64,000 nucleotides of DNA from Calditrichia bacterium (GTDB lineage Bacteria > Calditrichota > Calditrichia > RBG-13-44-9 > J075). The notes beneath the pieces were generated by a model. The model was not told the origin of the DNA, did not search any database, and saw only the letters and a list, made by a program, of their open reading frames with translations. The stretch covers positions 1 to 64,000 of the forward strand of contig JBOEGD010000030.1 of the NCBI GenBank assembly GCA_050633245.1, in the 5' to 3' direction. The first letter of the stretch is position 1, and the number at the start of each line of letters is the position of its first letter. Position numbers and translations under genes: made by a program. Shown here piece by piece: positions 1-64,000 of this stretch.

Positions 1-70
1 CACTTTTCACTTTTCACTTTTTACTTTTTACTTTTCACTTTTCACTTTTCACTTTTCACTTTTCACTTTA
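1..70. repeat. Heptamer tandem repeat (CACTTTT)x10, possibly truncated by the window edge
   Basis: Ten 7-mers read directly: CACTTTT x7, TACTTTT x2, final CACTTTA. Confidence 0.95.
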
Positions 71-247
71 TTTTCTGATACCTCACACCTGTATTAGTGA
101 TTTTTTTCGCAAAATTTTATTTCTCGATTCCGCTGACTACCTTAACCCTATACCAAATCCATATATTCTTTAAAGCAACATCGCGCGACCATAAACAAGA
201 CGTCTTGATATATACATCGCTCCTCCAACCAAATGAGGTGATTAATA

Positions 248-1528
248 ATGACGCATTCGGTTCCCATCGTTGCAGTCTTCGGCGGCGCCTGTTCAGGCTC
301 CGAGGCGGCCTTTCAGCTCGCAAGCCGTGGAATTCACGTTGCAGTATTCGAGCAGCAGGCCCTTCCTTACGGTAAAATCGAAGACGGCCTTCCCAAATGG
401 CATGTTAAGCTTCGCGACAAAGAAGAAGGCAAAATAGACTCGCGTCTCAGCCATCCAAACATTCATTTTATTCCCAATACCCGCCTCGGTGGAGATCTGG
501 ATTTTAACGATGTTGTTCACGAGTGGGGATTTTCAGCTGTAATTCTCGCCAGTGGTGCCTGGCGCGATCGCCCGTTACCCGTGGATGGTATTGATGAATT
601 TGAAGAAAGCGGATTTTACTATCAGAACGCATTTGTCGACTGGTTTAATCATAACCACGAGCCGGGCTATAGTCGCAATACCTATCAGGCAACAGATGGC
701 GCCATTGTCGTTGGCGGTGGTTTAGCATCTATAGACGTAGTAAAAATATTAATGCTTGAGACGACCACTGAGGCACTCCGCAAGCGTGGTAAACTAGTCG
801 ACGTTATTAGTTTGGAACATATCGGGATTCCAGCTATGCTGGAGGAGCATGGCCTTACCTTTTCCGAGCTCAATTTGAAAGGCTGCACCCTGTTTTATCG
901 CCGACGCAGTAGCGATATGCCGCTTGCTTCTATTCCTGATGGGGCTGATGAAGCACGCATTGAAAAAGTTAGGCAGGTAAGACAAAAAATATTGCGGTTG
1001 GCACAAGAAAAGTATCTTTTCCGTTTTCAGGAATGCTGCAAACCGGTGGCACCACTTGCTGAGAATGGACGTCTCGGTGGACTGCTCTTTCAAAAAACAG
1101 AGGTTGTGGATGGACGTGTTCAATCGATTGAAAACAGCGAGTTTAAGGTTCATGCCCCGCTGACAATTTCATCTATCGGCAGTATTCCACAACCCATTCG
1201 CGGTATCCCGAGTAAGGGAGAGCTATTTATTGTCCCTGATCATGAAACGGGTCGCGTTGAAGGGTTTGAACATGTTTTTGCAGTTGGTAATGCTGTTACG
1301 GGAACCGGCAATATTCGACAATCAGAACTGCACAGCAGAAGGATAACCACACGAATAATAGATGAGTATTTGAACTGGACGGATAGTTCAGCAGCAGAGA
1401 CCGTGCCCGACAGCACGGTTCTGGAAAAAATTAGAGCCCGACAACATGCCGTTGGTTATCAAAATAATTATCAGGAATGGACAGACCGACACCGGCCCGT
1501 TCGCCTGGAGCATCTACTTGCTCCCTGA
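248..1528 (+). CDS. FAD-dependent oxidoreductase (ferredoxin-NADP+ reductase/adrenodoxin reductase-like)
   Basis: N-terminal Rossmann motif VAVFGGACSGSEAA, second VVGGGLASIDV, YRRR and FAVGNA motifs; SD GAGGT. Confidence 0.75.
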   Translation: MTHSVPIVAVFGGACSGSEAAFQLASRGIHVAVFEQQALPYGKIEDGLPKWHVKLRDKEEGKIDSRLSHPNIHFIPNTRLGGDLDFNDVVHEWGFSAVILASGAWRDRPLPVDGIDEFEESGFYYQNAFVDWFNHNHEPGYSRNTYQATDGAIVVGGGLASIDVVKILMLETTTEALRKRGKLVDVISLEHIGIPAMLEEHGLTFSELNLKGCTLFYRRRSSDMPLASIPDGADEARIEKVRQVRQKILRLAQEKYLFRFQECCKPVAPLAENGRLGGLLFQKTEVVDGRVQSIENSEFKVHAPLTISSIGSIPQPIRGIPSKGELFIVPDHETGRVEGFEHVFAVGNAVTGTGNIRQSELHSRRITTRIIDEYLNWTDSSAAETVPDSTVLEKIRARQHAVGYQNNYQEWTDRHRPVRLEHLLAP

Positions 1529-1999
1529 GTCTATGTTCTTTTCAAATGGCGGTATCGTCTCCAAAAAAGAATATTGTCCGTCTACCAGTTGAAGACAATA
1601 ATGATCGAGGCCATTAGAGATAACCATCATAGGCGCTCGCAAAACAGCATTGTATTGCGCCACCTGCTGAAGTGTTTTGTCTGACAGAGTGATTTCCGGA
1701 GCTTTACACTCTACCACCAAAATCGGCGTCATGTCAGACTTATACACCACAATATCGCAGCGACGGTTAAATCCATATCGCTTTATTCCAACCTCAGTCT
1801 GCGTCAATCCACGTGGATATCCCAACGTTTCATTTAAATAATACGCAACGTGCTGTCGCACCCATTCTTCCGGTGTCAGGGGAACGTATTGCTTCCGATA
1901 TCGATCGAAAACCCTTGGGCGTTTCTCGCTATAGTCAATGCGAATCTCGTATTCAGGAAAATCTAAAACAGGAAAACCTGTTGTATCATCAGAGCTCAG
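1514..1999 (-). CDS. Stand-alone type I restriction enzyme HsdR N-terminal-like (HSDR_N_2) PD-(D/E)xK nuclease; probable CTG start at 1999
   Basis: RRCDIVVY..ILVVECKA..Q..Y motif. The in-frame extension upstream of the GTG at 1861 encodes LDFPEY..VFDRYRKQYVPLTPEEWVRQ, typical of the family. GGAGGA lies 6 nt before the CTG. Confidence 0.8.
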   Translation of the reverse strand: MSSDDTTGFPVLDFPEYEIRIDYSEKRPRVFDRYRKQYVPLTPEEWVRQHVAYYLNETLGYPRGLTQTEVGIKRYGFNRRCDIVVYKSDMTPILVVECKAPEITLSDKTLQQVAQYNAVLRAPMMVISNGLDHYCLQLVDGQYSFLETIPPFEKNIDSGSK

Positions 2000-2319
2000 C
2001 GGTAGTCCTCCCGTACCGGTTGGAAAACATCCATCAATACGCAGCGCGAAAGAATACGCGCCGAATGTGGAACATTGGATGGAATGACGGCCATATCGCC
2101 CGGACCTAACAATTTGACTTCACCTCCGACGGTTAATTCGATTTCTCCTTCCGTTATGGCCGCCAAAACCTGTTCATGCGGATGTGAGTGTTCCGGTAAT
2201 ATCGAGCCAGCTTCAATCGTCCAATAAGCAAATGTCATGTTTTGCGAATGCAGAAAGCGCACGTTGAATCCCGGCAACACTTCCCGTTCTGCTAAATCCT
2301 GTAATGCTGTAAAAGCCAT
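1996..2319 (-). CDS. Cupin domain protein
   Basis: HSHPHEQ and PSNVPH cupin motifs; ATG at 2319 preceded by GGAGGT. Confidence 0.9.
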   Translation of the reverse strand: MAFTALQDLAEREVLPGFNVRFLHSQNMTFAYWTIEAGSILPEHSHPHEQVLAAITEGEIELTVGGEVKLLGPGDMAVIPSNVPHSARILSRCVLMDVFQPVREDYR

Positions 2320-2446
2320 ATCACCTCCAGATGAAAATTTATCCACTTAAGGGTTACACTTTGATAATAGTAAACTTTGTCCTACTTTTTCAAACAGTAA
2401 AACAAACGATCTGCTCCGCATATTGTAATAATCAGGATACGCCCCA

Positions 2447-5400
2447 ATGAGACGATATCTGCCATTGATCTGCTTTTTACTATTTGCCGTAGCGCTAAAT
2501 GCACAGCAAGAGACACTGCGCTTTAAAAAATATTCCATCGATGACGGCATGCTACAAAGCACCGTCAACGCTACGCTTCAGGATAGTCGTGGCTTTGTCT
2601 GGTTTGCAACTCAGGTTGGTCTGAATCGTTTCGACGGAAATACCTTCAAAGCCTATAAAAACATCCCCGGTGATTCAACATCGCTCAGTAACAATTGGAT
2701 CTGGATGATTTCAGAGGACAGTCAGCAAAGATTATGGATCGGTACCTTTCATGGCGGCTTAAATCAGTACCGACATGCAACAGATGACTTTCTCCGCTAT
2801 CATTATGTTGAAAATGACACTATTACTCTAAGTAATACCGCCGCCTGGTCAATTTTGGAACGCCCAGACGGTAAGCTTTGGGTTGGATTTGATAAAGACA
2901 TCGCCTTACTCGATCCGGAAAAAAAATCGTTTTATCACATTGATTTACCGGGAGGAAATCATCACGGATTTTCACTCGACGAGGATCGCGATGGCAACAT
3001 CTGGATTGCCAGTACGCTGGGAATTTTCCAAATGCATCCAGCCTCGCACGAATTGACCTACTACCCCTTCTTCCCCGAAACACCCGATCGTTCTTCCGGC
3101 ACAATAACAAGAATGTTATTAGACCGCGAACAGCGCGTTTGGTTTGGTACAAATGAGGGTGTCTATCTTCTAGATGTTTCCGACGTACACCCCAAATATC
3201 GTACGCTGAGCAGTTACCTGGAAAAGAAAAACTATTCGTTTAAATCACCGCAGTTCATCACCTACATGGCCAGATCAAACAATTCTTCGTTTTGGATAGG
3301 AACTCGCGACGGTCTCTACCAAACAACCATAGGAAAATCGGCTGATGAAATATCGGCAAAATATGTGACGCATGATAAAACAAGACCTGGTTCACTCAGC
3401 CACAACTACATCCTTTCGGCATACGAAAACAAAGCCGAGGATCTATGGATAGGAACGCGTAATGGTGTGAATTATTCTCACCCTGCAATGCGAAAGTTCA
3501 AGCACGTTCCCCCTCGGCCTTCTACCCCGGGCGGACTAAACCATCCCAACATCATGACAATTATGGAAGACAGCGATAAAAACTTGTGGGTCGGTACCTA
3601 TGGTGGCGTGAACCTGCTGAATAAAAAGACCAATAAGTATCGGGTTTTTAATCATAGCTCATCAAGTCCAACATCTCTCCCCTATGATTATGTCTTGATT
3701 ATCCGGGAAGATCACCTTGGCAATCTTTGGATCGGGACGAATGGTGGAGGTATAGCGCGCCTCAACCCCGAAGAAAGAAAGCGAGCTGCTTCCGGAAGAC
3801 AGCCGCGCTTTCTTTCATATCGTAGTATAAATAGCGATACAACATCTCCGGCGAGTAACGTAATTTATGCAATTTATCAGGCACCGGACAGCTCACTTTG
3901 GTTTGGTCATGCCGGAGGAATTAGTCTATACAACTATAGCGAAGACAAATTTCAGCGATTCGCAGATGAGACAAATACCAGAGGTCTGGTTCATAGACAC
4001 GTATACAATTTACTCATAGACCGACAGGGGCGTTTTTGGGCAGCGACGGCGAACGGCTTAAACCTTTTCAATTCGGAAACACAGCTATTTGAACCTCACT
4101 TCCATGACCCGAAAAATAAAATGAGCCTTAACAGCAGTTTCATTGTCTCGCTTTTCGAAAGCAAAGCCGGGGAGCTTTGGGTTACAACATCTACAGGACT
4201 GAATAAATTGCTCAGAGAAACCGGTAAAAAAGGAGAACTGCAATTCCAGCGAATCAGCGTGCAGGATGGATTACCTGACGGGTTTGTTTACTGCATGCTG
4301 GAAGACCAATCCGGAAATCTATGGGTGAGTGCAAACAAAGGACTAACCCGCATAACTATTTCAGATAGTCTGCCAAAAATGCTTTCCTATTCTGTCGAAG
4401 ATGGATTGCAGAGCAACGAATTTAGTCAAAACGCTGCATATCTTGCAAAGGATGGCCGTATGTATTTTGGGGGGATCAATGGCTACAACGTTTTTCATCC
4501 GGACAGTATCCAAAATGATGAGACGCCACCGAACATAGCTCTTACCGATTTTAAGATTCTAAATGAGTCGGTTGCTACTAGCATAAATGGAGAAACACCT
4601 TTAAACAGTCCGATAAACGAGACAGACAAAATAGAGCTCTCCTATCGAGATGATGTTATTTCATTTGAATTTTCAGCGCTCAGCTATGCCAGTCCGCATA
4701 AAAACCACTACGCATACAAAATGGAGGGTTTTGATCATGACTGGATTATGTCTGGCAATCGACGCTTCGCCACGTATACCAACCTGGATCCAGGGGACTA
4801 TACATTTCGCGTTAAGGGCAGCAATAGCGACAATATCTGGAATGAAGAAGGCACAACGCTGAATATTACCATAACGCCACCACCATGGAAAACCTGGTGG
4901 GCCTACCTGCTTTATAGCTGTCTCTGTTTGGGATTAGTGCTCAGCTATGTTCAGTTTCAAATACGCAAAGAGCGACGCATTCGTGAAGAGAAGATACGAA
5001 TTCAACAGGCGAAGATTGAGGAACGAGAACGCGTGCGTAAAGAAAGCTCAGCAGACTTTCACGATGAAGCGGGCAATATCATTACTAAAATCAAGCTCTT
5101 TACCGAACTGGCTCGACGTAAATCGATTAAGGATGAACAGCTGGGCGAATACCTGCAAAAAATTGATGAGCATACCAAAACACTCTCCAGCGGAATGCGC
5201 GACTTTATTTGGGTGCTCGACCCGGAAAAAGACTCTCTTTATGAGACTATATTACGACTCAAAGATTTTGGAAATTCGATGTATGAGCATAGTGACTATC
5301 ATTTCACAACTGTTGGTCCGGAAGCGTCGATGCGTGAAGAAACGCTAACACTACTGCAGCGACGTTCAATTATACTGATCTTTAAAGAAGCTATGAACAA

Positions 5401-5653
5401 TTGTCTGAAGTATGCATCTGGTAAAACCGTCGTGTTATCCGCTATCTTGACGCATCGAGAATTGATGATCGAATTTAAAGACGATGGTAGGGGATTCGAT
5501 GCAAAGGAGAAAAAAAGCGGCTATGGTTTAAAGAACATGCGAAATCGCGCTGAAAAGATTGGAGCAAAACTGGATATTTCTTCTGAGAATGGTCTGGGAA
5601 CTGCCGTTCGGCTTAGTTTATTGCTGTCTAAAAATGGAGAAGTGATATTATGA
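2447..5653 (+). CDS. Sensor histidine kinase: signal peptide, Reg_prop beta-propeller repeats, Y_Y_Y domain, TM helix, HisKA_3, HATPase
   Basis: Repeated EDxxGxLWIGT motifs, YTNLDPGDYTFRVK, PPPWKTWWAY, DFHDE H-box, EAMNNCLKYA, DDGRGF, GYGLKNM. Confidence 0.93.
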   Translation: MRRYLPLICFLLFAVALNAQQETLRFKKYSIDDGMLQSTVNATLQDSRGFVWFATQVGLNRFDGNTFKAYKNIPGDSTSLSNNWIWMISEDSQQRLWIGTFHGGLNQYRHATDDFLRYHYVENDTITLSNTAAWSILERPDGKLWVGFDKDIALLDPEKKSFYHIDLPGGNHHGFSLDEDRDGNIWIASTLGIFQMHPASHELTYYPFFPETPDRSSGTITRMLLDREQRVWFGTNEGVYLLDVSDVHPKYRTLSSYLEKKNYSFKSPQFITYMARSNNSSFWIGTRDGLYQTTIGKSADEISAKYVTHDKTRPGSLSHNYILSAYENKAEDLWIGTRNGVNYSHPAMRKFKHVPPRPSTPGGLNHPNIMTIMEDSDKNLWVGTYGGVNLLNKKTNKYRVFNHSSSSPTSLPYDYVLIIREDHLGNLWIGTNGGGIARLNPEERKRAASGRQPRFLSYRSINSDTTSPASNVIYAIYQAPDSSLWFGHAGGISLYNYSEDKFQRFADETNTRGLVHRHVYNLLIDRQGRFWAATANGLNLFNSETQLFEPHFHDPKNKMSLNSSFIVSLFESKAGELWVTTSTGLNKLLRETGKKGELQFQRISVQDGLPDGFVYCMLEDQSGNLWVSANKGLTRITISDSLPKMLSYSVEDGLQSNEFSQNAAYLAKDGRMYFGGINGYNVFHPDSIQNDETPPNIALTDFKILNESVATSINGETPLNSPINETDKIELSYRDDVISFEFSALSYASPHKNHYAYKMEGFDHDWIMSGNRRFATYTNLDPGDYTFRVKGSNSDNIWNEEGTTLNITITPPPWKTWWAYLLYSCLCLGLVLSYVQFQIRKERRIREEKIRIQQAKIEERERVRKESSADFHDEAGNIITKIKLFTELARRKSIKDEQLGEYLQKIDEHTKTLSSGMRDFIWVLDPEKDSLYETILRLKDFGNSMYEHSDYHFTTVGPEASMREETLTLLQRRSIILIFKEAMNNCLKYASGKTVVLSAILTHRELMIEFKDDGRGFDAKEKKSGYGLKNMRNRAEKIGAKLDISSENGLGTAVRLSLLLSKNGEVIL

Positions 5654-5729
5654 TCAAGGTGAGGCGGTCTTATAAGTTGTTCAATGGAGCCATCTTTTGA
5701 GACAACAGAAACAGATTTTGAATTTTATC

Positions 5730-5972
5730 AACAGGCGCAGTTTAGGATTTTATCAACAGGAGCAGTTTTGAAAACTGCTCCTGTTTTTGGAAAAGACGCG
5801 AAATTTTGAACTATTTTTTCTCAAAGCCATATTGGAGCATTGTCAGAATGGAGCAGTCTTGGGAGCTCGATAGTCTGTACTATATTATAGAAAAGACGCG
5901 AAATTTTGAACTATTTTTTCTCAAAGCCATATTGGAGCATTGTCAGAATGGAGCAGTCTTTATTCTAAAAAA
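5730..5972 (+). repeat. Modular repeat element, locus 1: half-site, 31-bp palindrome and a 71-bp direct repeat x2 containing the 26-bp core
   Basis: AACAGGAGCAGTTTT-G-AAAACTGCTCCTGTT at 5755-5785; 5790-5860 identical to 5890-5960; cores at 5833-5858 and 5933-5958. Confidence 0.92.
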
Positions 5973-6005
5973 TAAACAAAGTTTTGAAATCTTTTTATTT
6001 TTGCG

Positions 6006-6028
6006 AAATACCGCATATGGGGAATTGA
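6006..6028 (+). promoter_or_regulatory. Putative NarL/LuxR-type operator, copy 1
   Basis: AAATACCGCATATGGGGAATTGA, identical to 7629-7651; imperfect 7-2-7 inverted repeat 30 nt upstream of the response regulator. Confidence 0.6.
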
Positions 6029-6058
6029 ATTTCCGTTTTCGAAGTTGTATGTTTCTTT

Positions 6059-6688
6059 ATGTCTGATCCCGTGATATCCGTTGCAATCGTAGAAGACGAT
6101 CGCGAAATACGCGATCTACTTACGCTAATCATCGATAGCTCGCCAGGTTTTACCTGCAAGCAATCGTTCAATGATTGCGAAAGTGCTATTGAACCCATTC
6201 TGGCAGAAACACCGCAGGTTGTTTTGATGGATATCGACCTGCCGGGCATGTCAGGAATTAATGGCGTTGCAGCTCTCAAAGAAAAACTTCTGGCCACAGA
6301 TTTTATTATGCTAACTATCAAGGAAGATGACGATTCGATATTCGATTCTCTTTGCGCTGGTGCAACCGGCTATCTCCTGAAAGACACAGGACCAGCGGAT
6401 CTCTTACTGGCAATCCGTGAGGTGGTAGATGGCGGATCGCCAATGAGTGCAGGCATAGCACGCCGGGTAACCAACTCATTTAAGCGCTCAACCGATTCTC
6501 CCCTAACCACTCGAGAAACAGAAGTTTTAAATATGTTATGCGACGGGAAGAATTACAAAGAAATCGCCACTGACATGTTTATCAGCGGCGATACGGTGCG
6601 AGTGCACATTAAAAATATATATCGGAAGCTTCAGGTAAACTCCCGCGGCCAGGCGGTCAAAAAGGCAATCAAAGATCGCCTGGTTTAG
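6059..6688 (+). CDS. NarL/FixJ-family response regulator (REC + LuxR HTH)
   Basis: IVEDD, LMDIDLPGMSG, GATGYLLK, LTTRETEVL, TVRVHIKNIYRKL. Confidence 0.95.
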   Translation: MSDPVISVAIVEDDREIRDLLTLIIDSSPGFTCKQSFNDCESAIEPILAETPQVVLMDIDLPGMSGINGVAALKEKLLATDFIMLTIKEDDDSIFDSLCAGATGYLLKDTGPADLLLAIREVVDGGSPMSAGIARRVTNSFKRSTDSPLTTRETEVLNMLCDGKNYKEIATDMFISGDTVRVHIKNIYRKLQVNSRGQAVKKAIKDRLV

Positions 6689-7452
6689 CCCTTCAGGTTT
6701 TCTACTTTCATCTCAGCTTTTTTCCGTAATTCAATCGGTTTTTTACGCGACTTGCGTAATCGAATATTCAGCATTTCTACAAGAAGCGAGAACGCCATTG
6801 CAAAGTAGATGTAGCCTTTCGGCACATGCATTCCAAACCCTTCGGCAAAGAGCATTACACCGACCAAAATAAGAAAGCTTAACGCCAACATTTTAATGGT
6901 CGGGTGCTTCTCCACAAAATCACCTATCGCATTCGCACCCAACATCATTACGCCAACCGAGATCAAAATTGCAATTACCATAACAGAGATATGGTCGACC
7001 AAGCCAACCGCGGTAATAACAGAATCCAATGAGAATACCAGGTCGATCAAGGCAATTTGTACCAGCACACTTGCCATCGTCACTGTGCCACTACTACCAT
7101 GATGCCCTTCTTCGCCCTCAAGACTATTATGAATTTCATGGGTGCTCTTAGCCAGTAAAAATAAACCACCGACAATGAGAATCAAGTCTCTTCCGGATAT
7201 AGCTTTTCCCATGATCTCAAAAAATGGCTCAACCAGTCCCATTACCCATGATATTGCAAACAGCAACATAAGCCGAGTAAGCATTGCGAATCCAAGTCCG
7301 AGCATCCGTCCCTTGGCACGCTGCTCTTCAGGCAGTTTTCCAGACAAAATCGAGATAAAAATAATGTTATCAATACCAAGTACAATTTCCAAAGCTGTCA
7401 ATGTGGCCAATGCAATCCAGGCTTCGGGAGATGAAATCCACGAAAAGTCCAT
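6685..7452 (-). CDS. TerC family membrane protein
   Basis: LEIVLGIDNIIFI and DLVFSLDSVITAVG signatures. Confidence 0.93.
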   Translation of the reverse strand: MDFSWISSPEAWIALATLTALEIVLGIDNIIFISILSGKLPEEQRAKGRMLGLGFAMLTRLMLLFAISWVMGLVEPFFEIMGKAISGRDLILIVGGLFLLAKSTHEIHNSLEGEEGHHGSSGTVTMASVLVQIALIDLVFSLDSVITAVGLVDHISVMVIAILISVGVMMLGANAIGDFVEKHPTIKMLALSFLILVGVMLFAEGFGMHVPKGYIYFAMAFSLLVEMLNIRLRKSRKKPIELRKKAEMKVENLKG

Positions 7453-7628
7453 AGCATCCTCGTATGTTTTAGAATAGTCGTTTTAGATAAACAGTCATGC
7501 TTATGACCGGCACAAATGTATTAAGTAACACTTGAATTTTCAAATGTCCAAAGTTGAAAATCTGCTCCCCGGAACAAAACACAGCACCCAAACCACTGTT
7601 TTTAAAAGACGTAAGAACCGAAAATTAA

Positions 7629-7651
7629 AAATACCGCATATGGGGAATTGA
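7629..7651 (+). promoter_or_regulatory. Putative NarL/LuxR-type operator, copy 2
   Basis: Exact 23-bp match to 6006-6028, 72 nt upstream of the 7724 gene. Confidence 0.6.
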
Positions 7652-7723
7652 TTCAACCACTATACTCACACTACCTTTTTAAAGACCTCAATCCACAATT
7701 TCTATTAAAAAGGGAGACTCATA

Positions 7724-8602
7724 ATGAATTATCGCTACTATGCAATTTTTTTTGCAATCATATTATTTTCCACGTTCTCGGCTGCTCAAAATGAGATATT
7801 AAATTCAGGGTTTGAAAACTGGACAAATGGAGAGCCTGACAATTGGGTGACAACAAATATTCCCGGCTTGGTTACTACGATCTCAGAATCAAATGATGCC
7901 AACTCTGGAAACTCATCGCTAAAGGGTGAAATCGGAAGTTTCCAGGGTAATCCGTTCGGTCCGGCCATTCAAGCAAGTCAGGGGTTTGGAATACCCATTT
8001 TGAATATCACCCAGAACTATACCCAACTTACCGGCTACTATAAGGTTAATGTAACACCCGGAACAGTTGTCGTTGTAATATCGAACCTCTCGGATGCCAA
8101 TTTCGGACTCGTTGCAAGTATGATTGACACACTTCCGGTCTCGGCAACCAGCTGGCAGCAGTTTACTCTGGATTACGATTATTCCAATACGTCAGGGGAA
8201 CAGGCGATTACGGCGACGCTTCAAATTGCACTGGGATCGGATGGAGCAGGTTTTCAAATCGGCGATTTCTTCCTGCTGGATGACATTGCTCTGATCAATC
8301 AGGTTGGAATTGAGCCGATAGACAACGCAGGTGTTGCCACAGAGTTTCAGCTGAGTCAGAACTATCCGAATCCGTTTAACCCAACCACAAATATTCGCTT
8401 TTCTCTCGGCAACTCCGGACACGCTTCACTGATTGTATATGATCTGCTCGGCAAAGAAGTCGCGCGAATAGTCGACGAGCAGTTGGCAGCAGGAAGCTAC
8501 GTCGCAGATTGGAACGCAACATCGTTACCGAGTGGAACCTATTTTTATACGTTGACTGCCAATGGGCAACGACAAAGCCGCAAACTGATGTTATTAAAAT
8601 AA
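7724..8602 (+). CDS. Secreted protein with a carbohydrate-binding-like N-domain and a C-terminal secretion sorting (T9SS-A/FlgD-like) domain
   Basis: Signal peptide, NSGFENW, FQLSQNYPNPFNPTT...LPSGTYFY..RKLMLLK; SD GGGAG. Confidence 0.85.
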   Translation: MNYRYYAIFFAIILFSTFSAAQNEILNSGFENWTNGEPDNWVTTNIPGLVTTISESNDANSGNSSLKGEIGSFQGNPFGPAIQASQGFGIPILNITQNYTQLTGYYKVNVTPGTVVVVISNLSDANFGLVASMIDTLPVSATSWQQFTLDYDYSNTSGEQAITATLQIALGSDGAGFQIGDFFLLDDIALINQVGIEPIDNAGVATEFQLSQNYPNPFNPTTNIRFSLGNSGHASLIVYDLLGKEVARIVDEQLAAGSYVADWNATSLPSGTYFYTLTANGQRQSRKLMLLK

Positions 8603-8716
8603 ATGGGTAATCCCGGCGAAGTTAGAGGACAATTAACGGGCGTGCGAACCCTTCTGAAGACTCCGCCGGGAAAGCCTTTTCTTAACAAGTTTCAAAAGTC
8701 TAATTGAGGAGAAATC

Positions 8717-9163
8717 ATGAAAAAGTTTATGTTTCAGTTTGTCATTTTTACTTTAGCAGCTCTGCTATTCGCCGGCTGCTCATCCGATTCAACTGGTAGC
8801 AATGGGGATGTCGACGAGTTCAGCGACGTAGTGGGCACCTGGAACTGTACATCATTTGTCTATACCAGTGTTGCAAATTCCAGTCTAACGGATGATATTA
8901 AAACCTCGCAGGGTCTAAGCTATTCAATTACCATTCAGGAAAATGGTGCTTATACCATTACTGTTTCAGTTCAAGGGGTTCCACCACAAACAATAACCGG
9001 TCAAATGGCAACTGGTACAAATGGAGAGTTCTCAACCGGCGACCCGGACGTTCGCGTTACGCGTAGTGGAAATCAACTAATTTTTGATGACTCGAATGAA
9101 ACACATGATTTTGGATCAGGCTCCGAAGCAGCAACACTCAAAGTAATATACACAAAACAATAA
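8717..9163 (+). CDS. Lipoprotein, lipocalin-like beta-barrel
   Basis: Lipobox FAGC, VVGTW motif; SD GAGGAG. Confidence 0.75.
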   Translation: MKKFMFQFVIFTLAALLFAGCSSDSTGSNGDVDEFSDVVGTWNCTSFVYTSVANSSLTDDIKTSQGLSYSITIQENGAYTITVSVQGVPPQTITGQMATGTNGEFSTGDPDVRVTRSGNQLIFDDSNETHDFGSGSEAATLKVIYTKQ

Positions 9164-9174
9164 TCGAGCGTACG

Positions 9175-9531
9175 ATGTCTGAGCAAAAAAAACTACCAGT
9201 CAGCGGGCTAATCGCCCGCATTTTAGGTGGATTAAATGCTGGTCCACAAATCTTGTTCTTAATGCTAACGCTGGATAATCCGTTTGGCGGAGGCAACCCA
9301 CAGCGCGCCAAGTTTATGAGTGTTTGGTTACTTCTCGGGCTACTGGGTTATGTATTGGCATGGAAAAAACCGGCGTTTGGAGGCATAGCGATGGTATTCA
9401 GCGGAGTTGCTATTCTCGTGACTTATTTCATTACCGCAGACCCAGAAGCGCTTACCAGCACCCTCACTCCATTTTATCTTAACTTGCCGACCATTCTAAT
9501 TGGCGCATTATTCATCTACTCCTCCCGATAA
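9175..9531 (+). CDS. Small 4-TM membrane protein, function unknown
   Basis: Four hydrophobic segments; 11 nt after the previous gene. Confidence 0.7.
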   Translation: MSEQKKLPVSGLIARILGGLNAGPQILFLMLTLDNPFGGGNPQRAKFMSVWLLLGLLGYVLAWKKPAFGGIAMVFSGVAILVTYFITADPEALTSTLTPFYLNLPTILIGALFIYSSR

Positions 9532-9535
9532 CGAT

Positions 9536-9571
9536 TTACATTGGATAGCAGAATTCCGCTATTCAATGTAA
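9536..9571. other. 14-bp inverted repeat (terminator-like or operator)
   Basis: TTACATTGGATAGC-N8-GCTATTCAATGTAA with one G-U pair; no U-tract. Confidence 0.5.
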
Positions 9572-9618
9572 CATTCCCGATCAAAAAGCGTTATATTCTC
9601 GTGCTGGAGGAATAGAAC

Positions 9619-9954
9619 ATGCCAAAATCAAATGAGTTTGTTGACTATCTTTTAGATTTACTGGAACCGTTCGGAGCTGTTAGCGCCAAGTCGATGTTTG
9701 GTGGTTATGGTATCTATCGTGACGAGCTTATGTTTGGCCTGGTTGCCGATGATACGCTGTATTTAAAGGTGGATAAACAATCTATTCCAACTTTTGAGGC
9801 CGCGGGGAGTGAGCCCTTTGTTTATGTAAAGAATGGTAAGCCGATGCAGATGTCTTATTGGACATCCCCACCTGAAACACTTGAAAATCGAGATGACATG
9901 CTGCAATGGGCAGAACTTGCCTGGAACGCCGCGTTACGAGTTAAACGAAAATAA
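9619..9954 (+). CDS. TfoX/Sxy N-terminal domain protein
   Basis: KSMFGGYGIY, FGLVADDTLYLKVD, MSYW motifs; SD GGAGG. Confidence 0.9.
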   Translation: MPKSNEFVDYLLDLLEPFGAVSAKSMFGGYGIYRDELMFGLVADDTLYLKVDKQSIPTFEAAGSEPFVYVKNGKPMQMSYWTSPPETLENRDDMLQWAELAWNAALRVKRK

Positions 9955-10038
9955 ATCCGCGCCTGCTGAATACAACATCCGGAACAATACGCTTCTATAT
10001 AATATATATCTTTATGTACAGACAAACAGGAGAAAGCA

Positions 10039-12498
10039 ATGAACATATTTGCTGGTAGCTACGGCTACGCAACAAGTAGAGGGGGGATAATTGCAATACT
10101 CACACTTTTTGTCCTCACTTCCGGAATATTCGCAGACGAAAGTGGTAAGAAAACTGACTGGCCCGGCATGCGAGGGGAAAATAGCACCGGATCAGTTGAA
10201 GTAGGTGGAATTCTAAGCTCAGGCAAAAATGTTATGCTGAAGGAAGTTTGGAGACAACCACTTGGTTCTGGTTATTCTGCTATTTCGATTGCCCATAATC
10301 GCGCCGTCACAATGAATTCAGACAGTACATTTGATTATGTAACAGCTTTCGATGCCAAAAGCGGAAAGCCGCTGTGGAAATTTAACATCGACTCGACCTA
10401 CAAGGGACACGATGGATCTCACGATGGGCCGATCTCTACGCCTTATGTTGAGAAAAAAATGGTTTACGCGCTCGCTCCGCGTGGACGATTAGTTGCCCTG
10501 GATGCCAAATCCGGCAAGTTGAAGTGGGAAAAAAATGTTGCTACAGATTTGGGTGGTGAAAAGCCATGGTATGGTTTTTCCAGCTCTCCTATTGTTTATA
10601 AAGACATGTTGATTTTGGAAACCGGAGGTAAGGACGGTAATGCCGTAACGGCTTTTAACAAGAAGTCGGGCGAGATAGTTTGGACAGCCGGCACGGATAC
10701 CGTCACCTATCAGTCACCAATGATCGTTGACTATAACGACTCTCCAATTGTTCTGGCCACGGCTGATCATCGTCTTACCGGAATCAATCCAGATAATGGA
10801 GATATTGTTTGGGAAACACGTTACGGAGGTGATGGTTCTCCAATTGGCAGCGGGGCAACATTACCTGTAGCGATTGGCAAAAACACCTACATGCTCACGC
10901 ATACTCGTAATGAGTCTGTTGCACTAAAAATACGCCCAACGGAAGCTGGTGTAGATACCGCAGTTCTCTGGACGAATCGCAATGTACGCGGCACCTATAA
11001 TATCCCGGTTTATCATGAAGGACACTTGTACGGCTTTAGCAGTCGCTTTCTCACCTGTATCGATGCTAAAACCGGTGAGGCAAAATGGAAATCACGTAAG
11101 CCCGGCGATGGGTTTACAACAATTGTTGATGGTCACCTGATCATTGCAACGAAAAAAGGATCCGTTCATATTGGCAAAGCCAGTGCAGATGGCTTCACCG
11201 AATTGACCAGCATTAAGCCGTTCAACAACGATGCATGGTATCCGGCAAGCTTTGCCAATGGGAAGATCTACGTGCGCAGCATGCAGGAAATCGCCTGTCT
11301 TGAAATCGTTGAGGCAAAATCCAATGACAAGATGATGGCTACTGATGCCATGATACAAGACTCGGAATTTGGAAAGTTTATCGCAGGGCTCAGCAAAGCT
11401 GATAATAAGAGCGCTATGATTGACGCCTTTATCGCTAAGCAGAAATCCTTTCCGATTGTTGAAAAAGACAAAGTTCACTTTATCTATCGCGGCGAAGCAG
11501 AGGACGTTGCTGTTACCGGTGATCTGTTTGGAGGCAGAAATGAAGTTCCGATGCAGCGTGTTGTGGGAACAGATCTTTTCTATCGCACCAGCCCACTCGA
11601 ATCGAATGCACGCCTGGAATACGGTTATACATTGAACTTTGAGAAGCAGGTTGGCGATACGCTAAACGCTGCTCGTACAATCGCAACGCCACGTGGTCCA
11701 ACCTCCTGGTTTTCGATGCCCAACTGGAAAGAGCCGGCACATTTGGCTGCATTGGCAATGGCTGATACCGGATCTGTAGATACAATGCGATTTGAAGCAA
11801 CGGTCCCCGATACCGCAGAAGGCTGGACGACAAACCGCAGAGTTGATGTTTACCTGCCGAATGGATACGCAACATCTGACATGCGCTACCCGGTTGTGTA
11901 TGTGCATGATGGGGAAGCTGCTTTGAAACAAGGGATGCTAAAGCGCTCTTTAGATAACTTGATCGCTAAGAAGCAGATTGATCCGGTAATAGCAGTGTTT
12001 ATTTATCAGGGCGGAGAACGACCAAATCAGGAATACGGTCCGGGATTCATGGACAAATATGCAACGCTGCTTGCTGAGCATCTTGTTCCTCATATCGACA
12101 AAACGTATCGCACAGTAGCAAAGCCCGAGGCACGGTTAAGCTATAGCAACGGATTTTCAACCTCCGGTGGGCTTTATACGACGTTTAAAAATCCGCAGGT
12201 TTTTGGTAACCTGTCTATGCAGTCTGCATTTATCATGACCTATATTCAGGATGAGATGTTGCCGGTTGTGAAGAAGCAGGACGAGCATAAGGTGAAGATG
12301 TACGTAGATTGGGGTAAGTACGATCTGCGCGGCGCACAGGAACAGTGGAATACTAAACTCTTTACCAAACGAGTTTTAGACCACCTTGCTAATAAAGGCT
12401 ACACCAATGTTGCTACCAGTGAGCACCCGACCGGCTTTGGCTGGGGAAGCTGGCGCAACCGAAGTGACATGGTGCTGAAGCACTTCTTTGCGAGATAA
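10039..12498 (+). CDS. Secreted fusion: PQQ-like beta-propeller + Ig/CBM48-like domain + enterochelin esterase-like alpha/beta fold
   Basis: DWPGMRG, SSSPIV, DAKTGEAKW propeller repeats; VAVTGDL; RRVDVYLPNGY..RYPVVYVHDG. Confidence 0.8.
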   Translation: MNIFAGSYGYATSRGGIIAILTLFVLTSGIFADESGKKTDWPGMRGENSTGSVEVGGILSSGKNVMLKEVWRQPLGSGYSAISIAHNRAVTMNSDSTFDYVTAFDAKSGKPLWKFNIDSTYKGHDGSHDGPISTPYVEKKMVYALAPRGRLVALDAKSGKLKWEKNVATDLGGEKPWYGFSSSPIVYKDMLILETGGKDGNAVTAFNKKSGEIVWTAGTDTVTYQSPMIVDYNDSPIVLATADHRLTGINPDNGDIVWETRYGGDGSPIGSGATLPVAIGKNTYMLTHTRNESVALKIRPTEAGVDTAVLWTNRNVRGTYNIPVYHEGHLYGFSSRFLTCIDAKTGEAKWKSRKPGDGFTTIVDGHLIIATKKGSVHIGKASADGFTELTSIKPFNNDAWYPASFANGKIYVRSMQEIACLEIVEAKSNDKMMATDAMIQDSEFGKFIAGLSKADNKSAMIDAFIAKQKSFPIVEKDKVHFIYRGEAEDVAVTGDLFGGRNEVPMQRVVGTDLFYRTSPLESNARLEYGYTLNFEKQVGDTLNAARTIATPRGPTSWFSMPNWKEPAHLAALAMADTGSVDTMRFEATVPDTAEGWTTNRRVDVYLPNGYATSDMRYPVVYVHDGEAALKQGMLKRSLDNLIAKKQIDPVIAVFIYQGGERPNQEYGPGFMDKYATLLAEHLVPHIDKTYRTVAKPEARLSYSNGFSTSGGLYTTFKNPQVFGNLSMQSAFIMTYIQDEMLPVVKKQDEHKVKMYVDWGKYDLRGAQEQWNTKLFTKRVLDHLANKGYTNVATSEHPTGFGWGSWRNRSDMVLKHFFAR

Positions 12499-12507
12499 AT
12501 TCTTTGT

Positions 12508-12539
12508 CCGGAGCAGCTTAAGCTGCTCCGGTTTTTTTT
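12508..12539 (+). terminator. Rho-independent terminator
   Basis: CCGGAGCAGC-TTAA-GCTGCTCCGG followed by T8, 9 nt after the stop codon. Confidence 0.85.
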
Positions 12540-12599
12540 ACGTATTACCTAGATTTATTATCGAGATGGAATTTTATTAAAAATTCAAAATTTCGACGT

Positions 12600-12639
12600 T
12601 TTTTTAGAATAAAGACTGCTCCATTCTGACAATGCTCCA
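12600..12639 (-). repeat. Modular repeat element, locus 2 (core 12614-12639)
   Basis: Reverse complement is TGGAGCATTGTCAGAATGGAGCAGTCTTTATTCTAAAAAA, matching 5933-5972. Confidence 0.92.
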
Positions 12640-12655
12640 GTTCTCTCTAAAAAAG

Positions 12656-13462
12656 CTACAACCAAATCCGCTTCTCCCGAACAAATTCTCGCACCACTTT
12701 ACCCCAAACCTGAAACGTCAATGCAGATGGATGAATTCTATCGCTAAAAAAGGCCTCTGCTGAATCCAAGCCATCTACATAAGCATACCAGTCTTTTAAC
12801 ACGATTCGCTTTTGCATATAGTAGACGTTTTCAAAAGATAGAGGAATTGCGCGAGCAGCGTAGGCATGCAAACGCACTAATCCACCCAGCATCCAGCACA
12901 ACGGCCTGGGAAAAGCAGGAAATTCACCCACCGGTGGCAAATTGGCAATAAGTATCGGACAACTTGACTGCCTAAGACGGACATTCGCAATCAGCTTACG
13001 AAAGTCACTTACCCACTTTTGGGGGCTGTTTAGCTTAAATGTATCGTTGCCGCCCATACCGATAATTATTAAATCCAAGGGCTCAGCCTGGATTTGCGGC
13101 GAAAAAGCATCATCCAGCTTTTCAACGGTATACCCGCTTGCCGCTAAGACTTTCCAACAAATGGGTCTTTTATATTCAGCATTTAGCTGCTTAACAATTT
13201 GCCCAGTAAATGTTTGCCCCTGGGTATGAATTCCAACACCGGCGACATGAGATTCGCCGAGGGCTAATAGAGTAAGTTGGTTTTCCCCCTCACCCAAAAC
13301 ACCCTCGCGCTTACCAGGTGCTTCCGGTAGACGTGGCGCGGTCCGCTTTACATATCTTCCCTGCAAAATCAATATGGGCAAAAAGGGTATGCAAAAAATG
13401 GCACCCAGAATATAAAGCAGCTGTGGGATCAGTAAATATTTTCTCAAATGAATATTCTCCAC
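12656..13462 (-). CDS. SGNH/GDSL hydrolase
   Basis: LGESHVAGVG block I, GMGGND block III, DRIHPS block V; N-terminal TM. Confidence 0.9.
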   Translation of the reverse strand: MENIHLRKYLLIPQLLYILGAIFCIPFLPILILQGRYVKRTAPRLPEAPGKREGVLGEGENQLTLLALGESHVAGVGIHTQGQTFTGQIVKQLNAEYKRPICWKVLAASGYTVEKLDDAFSPQIQAEPLDLIIIGMGGNDTFKLNSPQKWVSDFRKLIANVRLRQSSCPILIANLPPVGEFPAFPRPLCWMLGGLVRLHAYAARAIPLSFENVYYMQKRIVLKDWYAYVDGLDSAEAFFSDRIHPSALTFQVWGKVVREFVREKRIWL

Positions 13463-13587
13463 ATGGGTTTGTTGACAAAAGCGCTAATAAAAACGCTGAT
13501 ATTTCCTAAGAACACGTTAAAAATTACAGTCGGATTAAAAATTTTACCTTATTATTATAATACAAAGTAGTAGTACGAACTAAAAAC

Positions 13588-13615
13588 ACTGCTCCATTCT
13601 GACAATGCTCCAGTT
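13588..13615 (-). repeat. Modular repeat element, locus 3
   Basis: ACTGCTCCATTCTGACAATGCTCCAGTT, identical to 12615-12642. Confidence 0.9.
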
Positions 13616-13646
13616 GGTGGGCTGCTCAGTTGATTTTGGGAAAGCA

Positions 13647-14165
13647 ATGACAAAGAACGAACTCAGAGAAAACCTGACTGGTGGAGACCGACGCTCCGTG
13701 GGAGATGCCACACTTGTCGCCGAGGCAATTCTAAGGCATCCGGATAGTGCTAAAACGGTTGTGAGTTTTCTTTGGGAAGATGATGCTATTTTGCGCTCGC
13801 GTGCCGCCCATGCGTTAAAAACGACAACTCTGAATAATCCCCTGATCATTCAGCCATTTAAAAAAGAACTGATTCAAAAAATGAGTCCAATTGAACAATG
13901 GGAAGTTCGAGAGCAATTCTGTATAATTATTACCAAACTTGATCTGGAAAAGACCGAATACAAGAAGCTGATAGCCATTTTCCAAAACTATCTTTCAGAC
14001 AAAAGCAGCATTGTTCGTACCTGCGCAATGCAGGGAATGGCAGATCTCGCAGAGTCAAGTGAATCGATTAAGACAATGGTTCTGCCGATACTTATAGAAT
14101 TAACAGAAACCGGGTCCGCCGCAATGCGCGCCCGCGGCCGAAAGCTGCTAAATAAACTAAAGTAA
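13647..14165 (+). CDS. HEAT/armadillo repeat-like hypothetical protein
   Basis: GGDRRSVG, QWEVRE, DKSSIVRTCAMQGMADL, GSAAMRARGRK. The ORF-track start lies inside the repeat, so ATG 13647 is preferred. Confidence 0.7.
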   Translation: MTKNELRENLTGGDRRSVGDATLVAEAILRHPDSAKTVVSFLWEDDAILRSRAAHALKTTTLNNPLIIQPFKKELIQKMSPIEQWEVREQFCIIITKLDLEKTEYKKLIAIFQNYLSDKSSIVRTCAMQGMADLAESSESIKTMVLPILIELTETGSAAMRARGRKLLNKLK

Positions 14166-14194
14166 CTTATTCCCTATAACCGGAGCCTTACCGG

Positions 14195-16132
14195 ATGCAC
14201 TCCCCCTCCCCCAACTTTGCCTTTGTGGCAATCGTAAGTCTATTGTTTCAGCTAAATTTGACGGCCCAGGTAAGCTTCTCATCTTCGAATTTGCCAATCG
14301 TCGTTATTGACACAAATGGACAAGATATTGTAGATGATCCCAAGATTGATGCCATGATGGGCATTATCGACAATGGAAATGGAACACGAAACAATCTAGG
14401 CGATCCGTTTAATGATTATGACGGGCATATAGGAATCGAGATTCGCGGCTCCAGTTCTCAAAGCTTTCCCAAAAAGCAATATGGCTTTGAAACGCGTGAC
14501 GAGCTCGGAGAAAACAATAACGTTTCGCTGCTGGGAATGCCGGAAGAGAACGATTGGATACTATATGCTCCTTACAGTGATAAATCTCTTCTACGAAATG
14601 TGCTAGCCTATTATTTGTCAAATAAAATGGGACATTACGCCACCCGTACCCGTTTCTGTGAAGTTGTTATCAATGGTTTCTATGTCGGCGTATATGTGCT
14701 AATGGAAAAGATTAAGCGCGACGATGGACGGGTAGACATTAAGAAGCTCGATGAGAATGATATTTCCGGTGATGATCTGACCGGCGGATATATCCTAAAA
14801 GTAGATAAGACAACCGGTAGTGGTGGAGATGGCTTTACCTCGCCATACCCTCCATATCCTGGTGCGTGGCAGGAGATTACTTATCAATATCATCACCCGG
14901 GTGGTGACGACCTGCTGAATGTTCAGAAGAACTATATACGCGATTTCATACTGGGGTTTGAAGGGCGAATGTTTGCACCAGAGTTTAATACACCCTTCGA
15001 TGGTTATTACGACCTGGTAGATATGGATGCCCTCGTAGACTACTTTCTTCTCAATGAGTACAGTAAAAATGTAGATGGGTATCGCATCAGTTCCTTTCTA
15101 TACAAAGATCGAGACAGTGTCGATGGAAGCCTGGTTGTGGGTCCGGCATGGGATTACAATTTGGGGTTTGGCAATGCAGATTATTACAGCGGCGCAAATC
15201 CAGAGGGCTGGCAGCTTCTGGTTTCTATCAATAATGATGGTTCTCAGGTACCATTCTGGTGGAAGCGGCTATTGCAGGATCCGATATTTATGAATCGTGC
15301 TCGCTGTCGGTTCCAGAGTTTAAGAAACGGACTGATGCACCCGGACAGTATTGCCACATGGGTTGATGGCTATGCTGCATTACTGGATGAATCGCGACAA
15401 CGCAATTTTCAAAGATGGCAAATATTAGGGCAGTACGTCTGGCCAAACGCATTTGTAGGTAATACCTACCAAGAAGAACTTGACTACTTTAAAAACTGGA
15501 TAAGCAATCGGCATAGCTGGATGTGGACTGCACTGTCTCCACCATGTGTGGATATAGCATGGGAATCAGGACAAAACTTCGATGCGTTATCAAATAGCAT
15601 GAGCATTCCGCTTAGCAGCATTTTTAGCAGTTCAACAGGTGAAGACAGCATTCGCTTTGTAAGTGAAGATAATCATTTGCTTTTCCAGCTAGGTGAAGAC
15701 TCTCTGCAAATTACCGGGCCAGCTGCAGGTGAATTTCGCTTCAAAGCCATTGCTTACCTTGTAGGAACAGCTCTTGATTATTCACCAGCGCATGTTTTTC
15801 GAACCGGCATAACCGGATTGGAGCCATCCACTGTCAAAGCCAAAAGCTTTGCTTTAGCGCAGAATTATCCGAATCCGTTCAATGGAGTAACCCGAATTCC
15901 GTTTCGTCTGTATAAACCAGCCCAGGTGAAACTGGAGGTCTTTACTCTCGACGGCGTTAAGGTAGCAATCTTGCAAAATCAATTTATGAATGCGGGCAAC
16001 CATGAGTCGGTATGGACTGGAACGACAGTGAAAGGCCAGGCTGCGGCAAGCGGAATCTATCTTTACCGCTTAACACTTCAACAATCAGGCAAAAGTTTTT
16101 CGGAAAGTAAAAAGCTGCTGTATATAAAATAA
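14195..16132 (+). CDS. CotH kinase family secreted protein with C-terminal FlgD/T9SS-like domain
   Basis: IRGSSSQ.FPKK, DWILYA, Y.GVYVLMEKIK, GPAWDYNLGFGN; QNYPNPFN..ASGIYLYRL. Confidence 0.9.
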   Translation: MHSPSPNFAFVAIVSLLFQLNLTAQVSFSSSNLPIVVIDTNGQDIVDDPKIDAMMGIIDNGNGTRNNLGDPFNDYDGHIGIEIRGSSSQSFPKKQYGFETRDELGENNNVSLLGMPEENDWILYAPYSDKSLLRNVLAYYLSNKMGHYATRTRFCEVVINGFYVGVYVLMEKIKRDDGRVDIKKLDENDISGDDLTGGYILKVDKTTGSGGDGFTSPYPPYPGAWQEITYQYHHPGGDDLLNVQKNYIRDFILGFEGRMFAPEFNTPFDGYYDLVDMDALVDYFLLNEYSKNVDGYRISSFLYKDRDSVDGSLVVGPAWDYNLGFGNADYYSGANPEGWQLLVSINNDGSQVPFWWKRLLQDPIFMNRARCRFQSLRNGLMHPDSIATWVDGYAALLDESRQRNFQRWQILGQYVWPNAFVGNTYQEELDYFKNWISNRHSWMWTALSPPCVDIAWESGQNFDALSNSMSIPLSSIFSSSTGEDSIRFVSEDNHLLFQLGEDSLQITGPAAGEFRFKAIAYLVGTALDYSPAHVFRTGITGLEPSTVKAKSFALAQNYPNPFNGVTRIPFRLYKPAQVKLEVFTLDGVKVAILQNQFMNAGNHESVWTGTTVKGQAAASGIYLYRLTLQQSGKSFSESKKLLYIK

Positions 16133-16137
16133 GGCAG

Positions 16138-17250
16138 CTAAACAGACTGGCGCGCTTTGCGTAAAAAGCGCTCGTAATATGTAGAGAGAAGAAAGGTAAT
16201 AGGCAAAGCAATAATCAACCCTAAAATGCCCAGGAGCTTGCCCCATACAGACAGGGACAAAAGAATAACCGCCGGGTTCATTCCCGTAACATCCCCCATA
16301 ATGCGCGGCACTAAAAAGCCATCCTGAAACGCCTGAACAATAACGAAAACCAATAAAACCAGCCCCATCATAAACCAGAAGCTCGTTTCGGTTTGCAACG
16401 AGTGCATCAGTGCAAAGAATGCAGCAGGAAGAATTCCAAGTGTTTGAAGATATGGTACCATATTCAGCAGACCAATAAACAGTCCCAGAAGAATGCCCAT
16501 CGGCAAACCTATTATGCCAAAGCCGATGGCAAACAGCACACCGACTATTGAAGCAACGACTGCCTGAGCGCGAAAATAGCGACTCATTGCTTTACTGAAA
16601 TCATCAACAAAACCCACTATTTGATCGCTGTATTTTGGATGGATAAGCTTCTTCCAGCCATACGCAACCTCATCATAATCGATCAAAATAAACACCAGAT
16701 AAAGCAGGACAATTGCCAGCCCAATAATGCTGATAACAATATTCAATGTACCGGAGAAAATGTCCCAAATACCCGGAAATACTCTTTGAATCAGAATATT
16801 TCCGGCGCTGGTAAGGTTTTCCGCATTAAAGAAATCGCGCACATCATCTCGAACAGCAAAGTCTTTTATATATTGCCATATATCATCAGGTAAGTACTGC
16901 AACGCTCGCTCATCTAAATCCGTTCGTTCTAATAACCCGGTTAACAAGGTTCGCATTTGGGAGAATTGGGCCATAATCAGCGGAATAATCAAACCCACAA
17001 TCCCGGTTATTGCGCTAAAGACGGTTAATAAACTAACAACGACCGCCACGCCACGACGTTTAAGCCAGGCATACTTCTGCATAAACTTTACGAGCGGGTT
17101 AATCAGATATGCCAGTAGTAATGCAACGGCAAAGGGAATTAACACGTCTTGTAAATAGGCAATCAACAAAAGGCCAACCACAAGTGCAACTGCTCCGAGC
17201 ACCAACCGTACAACCCGGTCGAGCGTGTACTCTTCTTGGTCAAAAAACAT
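16138..17250 (-). CDS. AI-2E family transporter
   Basis: LLAYLINPLV, YFRAQ, NMVPYLQ, PRIMG..GMNP..WGKLLGILG. Confidence 0.9.
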   Translation of the reverse strand: MFFDQEEYTLDRVVRLVLGAVALVVGLLLIAYLQDVLIPFAVALLLAYLINPLVKFMQKYAWLKRRGVAVVVSLLTVFSAITGIVGLIIPLIMAQFSQMRTLLTGLLERTDLDERALQYLPDDIWQYIKDFAVRDDVRDFFNAENLTSAGNILIQRVFPGIWDIFSGTLNIVISIIGLAIVLLYLVFILIDYDEVAYGWKKLIHPKYSDQIVGFVDDFSKAMSRYFRAQAVVASIVGVLFAIGFGIIGLPMGILLGLFIGLLNMVPYLQTLGILPAAFFALMHSLQTETSFWFMMGLVLLVFVIVQAFQDGFLVPRIMGDVTGMNPAVILLSLSVWGKLLGILGLIIALPITFLLSTYYERFLRKARQSV

Positions 17251-17270
17251 AGAGCCTCTTCAGCGAGTGA

Positions 17271-17726
17271 TTAGTGATACAAGTTACGACTTATCGGTTC
17301 ATTCATGCCTGCCGGAGTCAGCAAACCGGTCTTTGCGCCATGCTGAAGGCGTTCCTTCAGCTTTCCAGACCAGGTTTTTTGAACAGCTGTTCCATATTTA
17401 TTAACTGCCATCTGCTGAATTTCTTCATCTAATAAGTTAATCAGAAAGAAGTTCGGTTTTTCATCTGAAATATACTTTAAAGCAATCTGCTCTTTCTGCG
17501 GGTTTTCAGAGATAATCTTTAGCGCTTCTATAGCCAAGCTTTCTATTCGCGGTGAACCCACAGCCTCAACCTCAACCTCAACAACCCAATAATCAGGCGG
17601 CGCAGAAAGCACAACCCCAGATGGTTCGGAAGCTCCATCTGTTTTCACTTCAACAGTAAGATACGTCCATGCCACAAGTAGAAACGTCGCGGAGGCAAAC
17701 ATCAAAATAAAGATATTTCTCGACAT
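17271..17726 (-). CDS. Hypothetical protein with N-terminal membrane anchor
   Basis: 151-aa ORF in operon context, SD AAGGA. Confidence 0.65.
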   Translation of the reverse strand: MSRNIFILMFASATFLLVAWTYLTVEVKTDGASEPSGVVLSAPPDYWVVEVEVEAVGSPRIESLAIEALKIISENPQKEQIALKYISDEKPNFFLINLLDEEIQQMAVNKYGTAVQKTWSGKLKERLQHGAKTGLLTPAGMNEPISRNLYH

Positions 17727-17734
17727 AGTATCCT

Positions 17735-18394
17735 TTATGAGTCGACTATTTTAAGCGCGTTAAAAAAGGCTTGTAATTTCCGCGGGTGCAGCTTATCCTT
17801 TTCGCGAACGCCACTGCACAAATCCAAACCAAATGGCCGAACCGAGCGCACGGCTTCGACAACGTTAGCGGCTTTTAATCCACCGGCTAAATATACCGGT
17901 GCATCTGCCTCTTCCACAATCCTTCGACTCAACCGCCAATCATGCGTGCGTCCCGTACCACCTAACTCTTTTACAGAAAGTGATTGATTGCCAGAGTCTA
18001 AGAGAATGGCATCAACATGATTTGCAAGGTTACGCGCTTCCTCTACGGAAGATTCATCAACAACGTGAACAACCTGCACAATGCCAATCCCCGGAAGCGC
18101 TTTTTTTAGCTCTACATGCGTCCCATCGAGCAAGTGATCGCAGATTTGAATCGTATTGGTTCCACAATTGCGCTGTTGCTCAACGATTTCTGCCACGCTC
18201 TGCTTACTCGTCAGTAAAAACGTTGCGATTCCGGGAGGAACCCTTGCAGAAATTTCAGCAACTCTTTCATCTGAAATCACACCCGGCCCACTCGGCATAG
18301 AGGAAACCAGTCCTAGCGCAGAAGCCCCGGCAGCAATGGCCATTTTCGCTTCTTCAACGCTCTTGATACAACAAATTTTTACACGTGGGTTCAT
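17735..18394 (-). CDS. trpF: Phosphoribosylanthranilate isomerase family protein (orphan TrpF-like)
   Basis: RVKICCI, LLDSG, GGTGRTHDW, YLAGGL, GLDLCSGV; start at ATG 18394. Confidence 0.85.
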   Translation of the reverse strand: MNPRVKICCIKSVEEAKMAIAAGASALGLVSSMPSGPGVISDERVAEISARVPPGIATFLLTSKQSVAEIVEQQRNCGTNTIQICDHLLDGTHVELKKALPGIGIVQVVHVVDESSVEEARNLANHVDAILLDSGNQSLSVKELGGTGRTHDWRLSRRIVEEADAPVYLAGGLKAANVVEAVRSVRPFGLDLCSGVREKDKLHPRKLQAFFNALKIVDS

Positions 18395-18523
18395 GCTTTG
18401 ATTATACGACATAACGTTGTGTTTTTCCACTTCTTCTTTCCATGCTGGATTTTAAAAGCAGTAATGATTATTATGAGGTTGCCCCCAACACCATCATATT
18501 TTTTGCCTCTGAAAGGAGTATAC

Positions 18524-19135
18524 ATGGCCATAATTCGAACTATTGAAGAGCTGGAGTCTATGTATAATCGCCCCGGCACTCGCGCGGTACAGAAAAGCTT
18601 GACCTCAATGGATAAACACTGTAAACGCTTTATTGAATTGTCACCATTTGTGCTGCTCTCATCATCATCCCAAAATGGCGATATGGACTGCTCACCTCGT
18701 GGGGGCGAACCGGGTTTTATTAAGGTGTTTGATGATCGAACACTGTTAATTCCCGATCGACCGGGTAACAATCGTTTGGATAGTTTGCACAACCTAATTG
18801 AGACAAAAAAAATTGGCCTGTTATTCCTTATCCCGGGAGTAGACGAGACCTTGCGTATTAACGGCATCGCCGAGCTTTCTACCGACCCCGAGCTATTAAA
18901 CTTATGTGTTGAGCAGGAAAAGCAACCAAAATTAGTTGTAAGCGTATCAGTAGAGGAAGCATTTCTTCATTGTGCCAAGGCTCTGATGAGGTCCGGACTT
19001 TGGTCGGACGAAAGCCGCGTAAACAGAAATATTATGCCTACCATGGGGAAAATGCTCAAAGAACAACTTCAATCCGCGACGCCTGAAGAAACACAGGAAG
19101 AAATGCTTGAGCGATATAAAAAATCGCTTTACTGA
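18524..19135 (+). CDS. Pyridoxamine 5'-phosphate oxidase-like FMN-binding protein (MSMEG_1061-like)
   Basis: DCSPRGGEPGF, PDRPGNNRLDSL, HCAKALMRSGLW; SD AGGAG before ATG 18524. Confidence 0.88.
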   Translation: MAIIRTIEELESMYNRPGTRAVQKSLTSMDKHCKRFIELSPFVLLSSSSQNGDMDCSPRGGEPGFIKVFDDRTLLIPDRPGNNRLDSLHNLIETKKIGLLFLIPGVDETLRINGIAELSTDPELLNLCVEQEKQPKLVVSVSVEEAFLHCAKALMRSGLWSDESRVNRNIMPTMGKMLKEQLQSATPEETQEEMLERYKKSLY

Positions 19136-19137
19136 TA

Positions 19138-19917
19138 ATGCCAAGACATCGCAATCAACATAAGAATAAGCGTCAAAAGAAAAAGCTCGCTGCTAAACCA
19201 TACACAGGAAAAGCGACAATAGACCATCCTAAATATGGCAAGGTACCACTTATTCGAAGAGAATGGTTTGTCTCTAACGGAAAAACTTATTCATTTCCAG
19301 ACTATGATCCCGCTTACCAGCCCCCATTACCAGTTGGCGCTATTCGCGGTGATGTAAGCAGACAAAACTATGGATTAAACTGCCCTCAATATTATTATAT
19401 TGACATAAAAAAACACTGTATTCAATGTCGTCAGGAATTTCTGTTTAGTGCCAAAGAACAGAAGTTTTGGTACGAGAAGCTGAAATTCTATTTCGAATCC
19501 ACTGCTATTCGCTGTATGCGCTGTCGTAAGCAGCGACGTAGCGGTAAAATGTTACGTCAACAAATTGCAGCCATCAACGAAAAGCTTCGTGAAAATCCGA
19601 ATGAGCCGGGGTTATTAATTGAGCTCTGCACGGCATTGTTACTGCTTCGCGAGCGCTGCCATGCCGGCGATCTGGACAAAGCAATTGCTGCTGCACGCAA
19701 AGCACAGCGTGTTCTGCGAGAGGCTCCACATATAAAGCTGCTTCCCAGAGCACTATTTGCAGAAGCGCGTTGTCATGCATTTTTGGAGCGCAAAGATAAA
19801 GCACGAGGTATTTTCACAGAATTCCTGAAAAGCATTGAGAAGCGTAAGAAGGGATTTCGCAAAGAAATACAGTGGACAAACGAATGGATTGCAAAACACT
19901 CTAAAGAATCCACCTAA
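19138..19917 (+). CDS. Zinc-ribbon domain protein with C-terminal TPR-like helices
   Basis: CIQCRQEFLFSAKEQKFWYE...RCMRCRK zinc ribbon. Confidence 0.75.
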   Translation: MPRHRNQHKNKRQKKKLAAKPYTGKATIDHPKYGKVPLIRREWFVSNGKTYSFPDYDPAYQPPLPVGAIRGDVSRQNYGLNCPQYYYIDIKKHCIQCRQEFLFSAKEQKFWYEKLKFYFESTAIRCMRCRKQRRSGKMLRQQIAAINEKLRENPNEPGLLIELCTALLLLRERCHAGDLDKAIAAARKAQRVLREAPHIKLLPRALFAEARCHAFLERKDKARGIFTEFLKSIEKRKKGFRKEIQWTNEWIAKHSKEST

Positions 19918-19988
19918 CAGCTGTAAGACGACTGAACCAAAACCCTATTCATAAATACTTTACACCCAAATAATCTGTTGGAGAATAT

Positions 19989-21224
19989 ATGAAAACCCTA
20001 TTACTAATTAGCATTGCACTATTGCTATCTGCTACAAATCTGACAGCCAACGGTTCCGATTGGCCGGCATGGCGTGGAGCCGAGCGAACTGGTCAGGTAT
20101 CCGGTCCTGAATGGCCGACCAATTTGGACAATCTTAAGGCAAAATGGACCGTTCCTCTCGGTAAAAGCTATAGCAGCCCGATTATTGCCAATGATCGCGT
20201 CTTTGTTTTCGAAACAACCGACGAAAAGACTGTTACTGTTCGTGCCTTGAATCGTGCGGACGGTTCTGAGCTTTGGAAAAAAAGCTGGGCAAGCAGCTTC
20301 ACTGTACCCGGTTTTGCCCTGGCAAACGGCTCTTGGGTAAAGTCTACACCGGCATGGAATGGTAAGACTCTTTTCGTTGGCGATATGCGTGAAGTATTGG
20401 TCGCTTTCGATGGCGTAACGGGTGAAGAAAAATGGCGGATCGATTTTCCCGAGACCTATGGCACGCAGGTTCCGCCATTTGGTTTTTCCTCTTCACCTTT
20501 GGCAGTAGACGACAAACTGTATGTTCAAGCCGTAAACTCTGTTTTTAAGCTGGAGGCTGCAACAGGAGAAGTTGTTTGGCGCGCTATGAGTGGTCACAAT
20601 CCAGACGATATGTCTCAACAAGGTGCTTTTTCTTCACCGGTTTTAACCACGCTTGCAGACAAAGAACAGCTGCTAATAATGACGCGAGCTTCTCTGAACG
20701 GCATCGATCCTCAAAATGGTGATCAACTTTGGAGCGAGGCGATCCCCCATTTTCGCGGCTGCCTGATTGTTACACCAACTGTTTATGGCGAAGGTATTTT
20801 TACCAGCTCCTTTCGCAATGGCTCGTACTTTTACAATCTTAGTGCAGATGAAGGAAAAGTGAATGCCGAGCAGGTCTGGAGCAACAAAATTAGTGGTTAT
20901 ATGTCCTCTCCGATTGTGATTGGTGGCTATGCCTATATGCACCTCACCAATAATCGCATGGCCTGCATCGATTTAAAAACCGGTGAAACCACGTGGACCA
21001 CGACAGGAAAGTTCAGTAAGTATGCCAGTATGATTTGGCAGGATGACCGAATTCTTGTTCTGGCAGCAGATGGTATGCTCCATTTGCTTGAAGCCAATCC
21101 GAAGGAGTTTACCTCGATTGCTTCGCAGAAAGTAGCAGAAGGAGAGACATGGGCCTATTTGGGAATAAGTGGCAGTGAACTGTATGTGCGTGAACTTGAG
21201 GGATTGACGGTTTATACCTGGTAA
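19989..21224 (+). CDS. Secreted PQQ-binding-like beta-propeller protein
   Basis: Signal peptide, DWPAWRG, SYSSPII, FSSSPL, IDLKTGETTW. Confidence 0.85.
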   Translation: MKTLLLISIALLLSATNLTANGSDWPAWRGAERTGQVSGPEWPTNLDNLKAKWTVPLGKSYSSPIIANDRVFVFETTDEKTVTVRALNRADGSELWKKSWASSFTVPGFALANGSWVKSTPAWNGKTLFVGDMREVLVAFDGVTGEEKWRIDFPETYGTQVPPFGFSSSPLAVDDKLYVQAVNSVFKLEAATGEVVWRAMSGHNPDDMSQQGAFSSPVLTTLADKEQLLIMTRASLNGIDPQNGDQLWSEAIPHFRGCLIVTPTVYGEGIFTSSFRNGSYFYNLSADEGKVNAEQVWSNKISGYMSSPIVIGGYAYMHLTNNRMACIDLKTGETTWTTTGKFSKYASMIWQDDRILVLAADGMLHLLEANPKEFTSIASQKVAEGETWAYLGISGSELYVRELEGLTVYTW

Positions 21225-21389
21225 CAATGGTAAACGGTGAACGATGAACAAACACAAAAATTATCTAAAGTAGACGTTCTGTCTTCTGTTCACTGCTCTC
21301 TATTCTCTGCTCTCTATAGTTGAGCTTGCAAATAGAAATGCACTTATTTATGTTCATCGGAACACTGAATGATTACAAAGGAAAAAAAT

Positions 21390-21737
21390 ATGCTTCGCTT
21401 TATAGGAATTGGAATTGTTGCCGTTAGTCTATTGTTCGGGCTTGGTTGTACGCAAGAGTCACAAAATCAGATTAGCCGCACCATTCAGAACTGGACTGGC
21501 ACCAATGGTGTGCTCGAAATTTATGCCGGAGATAAACTGGTTCGCCGTTTTGTCGGTATCGATAAATTGTCTACGGCGTATGGAACATCGAATAACAGCC
21601 AAATCAGACCGTATCGCTACGGTTATGGTTACCTCGACACCAATAGAAACATGAAAGCCGACGGTAACGAGAAGAAGGTTTACTTTGAGTTCAGCGACTA
21701 CAGCACCAGCTACGTCTTTTTCGAGTCGCCGAGCTAA
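21390..21737 (+). CDS. Lipoprotein of unknown function
   Basis: Lipobox GLGC; SD AAGGA before ATG 21390. Confidence 0.7.
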   Translation: MLRFIGIGIVAVSLLFGLGCTQESQNQISRTIQNWTGTNGVLEIYAGDKLVRRFVGIDKLSTAYGTSNNSQIRPYRYGYGYLDTNRNMKADGNEKKVYFEFSDYSTSYVFFESPS

Positions 21738-22945
21738 TTAACCGGTAGAGCAATATGCTTTTCGCGGATCGGCAGATGTAATACCATAGATATTATGCTA
21801 AGCACTGCGGCGCCAACCCAAACGGCGTCGTAGGAGCCGGTAGCATCATACACACGCCCGCCCAGCCAAACTCCCAAGAAACCTCCCACCTGATGGCTTA
21901 AAAACACCATTCCATAAAGAGTGGAGAGATAACGTGTACCAAAGAGATGTGCTACCGTACCGCTTGTTAGTGGGACTGTCGCCAGCCAGATAAATCCTAT
22001 CGCCCCGCCGAATACCAGCGCTGTTATATCATTTAGCGGGACGGCAATAAAAGACAATATGACCACAGCGCGCAGAAAATAAATCAAGCTTAGCAAACGC
22101 GTCTTGCTTAACCGATCTCCCAGCCAACCGAAAAAGTACGACCCGCCAATATTGAACAATCCAATAAATGATAACGCCGTTGCGCCGGTCATAGAAGAAA
22201 CGCTGTGATCGGATAAATACGCTGGTAGATGCGTTGCAATAAAAGCAACATGAAAGCCGCAGACAAAAAAACCAATAGTCAGCAACAAATAACCACGCTG
22301 ACAAAATACGAAAGAAACCAGTTGAGCAAAAGGAAGAGTCTGCGGCGAATTATCGCTGCTCAGTGCCCCGGGACGGTTGGGTAAACCAAAGGAAAGCGGA
22401 ATTATCAGTGCGGTAAACCCTGCCAGCCAGAAAAAGGTCTCACTCCAGTTAATCGAATCCAGCAGTGCCTGTGCACCGGGAACGATTAGAAACATGCCCA
22501 GCGAGCCGGAAGCAGTAATCAGACCAAATGCAGCTCCACGTCGCTCTGCCGAAACCACCTGAGCAACAGCGCCAAGCACAACGACGTACGAAGCGCCGCT
22601 AAGTGCAACACCAGCTACGATACCCAGAGAAAAATACAGGTTCGTTGGTGAATCTACCAGCCCCATAAAACACATAGCCGCAACATATAGCATTCCACTC
22701 ACGATTAAAACGCTGCGTGGGCCATAGCGATCTGCTAATATTCCGGCAATGGGAATACCAACAACAATATTTTGAATCGCCATTGCCAGGCTAAACACTT
22801 CTCTCTCACCAGTCAGATGTTCGGTTAGAGCCGGTAAAAATAATCCAAAGGTTTGACGCGTTCCCATGCTAATAATAATAATCAGCGCTCCGGCAGCAAT
22901 AAGAATTGTTGAAGAATCTTTTATTAGTCCGCTACGCTCTTTCAT
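21734..22945 (-). CDS. MFS transporter
   Basis: GILADRYGPR motif A, GFFVCGFH, about 12 TM segments. Confidence 0.92.
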   Translation of the reverse strand: MKERSGLIKDSSTILIAAGALIIIISMGTRQTFGLFLPALTEHLTGEREVFSLAMAIQNIVVGIPIAGILADRYGPRSVLIVSGMLYVAAMCFMGLVDSPTNLYFSLGIVAGVALSGASYVVVLGAVAQVVSAERRGAAFGLITASGSLGMFLIVPGAQALLDSINWSETFFWLAGFTALIIPLSFGLPNRPGALSSDNSPQTLPFAQLVSFVFCQRGYLLLTIGFFVCGFHVAFIATHLPAYLSDHSVSSMTGATALSFIGLFNIGGSYFFGWLGDRLSKTRLLSLIYFLRAVVILSFIAVPLNDITALVFGGAIGFIWLATVPLTSGTVAHLFGTRYLSTLYGMVFLSHQVGGFLGVWLGGRVYDATGSYDAVWVGAAVLSIISMVLHLPIREKHIALPVN

Positions 22946-23726
22946 TCGCTATACTCTTTTGTAAATCGGTAAAATATGCCGGGCTGCTAAGCAAACGACT
23001 CCCATACCACGAGAAAGCCATACCATCGACTACAATTGGATGAGCATCTGGAAGTAGACCCTTAAGCTCAATACAATCTTTTTCAGCAAATGGAAACGGC
23101 TCGGAAGATAGCAGCAATACCTCGGGCTTTGCTTCAACCAATTGCTGAAGCGAGACCTCAGGATAGCGTTCAACGTCGGCAAAAACATTTTCAAAACCGG
23201 CAACAGCCAGCATATGATTGATAAACGTATTTCCTGCTGCAATCATATAAGGGTTTTTCCAGATAAAATAGGCCGCACGTTTTGGTGCAGGCCTTTGAAA
23301 GCTGTTGAATTCCGCTGAGATTCTGAGGCAAATTTCTACTGCCTGCTCCCTTTTGCCCGTAAGTTCACCAATTGAATTAATCATTTTAAGAGAGTCTTCT
23401 ACTGAGTAGATATCACTCATCCAAACCGGGTAAGACGCTTGTAATCGCTCGATTCCCTCCCGATAATTTTCCTCATGGTTTCCGATTATTAAATCCGGCT
23501 TCAGCTCTTCAATGCGATCAAAATAAAACTTTTTGGTACCGCCAATTTGGACTTTTTCATTCAGCCAGGAAGAAGGTTCGGTGCAATAGCGGGTTATACC
23601 AACGACCTCGGAATTAAGTCCGAGATCGTAAAGCAATTCTGTTTGGGAAGGAACAAGCGAAACGATTCGCTTTGGTAGGTGCGGAAGTAAAACCTCCCGC
23701 TCCATTTGGTCGGTATATTCAGGCAT
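22932..23726 (-). CDS. Helical-backbone metal/cobalamin-binding protein (BtuF-like)
   Basis: RIVSLVPSQTE, VGITRYC, IGGTK, LSSEPFPF, FSWYGSR. Confidence 0.85.
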   Translation of the reverse strand: MPEYTDQMEREVLLPHLPKRIVSLVPSQTELLYDLGLNSEVVGITRYCTEPSSWLNEKVQIGGTKKFYFDRIEELKPDLIIGNHEENYREGIERLQASYPVWMSDIYSVEDSLKMINSIGELTGKREQAVEICLRISAEFNSFQRPAPKRAAYFIWKNPYMIAAGNTFINHMLAVAGFENVFADVERYPEVSLQQLVEAKPEVLLLSSEPFPFAEKDCIELKGLLPDAHPIVVDGMAFSWYGSRLLSSPAYFTDLQKSIANERA

Positions 23727-23729
23727 TTG

Positions 23730-25082
23730 TTAGCGTGCCTTCTGTGTGCCCGGTTTAAAGTCCATTGTCAAAGCTGAAACGACGGTCTGGTCGTTTGAAA
23801 TGAAGTGTGGAAAGATTGCAGCAACGCGTCCATTATAGGCATCGATATTATTGTAGTCACCAAAGAAGACCTCTTTGTTACACTCAAAAGCATCAATCTT
23901 GACCGGGTAGTGCTTAAAACTTTCTCCGCCATCAATACTACGAGAGATTGTCAATCCGGTTTTCGTGCCGCTGTACTTTGCGCGATCATTGTAAATAATA
24001 TTAATGGATCCGTCAACCGGATCGACTGCCATCCAGGTAAAGAACTGCTGTTTACCATTACCTTTTTTATCGGCATTGACACGAATCTGCTTCGACCACG
24101 TTTCACCCTTGTCACGTGAGTACATCAGGAAGACATCCACATCGCCATTGCGTTCATCAGTCCAGTTGATGTAAACAGAGCCATGATGCTTTCCACCACT
24201 GATATCCGTTTTGGTTACGGGAAATCCATTGCAGCGCAAAATGCCATCGATATCCTGACTCCAGCCGCCGGGAAGGTCGCTGATTACCCGATCTTTACCG
24301 AATGTCTTACCACCGTCTAAAGACTTATCAAATACAAGCCCCTTCGGACCAGACCATGAAATATAAACTTCTCCATCCGGACCAGCCGCAGGTACCGCAC
24401 CTTCAACGGTGTTATCACCATCATCACAATCTCCGCCGGTGTCGGAAATTCGAAACGGTACGTCAAACTGATCACCATTATTTGTCGAGCGAGAAAAGTA
24501 GATTTGCGAAGAATCTGTTTTCAGCTTGCTATGATATTCATCGAAGCGCGTCCAGGCGATATAAACATAGTTACGATGTGGTGAGTATTCACTATTATCT
24601 GTACACAAATAGGGTTTGTCTTCATAGGGTCGCAATGTATTAAGGTGGTCGACAACCAGAAGATGATCTCCCCACACATTTGAGTTTGCCTCAGAACGTG
24701 TTACATAAATTCCATTGGCCTTTGTTTTGGTAGTCCGCAGACCACGAAAGCAGATGAACGAATGATAGGCAACACCCTCGGCATTAAAGACGATCGCATC
24801 ATCTCCTTGTGCCCGGGTAAATGGGTTTGCTTCCGTTGCAACTCGCCAGGTTTTTCCGGCGTCCTCGGAATGATATCGCATATTCACAACGCGTGTTTCG
24901 CCTTCAACGCCATAGCGTATCGATGCGCCAACAATGTTATCCGGGTTCGTGGGGTTGATTGCTATAGTAGGCTCTACCGGACGCTGGGCGCCATTAGGGC
25001 TTACCTGCACAATATGTTGAGTTTGGGCAAAAAGAAATCCCGAAAGAACTATTAATCCGGCAACGGTTTTGAAATACTTCAT
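23730..25082 (-). CDS. Secreted sialidase-like/BNR repeat protein
   Basis: Asp-boxes SEDAGKTW, SLDGGKTF, SRDKGETW, SIDGGESF; FFGDY; SD GGAGG before ATG 25082. Confidence 0.82.
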   Translation of the reverse strand: MKYFKTVAGLIVLSGFLFAQTQHIVQVSPNGAQRPVEPTIAINPTNPDNIVGASIRYGVEGETRVVNMRYHSEDAGKTWRVATEANPFTRAQGDDAIVFNAEGVAYHSFICFRGLRTTKTKANGIYVTRSEANSNVWGDHLLVVDHLNTLRPYEDKPYLCTDNSEYSPHRNYVYIAWTRFDEYHSKLKTDSSQIYFSRSTNNGDQFDVPFRISDTGGDCDDGDNTVEGAVPAAGPDGEVYISWSGPKGLVFDKSLDGGKTFGKDRVISDLPGGWSQDIDGILRCNGFPVTKTDISGGKHHGSVYINWTDERNGDVDVFLMYSRDKGETWSKQIRVNADKKGNGKQQFFTWMAVDPVDGSINIIYNDRAKYSGTKTGLTISRSIDGGESFKHYPVKIDAFECNKEVFFGDYNNIDAYNGRVAAIFPHFISNDQTVVSALTMDFKPGTQKAR

Positions 25083-25195
25083 CTTTTGCATCCTCCAGGA
25101 CAATGAAACGTGGGCAATAATTTTACGTTGGCAGCGCAAGCGAGGGTTTACTAACCGGATAAACTATCAAATTTCAGGCAATTATCAAATACTCA

Positions 25196-25834
25196 CTATG
25201 TAAGCGAGAGCATAAAGCGGTTTGTCTCGTTAGTTTCAGAAAAGTTCATCTTGTTAAGATAAAATCGCTGTCCATTTCCATTGACATTCATATATAGCTT
25301 TTTAATTCCTTGCGCGGTAAAATAGCTGCGGTGGTCATGATAAATAAACCTGCCAACCTTATAGTCCCGATACTCCGGGATCACATAGTCCAGCTGAATA
25401 TCCAGAGATTGCGCATCAGTTTTCTCGCCAATAAATACGCCAACCGGATTTAGTCCGATCATTACCATAAAGGCAATCTGCTCGCGTTCTGGCCGCAACT
25501 CGAAGTTCGGAAAATGACCGGCAATATCTTCATTAAAACGCTCTAGCACATAGCGTAAATATGGAGACTCGTCTTCGACATCAAGAATACTAAACGTCTT
25601 TGTCGTATCTGAATGAAACAGATGGGACAAATGATAGATGTTGATGCCCACGATGAACAAGTTCATTAAGGCAACCGGATATGCTTTTATTAGTAATCCA
25701 TAGACCACGAAAATAATGGCCCCAATCATATTAAAAATACGCAGCTTTAAGATCGAGCTCATCATTAAGGAGACAGCTACCATCGCAGATGCAACATAGC
25801 CGATTATTTCATAGATTGTATAAGTATCTAGCAC
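25196..25834 (-). CDS. YgjV-like inner membrane protein with C-terminal GNAT-like domain
   Basis: IGYVASAMVAVSLMMSSILKLRIFN; LDYVIPEYRDYKVG; SD GGAG before GTG 25834. Confidence 0.75.
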   Translation of the reverse strand: MLDTYTIYEIIGYVASAMVAVSLMMSSILKLRIFNMIGAIIFVVYGLLIKAYPVALMNLFIVGINIYHLSHLFHSDTTKTFSILDVEDESPYLRYVLERFNEDIAGHFPNFELRPEREQIAFMVMIGLNPVGVFIGEKTDAQSLDIQLDYVIPEYRDYKVGRFIYHDHRSYFTAQGIKKLYMNVNGNGQRFYLNKMNFSETNETNRFMLSLT

Positions 25835-26032
25835 GTGGTCTCCAAGGGCATTTTTATTCGACAAACAGGTATAATTGAAGTATAGATTTATAACTGTTAT
25901 CAATCAAATTAAATTCTATCTGATTACTCTTTTCGTCCATCATATAATTTACCCCACAAAAAACTACGAAAAATTTGCGCAGTGTAACGCACAATGTGCA
26001 TTTTTAGTTAGATGGATTACACATGTAGTTAT

Positions 26033-26068
26033 AAAAAAAGCGCTGTCTCCATTTTAGAAACAGCGCTT
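26033..26068 (-). terminator. Rho-independent terminator of the Crp gene
   Basis: AAGCGCTGT-N13-ACAGCGCTT stem with a poly-U tract on the minus strand. Confidence 0.7.
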
Positions 26069-26089
26069 AAAACAATCTATAAAGTAGAT

Positions 26090-26884
26090 TTAGAAACAGG
26101 TAGACAAGCTTTTTAGCGTGTCTATAGAAAGTACGCGAATACGCTTTCGCTCATACGATATTGTGCCGCATTTCTTTAATTCAGATAAATGCAAGCTTGC
26201 CGTTTCGCGGGAGCTTGCGACAAGATTAGCAATGTCTTGATGCGTAAGGGTTATCTTGATTTGACCGCTTCGTTGATCACCGGCTTTTTCATAAAGTGAA
26301 CAAAGCAGCTTGCAGATTCGGGTACGGACATCGCTGAATACCAGATTCTGCAGTTTTTTCTGCAAGATATTAATTCGCTGGCTCATCAACTGGAAAATGC
26401 GATAGGAGAACTGTGGATATTTGTTCAGAAACTCCTCAAAATCGCGCTTTCCGAGCACCGCAACGATAGAGCTATCGATAGCGCGGGCGAATCCACCTGA
26501 AAAACTTTTGCCCAAAAACGTTCCAAAAATCTCGCCACGACCCAGTATATCAATCGATAACTCTCTACCGCTCTCATCTAAATAGCCGATTTCAATATTT
26601 CCGCTTTGAACAAAATAGATCTTCTCGCTACTGTCGTAGGGAAGGTAGACATATTCTTTTTTATCATATCGATAGAAGACAAAGCGCGAACAAATGCTTT
26701 CTGCGTCTTCCTTTGTAATCCCTTCAAACATAGGAAAGCTGGAACGCAGCAGCGTATCTGTTTCAGAATTCGAATGTAATATCTTAGAGTGCATTTCACC
26801 CTTTTTTCTGCGCTTCCGCGTGGACTTTCCAGCAACCTTGCTTTGGGCCCGCAAATCACTTGATACCGAATTGAATTCATGCAT
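26090..26884 (-). CDS. Crp/Fnr family transcriptional regulator
   Basis: cNMP-binding fold (IYFVQSG..GEIFG), HTH LTHQDIANLVASSRETAS; SD AGGAG. Confidence 0.92.
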   Translation of the reverse strand: MHEFNSVSSDLRAQSKVAGKSTRKRRKKGEMHSKILHSNSETDTLLRSSFPMFEGITKEDAESICSRFVFYRYDKKEYVYLPYDSSEKIYFVQSGNIEIGYLDESGRELSIDILGRGEIFGTFLGKSFSGGFARAIDSSIVAVLGKRDFEEFLNKYPQFSYRIFQLMSQRINILQKKLQNLVFSDVRTRICKLLCSLYEKAGDQRSGQIKITLTHQDIANLVASSRETASLHLSELKKCGTISYERKRIRVLSIDTLKSLSTCF

Positions 26885-26922
26885 GTCACATCTCCTGATG
26901 GTTCGATTATGCTTTCTGCAAT

Positions 26923-26938
26923 TGCAATAACCTTGCCA
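26923..26938 (-). promoter_or_regulatory. Putative sigma-54 promoter of the Crp/Fnr gene
   Basis: Minus strand TGGCAAGGTTATTGCA = GG-N10-GC; places +1 near 26912, just upstream of the SD. Confidence 0.6.
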
Positions 26939-27063
26939 TACTATGCGGACCGCGACAGCCGATGTAAAAGCTTGATCAAAGACTTAACCTGTTACATCGT
27001 TTAATAGTCAGAAAAAAAGTTCACATAAATATCACGACATATTCAAATACCTCTAAAGCTCGA

Positions 27064-27777
27064 TCAGTCAAAGGGAAGGAAAAGATCATCAAACAAAGCT
27101 TCCGTTTGAAGCAGTGGGTATGGGCGGGAAAAGTATTCTACAATTCCAATTGGCTTGTAGCCTCCTTCAGCAGTCTCGAAGGCTTGAAGTAAATCCAATT
27201 GTGAAGCATGGCATTCAATTGCCCTCAATTTCACAGCGTAGTACGCTTCAACATCTATGGCATGTGTTATCTCGCCGCTTCGAAACGCAACAACATTCCG
27301 AATATGTTGTAGAGCCTCAGCTTGCTCTGCATTTATACCATAATAAAAAAGCTGTGTTTTAAACGTCGCTTCTTCTACAGCTGCCCGACACCATTTCGCC
27401 ACCGCAATATGATCTGGATGTGAAGAGACACCGCTATCATGAAATGTTATTAGCAAATCCGGTTGATATGTTTCAATTTCGGCCTTCACCAAAGCAATAC
27501 CCTCCTGCTCAGGGTATTCAGCCAGCTGTTTATCTGGCAAACTCAGCTGCTCTAGCTGCGATAGTCCCAAAACTTTGACAGCAGCCTGAAGTTCAGCCAC
27601 TCGCATTGCAGCCTTTTCTTCAAGATCTATCGTTTTGCAAATTCCCAGGCTGCCAGCTTCTCCACGGGTAAGCGTAACCAGCCTGATATCATGTCCTTCA
27701 GCGGCATAACGCGCCAGCGTTCCACCGGGTCCATAAACTTCGTCATCTGGATGTGGAAAGATTACGAGGATTTTCAT
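27064..27777 (-). CDS. PIG-L/LmbE family deacetylase (BshB/MshB-like)
   Basis: PHPDDE, TRGEAG, HPDH, HASQ; ATG 27777 after GGAG (the ORF-track extension is translated microsatellite). Confidence 0.9.
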   Translation of the reverse strand: MKILVIFPHPDDEVYGPGGTLARYAAEGHDIRLVTLTRGEAGSLGICKTIDLEEKAAMRVAELQAAVKVLGLSQLEQLSLPDKQLAEYPEQEGIALVKAEIETYQPDLLITFHDSGVSSHPDHIAVAKWCRAAVEEATFKTQLFYYGINAEQAEALQHIRNVVAFRSGEITHAIDVEAYYAVKLRAIECHASQLDLLQAFETAEGGYKPIGIVEYFSRPYPLLQTEALFDDLFLPFD

Positions 27778-27792
27778 CTTAGCTCCAAAATA

Positions 27793-27890
27793 GTGAAAAG
27801 TGAAAAGTGAAAAGTGAAAAGTGAAAAGGCAATAAGGCAATAAGGCAATAAGGCAATAAGGCAATAAGGCAATAAGGCAATAAGGCAATA
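27793..27890. repeat. Compound microsatellite (GTGAAAA)x5 + (GGCAATAA)x~8
   Basis: Units read directly. Confidence 0.95.
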
Positions 27891-28112
27891 TACTTCCTGT
27901 CTCCCACTTTGTGTTCTGCGTTCTGGTATAAAATTAACAGAGGTAATTACGTTTTGTCATAAGTCTGATATAACACTGTAACCCGGTACGACAAACTTCT
28001 TACAGATGAAAAGAAATACACTGTATTTTTTCATCAATCGACAGCCACCAAGCCACAAGAGCTAAAAAAGTGTAACTTTTAAATGACATTTCCTTAATTA
28101 TTAAATCAGGTC

Positions 28113-28141
28113 TTGACAAAGTGTCATTTTTACTCTAATTT
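28113..28141 (+). promoter_or_regulatory. Putative sigma-70 promoter for the TrmB gene with an overlapping palindrome
   Basis: TTGACA-17-TAATTT; TGACA-AAG-TGTCA overlaps the -35 box. Confidence 0.5.
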
Positions 28142-28379
28142 ATTCAGAACGTTAAGCAGTTTAGCGCCATAAGCAAATAAACAGGCGAACAGTTTTATTA
28201 TTCGCAGCATGAGCAAGGTATTCTGTTCATACACTCAATCTTATGATGGTAAAAGAGACGCAGATGATACAACACAAGCGCATACTGCGATGCCCCTGTA
28301 ACTACAGTTGAGAAACGCTACCAGGCTACTTTAAAACAGACACAGTCTATACCATATATATATATCCGGAGGAGTTGAT

Positions 28380-29258
28380 ATGTCGAAGGTTATTATTGAA
28401 CGCATGATGAAGCTGGGGTTTACCCTGTATGAATCACGTGCTTATATTTCACTTCTAAGAGAATATCCCGCTACGCGTTATGAAATCAGCAAGCGCAGCG
28501 ACGTACCGCGTTCAGCTATCTACAATGTGGTTCAGAAGCTTGAGAGTGCCGGAATTGTAAATGCACTTTCTACCGACCCAATCAAATACATGCCGCTTCC
28601 CCCGGATAAACTTCTGAATTTGATTGAAAAGAAACACCAATCTGAGGTAAGCCAGTTTCGGGAAAGCGTTTCCAATGTGCACGTGGGTATCGAACGCGGG
28701 CAGCTATGGAACGTTACCGGTTATACCAATCTTATTCTGAAAGCAAAGGAGATTATTCTAAACGCCACCGAGCAACTTTATATTTCGGCATGGATGCGTG
28801 AGGTGACTGAACTTCGGGATGAACTTAATGAAGCGCAGGAGCGCGGTGTGTTGCTAACGGTGTTCTCGCTAACAGAGCTACCGGATATCTTTAATATCGC
28901 TTACAGCTATGGATTTAGCGAAACGGAACTGGAATTAACCGAAAAGCGCAATTTGATTATCATTCGTGATAGCAAAGAAATGCTTATGGGCGAAGCTAAT
29001 GTAGAGCAACCTAAAAAAGCCGCCTGGACGCATAATGAAGCATTTATCGAAATCTCTACCAACTATATTATTCAGGATATTATGCTCTACGGTCTGCGCA
29101 CCGGGACTGACGTTAGCGAGGTATTTAACGGAATTCAATCAGTGGGAAGCGAAAGTGACAAGCTACCTGGCGTACCCTATCGGTCAACGAACCTTAGCGG
29201 TAGGAAACTGCGGACATTGGTAACTAAAATTCCATTTAAGAGCGTAGAGGAACAGTAA
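28380..29258 (+). CDS. TrmB family transcriptional regulator
   Basis: LGFTLYESRAYISLL, YEISKRSDVPRSAIY wHTH; C-terminal effector domain; SD GGAGGAG. Confidence 0.92.
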   Translation: MSKVIIERMMKLGFTLYESRAYISLLREYPATRYEISKRSDVPRSAIYNVVQKLESAGIVNALSTDPIKYMPLPPDKLLNLIEKKHQSEVSQFRESVSNVHVGIERGQLWNVTGYTNLILKAKEIILNATEQLYISAWMREVTELRDELNEAQERGVLLTVFSLTELPDIFNIAYSYGFSETELELTEKRNLIIIRDSKEMLMGEANVEQPKKAAWTHNEAFIEISTNYIIQDIMLYGLRTGTDVSEVFNGIQSVGSESDKLPGVPYRSTNLSGRKLRTLVTKIPFKSVEEQ

Positions 29259-29298
29259 CTGGTGCTCTTTTGACAATCTGAACAATACCGGCCTTATA

Positions 29299-29365
29299 AA
29301 AAATGCCGTTTTCTCGTTATCTCGCCTGTATCGGGCTGACAGATAGTCTGGAAGCCGGCATTTTT
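29299..29365 (+). other. Long imperfect hairpin (candidate structured RNA)
   Basis: AAAAATGCCG/CGGCATTTTT outer stem plus inner TTTTC/GGAAG, TTATCT/AGATAG and GCCTG/CGGGC stems. Confidence 0.45.
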
Positions 29366-29668
29366 CATTGCCTAAATAGACGATTCTAACCGGGTGCATC
29401 ATCACAGGCTAACAGCTACACGCCTCGAAATTTATCATGAAATCGTTTAATAACCGGACGTCCATTGCTCGAGGAAATTTCAACCTCCTCGAGTAGAAAT
29501 CTGCTCGTTGCACCATAAAACCATCGTTGAAGCACAAGTGCGCGGATTGATTGCGATAAATCCAACCAGCCTTTTTTCTTGATACAAAAGGCTAACAAAT
29601 AACAAAGCATTGAGATAGCCGCAGCATGTACGGCAGAAAATAGAAATAAATATTTCTGTCGCTGAATA

Positions 29669-29697
29669 TTGACAAACTCAAAAAAACGTTGTATTCT
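29669..29697 (+). promoter_or_regulatory. Sigma-70 promoter of the Lrp gene
   Basis: TTGACA-17 bp-TATTCT. Confidence 0.7.
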
Positions 29698-29702
29698 TTT
29701 TA

Positions 29703-29750
29703 GTCGCTAACACAGCCGCCAGTCAGTTAGCCGGCGGCTGTGTTAGCGAC
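29703..29750 (+). other. Perfect 18-bp stem-loop at the predicted 5' end of the Lrp transcript
   Basis: GTCGCTAACACAGCCGCC-N12-GGCGGCTGTGTTAGCGAC. Confidence 0.8.
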
Positions 29751-29820
29751 ACTGATCTTACCTGAAACACTACGGACATTATCTTTATTCCTTCCGGGAA
29801 GAATAAGCAAGGGGCATTGA

Positions 29821-30306
29821 ATGCATCGGGATAAACTGGATGACATTGACATTACACTAATTGAGCTGCTGCAGCAGAAGGCACGAATTAAACGTGGACA
29901 ACTGGCAGAGAAGGTCGGGTTATCTATTCCGACAATTAGCGAGAGACTCCATAAGCTGGAAGATCACGGTATTATTCGCGGCTACCACGCTGTGCTTGAA
30001 CCACGCAAAGTAGATCTGCAAATTACAGCATTCATTTTTCTGATTACGGAATCGTCCACCTATTATACCGAAATTGTCGCTAACGCAGAGGCACGAAAAG
30101 AAGTGCTGGAATGCCATGCAATTACCGGTAAAGGGTCGCATCTGCTAAAGGTTCGCTCACAAAATACTGCTTCACTCGAAAAGCTGCTTGCAGATATTCA
30201 ATCCTGGCCCGGCGTAAAACATACCATGACGGACGTCGTGCTATCCAGTACCAAAGAAACAACTGAGCTTCCCCTAAATCATCTACGAAAGCAGCCCGAC
30301 AAGTAA
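29821..30306 (+). CDS. Lrp/AsnC family transcriptional regulator
   Basis: LDDIDITLIELLQ, LAEKVGLS..ERLHKLE..GIIRGY, ECHAITG. Confidence 0.95.
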   Translation: MHRDKLDDIDITLIELLQQKARIKRGQLAEKVGLSIPTISERLHKLEDHGIIRGYHAVLEPRKVDLQITAFIFLITESSTYYTEIVANAEARKEVLECHAITGKGSHLLKVRSQNTASLEKLLADIQSWPGVKHTMTDVVLSSTKETTELPLNHLRKQPDK

Positions 30307-30415
30307 CGTTTCCGGCCCCACAGCAATATTCGCCCTTTTTAGCTACGTAAATCATTGATTTGAAAGCAGTTCCTGATTAACTTCTGCCGAGACCTTATGT
30401 ATCGGGAGGAAATGA

Positions 30416-32224
30416 ATGAAGCTATGGTTAAGAATATCGCTACTACTATTGATCCTGCAGATAGTCGCAGCTGCGCAACCTGCTTATACCATTTACAATG
30501 TTTCGATCGTCAATGTAGAAACCGGTACAATTTATGAACGAAAGAACCTAACTATTGCCGGTAGCAGAATTACCGGAATCTCCGATGTTATTGTCAATCT
30601 AAGTGGGCAACCACACGTTATCGATGCAAGCGACAAATTTCTTATTCCCGGCCTCTGGGATATGCACACGCATACCATCAATTATTTTGTTTACGATCAA
30701 TTTCTTCAGCTAATGCTCGCCAATGGCGTGGTGGGATTCCGCGATACCTGGGGCAATCTGGAGCTTGCTGCAACCATTCGCAGCGAAATTCAAAACAGAC
30801 AGCGTCCACCAATGCTTTTTCAGGTCGCAGGAAACTTGGTAGATGGGCGACCACCGATTTGGCCGGGATCCAATGTTGCAGCGGATAGTGCTACAGCTGT
30901 TGCAATGGTAGACTCGCTTGCAGATGCCGGCGCCGAGTTCATCAAAACCTATTCTCGTCTTAATAAGTCTACATTTTTTGCGATTGCCAAACGAGCCAAA
31001 GAACGCGGCATTCGCTTTGCCGGTCACATTCCAAATCTTGTTAAGCCCATTGAGGCCTCTGAGGCAGGCATCTACTCGGTAGAACATTTAACCGGTATGC
31101 TGGAAGCCTGCTCAATGTATGAAGACAGCTTGCTTGCACTGCAGGCGAAGGCAAACGGCTTCTGGGCGAAGTGGGATGTCGCTTCTGCTCGTAAAACAAT
31201 GGATGAAATGAGCCGGCTGGCAATTAAGGGCTTTAGCGAGGAAAAAGCTCAGGCTCTCTTTAAGGTGCTAAAGGAAAACAAAACCTGGCAGGTGCCCACG
31301 CTCGTTACTAATCGCGCGTATGCCTACATGAACGACAGCACGCTAACCAACGATCCACGAAGACAATATCTAAACAAAGGCGTCACGCAAAATTGGGATG
31401 TTGAGAATAACAACTTTATCGCGAGTCGTACGCCGGAAGCGTGGGAGTCTGCGCAACAGCAATTTCAAATGGAATTGAAGATCATTAAAATGATGTATGA
31501 GGCAGGTGTTCCTATACTCGCCGGCACCGATCCACCCAACCCGTGGTGTTTTCCCGGTTTTAGTCTGCACGATGAGCTTGAACTAATGGTAAGTGCCGGA
31601 CTCCCACCGCTTGCAGCGCTTCAAACTGCGACGCTAAACCCGGCAATGTTTATGGATGCTACTGACTCTCTGGGAACGGTGCGCATCGGCAATCGAGCCG
31701 ACTTGATACTGCTCAATGCCAATCCTCTTGAAAACATTTCCAATACGCGCTCAATTGAAGCCGTCATTAGTGGTGGTATCTTACTTCAGCGAGACAGTCT
31801 GGACACTGTACTTGGCAAAATTTATGAGCTGAATGGTAAAAAGTCCATCTACGACGCCATGGCCAAAATTCTGCGAACCGGTACCTTTGAGGAAGCGCTT
31901 GAGTTTTACTCCGCCGTTCAGGCTAAAGAAAGCAGCAGCTATGATCTGCGAGAGAGTGAATTGAACCGACTCGGCTACTTTCTGCTCAGCAGTGAACGTG
32001 CAGAAGAGGCAATTACAATCCTGCGAATAAATTCCGATAATTATCCTGAATCAGCCAACTGCTTCGACAGCCTGGGTGATGCCTATTTGGCAGCAGGACG
32101 CACCGAAGAAGCACTCGCAAGCTACCAAAAGGTGTTGGCTCTGGATCCGACAGGTGAATTTGGCAGACTTGCACGCGAAGCTATTGCCGAAATTGAACAG
32201 CAACAGCAAAACGAACAGGAGTGA
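30416..32224 (+). CDS. Secreted amidohydrolase with C-terminal TPR
   Basis: IPGLWDMHTH, FAGH, SVEH, LAGTD, GNRADLILL; LNRLGY..DSLGDAYLAAG TPR. Confidence 0.9.
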   Translation: MKLWLRISLLLLILQIVAAAQPAYTIYNVSIVNVETGTIYERKNLTIAGSRITGISDVIVNLSGQPHVIDASDKFLIPGLWDMHTHTINYFVYDQFLQLMLANGVVGFRDTWGNLELAATIRSEIQNRQRPPMLFQVAGNLVDGRPPIWPGSNVAADSATAVAMVDSLADAGAEFIKTYSRLNKSTFFAIAKRAKERGIRFAGHIPNLVKPIEASEAGIYSVEHLTGMLEACSMYEDSLLALQAKANGFWAKWDVASARKTMDEMSRLAIKGFSEEKAQALFKVLKENKTWQVPTLVTNRAYAYMNDSTLTNDPRRQYLNKGVTQNWDVENNNFIASRTPEAWESAQQQFQMELKIIKMMYEAGVPILAGTDPPNPWCFPGFSLHDELELMVSAGLPPLAALQTATLNPAMFMDATDSLGTVRIGNRADLILLNANPLENISNTRSIEAVISGGILLQRDSLDTVLGKIYELNGKKSIYDAMAKILRTGTFEEALEFYSAVQAKESSSYDLRESELNRLGYFLLSSERAEEAITILRINSDNYPESANCFDSLGDAYLAAGRTEEALASYQKVLALDPTGEFGRLAREAIAEIEQQQQNEQE

Positions 32225-32228
32225 GACT

Positions 32229-32699
32229 ATGCGCCAACAAACAATCGGAATGTTGTTTAAAACGCTGATTATCGCATTGTTGGGAATTTCCTTCAACGGC
32301 TGCGGCCTGTTTAACTCCAACGATCGTTCTGAATTAGATGAGCAGCTGGCCAAATGGCAATCGTTCAATCTATCTAATTACTCGTATGAATTTCGCGCCA
32401 GCTGTTTTTGTTTTCCAGAGTTCAACGAATGGGTTTCGGTTACCGTTAAAGACGACACTATTTCAAGCGTTACCATTCTCAGTACTACCGAGCCACCGCA
32501 GGAACTTCCACTAAACAATTGGTTTACAATTGACGATCTCTTCGAGACTGTTTCTACCGCTGTTGAAACTGCGGATGAGTTCGAGATTTCCTACAATGAT
32601 GAATATGGCTATCCGGAAGTAATTTCAGTAGACTATATCGAAGAAGCGGTAGACGATGAGGTGACGTATAACTCGATAAACCTTACAATTGATGAATGA
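32229..32699 (+). CDS. Lipoprotein (DUF6174-like)
   Basis: Lipobox FNGC, W...NYSY..SCFC, TIDDLF, YGYP, DDE; ATG 32229. Confidence 0.75.
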   Translation: MRQQTIGMLFKTLIIALLGISFNGCGLFNSNDRSELDEQLAKWQSFNLSNYSYEFRASCFCFPEFNEWVSVTVKDDTISSVTILSTTEPPQELPLNNWFTIDDLFETVSTAVETADEFEISYNDEYGYPEVISVDYIEEAVDDEVTYNSINLTIDE

Positions 32700-32727
32700 T
32701 GATTGATGAGGTATGATTGATTGTGTA

Positions 32728-33507
32728 TTAAGGAGTCCAAGCCTCTTCAAGCGTTTCGCGAAAAAGAAGATCTAGAACCTCGGTTGAGGGCGTATCGTTC
32801 CTTTGCACTGATTTAACAATATTCGAAAAATAGTCTATTTCCCGCTCAAGAAACCGGTTGAGAATCTCAATCTTCGGTTCCTTATCCATCTCCATACCAC
32901 CGCGCTTTCTTTCCAATAAGCGAAGAACCTCAGATTTAACTGCTAAATCGTTAAGCTGAGAGTTTATAAGCTTCTGAAACTCCATTGGTGCAATGGTATC
33001 GGTCTGTTCTATCCATTTGCAGGCAAGAATTGGCCTGAGAACATAAAAGTATTTTTTAACTTTTACCATATCAGCTTTCAGATACTCACGAAAGTTTCCA
33101 GACGCCATGTTTAGATAATGATGTAAGCACGATTTTGCGCTAAAGTAGTCTGCCGACAGTCTGCGGAGGCGTTCGGTAGTTGAGAATTGCTCCAGATAAA
33201 CCAAGGGGCTGCCCAGCCATTCAAGCAATGGAGGATTCGATTTCCTAAACAGCCGAAGTGCCTTTTGCAATTCCCAGCCGGCAAAGTCCAAATCGTTTGG
33301 CAACATAACCTCAATTGTATCGCGCTTATTATCAATAGAAAGATACCATTCTGGCTTATGAATGTAGACAAAACGTACATCCCAGTCGCTATCCTGCGAG
33401 GCAAATCCCCAAGCTCGACTTCCGGATTCAACGGCAAAAAGGACTTTAACATTATGTTCACATTCAAAGTTGCGCAATTCTGTGGTAATAAGATTTTGTA
33501 TATTCAT
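32728..33507 (-). CDS. Pol-beta superfamily nucleotidyltransferase (YcgL/RlaP-like)
   Basis: ESGSRAWGFASQDSDWDVRFVY, KSNPPLLEWLGSP, KKYFYVLRP. Confidence 0.88.
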   Translation of the reverse strand: MNIQNLITTELRNFECEHNVKVLFAVESGSRAWGFASQDSDWDVRFVYIHKPEWYLSIDNKRDTIEVMLPNDLDFAGWELQKALRLFRKSNPPLLEWLGSPLVYLEQFSTTERLRRLSADYFSAKSCLHHYLNMASGNFREYLKADMVKVKKYFYVLRPILACKWIEQTDTIAPMEFQKLINSQLNDLAVKSEVLRLLERKRGGMEMDKEPKIEILNRFLEREIDYFSNIVKSVQRNDTPSTEVLDLLFRETLEEAWTP

Positions 33508-33538
33508 AAACTTTTCACTTGAGTATATATACTATGCC

Positions 33539-34222
33539 CTAGCTTGCCAATGCAAAATCTACCGCTGCACCAACATGAATCTGTAGCGTATCAAAAACCG
33601 GAACGGAAACATCGCCCTGCGACAGCAGCAGCGGAATTTCGGTACAGGCAAAGGCAATACATTCGACGCCATCCTCAACGAGCTCGTCAACGATTTTCAG
33701 ATAGGCAGCTTTCGTTTCCGTTTTTAGAATTCCTCTACCTAATTCTTCCTTCAGCGTGTGCTGAATATAATCACGCGTCTTTTGCTCAGCCGGAACAATG
33801 GCCTCGATCCCGGCAGCAGAAAGACCATCTTTGAAGAAGTCGGCCTCCATGGTAAATGCCGTGCCCAATAAGCCAACGCGCTTGAGCTCTGCTTTCTGAA
33901 TGGCCGTTGCCGTCTCCGATACAATGGAGATCAATGGAACGTTAATTTCTGCTTGTAGCTTTTCTGCGTACAGATGGGCCGTATTTGCACAGAGCATGAG
34001 ACCTTCGGCTCCACTGCTCTGTAAACTTTCGCAGGCATTTAGCAAGAGCGGAAACGCATTACCCCAACCACGAGCCTGCAACTCACCAAAGTTCAGTGAG
34101 TACAAAATAAGCTCAGCAAAGTTTAACCCGCCCAACCGGGCATTTATGCCTTCATTGATATTGCGATAATATTCGACGGTTGAGACCCAGCTGAGTCCAC
34201 CGACGAGACCGAGTTTTTTCAT
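33539..34222 (-). CDS. Aspartate/glutamate racemase family protein
   Basis: MKKLGLVGGLSWVST, CANTAH, ACTEIPLL; ATG 34222. Confidence 0.92.
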   Translation of the reverse strand: MKKLGLVGGLSWVSTVEYYRNINEGINARLGGLNFAELILYSLNFGELQARGWGNAFPLLLNACESLQSSGAEGLMLCANTAHLYAEKLQAEINVPLISIVSETATAIQKAELKRVGLLGTAFTMEADFFKDGLSAAGIEAIVPAEQKTRDYIQHTLKEELGRGILKTETKAAYLKIVDELVEDGVECIAFACTEIPLLLSQGDVSVPVFDTLQIHVGAAVDFALAS

Positions 34223-34280
34223 AAAATCTCCCCGGTAAGGACGAAATTGTAAGTAAGAACATAATTCATTGCGTTCCCAC

Positions 34281-35804
34281 TTACTTCTTTTTGACGAATT
34301 CATATGTCATATCACCAAACGCTTCAGCAGAGAACACCAGTTTTTTTACAGAGTTCTCTATCGCAAAAAGTTGTACTTTTGCCGGGCTAAATTCTGGTCG
34401 GGAAAACGTACACAAAAAGCTGTCGTTACCGATCGGCTGTAACCTCCCGGACAACTGGTTTTGATGCTGCAAAAAGTTTAACGTTAAGCCAGAATCGGAT
34501 TGAGTAATCGATACGCTGCCATAGAGTTTATTGGCGTATTTCCCGCTAAATGCTTTTAACGTTTCAGGAGAAACCTGAATTATTCCTTCCTCAATTGTCT
34601 TCTGTGCTGCAAGCTCCGCCTGCCACTCCTCGGAAAACTCTGCCAAATAAGTAGTGCTGAAAGACTGATACGGTTCGTCTTGCAATGCATAGTGAAGCTC
34701 ATCTGCGACAGCTTCCGCAAAATTATGAGATCTTGAGTTCGTGAGCACAACAACACCAAAGCGCCTTTCCGGAAGCACCATTAGAAACGATTTAAATCCA
34801 TCTGTTCCTCCGTCATGAAAATACGTTAGATTATCGAACTCATCGTGAATAGACCATCCCATTCCAGAGAAAAAAAATCGTAGCTGATTGCTATTATCTT
34901 TTCGAGTACGATATCCTCGTAGTTGATAGGGCTTTCGGATGATCTTCATGCTGCGCTCCGAAAACACCCGTTTGCCATCAACCATCCCCATATCCATAAA
35001 GGCCATCATCCATTGGCACATATCCCTGGCAGTCGACGAGATAGAACCAGCCGGTCCCATATTGTCTATATTCTCTACCGAAAGTTCCAACAATGCATTG
35101 CCGTTTTTTAAATGCGGAGAGGCAATATTGGTATTTAATGGGATCTGGGAAGACAGTGCATAACTATTGTTCATTTTCAGAGGTAGAAAAAAGCGATCCC
35201 GTACTGCTTCTGCCCAACTGTTACCGATGGAACGTTTAATTACCACATTCAATAGCATGTAGGACAAGTTGTTGTAGATAAATTTTTGTCGGACTTGGTG
35301 TTGCGGTGAAAGCTCAGACAGGATATTTAATAGATGCTGCGTATCGTGTTCAGTTTTCCAAAAGAGAAAGTCGCCTTGATGGCTACCAAGACCGGTTCTC
35401 CCGGTTAATATATCCTCTACTATAATATGTTTAGAGGCAAGCCGGTTTTTTAACTGAAAATCCGGAATCCATTTCTTAATGGTATCATTTAGGGACAACG
35501 TATCGCTTTCACTAAGCAAAACCGTCGTCGCGCCAGTTATCGCTTTCGTAAGCGAACCAATCATAAATAGGGTATTTGAATCAACTCTTGTCTGCCTGCG
35601 AATGCTTTTTACACCATAGCCTTCACAGAAAATGATCTCTCCATCTTTTACCACTCCGATAGTGAGACCCGGGATATCCCAGCTCTTCAAACCATCTTGA
35701 ATATAGGTATCCAGGGAATCGTTGATGAAGGTGGAGAACCTACATGGTTGTGCCAGTACTGGGAATACGGCGCACAGAAGAAGAGCGATGGTGAGTCTAC
35801 TCAT
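34281..35804 (-). CDS. Serine hydrolase (beta-lactamase class C-like) with DUF3471-like C-terminus
   Basis: GSLTK (SxxK), YNN, HDGGTDGF, GKYANKLYG; ATG 35804 with signal peptide. Confidence 0.88.
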   Translation of the reverse strand: MSRLTIALLLCAVFPVLAQPCRFSTFINDSLDTYIQDGLKSWDIPGLTIGVVKDGEIIFCEGYGVKSIRRQTRVDSNTLFMIGSLTKAITGATTVLLSESDTLSLNDTIKKWIPDFQLKNRLASKHIIVEDILTGRTGLGSHQGDFLFWKTEHDTQHLLNILSELSPQHQVRQKFIYNNLSYMLLNVVIKRSIGNSWAEAVRDRFFLPLKMNNSYALSSQIPLNTNIASPHLKNGNALLELSVENIDNMGPAGSISSTARDMCQWMMAFMDMGMVDGKRVFSERSMKIIRKPYQLRGYRTRKDNSNQLRFFFSGMGWSIHDEFDNLTYFHDGGTDGFKSFLMVLPERRFGVVVLTNSRSHNFAEAVADELHYALQDEPYQSFSTTYLAEFSEEWQAELAAQKTIEEGIIQVSPETLKAFSGKYANKLYGSVSITQSDSGLTLNFLQHQNQLSGRLQPIGNDSFLCTFSRPEFSPAKVQLFAIENSVKKLVFSAEAFGDMTYEFVKKK

Positions 35805-35966
35805 AGATATCTTTTCCGGTAAAAAGCGACATAAGAGATGTGTTTTAAACACTGAAAGATATGAGGTGCCGACAGGGTAGCCTGGACTTACTGAAGAAAG
35901 ATTCTTCCGTATCCGCACTGCATTGCAGCTTTACCATCTCTTTTCTCTCAGCGAAGCGATCTGTAT

Positions 35967-36986
35967 TTAGATATTCCAGTTTTTCTTGATAAGGCGGGTG
36001 TTGCTTTCGATGCTTTCCAGGATGCGACCGGCAATGTCCAGCGCGCGGCGTCCCTCTTCTCCGGTAACCGGAGGCGTTGAATTATTCAGGATTGCACGGC
36101 AAAACTCCGTCAGTTCATAGCGCATCGGATTCAGCTCTCGCTTTTCCAAACGGGTATAGCGAATTTCTTTCTTGTCCGTGCCGGATTCGATAGCTCCCAA
36201 AGAAAAGGCCAGGCTTTCATCAGCCGAACGAAAGCGATCGGTGTCTACATGATAAATTTCGGTAATGCCTTCCGTGAAATCCACCGAAACATAAGCACTC
36301 GGCTCGAAGAAGCGCATCTTGCGCATCTTTTTAGCGGAAATGCGGCTGGCGGTAACGTTTGCCACGCAGCCATTGGCAAACTGCAAACGACAATTGGCAA
36401 TATCTTCTGTTGGAGAAATAATTGAAGCGCCTGAGGCATGCACTTCTGTAACCGGACTTTTAACAAAACTGAGGATCAGATCAATATCGTGAATCATTAA
36501 ATCCATTACCACGGCAACATCGGTTCCGCGCGGGTTAAAGTTTGCCATGCGATGGGCTTCTATAAACAGCGGATTGATTTCGAGCGGCTCCAGTGCCATA
36601 ATCGCCGGGTTGAATCGCTCGATATGACCAATTTGAATCTTTAGCTGCTTTTTCCTTGCAAGTGCAAGAAGTTCATCAGCTTCTTCAAGGGTGGTTGTCA
36701 TCGGCTTTTCAATGAATACATGCTTTCCGCTGCCTAAAGCCTGCCTAGCAAGCTCGTAATGCCAGGTGGTAGGGGTAACGATGCTGACTGCATCAACCTT
36801 CGCAAGAAGGGCTTCTGCCGAATCAAAGACAGGAACATCAAACTCTTTGCCAATCTCTTTGGCGCGCTCGGTACCCGTATCAAAAACACCAACGAGTTCT
36901 GCTTCTTCAATTTCCTTAAGCTGCATGGTATGAAATCTGCCAAGATGACCGACGCCTAAAACGCCAATTCGAATTTTATCCGCCAT
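35967..36986 (-). CDS. Gfo/Idh/MocA family oxidoreductase
   Basis: GVLGVGHLG, HVFIEKP, GHIERFNP, DLMIHDID; ATG 36986 follows the upstream stop. Confidence 0.92.
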   Translation of the reverse strand: MADKIRIGVLGVGHLGRFHTMQLKEIEEAELVGVFDTGTERAKEIGKEFDVPVFDSAEALLAKVDAVSIVTPTTWHYELARQALGSGKHVFIEKPMTTTLEEADELLALARKKQLKIQIGHIERFNPAIMALEPLEINPLFIEAHRMANFNPRGTDVAVVMDLMIHDIDLILSFVKSPVTEVHASGASIISPTEDIANCRLQFANGCVANVTASRISAKKMRKMRFFEPSAYVSVDFTEGITEIYHVDTDRFRSADESLAFSLGAIESGTDKKEIRYTRLEKRELNPMRYELTEFCRAILNNSTPPVTGEEGRRALDIAGRILESIESNTRLIKKNWNI

Positions 36987-36987
36987 T

Positions 36988-38277
36988 CTAAAGATCGCTT
37001 TCGGTTGTTTCCGCCAACTCATATTCCTTCCGGCCATCCAGCGCGCGAAATAGATAATCGAAACGCTTGCCCTGCTTCTCATCAAAATAGGTCCAGCGTA
37101 AATAAGGAGTCGGTATTGGTGCCAGGCTGCGATCGAGAATTTCAGCCGGGGGGCCATTTGAAATGTAAATCTTTCCCAGATCCGTTTCCCAACCGAGCCG
37201 ACCGCGATTGCTAAACAGCTTCAGTGTAGAATCCACCCGCGTGTAAAACTCCAGCTCCAGCTCATTGAAAGGCGTATTTGCAGTAGGGTCGCGCTCATCC
37301 CAAAAGCTGCGAACATTGGCCAGCTTCTTATCACCATTACCTTTAATCAACCCCTTAAACGTTTCTTTATCGATAATATACTTCAACGGGCGCGTGGCAA
37401 GCTCAGGGCTCCAGCGGCTAAGCGGTTTATTAAACCATACAATATTCACAGGAAGAATATGCTTTACAGAATCATCAGCCGTGCTGTGAACAATTTCAAT
37501 GCGATAGGTTTTCTCGCGCAGCTTTTCTTTGGGCAGAACGATATGTAATTGCGCCTTCGCTGTCGTCGTCGTATCGTTTTTAAAAACCATCTCACCAGAC
37601 TCATTGTCTTTTACCCGCACGACTGTTTGAATATTTGCATCACCCTCAAGAACTGCAGCAGACAGGTAAAGTCCCATATCTTTATTAAAATGCCAGTTTC
37701 CACGTAGTGGAGACGGTTGCGCAGTTACACCGGGGATGGCAGTTTTATTTTCTTTTGCGGGATAATAAAGCAGTGGGGGCGAACTAGCCAGCGTACTCGG
37801 CGTTTCCAGAGTCAGCTTTTGCCGGTAGGCGATTCGCTGCTGTCCGTTCAGATCGCGCTCTTTAAACTGAATGGTATAGGAAGCCGCTGGCAGGTCCAGT
37901 GAGTCTACAGTTAGCAGATAGCGATTACGGCTATTGGCCTTCGAATAGCTATCGGTGTCGATGGAAACGCGCCATATTTTATGATTAACCTGATCGGGAC
38001 CGCCTTTGAATGTAACCTCTACCTCTGCCTCGGCTCGAAACGTTCCACCTTCGTGCAGAAATTGCAAAAAGCTATGCCGGATATTAGCCATGAGGTAAAC
38101 CCGGAAAGTATCTGCAGACAGATGCTTTGGATAGGCCCTGAAGGTAACCGGTATAACCTGCGGGTATTTGCTTTTCAGAAACGACTTCTCATAGGTCTCT
38201 TTATAGGCATTCTGTCCCATTGTTGATAAGCTGAAAAAGAGACCCACTAGTAATACGGCACGGAAAAGCTGCTTCAT
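36988..38277 (-). CDS. GWxTD domain-containing exported protein
   Basis: FWDERDPT..PFNE..EFYTRV..GWETDLGKIYISNGPP; SD AGGAG before ATG 38277. Confidence 0.88.
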   Translation of the reverse strand: MKQLFRAVLLVGLFFSLSTMGQNAYKETYEKSFLKSKYPQVIPVTFRAYPKHLSADTFRVYLMANIRHSFLQFLHEGGTFRAEAEVEVTFKGGPDQVNHKIWRVSIDTDSYSKANSRNRYLLTVDSLDLPAASYTIQFKERDLNGQQRIAYRQKLTLETPSTLASSPPLLYYPAKENKTAIPGVTAQPSPLRGNWHFNKDMGLYLSAAVLEGDANIQTVVRVKDNESGEMVFKNDTTTTAKAQLHIVLPKEKLREKTYRIEIVHSTADDSVKHILPVNIVWFNKPLSRWSPELATRPLKYIIDKETFKGLIKGNGDKKLANVRSFWDERDPTANTPFNELELEFYTRVDSTLKLFSNRGRLGWETDLGKIYISNGPPAEILDRSLAPIPTPYLRWTYFDEKQGKRFDYLFRALDGRKEYELAETTESDL

Positions 38278-38799
38278 TGTAACTCCTAACATGGTATCAA
38301 AAAATATAGGCATTATAGATTTGGCAACGCAAGTCGAAACCTGAATCAAAAAGACATAGATTTATGTGCAGGAACAAACTTTTTTTGTTGATTTGTCGGA
38401 TATATTCGACATGGAAAACTCTCTATATGTTTAGACTCAATTCCTTCAACGATCAACACGTGAAAAAGTTCGCAACCGCACGCAATTGATTGTATCCTCT
38501 GGACTTGCAGGTTTTCAATTTTACGTACAAATAATATGTGATTTTCAATAAGTCATTTCTGCTAAAAATTCGAGACTATTTTTTAACGAAAAGAAGGGGT
38601 TAACGAGCGAGGGATTAATGAGATTTTCCTTGATTTGATTCTTTAGATGCGGTATTTTGGAGCCGGAAATAGAGCGGCTTCATTGATATTTGAAAGCGTG
38701 CTCCACCCACACCGATTTTTGTGATCAATAGCGCCCAAGTTTTTAATAATCAAGTAATTACATACATACATTTACTGTGCTAAATCACGGAGGAGCACG

Positions 38800-41121
38800 A
38801 TGGCCTCAAAGCAGTCTGACAGTATCGACGCGCCGTTGGGTGACGATAAAAAACCCACCGGAAACGGGGTTTCCAAGGAACGTTTGGAAACCGCTCAGTT
38901 TGAAGAAGTAACCCCTCCCTTAACTATCGTAAAACGCGATGGCCGATCCGTCCCTTTCGACGTTTCCAGAATAGAGAAAGCAATTGACAGCTGCTTCAAA
39001 AGTTTTGGTCGTAAGCCCTCCACGCCAGTTTCTAAGATTGCCGAGCAGGTTGTGAACATTGTTGCGGTTAAATTTGACGAACCAACAGTCGAACAGGTCC
39101 AGGACATTGTAGAAATGGTTCTACAAGCCGCTGGAGAGTATGAAGCGGCGAAACACTATATCCTTTATCGCGCTGAGCAGTCTATAAAGCGCAAGGATCG
39201 ACCGGTTCCGGAAGATGTTCGCGAGGCATTTGAAGTCTCGGACATTTATTTTCCCACACAGCTTCAGAAATTTCAGTTTTATGACAAATATTCTCGTTTC
39301 AACTATGAGCTCGGTCGACGTGAGACATGGGTCGAAACGATTGATCGTGCTGTTGACTTTCTGAAAGAGCTTTCAGAGTTTCGATTGCCCGCATTAACTT
39401 ATGAACGCGTTCGTATGGGAATGTTGGAAATGCGCGCTATGTCTTCCATGCGTCTGCTCGCCATGGCTGGCTCCGCAGCACGACGCAATAATATTTGCAT
39501 ATACAACTGCTCTTATATGCCGGTAGATAGCCTGGACTCATTCGTAGAAGCGCTGATTATCTCCATGTGTGGTTGTGGTGTCGGTTATTCCGTCGAAAGC
39601 AAGTACATCGAGAAATTCCCTCGTATTCGCAGACAAACCAATGCCGCTCCGGTTCGCTATGTTGTAGAGGATAGTGCCGAAGGCTGGGCAGATGCACTTC
39701 GCGTCGGTTTGCAAATCTGGATGGATGGTGGCGATGTTCAGTATGATTATTCTCAAATTCGCCCGGCTGGCGCACCGCTTCGTATTAAAGGCGGACGTGC
39801 TTCCGGTCCTGAGCCGCTACGCAAGATGCTGGATTTCTCCCGTGGCCGTATTCTGGCACGTCAGGGTGGTTTCCTGCGCTCGCTTGATGCACACGACATG
39901 ATGTGTGCCGTTGGTAATGCCGCCGTATCCGGAGGCGTTCGCCGCACGGCAATGATTTCTCTCTTCGACATCGATGATATCGAAATGCGCAACTGTAAGA
40001 ATGGTGACTTCGAGCGTTTAAACAGCCAACGCTGGAATGCCAACAACTCTGCCGTCTGGCCAAATCGCCCGCTGTCTCAGGCGGAAGTATCTCGCTTCGT
40101 ACTACAGATGGATGAGTCTGGACGTGGAGAGCCGGGCATCTTCAATCGCCAGGCTGCAATTCAATCGCGCCCGGAACGACGACTGGAAGCAGAATTCGGC
40201 ACAAACCCATGTGGCGAAATCATTCTGCGTCCTTATGAATTCTGTAATCTATCTATCGCCATTGCTCGCGAAGAAGATACGCTCGAGACGCTATCTGAAA
40301 AGGTTGAACTGGCAACGATTATCGGAACCATTCAGTCGATGGCAACACACTTCCCGGGACTGCGTAAGCAGTGGCGCGAAAACTGCGAAGAAGAACGCTT
40401 GTTGGGCGTAGACGTAACCGGACAGCTGGACAGTAAAGCTGCAATGGATCCTGAAGTTCAGCGCAAGCTGCGTCAGGTAGCCGTTGAAACAAACGAGCGT
40501 ATTTCCGGCATGCTGAATATTCCGCAATCTGCTTCCGTTACCTGCGTAAAACCATCAGGGAACTCTTCACAGCTATTCAACTGTGCACCGGGAATTCACG
40601 CACGCTGGTCGAAGTACTATGTTCGCAACGTTCGCGTAAGCTCTCATACACCGTTCTTTAAAGTTCTGCGAACCGCAGGCGTTCCGATGGATCCGGAAAA
40701 TGGTCAAATGCCGGAAACAGCAGAGACTTGGGTTATTCACTTTCCGGTGAAGGCACCTGAAGGCTCCATTACGCGTAAAGAACGCAGCGCAATTCAGCAA
40801 TGTGATTATTGGTTGCAGAATAAAACCGAATGGACAGAGCACAATCCCAGCGTAACGATTACGTATCAGGAAAGTGAAGTGATTGACCTGATTAAGTGGA
40901 TTTGGTCAAACCAGGATAAGATTGGCGGCATGGCCTTCTTACCGGCCTTCGATGCGATGTACGATCAGATGCCTTATGAAGAGATCACTGAAGAAGAGTA
41001 TAAGAAGCTGGCCTCTCAGTTCCCGAATATCGACTTCTCGAAGCTGTATCGCTATGAGGAAGAAGATTACACCACTGCCGCTCAGGAATTGGCCTGCCTG
41101 GCTGGAAACTGCGACATCTAA
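38800..41121 (+). CDS. nrdJ: Class II adenosylcobalamin-dependent ribonucleotide reductase, monomeric RTPR-type, with N-terminal ATP-cone
   Basis: IVKRDGRSVPFD ATP-cone; RRETW, YNCSY, GGRASGP, TNPCGEI, TCVKPSG, C-terminal CLAGNC; SD GGAGGAG. Confidence 0.92.
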   Translation: MASKQSDSIDAPLGDDKKPTGNGVSKERLETAQFEEVTPPLTIVKRDGRSVPFDVSRIEKAIDSCFKSFGRKPSTPVSKIAEQVVNIVAVKFDEPTVEQVQDIVEMVLQAAGEYEAAKHYILYRAEQSIKRKDRPVPEDVREAFEVSDIYFPTQLQKFQFYDKYSRFNYELGRRETWVETIDRAVDFLKELSEFRLPALTYERVRMGMLEMRAMSSMRLLAMAGSAARRNNICIYNCSYMPVDSLDSFVEALIISMCGCGVGYSVESKYIEKFPRIRRQTNAAPVRYVVEDSAEGWADALRVGLQIWMDGGDVQYDYSQIRPAGAPLRIKGGRASGPEPLRKMLDFSRGRILARQGGFLRSLDAHDMMCAVGNAAVSGGVRRTAMISLFDIDDIEMRNCKNGDFERLNSQRWNANNSAVWPNRPLSQAEVSRFVLQMDESGRGEPGIFNRQAAIQSRPERRLEAEFGTNPCGEIILRPYEFCNLSIAIAREEDTLETLSEKVELATIIGTIQSMATHFPGLRKQWRENCEEERLLGVDVTGQLDSKAAMDPEVQRKLRQVAVETNERISGMLNIPQSASVTCVKPSGNSSQLFNCAPGIHARWSKYYVRNVRVSSHTPFFKVLRTAGVPMDPENGQMPETAETWVIHFPVKAPEGSITRKERSAIQQCDYWLQNKTEWTEHNPSVTITYQESEVIDLIKWIWSNQDKIGGMAFLPAFDAMYDQMPYEEITEEEYKKLASQFPNIDFSKLYRYEEEDYTTAAQELACLAGNCDI

Positions 41122-41136
41122 GCTTATCCTCCTTAC

Positions 41137-41175
41137 AAAAAAGCCCGTCCCGATTCGTCGGGACGGGCTTTTTTT
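41137..41175. terminator. Bidirectional rho-independent terminator
   Basis: AAAAAAGCCCGTCCCGA-TTCG-TCGGGACGGGCTTTTTT between convergent genes. Confidence 0.92.
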
Positions 41176-41245
41176 ATTTATAGTTCAAACCTTTATCAAA
41201 ACGATTATAGCGAACTGATTGAAAAAGCAGCTGTATATTGTAATT

Positions 41246-42112
41246 CTAGTCAATCCACTTGAACACCAGTTCGCCCACACTACAGCTAACGCGCATATCA
41301 AGACGCGTATCAGCTTTTTCCCAATTCTCAGTGGTATAGATATCGCCGTTTTTAAACACATCGTTGATGGTGAGGCTGGTTAGAAAAGTATCCTCTATCT
41401 CAATGCGCGCAGCAATATCTCTTGGGAGATATATCGTCATGCTACCCATGCCGAGCTCAACATCGACATTTGCGCTGCGCTGGAGCTTTCCACCAAAGTC
41501 GAGTATGTAGGAACCAATCCCGGCTTCAAAATCGAAAGATGAAAAATTCGCATTAGCCAAATTATACATGCTTAGTTTACCGAGGCCGTTTTCGACATCC
41601 AGTTTATTCAAATCAACAGTATTCGGCTTACCAAAATCGATTGTTGCTTTGCCGGCAGCAGCGGTCAGTGAGCAATTGGCTATTTTAAGATCGCTAAGGT
41701 CAAGGTTTCCCTTCATCATCCCGCACTTCATTTTCAGAGATAGCGCAACGTTATTTGAGAAGTTCAATCGACATTCATTGGCATCAAAGTCATCAAAGTC
41801 GATATTTAATCCATCTTCATCATAGCGATCGTCACTAACGTGGATCACCAGCCGCCCTTCATCATCAACAACGCGATATTCAATTTCAGGCTTTTCGGTA
41901 TCGAACAAAAATTCCCCGCTAAACAGGCCCGAAACGGCAGATGAGGCTTGAATATCAAGCAACCCATGATCCATATTGATCCGGGCATACACGGTTTCTT
42001 CAACCGTTTTGTCGATCGAGTGATTCAGTTTCGTTTTGCCGTCTTCAACGGCATATAGAGAAGAGATAAAAAGCAGACATAACAATGCGGGCAAGCGATT
42101 GAAGTTCTTCAA
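41246..42112 (-). CDS. Exported beta-solenoid protein (LiaF/toast-rack/adhesin-like), coupled to the ECF sigma gene
   Basis: Signal peptide; repeated xGxGx.I beta-turn motifs; TTG start overlapping the sigma TGA. Confidence 0.7.
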   Translation of the reverse strand: MKNFNRLPALLCLLFISSLYAVEDGKTKLNHSIDKTVEETVYARINMDHGLLDIQASSAVSGLFSGEFLFDTEKPEIEYRVVDDEGRLVIHVSDDRYDEDGLNIDFDDFDANECRLNFSNNVALSLKMKCGMMKGNLDLSDLKIANCSLTAAAGKATIDFGKPNTVDLNKLDVENGLGKLSMYNLANANFSSFDFEAGIGSYILDFGGKLQRSANVDVELGMGSMTIYLPRDIAARIEIEDTFLTSLTINDVFKNGDIYTTENWEKADTRLDMRVSCSVGELVFKWID

Positions 42113-42690
42113 AAGAGATCTTTAACCTTTTTATTAAGCATCTCTCTTGCACGGAAAATGCGGGCTTTAACGGTTCCCAGCGGCAGTTTTAAAATCTCGG
42201 AAATTTCTTCGTAAGATTTTTCTTCCTTATGCCGCAGCACAATTACATGACGATAGCGCGGTGGTAAAGACTGAATGGCATCATCAAGAATCTTGCTTCG
42301 CTCCTCAGCCAGTAAATACTTCTCTGGCGTTGGGTCCACATCCGGCACTTCGATCTTAACCTGTTCTTCCTTGTACTTAATCGGTTCATCAATCGAAAAT
42401 GTCTTCAGCTTCTTCTTCCGTAAAAAATCGATGCAGTTATTGGTGGCAATTTTCATAAGCCATGTAGAGAAGGCATACTCTTCGTTAAACGAAGCCAGTG
42501 CCTTAAAGGCCTTGATAAACGCTTCCTGCAAAAGATCTTCCGCCTCCTGCGGATTGCGAACCATCTTTATCATTACATGATAAACGAGGTTTCGGTATTT
42601 GACCATAAGCTCTTCATATGCCTTTTGGTCGCCGCTACGCGCCCTGGCAATTAGCTTCTGATCTTCAATCTTTCGCTGTTCTACATCCAT
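42109..42690 (-). CDS. ECF RNA polymerase sigma factor (SigW/RpoE-like)
   Basis: AEDLLQEAFIKAF, FSTWLMKIATN, SYEEISEIL.LPLGTVKARIFRAR. Confidence 0.95.
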   Translation of the reverse strand: MDVEQRKIEDQKLIARARSGDQKAYEELMVKYRNLVYHVMIKMVRNPQEAEDLLQEAFIKAFKALASFNEEYAFSTWLMKIATNNCIDFLRKKKLKTFSIDEPIKYKEEQVKIEVPDVDPTPEKYLLAEERSKILDDAIQSLPPRYRHVIVLRHKEEKSYEEISEILKLPLGTVKARIFRAREMLNKKVKDLF

Positions 42691-42694
42691 CTAT

Positions 42695-42720
42695 TACGCA
42701 AGTGGTTTATAATGGTTACA
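42695..42720 (-). promoter_or_regulatory. Putative ECF autoregulatory promoter
   Basis: Minus strand TGTAAC-N16-CGTA, 4 nt before the ATG. Confidence 0.55.
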
Positions 42721-42908
42721 TTTCCCGACAGAAATATATAGAACTATCGACAGCTTTCCAAACAGAACGATCGCGTAGCTTGGAAAATCGCCTTAAAATA
42801 TAACGCGAAAATTCTTCTTTGAAATTCAAACAGGCATACCTATCTTTTTTACCCTTACAAAAGCCCCAAATAAGCAACCGTGTTTTCCTAACATGAAGGA
42901 ATAGGTAT

Positions 42909-43256
42909 ATGAAGATTAAAGAATCCTTCGACAAAAACATCGCAGTACTTGCTCTCACTGGCAATATGATGGGCGGTCCGGACACTACTGCACTCCACCA
43001 AAAGGTAAAAAGCCTGCTTGATGACGGCATTAAGAAGATCGTTATCGATATGAAAGGTGTTAAGTGGATGAATAGTTCGGGTCTTGGTGTCCTGATGGCT
43101 TGTTCAAGCTCAATTGCTCAGGCTGAAGGTGAGTTAAAGTTATCCAGTGTCGCGGAAAAGGTGAACTCCGTTTTGATGATCACAAAGATGGTGGAGTTTT
43201 TTGACACCTACGAGACATCAGACCGCGCAGTAGGGACTTTTAAAGAAAGCGATTAA
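42909..43256 (+). CDS. STAS domain anti-sigma factor antagonist
   Basis: IVIDMKGVKWMNSSGLGVL motif with the phosphorylatable Ser. Confidence 0.92.
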   Translation: MKIKESFDKNIAVLALTGNMMGGPDTTALHQKVKSLLDDGIKKIVIDMKGVKWMNSSGLGVLMACSSSIAQAEGELKLSSVAEKVNSVLMITKMVEFFDTYETSDRAVGTFKESD

Positions 43257-43272
43257 CATCGCTTGTCCAGCA

Positions 43273-43293
43273 CCTGCTGTGATTCATAGCAGG
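43273..43293. terminator. Hairpin between convergent STAS and HD genes
   Basis: CCTGCTGTGA-T-TCATAGCAGG. Confidence 0.45.
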
Positions 43294-43304
43294 CGTGGCG
43301 ATTT

Positions 43305-43859
43305 TTAAAAGCCAATTGTTTCGGCTATTTCCTGCATTGCCTTTATTGTAAAGGCAATGTGTTCATCCATGTCCAGCCCAAGTTCTTCAACTCCCTGCCG
43401 GATGTCTTCCCTGCTTACGGATGCAGCAAAGCGCTTATCCTTCAGCTTTTTCTTTACGGACTTTACCTTTACGTCTTCCAGCTTTTTACTTGGCCGAACA
43501 TAGGTTACAGCGGTAATAAGCCCACAAAGCTCATCAACGGCAAAAAGCGTTTTTGCCATTTTTGTCTCCCGAGCAACACCGGTATGCTGTCCATGACCAA
43601 GGATCGCCGTTATCCACTCTTCAGGATAACCTTTCTCGCGCATAATTTCTGCGCCACGGAATGGATGATCTTCTAAAGTGGGATACATTTCGTAATCGAA
43701 ATCGTGCAGCAGTCCGACAATCCCCCACGCTTCAACATCTTCATTATAGTGAGCCGCATAAGCACGCATAGCTGCTTCCACTGACAACGCATGATTAATG
43801 AGCGCCTCTTTTTTTGTATACTCAGTTAAAAGCTGAAAGGCTTGTTCTCTTGTAAACAT
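43305..43859 (-). CDS. HD/HDIG domain metal-dependent phosphohydrolase
   Basis: HALSVE, GLLHDFDYE, DELCGL, KDKRFAASVSR; ATG 43859. Confidence 0.9.
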   Translation of the reverse strand: MFTREQAFQLLTEYTKKEALINHALSVEAAMRAYAAHYNEDVEAWGIVGLLHDFDYEMYPTLEDHPFRGAEIMREKGYPEEWITAILGHGQHTGVARETKMAKTLFAVDELCGLITAVTYVRPSKKLEDVKVKSVKKKLKDKRFAASVSREDIRQGVEELGLDMDEHIAFTIKAMQEIAETIGF

Positions 43860-43868
43860 CGGATATCC

Positions 43869-43933
43869 ATTGATGAATGATGATTGATGAATGATAATTG
43901 AACAATGAAAATGGACATTGGACATTGGACAAT
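43869..43933. repeat. Degenerate heptamer repeats (TGATGAW)n then (GGACAWT)x3
   Basis: Read directly; the 22-mer ATTGATGAATGATGATTGATGA is also at 32688-32709. Confidence 0.75.
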
Positions 43934-43956
43934 TATTACTACACTGCCACCTGTGG

Positions 43957-45255
43957 CTATTTTAAAAAAACCGCTTTCCGGCGGATAAAGCCCGACTTAG
44001 TGATTGCCTGAATATAATACACGCCTGACGCTGGTGAACCAGACTCGCCGCTGCCATTCCAGCGGACTTCATGATGTCCACAGTCATAGCTCTTATTTGT
44101 GAGCGTTTTAATACGCTTTCCATCGGAAGAGTGAATGTCGACTCTTACTGTCAGTTTAGAATATACGCGGAATTTCAGGACAATATCACGATCATCCGGA
44201 GTAGATTCGCGCAGATCGGTAAATTCGAAATTCTTAATGTGATCATCAGAAACCGGCGTCACACGCTCCTTGACTAAACCGGATGCCAAAAAGGCTTCGG
44301 AGTGAAGCTGCAGAGTACGTCGCATGTGCAAATCGGCGAAATGCCAGTTGTGAAGGGCATCATTAGACAATACCAATTCGTCGGCCTGATTAATAACTCC
44401 GTATTGCTGTAAAATAGAAACGAGATGCACACCACGATCTCGATTACCTTCCATGCCATCTGCAGCTGCGGTGGTAATATAGAACCGACACTTTGCAACG
44501 GACTCGCGCTTTTTGGCAGGGTAGCTTTCCAGCATGTTCAATATATTGTAAGACAACAAATGTTCTAAATCGTGTTCATCTGTTCCAGGGCGACGAAATG
44601 CCGGAGCAAACATCTGATCACGTCGCAACCAAAGGGTATCGTTGCGCAATCCGGGATAACGCGGGTCGTTCATCCCGTTAAACATATGGCTACCGTCATA
44701 GCTACCGACAGAACAAAACAAATCGGGGTGCTTTACTGCCAGCATCAGGCTGGTGAATCCCCCCAGAGAGAATCCATCAGCTGCACGAACACCTTTTAAC
44801 GTGCGGTAAGCGGAATCGATATGGTTAATAACGTCTTCACAAAAGTAGTCTTCAAACTGACCACTGCCAATCCCCTTAACCTTTTTGGCCGCCTTGGGAT
44901 TCAGAAAATTGACGCCCAAACCATAGATACTGCCATTGTCAGACGTCATTCCCGGCCCGACGATTATCATTTCACAGATGCGCTTATCCGCAAGCAGTTC
45001 ATCAGCTAAATGCTGAATGGCTCTATTCCCACGACTATGATCCTGATCCGGATCGAACCATTCTTTCTCGTGCCCACGAAATAAATATAAAACGGGATAG
45101 CGTTTTTCGCTGGTAAAATATCCTGGTGGTAAATAAATGCGATAGTTTTTCTTAACGCCAAGTATTTTGCTCGAAAACGAGATATTCTTCACCACACCGG
45201 GCTGACGCTTCTCAACAAGAGTTTTCATATTTAGTTCTTTTTCATTTAATGTCAC
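43957..45255 (-). CDS. Esterase (alpha/beta hydrolase) with C-terminal FlgD Ig-like domain
   Basis: IYLPPGY..RYPVLYLFRG, GFSLGG nucleophile, HNWHF; HEVRWNG..ASGVYYIQ. Confidence 0.85.
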   Translation of the reverse strand: MTLNEKELNMKTLVEKRQPGVVKNISFSSKILGVKKNYRIYLPPGYFTSEKRYPVLYLFRGHEKEWFDPDQDHSRGNRAIQHLADELLADKRICEMIIVGPGMTSDNGSIYGLGVNFLNPKAAKKVKGIGSGQFEDYFCEDVINHIDSAYRTLKGVRAADGFSLGGFTSLMLAVKHPDLFCSVGSYDGSHMFNGMNDPRYPGLRNDTLWLRRDQMFAPAFRRPGTDEHDLEHLLSYNILNMLESYPAKKRESVAKCRFYITTAAADGMEGNRDRGVHLVSILQQYGVINQADELVLSNDALHNWHFADLHMRRTLQLHSEAFLASGLVKERVTPVSDDHIKNFEFTDLRESTPDDRDIVLKFRVYSKLTVRVDIHSSDGKRIKTLTNKSYDCGHHEVRWNGSGESGSPASGVYYIQAITKSGFIRRKAVFLK

Positions 45256-45352
45256 AACTGGCTCCGAAGATAATCGACGTAAAAGAGAGCGGTATTGAGA
45301 TATCGCATGAAATCAGTTTACGGAATTTGATGTTTAAAGAAAAGGCGGAAGG

Positions 45353-45400
45353 CAGAACTCAAAACTCAGAGCTCTGAGCTCTGAGCTCTGAGCTCTGAGC
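45353..45400. repeat. Heptamer repeat (GAGCTCT)x4.5 preceded by inverted degenerate units
   Basis: CAGAACTCAAAACTCAGAG-CTCTGAGCTCTGAGCTCTG... Confidence 0.8.
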
Positions 45401-45509
45401 AAATTAATCGAGGTTAGACAGAAAAGTGAGAGACCGTCATGAATTAAGTATTATCTATTTCATTCCGGCAGCTGTCTTCATCATAATTAATCAGTCAAAA
45501 TTCATCAGT

Positions 45510-47849
45510 TTAAATGCTTAGCTCAAAACCAAGGTTAAAAAAGCGTCGGGTATACACACGTGGGATTCGTACCGGATCGCCAGGGAAAATCTGAAACCAG
45601 GAATACCCGGCAACGTTAATATTATTAAATACATTCAGCACTTCAGCGCTTATGACAAGCGCGCGGTCATCTCCTATCGTAAATCTACCGGTCATACCGA
45701 GATCGGCGCGAGTATAGCGACTAAACCGCTCTAACCTTGCAAAGTCTACCGCCAGGACGTTCTGTCCATTCTGATCAACTACACTGCGTGGGTGAAACAG
45801 ATAGCCGCTTCCATAAAGCAATCGCAAATGAGCCTGAATATTGGGGTAATTCGGCACTTTATCCTGCAAAAAAATACGCGCAGTATGCGTTTGATCCAAA
45901 ATTCGGCGACGGTTTATTCCCGTCTTAAGATCGCGTTCTTGTGTATTCAAATAACTGTAGCTAATCCAACTATTCAAACCTTCAACAATTTCTCCGCGGA
46001 TTGAAATATCCATTCCATAAGCAAAGCCATCCGTACGTTCTTCCGGACGATAAATCAGTTTAAGCTCATCCACATAATACGGGATAATTCGGTTCAGCTT
46101 TTTGTAAAACACTTCAGCTTGAAAAGAAAGCCGCTCCTTAAAAAGCTGCTCCCACCCCAAAATCCCGTGTATACTTTGCTGCGAATTAAATCCATCAAAG
46201 GCTTCTCGCTGCACGCCCTGAAGCTCATAAAAAAGTGGCGGCTGTTCATAAATTCCGCCGCTAAGGCGCAATACCTTATCCTCAGACGGTTTAAAAGAGA
46301 TCGAAGAGCGCGGGCTAACGCGCGTCTCATTATTCAGGCTATAATGATAAACACGCAAGCCGGCGGTTGCCTGTAGGCGCTTGCTGAAGCTGTAGGAATC
46401 CTGTAGATACCCGCTAAAGTAGTCTACGCGTTCGCTGCGTCGATCTCGATTCACTAACGGCACTTCCTGAGTAGACTCTCCACCTTCTTCGAAGAAGGCT
46501 TCATCGATGCGGCTTTTCATGGAAATAGAGCGAACGTTTATGCCAGCCTGAATCTTGTGCACACCAGATGTATGCTCCGCAGTAACATGTGCTTCCAGCG
46601 TCTCCAGATCCAGCAGATTGTCTGCTGTTTCAACACGAGACTTCAAATATTCCCGCGTGCTCTGCGGTTCGCTGGCATCGAGCACATAAAAGATATTTCC
46701 CGCAAGATCGACCTGCTCCTCTTCGCTGGTATTATAACCAGCAACAGAGAAACGCACGCTAGTTTGCTCGGAAGGATGATAGCCATACGCAAGCCCCGCC
46801 AATGAAGACTGAAACGAGTAAGCGCTATTTCCATCATACTCGATTTCCACGGCACGTACGTCCACTAAACTAAACTTAAAGTTGCCGGTAAAGGTATCCG
46901 GAGTAAGATCGAAGCGATTGCGTGCATGTAGTGCAAAAAGCTGCAGTTGGGAGTTCTTGCTTAGTTTCAGACGAGCAAAGAACTGACCATCGAAAAATTC
47001 CGGACGGTAATTTCCGCTTGTTTGTAGACGGTTCACAAAAAGCTGCGGGTTTGCATAACGAACACCGCCACTCCACTGTAGCGTTTTTCCTGAATGTTTT
47101 ACCGCAGCGCCCATGGTAAGAAAGTCTGCACGAACGGTCATCCTGGTATTGTTTTCAGGGGCAAGCCCATAATCCACTTCCAAAGCTGAAGAAAGCCGAT
47201 CGCCGAAAAGCACTGGAAAGCCACCGCTGTAGAACTTCAGATTCTCAACAAGATCGGGATTTATCAGCGATTGGTTTTCTTCCACACCGCGGCGTAATAA
47301 AAAAGGTCGATAAATTTCATAGCCATTCAGATAAATCAAATTCTCATCGAAGTTGCCACCGCGAACATTATAAGCACTACTAAGCTCATTATTAGATGCG
47401 ACACCGGGGAGGATTTTTATACTGCGTAGCGGGTCGGAATAGGGATCAGGCATTTTGCGTATATCTGCCGAAGCGATAATCTTTTCCTGTCCATCATGCA
47501 GTTCGAATACAGTTACAGATTTTCCCGCAACAGCAGCTGGCTGAAGCACAATAAAGAGACGGGCATTTGGCACACGGGAAGTTAAACTCAACGGCTGCTC
47601 GAACGGTTCATAACCAATAAACTGACATTGCAAAAGTTGTTCACCAATAGGAACTATCAACTCAAACCTGCCGAGACTGTCGGTTACCGTACCAACCTGT
47701 AACGCCTTAATATAGATTTCACATCCTGCAAGCGGTTCACCGCTATCTTTGTCGCTAACAGTACCGCGAATACTCCCGCTCTTCTGTGCAAGAAGTAGCG
47801 TGTTAAACAATATGAAAGGTAAAATAATAGCTATGTTGAGAAATCGCAT
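45510..47849 (-). CDS. TonB-dependent receptor with carboxypeptidase-like N-domain
   Basis: GTVSDKDSGEPL, YNVRGGNFDENLIYLNG plug, C-terminal FNLGFELSI. Confidence 0.9.
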   Translation of the reverse strand: MRFLNIAIILPFILFNTLLLAQKSGSIRGTVSDKDSGEPLAGCEIYIKALQVGTVTDSLGRFELIVPIGEQLLQCQFIGYEPFEQPLSLTSRVPNARLFIVLQPAAVAGKSVTVFELHDGQEKIIASADIRKMPDPYSDPLRSIKILPGVASNNELSSAYNVRGGNFDENLIYLNGYEIYRPFLLRRGVEENQSLINPDLVENLKFYSGGFPVLFGDRLSSALEVDYGLAPENNTRMTVRADFLTMGAAVKHSGKTLQWSGGVRYANPQLFVNRLQTSGNYRPEFFDGQFFARLKLSKNSQLQLFALHARNRFDLTPDTFTGNFKFSLVDVRAVEIEYDGNSAYSFQSSLAGLAYGYHPSEQTSVRFSVAGYNTSEEEQVDLAGNIFYVLDASEPQSTREYLKSRVETADNLLDLETLEAHVTAEHTSGVHKIQAGINVRSISMKSRIDEAFFEEGGESTQEVPLVNRDRRSERVDYFSGYLQDSYSFSKRLQATAGLRVYHYSLNNETRVSPRSSISFKPSEDKVLRLSGGIYEQPPLFYELQGVQREAFDGFNSQQSIHGILGWEQLFKERLSFQAEVFYKKLNRIIPYYVDELKLIYRPEERTDGFAYGMDISIRGEIVEGLNSWISYSYLNTQERDLKTGINRRRILDQTHTARIFLQDKVPNYPNIQAHLRLLYGSGYLFHPRSVVDQNGQNVLAVDFARLERFSRYTRADLGMTGRFTIGDDRALVISAEVLNVFNNINVAGYSWFQIFPGDPVRIPRVYTRRFFNLGFELSI

Positions 47850-48041
47850 GAATCGCTTTCTTAGCTGAATCTCATCCTCAATGCCAATTATGTGTTCAGA
47901 AAAGGTTGTTATTCTGTGTCACCGTTAGGCATCTCATGAACATGTCACGATCGACTTTACTGTTCTACCTGTCATACACCACGCGGTTCCAAAAATGCCC
48001 TAATTCAGATAGAAGATAAGACTTTTATTTGCTGAAAACCG

Positions 48042-48719
48042 TTACGCAATCTGGTAGCGGCGAATGTTAAAAATGAAGTTGCTCTCCCACCAGTTTTTAC
48101 TGGTAAAAGATAATTCCATCGAGTATCCATGACTTCTGGCAAGACGTTTGATTTCGACAATGTCGCAATCCTCTGAAAGGATCATATAAATTTGCGATTC
48201 ACTGTTCAGGAAGGCCAACATCTCCGGAAAGAGTCGACGAAAGTAAATATGTCCCTTGCCACAAAACCAGGCGTACTGGCTTTCTTTTTGGGGATTCTCA
48301 GGGTAGAATGGCGGGTTAATAACAATGATATCAAAGGTTTGTGGCGGTAGTTCATTAAACAGATCCGATTCACAGACCGTTAACTCAACTTTATTTTGCC
48401 AACCGTTACGTACTAAACCTTCTACCGCAGTTTTACTAATATCAGTGGAGGTTACCTGTGCTCCTCGCTTGGCAGCGTATACCGACAGCAAGCCGCTCCC
48501 GGCTCCCAGCTCCAGCATCCTTTTACCATTCAGGTCGACCTTTGATAAGAAGAAAAGCAGAATTCTGGTACTGAAAAAAAATCCCGGGTGAAAAACACCA
48601 GGACGCACAGTAATTCGAATATCATCAAACTGATAATCTCTTTCGCTGGCCAAATAGCGATCCATTACCGGCTTTAACAGACGATGAGATACTTTTTTGA
48701 ACGTCTTTTTTATATGCAT
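48042..48719 (-). CDS. SAM-dependent methyltransferase (HemK/PrmC-like NPPF motif)
   Basis: LELGAGSG, DIIVINPPFY. Confidence 0.88.
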   Translation of the reverse strand: MHIKKTFKKVSHRLLKPVMDRYLASERDYQFDDIRITVRPGVFHPGFFFSTRILLFFLSKVDLNGKRMLELGAGSGLLSVYAAKRGAQVTSTDISKTAVEGLVRNGWQNKVELTVCESDLFNELPPQTFDIIVINPPFYPENPQKESQYAWFCGKGHIYFRRLFPEMLAFLNSESQIYMILSEDCDIVEIKRLARSHGYSMELSFTSKNWWESNFIFNIRRYQIA

Positions 48720-48720
48720 T

Positions 48721-49716
48721 TTAATTGGTTGATTTTAGGCGCCAATAAATAGCTGTAATACTGCTTCCGGCAGCTAGAGTCAGGCTGGTATCGGTAATAG
48801 TTTCATCAAGCATTAAATCGTAAAAAGAAAGTTTCCCTAGTTCACTCCAGCAAAAGTATCTTCCATCCGGTGAAACTGCAAGAGCACTTTCCGCAGAAGC
48901 AAGCGAAGTAAGGCCCCGATTTGACATCCCGCTAAAATCAATTCTTCGCACCCCGCTCGCGTTGCTGGAAAGAACATCACCGTCAACAAGAAAGTATAGC
49001 GGTCCGCTTGGCAGATCTGGGAAAAATGCCGGGTTGATAGCATCATAAACACCACCACTCGTTGAAATATACTTACCTGTTGGGGAAAAGCTGTGAACAA
49101 CTAACTCAATCGGGGAAATTTGGAATTCATTACCAGAACTGAGAGACTTGCTAAAAAGGCCATCATCTTGTGTCCAAACGAGTTGATTTCCCTGTGTACT
49201 AAACAATGGTTGTCGTGAATTCTTGTTGCCGTCACCCGCTATAATAGAAAAGTCGCTATTCACAATGTCGAGCAATCCGATACGAGACGTGCTATCTGTT
49301 CGCGCTGTAAAGGCGACAAGCGTTCCTGCGGCATTAAATGTCAGGCGATCGACAATTTTATACGGAGATATATAATCGTTCGTTCTCCCATCCGACAAGT
49401 TTTCCACACGAATTGTAGAGTCGTTAATCGTATAGGCCGACCGCTGTGCATCAAACGAGATAACAGGTTCAGCGGGAGGGATAGCGGAGGCTGCAATGAT
49501 TTCACCACTCCAATTGCCGACGTCAAGACGCTGCACTTCTGTCGGATTGTCAATAACGGCAAAAACCAAACCTGGTAAAGCTGGTCGGGAGTTACCTTCT
49601 CCCATCCCACTTCTACCAGACCCCGATGGCCCAGAGGAGCTGGAACAAGACCAGAGGCTGAAGACTGCAGCAAGTAAAAGCATGTACAAAAGTCGGCTCA
49701 TCAGCGAATTTCTCAT
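48721..49716 (-). CDS. TolB-like beta-propeller lipoprotein
   Basis: Lipobox LWSC, FSPTGKY and VSPDGRY repeats. Confidence 0.7.
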   Translation of the reverse strand: MRNSLMSRLLYMLLLAAVFSLWSCSSSSGPSGSGRSGMGEGNSRPALPGLVFAVIDNPTEVQRLDVGNWSGEIIAASAIPPAEPVISFDAQRSAYTINDSTIRVENLSDGRTNDYISPYKIVDRLTFNAAGTLVAFTARTDSTSRIGLLDIVNSDFSIIAGDGNKNSRQPLFSTQGNQLVWTQDDGLFSKSLSSGNEFQISPIELVVHSFSPTGKYISTSGGVYDAINPAFFPDLPSGPLYFLVDGDVLSSNASGVRRIDFSGMSNRGLTSLASAESALAVSPDGRYFCWSELGKLSFYDLMLDETITDTSLTLAAGSSITAIYWRLKSTN

Positions 49717-49780
49717 TATTTTCTGTTCACGATTAAAGTTGAATATCGCTTCAAATCATTCTGAATGCCAGATAAATTGC

Positions 49781-51280
49781 CTACTCATTGCGACGATAGA
49801 CCCGATATCCCAACCTCTCTTCCCGTAGCACATAGTTCCTTTGAACAAGTTCTGAAACGACGTTCCGTTGTGTTAATGGAATCCATTCTTCGTATTCACG
49901 AAAGTTGGGGATCAATACCAGGTAAGGCGGGTTCTCCGACAGCTCTTTGCTAAGAGCTCCGACATTGCGGGCTTGTCCACTAAAGTAGCGTGTTGGGGAC
50001 TTTCGCATAGCGTAGGCTTGAACCTGAGCGCCATACCCGGCAATATATACCGTTTGCTCAGCAGAAGTATTTGCATAAACCCATTCTCCCAAATAGCGCC
50101 GCGCAATATCGATTGGCTTTGAATGGGGAACCGGAATAATAGTATACCCTGCAGGATGCCCTCGAATAGCCATATCCAATGCCCAAACGCTTTGCCGAGG
50201 AAGTTCGAGAGCAATAACAAGCACTAGTACAATTAATGCATTAGAGACCTTGTCCATTGCCCAACGTTTACTGGCTATCCTCTCCGTTAGCGCCAGGCCA
50301 ATTCCGGCACTCACAGAAAGCGCCGGTAACCAGGTTCGCAATTGGTACGTTGCGTAATTTCCCGCAATATTCAACGCTATAAATTCCAGTGCCACCCAGC
50401 TACAGAGAAAATAAAGCATGAGTTTCTGCTTCAAAGCTCCAGCGTATACCAAAAGTGCTGCAATGCCGATTATAAATACTACCAGTCGCACGTTTTGCGG
50501 CATGAAGCGGGAATAGAAGATCGTCCAGCGCTCCTGCAAGCTGTTTGTCTTTCCGATAGTTGATGCAGTAAGCAATTGATCGGCTATCTCGGATAATTCT
50601 GCTCCCTGTAGAAACGGAATCAAGAGAAGTAGCAGCGGTATAGCTACCGCACTGCCGAAGATTAACAAAGCTGCCTGCAATCGGTTTTTAGAAATGGACA
50701 AAAAAACGGCAACGAAGAGCACAAGCAGCCCGAAAACGGCGGACTGTTTAAATGCCAAAGCCAAGCCGATTATCAACCCTGCCGCGAGGAATGTTCTCGG
50801 AGAAACAACCCCCTTATTGGCCCCTCTAAGAAGAAGGTACACCGCGAGCGTGCTGAAAAGAACAACGAAAGACTCCGTCTGCGCTGTAAAACGCCACCCG
50901 GCGGCGACCCAGCTTACCGAACAAGCATATAATAAAAAGCTAATTAGCCCAGCTCTCTCATCATGTATCAATCGCGCTATTCTATAGACCAGAAGGCCCG
51001 CTAACGCCAATGCCAGAGAACCAATAATTCGCGGAAGAATAAATCCCGGACCAACCAGAAATGCACATAAGCCAAAGAGCAGAAAGATGGCAGGCTGCTT
51101 ATTATCTACCGCCTCTTTATAGAGGACCAAATCGCCCTCAAGCCACTGCTGCCCCATGTAGGTCCAATGCGCTTCATCGTAAGACAACCCAATATGTCCG
51201 TTGGCAAATGATAGAAGAAGCAAGTAGAGAAAAAGCAACACGGTGAGTATTGGGATGCGGTAGGGAATGGCATTTTTCAT
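49781..51280 (-). CDS. Glycosyltransferase family 39 (ArnT/PMT-like, GT-C)
   Basis: YDEAHW, LYKEAVDNKQP, TESF, LAFKQ; many TM segments. Confidence 0.82.
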   Translation of the reverse strand: MKNAIPYRIPILTVLLFLYLLLLSFANGHIGLSYDEAHWTYMGQQWLEGDLVLYKEAVDNKQPAIFLLFGLCAFLVGPGFILPRIIGSLALALAGLLVYRIARLIHDERAGLISFLLYACSVSWVAAGWRFTAQTESFVVLFSTLAVYLLLRGANKGVVSPRTFLAAGLIIGLALAFKQSAVFGLLVLFVAVFLSISKNRLQAALLIFGSAVAIPLLLLLIPFLQGAELSEIADQLLTASTIGKTNSLQERWTIFYSRFMPQNVRLVVFIIGIAALLVYAGALKQKLMLYFLCSWVALEFIALNIAGNYATYQLRTWLPALSVSAGIGLALTERIASKRWAMDKVSNALIVLVLVIALELPRQSVWALDMAIRGHPAGYTIIPVPHSKPIDIARRYLGEWVYANTSAEQTVYIAGYGAQVQAYAMRKSPTRYFSGQARNVGALSKELSENPPYLVLIPNFREYEEWIPLTQRNVVSELVQRNYVLREERLGYRVYRRNE

Positions 51281-51304
51281 ACAATTTTGGCCATTTTTTT
51301 AACG

Positions 51305-51475
51305 CCAAACTGGAGCATTGTTAGAATGGAGCAGTCTTGGGAGTTAAAGCGTTCGTACTTTATTAGAAAAAAAGAAGCAAATTTTGAATTGTTTTTTTTC
51401 TCTGCCCAAACTGGAGCATTGTTAGAATGGAGCAGTCTTAATTAGAAAAAAGATCTAAAATTTTGGACTTTTTTA
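51305..51475 (+). repeat. Modular repeat element, locus 4: tandem doublet with 101-bp spacing
   Basis: CCAAACTGGAGCATTGTTAGAATGGAGCAGTCTT twice (cores 51311-51336 and 51412-51437); linker aligns with 5861-5932. Confidence 0.92.
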
Positions 51476-51499
51476 ATTTTGCCTTTTTTAGATAAAAAG

Positions 51500-53008
51500 T
51501 TAAAATCCCTCGATTTCTGGTTGACGATAACGCAGCCAACGACTTTGCAAAACACGCAGCTCATAGGGTTTCCAAAACCAGTTTAGCTTATATCGCAAGT
51601 TCGATAACATTCGCATCGTTTTACGCTGGAAATCCGTCAGTTTAATATCTGAGGCAGTAGGATAATATGCATTCAGCACTGTCTCAAAATTCATGATCTT
51701 GTCGACCATTTCCGCAGTAAGCCAAGGAGTCATTGGGTTCTTACGCAAGTCAAAGTTCTCCCAGCGTGGATTAATCCAATCATCCAGCGTTTGTGGAAAC
51801 TCGAATCCGCTATCTTTAACGCTTTCGTAAAGTTCAGAGCCTTCGGTTGGAACCGGACTGTACACATATATTATTATCTCCGTTGCCGGATTTATTTCCT
51901 TTACTTCCTTAATGAAATTGATATCTTCATCAATTTGTTTCATTACCTGTTCCGGGGTGTCCCCCGGGGTACCTAAAACGAAAGAATATTCTGGTACAAT
52001 ATCAAACTTTGCCATTCGTGCTGCGAAGTCTTTAATCTGCTGTCCGGTTTGCGTTCCGCCTTTATTCATACGCTTAAGCACTTCATCGCTACCTGTTTCC
52101 GCACCAAAAAAGATCATTTTACAGCCAGCGTCACGCAGAATGGACAAAGATTCATCAGAGTATTTGCTCATTGTATCGATACGAGCTTCGCCCCACCAAA
52201 CCATATTTTCTGGTTGAATGAGCTTTGAAAAAGCTACAGTGCGCTTTTCTGATACAAAGAAATTGTTATCGTGAAACTCAATAGCATTCGCACCATAGTT
52301 GTCTTTTAAGAACTTTGCGTCATTATAAATACTCTCTGCGGACTTGCCACGCCAGCGAGCGTTGTAAATAGGAACAACTGCACAGAATGAACAGGTGAAC
52401 GGACAACCAACGCTGGAATGATAGGCCGCCGTCTTACTCCCCAAATAGGTATTGCCCAAATAGTCGTTCATGGAATATGTGGAATGCAGTTTTTTATAGG
52501 GTAAACGAGGCAACTTGTCCTGATCCAGCAGCGGCTCTTTGGGCGTACGGTGAAGGGTTCCATCTTTCAAAAAGATCAAATTCTGAATGTCTGCCGGGGA
52601 TTTACCTGCATCCAAGACTTCCAAGAGCGCGGGAAATGTAACGTCACCCGGGCCAGCGACCACGTAGTCGACATACCTGGATTCCAATACAACCTTACAT
52701 TGATTAGTAGCAAAATACCCGCCCCAAATAATAGTAATGTCCGGATAAGCTTGCCTAATGCGCTTTGTAAATGGAATCGCTTCTTTCAGCTGTTGTGCCG
52801 GCATCGTAGTACAGGCAAAGTATCGAAACTTACCGCTATCCAAATAAGTTGTCAGCGTTTGCCAGGGATCTGTTTCACGATTTCCATCGACAAAAACATA
52901 TTCGAAGCGGCCTTCCAATGCAGCTCCCAGTTGCAAAATAGTATTAGGAATTCGATATTTTGAATTTGCGCTGCGCGGATTAAAAAGGATTACACCGTTA
53001 TCAGACAT
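51500..53008 (-). CDS. B12-binding domain radical SAM protein
   Basis: IIWGG B12-binding domain, GCPFTCSFC (CxxxCxxC), FHDNNF, FFGAETG. Confidence 0.92.
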   Translation of the reverse strand: MSDNGVILFNPRSANSKYRIPNTILQLGAALEGRFEYVFVDGNRETDPWQTLTTYLDSGKFRYFACTTMPAQQLKEAIPFTKRIRQAYPDITIIWGGYFATNQCKVVLESRYVDYVVAGPGDVTFPALLEVLDAGKSPADIQNLIFLKDGTLHRTPKEPLLDQDKLPRLPYKKLHSTYSMNDYLGNTYLGSKTAAYHSSVGCPFTCSFCAVVPIYNARWRGKSAESIYNDAKFLKDNYGANAIEFHDNNFFVSEKRTVAFSKLIQPENMVWWGEARIDTMSKYSDESLSILRDAGCKMIFFGAETGSDEVLKRMNKGGTQTGQQIKDFAARMAKFDIVPEYSFVLGTPGDTPEQVMKQIDEDINFIKEVKEINPATEIIIYVYSPVPTEGSELYESVKDSGFEFPQTLDDWINPRWENFDLRKNPMTPWLTAEMVDKIMNFETVLNAYYPTASDIKLTDFQRKTMRMLSNLRYKLNWFWKPYELRVLQSRWLRYRQPEIEGF

Positions 53009-53183
53009 AGCTACTCATCCAATGCTAAAAATTTATGACAAAGTACATTACAGCTCTAATATTACAGATAACTGTTAAAAGAATAGTAGGATATATTTCA
53101 AAATATTCAAAACAAGGTCAATTTTAGTTGACGTTCAAAAAGAATCCGTTCTCAAAATTGCCATATTTTGATCAAATTCCTAT

Positions 53184-53358
53184 AAGACTGCTCCATTCTA
53201 ACAATGCTCCAATGTTTTTCGGATTTCAGCGACAACATGCAAACAAGCAGATTTCACCAAGTATTGATCAGTTTGGAACGGACTGGAATAGTTTTGCTCA
53301 GAGTGGATCAGTTTTAAAAACTGCTCCACTTTCCAAGAACCTATAAAACTGCGCCGTT
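53184..53358 (-). repeat. Modular repeat element, locus 5: core, palindrome and half-site
   Basis: Core 53186-53211; AGTGGATCAGTTTT-A-AAAACTGCTCCACT at 53302-53330; AAAACTGCGCC at 53345-53355. Same order as locus 1, on the opposite strand. Confidence 0.88.
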
Positions 53359-53528
53359 CTATAAAAGCAAACTTTCATGTAAAAGTACCGTATCTCTTAA
53401 CACAGCACAAAGCGGGTATTTAGCGGTTGCAGATACGCACATTTTTTTTTACCTTTTTGAGTACATCAACCTGTTTGTGAACAGTCGTTGATACCCCGCG
53501 TGAGATGTGAATAACAGGAGCAAATCGC

Positions 53529-53972
53529 TTGAAAGAGTTTCATTTCAGCCAGGAAGATATTAACACAATCAGCAAGGTACTTGGTGTCGAACCTGTAAAG
53601 AGAGCCGACAACTATCGCTTTGTTATAGAAAACACCCCTGAGAAGCGCCAAATTTCTGTGGAAATTTATCCGGATATTCCCATCGGGGATGAGAACGGTA
53701 ACCTGATCTCAATCTATACCATGAACTCACATATTCAACTGCATTTTTGCACCGGCTTTATCCCAAGTGAATCGCTCGGCGAGGTCGTTTTCATTAGCGA
53801 ATACCAAGGTCGCGTTTCCGGACTCATTGTTGAAAAAGGCGCCGGTTGCTCACTTTATGCCAACTTAAACAACAGCATTCTCTCCGGAGATTTCACAAAA
53901 ATGGCTCCTGAAGTAATGATGTCCGGTATTGCCCTGTCGGTAGCAGAACACCTGATTCCCGACGCCGAGTAA
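53529..53972 (+). CDS. Hypothetical protein
   Basis: TTG start with SD AGGAG; first gene of the MBL-xerD operon. Confidence 0.75.
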   Translation: MKEFHFSQEDINTISKVLGVEPVKRADNYRFVIENTPEKRQISVEIYPDIPIGDENGNLISIYTMNSHIQLHFCTGFIPSESLGEVVFISEYQGRVSGLIVEKGAGCSLYANLNNSILSGDFTKMAPEVMMSGIALSVAEHLIPDAE

Positions 53973-53974
53973 AC

Positions 53975-54598
53975 ATGAAAATCCACAAAATGACGCTCGG
54001 CCTCTTCGCGGTCAACAACTACCTCATTCATTCTGAGAACTCCCGCAAAGCTATTCTTATAGACGCTTGTGAAGACTATCCATCCATCCTGAATACGATT
54101 TCAGAAAACAATCTTGAACTCGTTTATTTAATAAACACACATGGCCACGCCGACCACATGGCCGGTAATCGCGCCATTCTTGAGGCAACCGGAGCAAAGC
54201 TGCTTGCGCATCCGAAGGCGGTATCCCTACTGCTCGATCCCAAACTAAATCTCTCGGTTATGATGACTCCGGTTACATCACCAGAACCTGACAGGCTTTT
54301 AGAAGAGGGCGACAGCGTTACTCTTGATGATATTCATCTTAATGTTCTGTTCACTCCCGGACACGCTCCCGGACATATTTCACTAATCGGCGATGGACTG
54401 GCATTCAGCGGCGACGTGATTTTCAATGGCTCTATTGGCCGAACAGACTTTCCCGGATGTTCCTACGCAGACCTTGAACGTAGCATTCGAGAAAAAATAT
54501 ACACGCTACCTGACGCTACTATTCTCTACAATGGACATGGGCCGGAAACAACAGTCGGACATGAAAAAGCAACCAATCCATTTGTCCGCCCAGAATAG
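53975..54598 (+). CDS. MBL-fold metallo-hydrolase (glyoxalase II-like)
   Basis: THGHADH, TPGHAPG, FSGDVIF..GRTDFPG, GHGPETTVG. Confidence 0.92.
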   Translation: MKIHKMTLGLFAVNNYLIHSENSRKAILIDACEDYPSILNTISENNLELVYLINTHGHADHMAGNRAILEATGAKLLAHPKAVSLLLDPKLNLSVMMTPVTSPEPDRLLEEGDSVTLDDIHLNVLFTPGHAPGHISLIGDGLAFSGDVIFNGSIGRTDFPGCSYADLERSIREKIYTLPDATILYNGHGPETTVGHEKATNPFVRPE

Positions 54599-54622
54599 CA
54601 AAACGCTTCGGGAAACGTCCGC

Positions 54623-55519
54623 ATGGCTATTAACTGGAAACGCCAGACAGAGAACTTCTACAACTATCTGACTCTAGAAAAGAATCTTTCCCATAATACA
54701 CTCGTCTCGTATGAGAACGATTTAAAGCGCTACGTCGAATTTCTTGAAGAACACAAGATTGCAACGATTGAAGACGTGACTCCACGTTTTATTGAGAGCT
54801 TCACGATTCTACTGACCGATTTAGGCCTGTCTTCGAACAGTGTAGCACGCAATTTTTCTGCTATTCGCTCTTTTCATAAGTATTTAGTGCTGGAACGTCA
54901 AACCGAACGCGATCCCACAGAACTGCTGGAAACACCACGTCTGAGTCGGAAATTACCGGAAGTGCTCTCCATTGATACGGTTTTGGAAATTTTAGAGGCA
55001 CCAGACACCGAAAGTGACTTCGGGGTACGCGACAGAACAATGCTGGAGGTAATGTACGGCGCCGGACTGCGCGTTTCCGAAATAATAGCAATGCGAGTTG
55101 AGGGAATTCTTTTTGACGATGATTTATTAAGAATTGTTGGGAAGGGTAATAAAGAGCGTATTGTGCCGATTGGCGAGCAAGGCATGGCATGGTTAAGACG
55201 TTATGTGATTGAAGTACGGCCGGGAATGACAAAGGGTCTTGGAAGCCACGTGTTCTTAAACCGCTTCGGTCGGTCGCTTTCGCGGATGGGCGTTTGGAAC
55301 ATTGTCAGGAAGTACGCGCTGGAAGCAGCTGTTTCCCAACGCGTATATCCACATATTTTTCGCCACTCCTTTGCCACTCATCTGCTGGAAAATGGTGCAG
55401 ACTTGCGAGCCGTTCAGGAAATGCTTGGCCACTCGGATATTTCCACGACGCAAATCTATACGCATGTGTCCCAAAGCTACCTAAAGCAAATCTATAAGGA
55501 TTTTCACCCCAGAGGCTAG
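54623..55519 (+). CDS. xerD: Site-specific tyrosine recombinase XerD
   Basis: RDRTMLEVMYGAGLRVSE, GKGNKERIVP, HIFRHSFATHLLENGADLRAVQEMLGHSDISTTQIY. Confidence 0.9.
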   Translation: MAINWKRQTENFYNYLTLEKNLSHNTLVSYENDLKRYVEFLEEHKIATIEDVTPRFIESFTILLTDLGLSSNSVARNFSAIRSFHKYLVLERQTERDPTELLETPRLSRKLPEVLSIDTVLEILEAPDTESDFGVRDRTMLEVMYGAGLRVSEIIAMRVEGILFDDDLLRIVGKGNKERIVPIGEQGMAWLRRYVIEVRPGMTKGLGSHVFLNRFGRSLSRMGVWNIVRKYALEAAVSQRVYPHIFRHSFATHLLENGADLRAVQEMLGHSDISTTQIYTHVSQSYLKQIYKDFHPRG

Positions 55520-55533
55520 CAAATTAGAGCGCC

Positions 55534-55743
55534 TTACTTTTCAGAGACCGGGCAGGTATTTAAACCAACTACTGCATACAGAGGACAAAAGTTAACAACG
55601 CTGGTTACAACTAGTACACCGGCAAATACAATTCCAACAAGTCCGACCATTCCGGTAATCGTATTCGTAAAATAAAGTGCTACAATTATTGCTGCTGCTA
55701 CGAGCCGCACAATTTTATCGGTAGATCCAACATTCTTCTTCAT
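55534..55743 (-). CDS. DUF2892/YgaP-like membrane protein
   Basis: MKKNVGSTDKIVR...FCPLY..GLNTC; SD GAGGA. Confidence 0.9.
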   Translation of the reverse strand: MKKNVGSTDKIVRLVAAAIIVALYFTNTITGMVGLVGIVFAGVLVVTSVVNFCPLYAVVGLNTCPVSEK

Positions 55744-55759
55744 AGTAAAAGTCCTCACT

Positions 55760-55858
55760 TTAGTTTAATACGTACTGCAGAAAAGAAACGATTGCATAAA
55801 CAATTCCCAAACAAAGCACGCAAACCAAAAGCAGCTTGGAAAGGATTTTTTTGTTCAT
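55760..55858 (-). CDS. Candidate 32-aa single-TM small protein (not in ORF track)
   Basis: Hand translation MNKKILSKLLLVCVLCLGIVYAIVSFLQYVLN*; stop abuts the SD of the DUF2892 gene. Confidence 0.5.
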   Translation of the reverse strand: MNKKILSKLLLVCVLCLGIVYAIVSFLQYVLN

Positions 55859-55944
55859 GTTAAATCGCCACTTGCTTTGATTAATAGTGCTTATCTATGG
55901 GAAATCTAACTAAAGTGGGGATAAAAACAGTGTAACCTTGTTAC

Positions 55945-56607
55945 CTAACGATCACTTTTACATAGGTTCTTTAATACCGCTCGATCAACAATGGTTATCT
56001 TTCCACGTTGCTGCCGCACAATCCCAGCCTTGGAAAACTGCTCAAGAACCCGACTGATTGCAACCCGCGAGGAGCCTAATTCACGGGCAAGCTCTGCATG
56101 CGTCACTTCAACCACCATATTTGTTGGCTGCATCAATGAAAGCAGATAATGCGCGATTCGCGAATCGAGACGTTGAAACGCTATTTTTTCCAGCGTTGTT
56201 AAAATTTCGGTTAGCCGAACAGACATGCTGGCAAACAAAAATTCACGCCATACATCATACCGGGCAACCCAATCGCGTAATAAGTCGGCGGGGATTAGCA
56301 CAGCCTGAACGTCCGATTCTGCTGTTGCAAAAGCGGGAAACATGTTGTGGCTTAACAGACAGAATCCCGTAAGAATACAGCTCTGCTGCCTGGTAACATG
56401 ATAGAGCGTGATTTCCCGCTCGGTATCGCCGGGCTTATAGACGCGAATATTTCCAGATATCACAATAAAAAAGTGCGTGCAGCTGCCGCCTTCATAAGCC
56501 AAAATTTCACCGGCCTTCCAGGACATTGAAATAGAATTTTTTTCGAAAAGTTCGACGATGTTATCAGGGGCGTTTTGGAGGAACTGTGGTAAAAATGCCG
56601 TGTCCAT
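55945..56607 (-). CDS. Crp/Fnr family transcriptional regulator
   Basis: REITLYHV...SCIL, AFQRLDSRIA, THAELARELGSSRVAISRVL. Confidence 0.92.
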   Translation of the reverse strand: MDTAFLPQFLQNAPDNIVELFEKNSISMSWKAGEILAYEGGSCTHFFIVISGNIRVYKPGDTEREITLYHVTRQQSCILTGFCLLSHNMFPAFATAESDVQAVLIPADLLRDWVARYDVWREFLFASMSVRLTEILTTLEKIAFQRLDSRIAHYLLSLMQPTNMVVEVTHAELARELGSSRVAISRVLEQFSKAGIVRQQRGKITIVDRAVLKNLCKSDR

Positions 56608-56619
56608 AGGTCATTCTCT

Positions 56620-58335
56620 TCAACTTTGGTTCTGTTTTTCAGACTGTTTCTGAAAATAAGCAACCGCTTCCTGCTTACTATAAAAGAATTTCTCTTCACC
56701 AAGTTTTTTAAAGAAACCAGATCGCTGCATTACGTCGCGCACCTGACCACGCACATTACTAAACCACAAGTCTATGCCTTTATTTGCCAAGGTATCTGCA
56801 ATATCATGCAGTGCAGCCGCGGCGGAAGAATCCAGATCGCTGATGCCACCACCATCAAATAAAAATATTTTTGCATCGCTATGCGTTGCCAGACAGCGTT
56901 CCAGCCTATCTCGCAGGTAAGAAATATTCGCAAAATAGAGCGCGGCATCTATGCGAAAAATAATCAATCCGTCAAATTCTTTTGCTTCCTGAAATCGTTC
57001 AATATTGCGATACACTTCCGTCCCGGGAATCCGACCCAGCGTCGCTGTAAAGGGATGCACCGATCGATGGATCACAATTACAAGTGAAGCAAGAATGCTT
57101 AATAAGATACCAACATCAACACCTAAAACCAATGTCGAGACGAATGCAAATGCGAGCACCAGAAAATCTGAACGACGCACTCGATAAATCTGTAGCGCAG
57201 CACGATAGTCGATAAGTCCACTTACTGCAACAATAATGATAGCTGCCAATGCGACCTTCGGCAGATAATAAAACAGCGGCGTTAAAACCAAAAGCGTCAG
57301 AGCAATAACCGCGGCAGTTATAATTGCCGATACCGACGTTTTAGCACCGGCATCAGCATTTACTGCACTGCGCGAAAAACCACCAGCCACTGGAAAGCCC
57401 TGAAAGAAACCTGCTGCCAGATTAGCCAGGCCAAGTCCAATCAACTCCTGATTTGCATCAATTTCATCACGCTGCGAAACAGCAAGTCTTTTTGCCATTG
57501 CTATCGAGGCCATATAGCCAATAAGCGCAATTGTAATTGCAGACGTCAATAAACTCTGTATTACGACAAGCGTCAACTCTGGAAGCGCAAATGTGGGTAA
57601 TCCTTCCGGAACAGTGCCGACAATTTTTACCCCCTGCTCCTGTAGCTGAAAGATGCTAACGGCAAAGATTCCCAGTAGAACAACCAGTAAGGCTCCGGGA
57701 AAACGTTTTCTTATTTTTGAAAAGGCAAGAATGGCAATGCAAGATATTCCTAAAAGAAGAGTAAGAAAATGCGTTTGGCTTAAATGTATAATCACGTACC
57801 ACAACGTCTTATAGAAACGTGGCTCTGAGGGTGTTGAAAAACCAAAAACATGCTGAAGTTGATTGACTGCAATAATAAGCGCGGCAGCCGAGGTAAATCC
57901 ACTAATCACGGGGTGGGACAAAAAATTGACTAAATAACCAAGTCGTGCAATTCCCATCAGCAACTGAACTGCACCAACCATTAGGGCCAGAATAAGAGTT
58001 AGCGCAAGATATTCAGCAGTTCCGGTCTCCGCATGCTTACTAACACCGGCGTAAACGAATAAGGCAACAAGTGCTACCGGCCCGACAGAAAGATGCCGCG
58101 ATGTTCCCATCAATGCATACACGATCATCGGAAGGGTTGAAGCATAAAGCCCCACAATCGGCGGCAAACCTGCCAACAATGCCAGTGCCATACCTTGCGG
58201 GATGAGCATTATGGCGACGGTTACTCCTGAAAACGCGTCGCTGCGCAAATGTTGAAGCGAATAGTTCGGAAGCCATCTCAGGAAGGGGAATAATGATTTC
58301 AGAAGCGTCTGGCGCTTTGCATCCGGTTGTTTCAG
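56620..58335 (-). CDS. SulP family sulfate/anion permease with STAS domain; probable CTG start at 58335
   Basis: LIPQGMA, GTSRHLSVGP, NQELIGLG, GGFSRSAVN, STAS domain; in-frame upstream FPFLRWLPNYS typical of SulP N-termini. Confidence 0.9.
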   Translation of the reverse strand: MKQPDAKRQTLLKSLFPFLRWLPNYSLQHLRSDAFSGVTVAIMLIPQGMALALLAGLPPIVGLYASTLPMIVYALMGTSRHLSVGPVALVALFVYAGVSKHAETGTAEYLALTLILALMVGAVQLLMGIARLGYLVNFLSHPVISGFTSAAALIIAVNQLQHVFGFSTPSEPRFYKTLWYVIIHLSQTHFLTLLLGISCIAILAFSKIRKRFPGALLVVLLGIFAVSIFQLQEQGVKIVGTVPEGLPTFALPELTLVVIQSLLTSAITIALIGYMASIAMAKRLAVSQRDEIDANQELIGLGLANLAAGFFQGFPVAGGFSRSAVNADAGAKTSVSAIITAAVIALTLLVLTPLFYYLPKVALAAIIIVAVSGLIDYRAALQIYRVRRSDFLVLAFAFVSTLVLGVDVGILLSILASLVIVIHRSVHPFTATLGRIPGTEVYRNIERFQEAKEFDGLIIFRIDAALYFANISYLRDRLERCLATHSDAKIFLFDGGGISDLDSSAAAALHDIADTLANKGIDLWFSNVRGQVRDVMQRSGFFKKLGEEKFFYSKQEAVAYFQKQSEKQNQS

Positions 58336-58766
58336 ACCGCAACCTTATCGCTTTTCATTTTGTACTGCCTTAAGCCGAAAAGAAACGTACCAAAAGCGAT
58401 CCCGCCGATGGTAAACAGTGCTCCCAGCTTTCCCTCACCGAGCATTGCCAGAACGGTTCCGGGACACGCTCCGGCTAAGCCCCAACCGGCCCCCATAATA
58501 AGCGAGCCCGGGATTAAGCTTTGCTTGTAAGGTTTTCCTTCGAAGCTTAACGGCTTGTTATCTACAACGGCACTCCACGCTTGCTTTTTAAGTAGCCCCT
58601 TGCCGATAGCGCCAACTGTAGCAGCAGCAGCAATAACCCACATCAGCTGAAAGTTCTCAAATAAAAAAAGCTGTGCATAAAAATCGTATGTTGTGGCACC
58701 GGCACGGCTCAACAAGAAACCGAATAAAATACCCATGCCCAGGAATCCAAATTTCATTGTATTCAC
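58332..58766 (-). CDS. YeeE/YedE family sulfur transporter subunit
   Basis: GILFGFLL, GAGWGLAGACPGT. Confidence 0.88.
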   Translation of the reverse strand: MNTMKFGFLGMGILFGFLLSRAGATTYDFYAQLFLFENFQLMWVIAAAATVGAIGKGLLKKQAWSAVVDNKPLSFEGKPYKQSLIPGSLIMGAGWGLAGACPGTVLAMLGEGKLGALFTIGGIAFGTFLFGLRQYKMKSDKVAV

Positions 58767-58770
58767 TCCG

Positions 58771-59265
58771 TTACATCACATTAAATAGAAGTTGAACTAT
58801 TACGATACCGCCCACAAAGAACCCGGCTGAGGCTAAAAAGCTTGGCGGGTTAAGCAAAGACATGCCGGCAATTGAGTGTCCGCTCGGACAACCACCAGCG
58901 AGACGAGCTCCAAGTCCGATCAGTGTACCACCGGCAAACAGCACCGCCCCTTTTGCCCACAGGGCTTGCGGCAAAACAGATTCGTACATCGCACCCATGT
59001 TAAAGCTGAGTTCTATTCCTCCCGGAGAAGTGAGCGCAGCAAGTAAGCCACCTAAAGGAAGCCCAACAATAAACCATAAACGCCAGTCAGTGGAATCCGT
59101 AAAAGAGCCCTTCCGAAAAAAAGGATGATTTGTAACCATTCCACATAGGTTTCCATAAGCAGAGGAAACACCTAATGCTTTTCCGGTTACAGCATATTGA
59201 AAAATAGCATACAAGCCGATGGCAATTCCGCCAACCCAACCCGGCCATACAATAACTTCGGTCAT
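58771..59265 (-). CDS. YeeE/YedE family sulfur transporter subunit
   Basis: LGVSS, GARLAGGCPSGH. Confidence 0.88.
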   Translation of the reverse strand: MTEVIVWPGWVGGIAIGLYAIFQYAVTGKALGVSSAYGNLCGMVTNHPFFRKGSFTDSTDWRLWFIVGLPLGGLLAALTSPGGIELSFNMGAMYESVLPQALWAKGAVLFAGGTLIGLGARLAGGCPSGHSIAGMSLLNPPSFLASAGFFVGGIVIVQLLFNVM

Positions 59266-59280
59266 TTCATAATCCTCGTT

Positions 59281-60705
59281 CTAAACAATAATTCCATCAG
59301 CTTTTGCCCAGGCCAGAAATCCGCCATCCAATTGCACAGCTTTATAGCCTTTGCTTGCCAAAAGTCCAACCGCATAAGATGAACGGACGCCCGATCGGCA
59401 GTGAACCCAAATTTCGCGATCATTCGGTATTTTATCCAGGTGATCCAGCAGACGAGTATGCGCGATATTTAACGTCCCGGCTAAATGGCCTTCCTCATAT
59501 TCGTCCGGGCGACGCACGTCTAAAACGAGCAGCGGGTCATTGGTAGGGCAATTTTTAAGATCGGTCATGGGACGACAGGTAATTTGCTCCGTTGCTGTGC
59601 TCGAAGCGGCCAATTCTGCAGGCGTCGCATAACCAACCACATTGTCCAGACCAATGCGAACCAGATCCAGCACCAGCGATTCAATTTGATCATCTTCAGC
59701 AATAAGAAACAGATCCTGCTTTTCTTCTGCATAAGACCCGGAAACCGGGGAAAATGCTTTTCCAAATGGCGTAAACAAAGCTCCGGGAAGATGGCCTTCA
59801 ACGTAAGACGTCCATGCGCGCGTATCCAGAATGGCTGCGCCGTTTTTATTGGCTTGAATAATATCTGAGACAGATGTTTTTGCGGGCTTCGGCAGATCAC
59901 CCAGAATTGCTGGTCCCATTTTATTTTGCTGCTTCATCCGACCGAAATATAGCGGCGGCGCTGGCTGTCCGGTTGTAATCGCTTTTACAAAGCTATCCTC
60001 ACCGCTGGTAAAGTTAACGGAAGCATTGAAGCGCTTCTCGTATCCTACCGTACTCTGCGGTACAGCGCCAAGAGCTTTTCCACAGGCACTTCCGGCACCA
60101 TGCCCTGGCCAGAGCTGCAAATAATCTGGTAAATGTTTAAACTCCTGAATAGACTGATATAGCGTTTTAGCGGAGTCTTCCTGAGTTCCAACGATTCCGG
60201 CAGCCGTCTCCAGCAGGTCAGGACGTCCCACATCGCCGACGAAAACAAAATCTCCGCTGGCAATTCCCATCGGCTCGGCAATGCCGCTTCCCTTATCGGT
60301 TACCAAAAAGCTGATATGCTCCGGCGTATGTCCGGGAGTATGCAGCGTTTTGAACTCAATATTGCCAATCATAAAGGTGTCGTTGTGCTTTAGCAGCTGA
60401 TGCTCATAACTACCGCCGCCGGACTTACTGTTCAACCACAAATATTTCCAGTCGGCATCACCTTCATCTGAAACATAGACTTTCGCCCCGATACGTTCCG
60501 CAAGCTCACGTGCTCCGGAAAGAAAGTCTGCATGGATATGCGTCTCGGTTACTGCGGTAATTTTCAATTTTTCCTGAGCGGCAACATCAATATAACGATC
60601 CACGTCGCGCTGAGGGTCAATTACAATCGCCTCACCTGTTTTCTGACAGCCGATTAAATATGCAGCCTGCGCCAGATGTTCGTCAAAAAGCATGCGAAAA
60701 AACAT
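59281..60705 (-). CDS. Persulfide dioxygenase-rhodanese fusion (CstB-like)
   Basis: ETHIHADFLSG, TPGHTPEH, GDVGRPDL, PGHGAGSACG, two rhodanese domains with HCRSGVRS; SD GGAGG. Confidence 0.9.
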   Translation of the reverse strand: MFFRMLFDEHLAQAAYLIGCQKTGEAIVIDPQRDVDRYIDVAAQEKLKITAVTETHIHADFLSGARELAERIGAKVYVSDEGDADWKYLWLNSKSGGGSYEHQLLKHNDTFMIGNIEFKTLHTPGHTPEHISFLVTDKGSGIAEPMGIASGDFVFVGDVGRPDLLETAAGIVGTQEDSAKTLYQSIQEFKHLPDYLQLWPGHGAGSACGKALGAVPQSTVGYEKRFNASVNFTSGEDSFVKAITTGQPAPPLYFGRMKQQNKMGPAILGDLPKPAKTSVSDIIQANKNGAAILDTRAWTSYVEGHLPGALFTPFGKAFSPVSGSYAEEKQDLFLIAEDDQIESLVLDLVRIGLDNVVGYATPAELAASSTATEQITCRPMTDLKNCPTNDPLLVLDVRRPDEYEEGHLAGTLNIAHTRLLDHLDKIPNDREIWVHCRSGVRSSYAVGLLASKGYKAVQLDGGFLAWAKADGIIV

Positions 60706-60744
60706 GAGGGATCCTCCGATAGAAGTAGTGTCAACCAAAACAAT

Positions 60745-60871
60745 ATAACTTTCAGAGAATATAATACGCTATTTCAAAAAAGTCAACAGACAGAACAAAA
60801 TCGTCCTAAATCGGGTTTGATCGCATCAAAAAAACTGTTTTTTCTGCTTTGAAACATTCCTCTGAAGGAAT
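60745..60871. promoter_or_regulatory. Two putative ArsR (SqrR/BigR-type) operator boxes
   Basis: ATTC-CTCTGAAG-GAAT at 60856-60871 and ATAA-CTTTCAGA-GAAT at 60745-60760. Confidence 0.55.
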
Positions 60872-60908
60872 ATATTGATATGGTAAACGCCAAAAAGAGG
60901 CTCTGAAG

Positions 60909-61229
60909 ATGTCTAAACTTGTTCCCTCCCACCTTCTTGAACGCGCTGCTAAGCGATTTCGCATTCTGAGCGAACCGCTTCGCCTGCAAATCCTGAATAT
61001 GCTTATGGTTGAATCTGAAATGAGCGTCATGGAATTGGTTGACGCAACCGGTCAACAGCAGGCAAACATCAGTAAACATCTGGCATTACTCGCCAATGAA
61101 CAGATCCTCGCCCGGCGCAAAGACGGCGTGAAAGTCTACTATAGCCTGGATGATCCGAGTATTCATGGGATTTGCACATTGGTATGCGGGCAGCTCGAAC
61201 AACTACAGAATACAGAAGCGACAAGGTGA
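60909..61229 (+). CDS. ArsR/SmtB family transcriptional regulator
   Basis: FRILSEPLRLQIL, QANISKHLALL, RRKDG..VYYSL; C-terminal ICTLVC. Confidence 0.93.
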   Translation: MSKLVPSHLLERAAKRFRILSEPLRLQILNMLMVESEMSVMELVDATGQQQANISKHLALLANEQILARRKDGVKVYYSLDDPSIHGICTLVCGQLEQLQNTEATR

Positions 61230-61434
61230 GTGGGTGATGTGAGTAGCGCCGACCGATGTGCAACGCAGAGAATGGAATACCGCAAAGAAACAACTAAATT
61301 GGTGCAATTTCCTACAATACGATGTTGAATTTAGTTGGGAATAGTGATAATACAACGCGACGGGACTTCGACAAGATTTAGCCTAATTCATTTTTCGGTT
61401 ACAATTACCAAAACCCCGACACGGAAACTAGAAA

Positions 61435-62550
61435 ATGCTCAGACGACCTCTATTATACCTTCACGCTTTCATCCTGCTAACACTTCAATTCTGCCTGGCT
61501 CAATCCCATGAATCTCAAATACAGGCATTGCTGGATTCAACGCTGGCTGCCAATCCGCAGGCCGTTGGAATTATGGTGCATGTAGAAGCACCTGATTTAC
61601 AACTCTCCTTTAGCTCGGCGGCAGGCAATGTAAAAAAGGATTCGAACCTGCGACTTAAGCCACTACAGCCAGTATTAATTGCCAGCAATACTAAAACGGT
61701 CGTAGCAGCAGCCATTTTGCGATTAGCAGAAATGAAAAAGCTTCAGCTCGATGAAGCCATCGCTCCATTTTTGCACAAGAAGACATCAGCGGCATTGCTG
61801 GCCAGAGGATACCCGCTAGAATCAATTACGCTGATTCACCTGCTGTCACACACCTCAGGCATCACAGATTACGTCAATGACGCATACTTCGATTCAGTCG
61901 ATACCCAGCCGCAAAAACAATGGACCCGCGACGAACAAATCGAGCTGGCGATAACTGTCACTGATACACTCGTTGAACCGGGAAAAACATTCAGCTACGG
62001 CGACATCAACTATCTGCTACTTACCGAAGTCATCGAGACCTGCACCGGAAAGCCATTTTGGAAGGTCATTCCTGAGCTGCTGAACTTTTCAGCGAATAAT
62101 ATCAATGCAATGTGGTTTGTTAATCTCGAAGAAGCTCCGGCAGACGCTCTGCCGTTAGCTCATCAATATTGGGAAACGCGAGGGTGGGATTCGTATAATC
62201 TAAATCCATCCTGGGATCTTCACGGTGGCGGTGGACAGGCAGCAACAACCAAAGATCTTGCTGTTTTTTTTCAACAACTATTCACCGAACAAATAGTGAG
62301 GGATTCCGTATTGCTAAAAAGGATGTATACTCTTGTACTGCCAAAGAGTAAATCGATTTACTGTCTTGGTCTCAGGAAAATCAGCTTCGACGGTTATGAA
62401 GCCTATTATCATGGTGGCTTTTGGGGAACAGACGCTATGTATCTTCCCAAACTCAACATGACCATAGCAGCATTTACGCTGGAAAAGGATCAGCGAAACC
62501 ATAATGCCGATTTAAGCAAACGGATTATAAAGCTGCTTACCAAACCATAG
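61435..62550 (+). CDS. Secreted serine hydrolase (beta-lactamase/D-Ala carboxypeptidase-like)
   Basis: ASNTK, LLSHTSGI, FSYGDINY, HGGFWG. Confidence 0.88.
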   Translation: MLRRPLLYLHAFILLTLQFCLAQSHESQIQALLDSTLAANPQAVGIMVHVEAPDLQLSFSSAAGNVKKDSNLRLKPLQPVLIASNTKTVVAAAILRLAEMKKLQLDEAIAPFLHKKTSAALLARGYPLESITLIHLLSHTSGITDYVNDAYFDSVDTQPQKQWTRDEQIELAITVTDTLVEPGKTFSYGDINYLLLTEVIETCTGKPFWKVIPELLNFSANNINAMWFVNLEEAPADALPLAHQYWETRGWDSYNLNPSWDLHGGGGQAATTKDLAVFFQQLFTEQIVRDSVLLKRMYTLVLPKSKSIYCLGLRKISFDGYEAYYHGGFWGTDAMYLPKLNMTIAAFTLEKDQRNHNADLSKRIIKLLTKP

Positions 62551-62569
62551 AATACCAGAGGTAATACTT

Positions 62570-62758
62570 ATGAAAAAGAATCAGGCTGGAGCGTTCTTTA
62601 TCGGCCTCGGCAGCGTCACAGTTGTCGCAGGGCTTGTTCAGTACTTTATTGGAGCAGACTTTTTCAACTACTCTTTTACCATTTTTATCGGAGTTACTTT
62701 ATGCGGTATAGCCTCGCTTTTGGGGAATACAGAGAAAAAGACTGACGGTGAACGGTGA
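62570..62758 (+). CDS. Small 2-TM membrane protein
   Basis: Two hydrophobic helices; SD GAGGT. Confidence 0.7.
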   Translation: MKKNQAGAFFIGLGSVTVVAGLVQYFIGADFFNYSFTIFIGVTLCGIASLLGNTEKKTDGER

Positions 62759-62856
62759 ACGAAAAATAAATGCCTCAGGGTTTACAAATCAAAAAGATCT
62801 TCCTGTAGAACCAAAAGCCACAAGCCGTGTATTGAGAAGTAAACAACAAGGCAAAA

Positions 62857-63786
62857 ATGAATATCCCACTCCTTATTCTGGTATTAGTGCTAACTTTCAG
62901 CTGTTCGCAAGACACGCCCCAACTTAACAAAGAGACCTCCACTGCCGATGCTTTAAAACGCATTGTTGCCGAGCACTACCAACTTACGATTCCAAAACAA
63001 CAAACCGGACTTCTGATCCTTTTTCCATGCTTTCCCTGCAATGCTGAAAATACCGAACTTGAATTTGATATCGTGAATTTGGCTGCACAAAACGAGGTCG
63101 CCGTTTTGATGATGAATTTTAGTCAGCGTTTATGGCTATCCGATGCAGAGAATGCTGAGCTTGAGCGACAAATATCGGAAGCCATTACAAAGAACAATCT
63201 AAATTCAAATAATATCTACATTGGTGGATTTTCCAGCGGCGGCAATGTCTCACTTCTGCTGGCAAATCATCTCATCAAGATCGAATCTGACATTCAACCC
63301 AAGGGTGTGTTTATTGTCGATTCACCGATTGACCTGCTCGGTCTATACGAGAATGCCGTAGACAACATTACCAGGAATTATTCCGCTGTAGCCGTCGAAG
63401 AGTCCAAATGGATTGTCAATACATTCGACCGTGAATTTGGCAATGGAGATTCCAGCATTGCTCGCTACGAAGCAACATCTCCGTTTATTTCCAAGACTAA
63501 TTCAACAGTAAACCTGACTCACCTGGAAGACATGCAAATCCGCTTCTACTCAGAGCCCGATACTGCCTGGTGGAAAAAGAACAGACAAACGGATTACGAA
63601 GGTACAAATGCCTTCTATATTGAGAAGCTCGCCATCGAACTAAAAAAGCAATATGGTGATAACGCCGTTGAGTATATAGCGACTAAAAACAAAGGCTATA
63701 GAAACAACGGTGAACGGCATCCGCACTCCTGGTCTATTGTGGACAAGCAAAGCCTGATGGACTGGATGATAAGCGGTGAGCGGTGA
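62857..63786 (+). CDS. Alpha/beta hydrolase lipoprotein
   Basis: Lipobox TFSC, IGGFSSGG nucleophile, RHPHSWSIV. Confidence 0.8.
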   Translation: MNIPLLILVLVLTFSCSQDTPQLNKETSTADALKRIVAEHYQLTIPKQQTGLLILFPCFPCNAENTELEFDIVNLAAQNEVAVLMMNFSQRLWLSDAENAELERQISEAITKNNLNSNNIYIGGFSSGGNVSLLLANHLIKIESDIQPKGVFIVDSPIDLLGLYENAVDNITRNYSAVAVEESKWIVNTFDREFGNGDSSIARYEATSPFISKTNSTVNLTHLEDMQIRFYSEPDTAWWKKNRQTDYEGTNAFYIEKLAIELKKQYGDNAVEYIATKNKGYRNNGERHPHSWSIVDKQSLMDWMISGER

Positions 63787-63797
63787 GCGGTGAGCGA
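63774..63797. repeat. Heptamer repeat (CGGTGAG)x3 overlapping the stop codon
   Basis: Read directly; related (CGGTGAA)x2 at 62746-62759. Confidence 0.75.
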
Positions 63798-63876
63798 AGT
63801 TTGCTGCGGTTGATAATTCATCCAACAAAGATCTAAGGCGTGTCCAGGTAGTGTTCTTGTCTCGTCGCCTTGTCTT

Positions 63877-63973
63877 CCCATAAGCGAAGCGACCAATAAG
63901 TCCCGAAGGGATGGCCTACCAGCGCCAAAGGCGCGACCCACCCCCTACCAGCGAACGCAGTGAGCGGTCTACC
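63877..63973. repeat. Cluster of short GC-rich mini-hairpins separated by similar linkers
   Basis: GCGAAGC, TCCCGAAGGGA, GCGCCAAAGGCGC, GCGAACGCAGTGAGC; CCTACCAGCG occurs twice. Confidence 0.5.
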
Positions 63974-64000
63974 CTCGTCACTGTTGATTCTCCGCATTCT

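Follow-up and report, generated by a model that had tools for sequence, protein, structure and literature searches.

The window, a stretch of 64,000 nucleotides, carries a dispersed repeat whose 26-base core, TGGAGCATTGTYAGAATGGAGCAGTC, is best explained as a lineage-specific offshoot of a REP/REPIN-type population that is most likely copied by a distant RAYT, P0001, and we put the probability of this reading at about two in three. It places such a system in an uncultured lineage that has seen little study. The sequence-only reading had proposed a modular REP/BIME- or MITE-like or recombination-site family, spread in trans by RAYT or IS enzymes; the REP/RAYT half of that proposal stands, and nothing was found in support of a MITE or a recombination site. 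The family had also been called unrecognised, which is true of the sequence family and of its direct-doublet form, both new to the searched material, but not of the kind of system, which is the known REP/RAYT type.

Core copies, arms and hairpins in the window

The core matches the window seven times, as opposed to no match in any of 100 dinucleotide shuffles. All seven copies described earlier were recovered (Table 1), with the locus-3 copy starting at 13587 instead of 13588. The TGGAGCA direct repeat at 16-bp spacing and the CATT-N5-AATG motif are present in the core as had been reported, and so is the AAATTTTGAA-like box near the cores, at seven positions (5801, 5901, 5979, 12584(-), 13535(-), 51379 and 51458). 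The half-site and the palindrome that precede the core at loci 1 and 5 indeed have the same order relative to the core at both. The copies had been described as always intergenic, which holds against long open reading frames but not against short ones, as an 86-aa ORF (5806-6066) overlaps core copies and the proposed start of ORF 13605-14165 overlaps the locus-3 core by 8 nt. The reported absence of a transposase from the window is right for Y1/RAYT enzymes; an Xer-like integrase is encoded at 54623-55519.

Table 1. Repeat-related features of the window
Feature	Position	Strand	Details
Two 25-nt direct repeats (arm + spacer)	5716..5765	+	Family D8, 88% identity; first repeat carries degenerate half-site GGCGCAGTTT (5734-5743), second runs into hairpin
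REP hairpin P GGAGCAGTTTTGAAAACTGCTCC, then TGTTTTTGG	5759..5781	.	Exact palindrome; DNA fold -14.9 kcal/mol, z -7.5; 106 nt past histidine-kinase gene
Long-form core, then linker TTGGGAGCT..GTACTATATTATAGAAAAGACGCGAAATTTTGAA	5833..5858	+	TTGGGA-16-TATATT, a 9/12 promoter-like match
Linker of ~100-nt tandem unit	5859..5932	+	AAATTTTGAA box at 5901-5910; repeat family D3
Short-form core (5933-5958) + tail TTTATTCTAAAAAATAAACAAAGTTTTGAAATC	5933..5995	+	Repeat family D5
Terminator-like hairpin CCGGAGCAGCTTAAGCTGCTCCGG + T8	12508..12531	.	GGAGCAG arms common to repeat, loop differs
Short-form core (12614-12639) + tail + box (12584-12593)	12575..12639	-	17 nt beyond GDSL-lipase gene stop
Core, 1 mismatch, degenerate long-form linker	13587..13612	-	Upstream of GDSL-lipase gene
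Tandem array: long core (51311-51336), linker, short core (51412-51437), tail	51311..51470	+	Between radical-SAM gene end and PMT_2 gene start; antisense to both
Lone core copy	53186..53211	-	178 nt upstream of radical-SAM gene
REP hairpin (53305-53327, 1 mismatch), degenerate extra arms, half-site GGCGCAGTTT	53280..53360	-	Extra arms 53280-53295 and 53300-53315; half-site 53346-53355

The sub-motif GGAGCAGT, shared by the half-site and the palindrome, proved to be the arm of a REP-type hairpin family, whose building block is this 16-nt arm, AGAC-TGGAGCA-GTTTT. Two such arms in direct, head-to-tail orientation make up the core (AGAC-TGGAGCA-TTGTC + AGAA-TGGAGCA-GTCTT), and two inverted arms make up hairpin P, AGACTGGAGCAGTTTT-N-AAAACTGCTCCAGTCT (AGAC-TGGAGCA-GTTTT-N-AAAAC-TGCTCCA-GTCT). 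The second half of the core, AGAATGGAGCAGTCTT, differs from the hairpin arm by two mismatches and includes GGAGCAGTCTT of the hairpin variant with a GTCTT loop. Paired changes keep the stem of hairpin P palindromic (GTTTT/AAAAC versus GTCTT/AAGAC; GTAGCAG../..CTGCTAC) and its DNA folds strongly (z -7.5), as a REPIN-type inverted doublet does. The core forms no stable hairpin as DNA and is thus no inverted doublet of this type; even with its flanks it folds no better than shuffles (z -0.4 to +0.1), so that the earlier statement that it is not a palindrome is in effect right. A 5' GT[AG]G tetranucleotide is absent from the core and from the foot of hairpin P, which reads AGAC/GTCT. The cores sit in modular tandem units of ~100 nt, a long one consisting of core and linker and a short one consisting of core and an A/T-rich tail ending in AAATTTTGAA, and inside any array all cores share one orientation. 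The long unit precedes the short one in every tandem of the source genome (G000) and in most tandems of the relative, where several others are long-long.

Genome-wide distribution and persistence in relatives

A scan of the 6.35-Mb source genome extended the family beyond the five loci of the window to 52 core copies (at most 3 mismatches), all of them outside crude ORFs, which cover 87% of the genome. With a genome average of ~0.5 core per 64 kb versus seven in the window, the density of the window is not typical; the copies form 38 arrays that are bunched on few contigs and flanked by no more than 76 of the 4748 crude ORFs (1.6%). Hairpin P occurs at 65 loci, 63 of which lie outside and two within crude ORFs. 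Its usual place is 3-30 nt after a stop codon, and 34 of the 65 hairpins lie no more than 30 nt from one. Among the non-tandem 16-mers of the genome, the arm AGACTGGAGCAGTTTT leads in abundance (49 copies), followed by the 16-mers of the core (25-27 copies).

In a metagenomic relative whose flanking genes are 65-81% identical, exact cores are kept at the same sites. Of the 21 orthologous sites that could be matched on both sides, 16 hold cores in G000 and five hold hairpin P only. The sequence-only reading had suggested looking for empty orthologous sites, and none of the 21 was empty; orthologous sites differ in core copy number (at the site orthologous to the 13587..13612 core, relative L030 holds two copies), and this comparison yielded such differences only, with no insertion or excision event seen. 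Between lineages with 20-35% gene divergence the core is identical and the linkers drift, an identity also compatible with selection for a role in the host. Being no hairpin and yet identical over this divergence, the direct doublet is well suited to testing whether REP derivatives gain host functions.

A number of contigs have their ends within or close to cores (C31:69897, C20:338409), and those of a ~93%-identical strain, present in two runs, break inside the cores at loci 1-3. The chance that the family is an assembly artefact or limited to this assembly is nevertheless negligible, and the artefact is refuted by the recurrence of the same cores on independent long metagenome contigs and on contigs from other runs. 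For annotation, it matters that these repeats break assemblies and that gaps filled with them may be mistaken for promoters or small RNAs.

A RAYT-like gene beside a core array and competing explanations

The check for clustering around a Y1/RAYT gene, proposed together with the original description, led to another contig, outside the window: the RAYT-like gene P0001 (G000:C26:97044-97664), single-copy in this genome, has its ATG 33 nt from a long-form core, with a second core ~255 nt upstream. The repeats are confined to the 5' side, none being present within about 700 nt downstream of the gene. The same layout of RAYT gene and array was found at locus L005 of a relative; the adjacency thus concerns one gene in two related lineages, and its probability by chance is about 2-3%. 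P0001 matches the full NCBIfam model REP_Tyr_transpos (E 1.4e-11), the motifs H-F-H and Y-I-H-x-N are invariant across 30 homologues, and a profile of the family matches 4ER8 (E 1.5e-5). The best structural match of its AlphaFold model (pLDDT 90.8) is 4ER8_A, the E. coli TnpA-REP (E 9e-8, 16% sequence identity in the structural alignment), with the IS608, ISDra2 and IS200 transposases ranking lower. Judged from these matches and the predicted structure, P0001 is an HUH/Y1 enzyme of the RAYT family with a TnpA-REP fold.

Mobilisation of the repeats by P0001 would most likely proceed as follows. The enzyme would bind, cut and rejoin the arms as single-stranded DNA and lay down arm copies at new intergenic sites, where slippage or unequal recombination could generate the tandem units and extra arms. 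Turnover would be slow, which would explain why even distantly diverged lineages keep their arrays in place. The repeats might also affect host gene expression.

We consider it unlikely that the core arrays are instead cis-regulatory cassettes that serve a global regulon as operator or portable promoter, with a transcription factor recognising the TGGAGCA direct repeat. In favour of this, cores remain exact at orthologous sites where the flanks drift, and of the 37 arrays that have an ORF on each side, 34 (counted by array) adjoin one or more gene starts. The long linker holds TTGGGA-16/17-TATATT (9/12 match), which resembles the tRNA promoters of the genome (cTTGACA-N17-TATATT), and the T-variant core TGTTAGAAT was flagged as TAGAAT with an upstream TG. 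However, promoter-like matches are no commoner than in shuffles, and the majority core variant of G000 reads CAGAAT, so that its -10 hexamer lacks the initial T. The genes next to the arrays have mixed functions (65 proteins in one set, 14 in another), and core orientation is inconsistent, with both neighbours on the opposite strand for 24 copies, co-directional for 14, divergent for 9 and convergent for 4. For a regulon operator, the arrays have neither functionally coherent targets nor a fixed position or orientation relative to gene starts. Furthermore, the core is made of REP arms and stands beside a RAYT gene. A REP-derived doublet that has become independent of the RAYT and is now selected as a putative site for a host protein with a nucleoid-associated or termination-related role, or else as an RNA element at 3' ends or between cistrons, would account for a core that lacks a hairpin, is invariant across 20-35% gene divergence and often lies between co-directional genes, and for P hairpins that hug stop codons. 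This, too, appears improbable, as no candidate binding protein was found, RNA structure in 14 tandem arrays is weak and uneven (mean z -1.4 forward, -1.9 reverse), and copy numbers differ between orthologous sites as expected of a repeat that is turning over.

There is very little to recommend the idea that the long-plus-short tandem is a small-RNA gene with a promoter in the long linker, a body of ~70 nt, and the second core and a U-rich tail as terminator. The constant long-then-short order in G000, an orientation that is free relative to neighbouring genes and the promoter-like TTGGGA-N16-TATATT agree with it, but the second core does not fold, the TTTATTC tail makes a poor U-tract, terminator-like sites were called at none of the arrays and the last core is followed by this tail box as well. 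Rfam 15 gave no window match at the gathering score and, at E up to 1, only weak matches to the hairpin, none above about 25 bits. Three other candidates found no support: a MITE of a DDE transposon, given that the cores are in direct orientation, so that the array ends are direct repeats and terminal inverted repeats are absent; a recombination-site family, for which no recombinase link was seen; and an IS200/IS605-derived mini-element (PATE), as subterminal hairpins are absent and the cores at both tandem ends do not fold.

Relation to known REP systems and hairpins in other genomes

In the BIMEs of E. coli, REPs alternate in orientation with set linker motifs between them; the cores described here, unlike these, are direct and lack a GTAG guide. 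What the two have in common, as far as E. coli REP/BIME and TnpA-REP are covered in parts of the literature (4ER8; PMC3479197), are modular, intergenic mosaics of REP units and linkers. The sections of the work on P. fluorescens SBW25 considered here report same-orientation tandem REP arrays with fixed spacers of 112 and 72 bp and REPIN clusters that adjoin RAYT genes (PMC3116915). From these sections, further shared traits are over-represented extragenic 16-mers, hairpin-forming inverted doublets, singlets, tandem clusters, a single-copy RAYT beside a cluster and persistence with vertical descent (Bertels and Rainey 2011, PMC3116915; Bertels et al. 2017, PMC5581495). Unlike in the SBW25 system as portrayed there, the GTAG foot is missing, the family is modest in size (52 cores, 65 hairpins), and the RAYT is accompanied by the most invariant form, a direct doublet that does not fold and has a 16-nt period in ~100-nt units. 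Recognition of REP by RAYT has been solved, according to parts of the sources, for a hairpin with a 5' GTAG foot (4ER8; PMC6006769). Excerpts on the GTAG- and CGTC-tagged REP superfamilies (Di Nocera et al. 2013, PMC3733652) likewise describe short palindromic intergenic repeats and repeat-flanked RAYT genes; our foot differs in being AGAC/GTCT, and the main text of that article contains neither GTCT nor AGAC as a string.

P0001 shares the HUH/Y1 core with the TnpA-Y1 subclasses in the portions of Quentin et al. 2018 (PMC6006769) used here, and its motifs (NHFH; F-E at the W-Q position; YIHLNP) are, by motif only and not by a tree, most like the subclass 2.1 row (NH[YF]H, FQ, Y[IV]HLNP). No REP-like sequences are reported for subclass 2.1 in these portions (PMC6006769), and the AGACC..GGTTTT design was not found in the supplement passages matched by motif search or in Table S1 parts 1 and 6. 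In contrast, of 80 P0001-homologue loci from other phyla, 61 bear a palindrome in a flank, its stem perfect over 10 bp or more (30 of them in both flanks), and 34 of the 80 follow the design A[AG]A[CT]..T[TC]T..A[GA]A..[AG]T[CT]T (AGAC...GTTTT). This suggests a widespread RAYT clade with its own GTAG-less hairpin design. We only tentatively, and with considerable doubt, extend this to a scheme in which AGAC-N7-GTTTT..AAAAC-N7-GTCT hairpins would constitute an uncatalogued GTAG-less REP superfamily in several phyla, served by a RAYT clade surveyed as REP-less, and in which this lineage would have co-opted the direct doublet as a putative protein-binding site (for the RAYT or a host factor) that purifying selection keeps at fixed places between genes and that influences neighbouring transcription.

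Co-occurrence of RAYT and hairpin is not strict, because two of three genomes from a sibling genus of the same family (80, 67 and 60 hairpin loci), those with 67 and 60 hairpins, gave no match to P0001 (assemblies 97% and 88% complete). Direct doublets numbered three and one in two sibling-genus genomes and were absent from a Methylobacter genome, in which the RAYT-flanking hairpin is multi-copy (19 loci). From genome to genome, foot (AGAC) and loop side (GTTTT) are constant and the central 7-mer varies, which amounts to a natural experiment on the co-evolution of enzyme and repeat.

A REP/REPIN-type repeat system in the source genome

The repeats of the window, which the sequence-only reading had taken for a REP/MITE-like or recombination-site family that it did not recognise, are a REP/REPIN-type system, a known kind of element, in variant form. 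All seven copies of the 26-bp core, TGGAGCATTGTYAGAATGGAGCAGTC, were recovered, and 100 dinucleotide shuffles gave no match; the coordinates agreed with those of the earlier reading for all copies but one, which carries one mismatch and lies one position away. The TGGAGCA repeat with its 16-bp spacing, the CATT-N5-AATG motif and the AAATTTTGAA-like box were likewise present, as were the GGCGCAGTTT half-site and the GGAGCAGTTTT-N-AAAACTGCTCC palindrome, whose order is identical at loci 1 and 5 (loci 1–5 being the five places in the window that hold core copies).

A scan of the whole 6.35-Mb assembly (59 contigs, designated by C-numbers) yielded 52 cores at up to three mismatches. Compared with the C-variant, 19 are exact, while 21 differ at one position, 7 at two and 5 at three. 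None of the 52 overlaps the crude ORF calls, which make up 87% of the genome, and the copies form 38 arrays. These are bunched on C5 (six in 124 kb), on C30, the contig of the window (six in the first 90 kb), and on C44 (four in 52 kb), and are absent from six contigs longer than 250 kb; because of this uneven spread the window is about 13-fold enriched in cores, and its density, from which many copies had been projected genome-wide, is not typical. Two forms can be distinguished, a long one, in which the core is followed by TTGGGAGCT..GTACTATATTAGAAAAAAGAC-N4-AAATTTTGAA, and a short one, in which it is followed by TTTATTAGAAAAAA-N6-AAATTTTGAA; tandems have a period of about 100 nt and begin with the long form. 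Contigs C31 and C20 end at or near core copies, and a locus from a metagenomic relative (L020) matches both ends; the assembly was therefore probably broken at a core, with C31 and C20 as neighbours.

Hairpin P, the direct-doublet core and competing readings

The commonest non-tandem 12-mer of the genome, TGGAGCAGTTTT (122 copies), and its commonest non-tandem 16-mer, AGACTGGAGCAGTTTT (49 copies), are both part of a hairpin-forming repeat with two inverted 16-nt arms, AGACTGGAGCAGTTTT-N-AAAACTGCTCCAGTCT, here called P. It occurs at 65 loci (at most two mismatches, GTCTT/AAGAC variant included). A stop codon is no more than 30 nt away at 34 of these, 31–100 nt away at 15 and further off at 8; the remainder face gene starts only (6) or lie within crude ORFs (2). 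The stem is kept palindromic by paired changes, P folds strongly as DNA (z -7.5), and at many loci one arm with its spacer is repeated in tandem, which adds one to three copies. The core consists of two P-type arms placed head to tail, AGAC-TGGAGCA-TTGTC + AGAA-TGGAGCA-GTCTT. Its folding does not exceed that of shuffles (z -0.4 to +0.1, four copies), and the RNA structure of tandem arrays is weak and uneven (z averaging -1.4 on one strand and -1.9 on the other, 14 arrays).

Several other readings of the core were considered. A hairpin can be drawn for it, as the CCAGAC flank allows an 8+4-bp stem interrupted by an internal loop of GAG/GAG, but this was ruled out because the fold is no better than that of shuffles and flank variants occur without co-variation with position 26. 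A regulon was rejected because the genes flanking arrays are functionally mixed; array orientation relative to genes is also inconsistent. Promoters of the sigma-54, ECF and Bacteroidetes types did not fit in a comparison made by eye only. Promoter-like flags were raised at locus 1 (TTGGGA-16-TATATT) and locus 4 (TG-TAGAAT), the tRNA promoters of the genome having the form cTTGACA-N17-TATATT, and overall promoter-like and terminator-like matches at arrays were no commoner than in shuffles. A small ORF starting at the ATG of the core was dismissed by eye, since its frame and length vary among copies, and a search of Rfam, suggested by the sequence-only reading, returned nothing for the repeats.

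A probable RAYT partner and its family

A Pfam Y1_Tnp profile search of the source genome found one gene, on C20, for a canonical RAYT (REP-associated Y1/HUH transposase; 194 bits against NF047646). This RAYT was rejected as the partner of the repeats because the GGAGCAGT motif is absent within 1.5 kb, because it has a different palindrome of its own, GCGTGGGTTATAACCCACGC, with five loci in the genome, one of them on C30, and because homologues with 51–54% identity occur in two relatives without the repeats. A search for homologues of the C20 RAYT gave a weak second match, P0001, in an ORF adjoining an array on C26. This protein of 206 aa aligns with the full NF047646 model (E 1.4e-11, under the curated cut-off) and with Pfam Y1_Tnp (E 0.002), and some of its 3302 homologues are labelled RayT by a source. 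H-F-H and Y-I-H-x-N are invariant among 30 aligned family members, the family profile matches the E. coli TnpA-REP structure 4ER8 (E 1.5e-5), and the predicted model of P0001 (pLDDT 90.8) has its best structural match in 4ER8_A, TnpA-REP on a REP hairpin (E 9e-8), followed by the IS608, ISDra2 and IS200 transposases. As to the proposed check for copies near a RAYT gene, the P0001 start codon lies 33 nt from a long-form core, a second core is situated about 220 nt further upstream, and locus L005 of the relative is arranged in the same way; on the 3' side of the gene no repeat lies within about 700 nt. Array-flanking genes make up no more than 1.6% of crude ORFs, so that a chance adjacency is unlikely, on the evidence of one gene. 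P0001 is the probable RAYT partner of the repeats; their mobilisation, like any role in the host, is something that we infer.

Eighty loci of P0001 homologues were fetched from named genomes of several phyla, and 22 of them were also inspected by eye. At 61/80 loci a flank contains a palindrome with a perfect stem of 10 bp or more, at 30 both flanks do, and the design A[AG]A[CT]-N-T[TC]T..A[GA]A-N-[AG]T[CT]T fits 34/80. Hairpins such as AGACCTTCCAGGTTTTTAAAACCTGGAAGGTCT from Methylobacter and AGACCTGACAGGTTTTGGAAACCTGTCAGGTCT from Marithrix share the P design, with identical foot and loop side and another central 7-mer. Such flanking hairpins are multi-copy, with 19 loci in the genome of Methylobacter and 4 and 2 in two other genomes. 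In a sibling genus from the window's own family, AGACCTCAAAGGTTTT-N-AAAACCTTTGAGGTCT occurs at 80, 67 and 60 loci in three genomes, one of which has a P0001-type gene with this hairpin on both sides. The other two lack a P0001-type match and only 5/40 relatives have one, which argues against a strict link between gene and repeat. Direct doublets at the same 16-nt period are rare elsewhere: two genomes of the sibling genus have 3 and 1, and that of Methylobacter has 0. The direct-doublet core is therefore a rare by-product that has expanded locally. In one sibling-genus genome (locus L160), the P0001-type gene is matched in two overlapping pieces with a direct REP doublet inside it, and it looks as if a repeat had inserted within the transposase gene.

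For P. fluorescens SBW25, PMC3116915 documents REPINs, REP singlets and clusters beside RAYT genes, as well as tandem arrays in which REPs share one orientation and are separated by fixed spacers, and RAYTs are characterized as typically single-copy and vertically inherited in sections of PMC5581495. The system studied here is a variant in three respects. The REP classes known so far are tagged with GTAG or CGTC according to PMC3733652, in whose main text GTCT / AGAC strings do not occur; the GTAG foot is absent from our repeats. Assigned by motif only, P0001 most resembles TnpA-Y1 subclass 2.1 of Quentin et al. 2018 (PMC6006769), for which that survey reports no REP-like sequences; its RAYT clade is not clearly tied to REPs there, and the AGACC..GGTTTT design occurs neither in Table S1 parts 1 and 6 nor in the eight passages returned by a motif search of the supplement text. 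Finally, the dominant and most conserved form is a direct doublet that does not fold and that is set in units about 100 nt long.

Orthologous sites and further features

The core was found in 0/40 relatives and P in 0/20; exact matching against 185,579 species genomes (one per species, the window's own genome possibly not among them) gave 0 loci, and plasmid and phage collections gave no match to the repeats. Two sequencing runs contain a strain with about 93% identity (462 differences over 6687 nt), whose contigs start or stop within the cores at loci 1, 2 and 3. Long metagenome contigs contributed 38 core loci, 33 of them unique once near-identical pairs were merged, from a relative whose core-flanking genes are only 65–81% identical to those of the source genome. 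Comparison of orthologous sites, also proposed by the earlier reading, was possible with both flanks at 21 loci: the source genome has at least one core at 16, only P at 5, and neither at none. Eight further loci were matched on one side, with a core within 700 nt in 4/8 and with BLAST pieces spanning core-bearing positions of the source genome in the other four; L018, L023 and L036 had no flank matches. Each of the five window loci has a counterpart (L028, L030, L033 and L034, the last corresponding to locus 4). Copy number is often unequal: at locus 1, two tandem cores plus P stand against two cores 170 nt apart without P in the relative, and at locus 3 one core against two. The core stays exact between the lineages while the linkers drift.

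Coordinates of genes and repeats in the window and on other contigs
Feature	Sequence	Position
P0001 gene	C26	97044-97664
Array adjoining P0001	C26	96763-97011
C20 RAYT gene	C20 (L001)	295493-296053 (1369-1929)
GCGTGGGTTATAACCCACGC locus	C30	144265-144332
Core at/near contig end	C31	69897-69921
Core at/near contig end	C20	338409-338434
P0001-type gene locus L160	G010:C3	40522-41081
Direct REP doublet in L160	G010:C3	40703-40729
Exact 23-nt repeat AAATACCGCATATGGGGAATTGA	window	6006-6028, 7629-7651
LuxR-type response-regulator gene	window	6059
T9SS-tail protein gene	window	7724
Terminator-like hairpin	window	12508-12531
Xer-like tyrosine recombinase gene	window	54623-55519
7-8-nt tandem repeats	window	1-83, 27810-27897, 32688-32734, 43869-43915, 21229-21252, 62747-62770, 63775-63798

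The terminator-like hairpin is of the classical kind with a T8 tail and has GGAGCAG arms as in the REP hairpin, but a CTTAAG loop. The Xer-like gene is situated at a distance of about 1.3 kb from locus 5, and no tie to the repeats was seen. Short tandem repeats between genes, (CACTTTT)n, (AAGGCAAT)n, ATTGATGA-like and GGTGAAC-like, have units that also appear among the genome's most frequent 12-mers. The 23-nt repeat, upstream of the response-regulator and T9SS-tail protein genes, has two copies only in the genome at up to four mismatches and may serve the adjacent two-component system as an operator; a near-identical copy occupies the orthologous place in the relative's locus L028.
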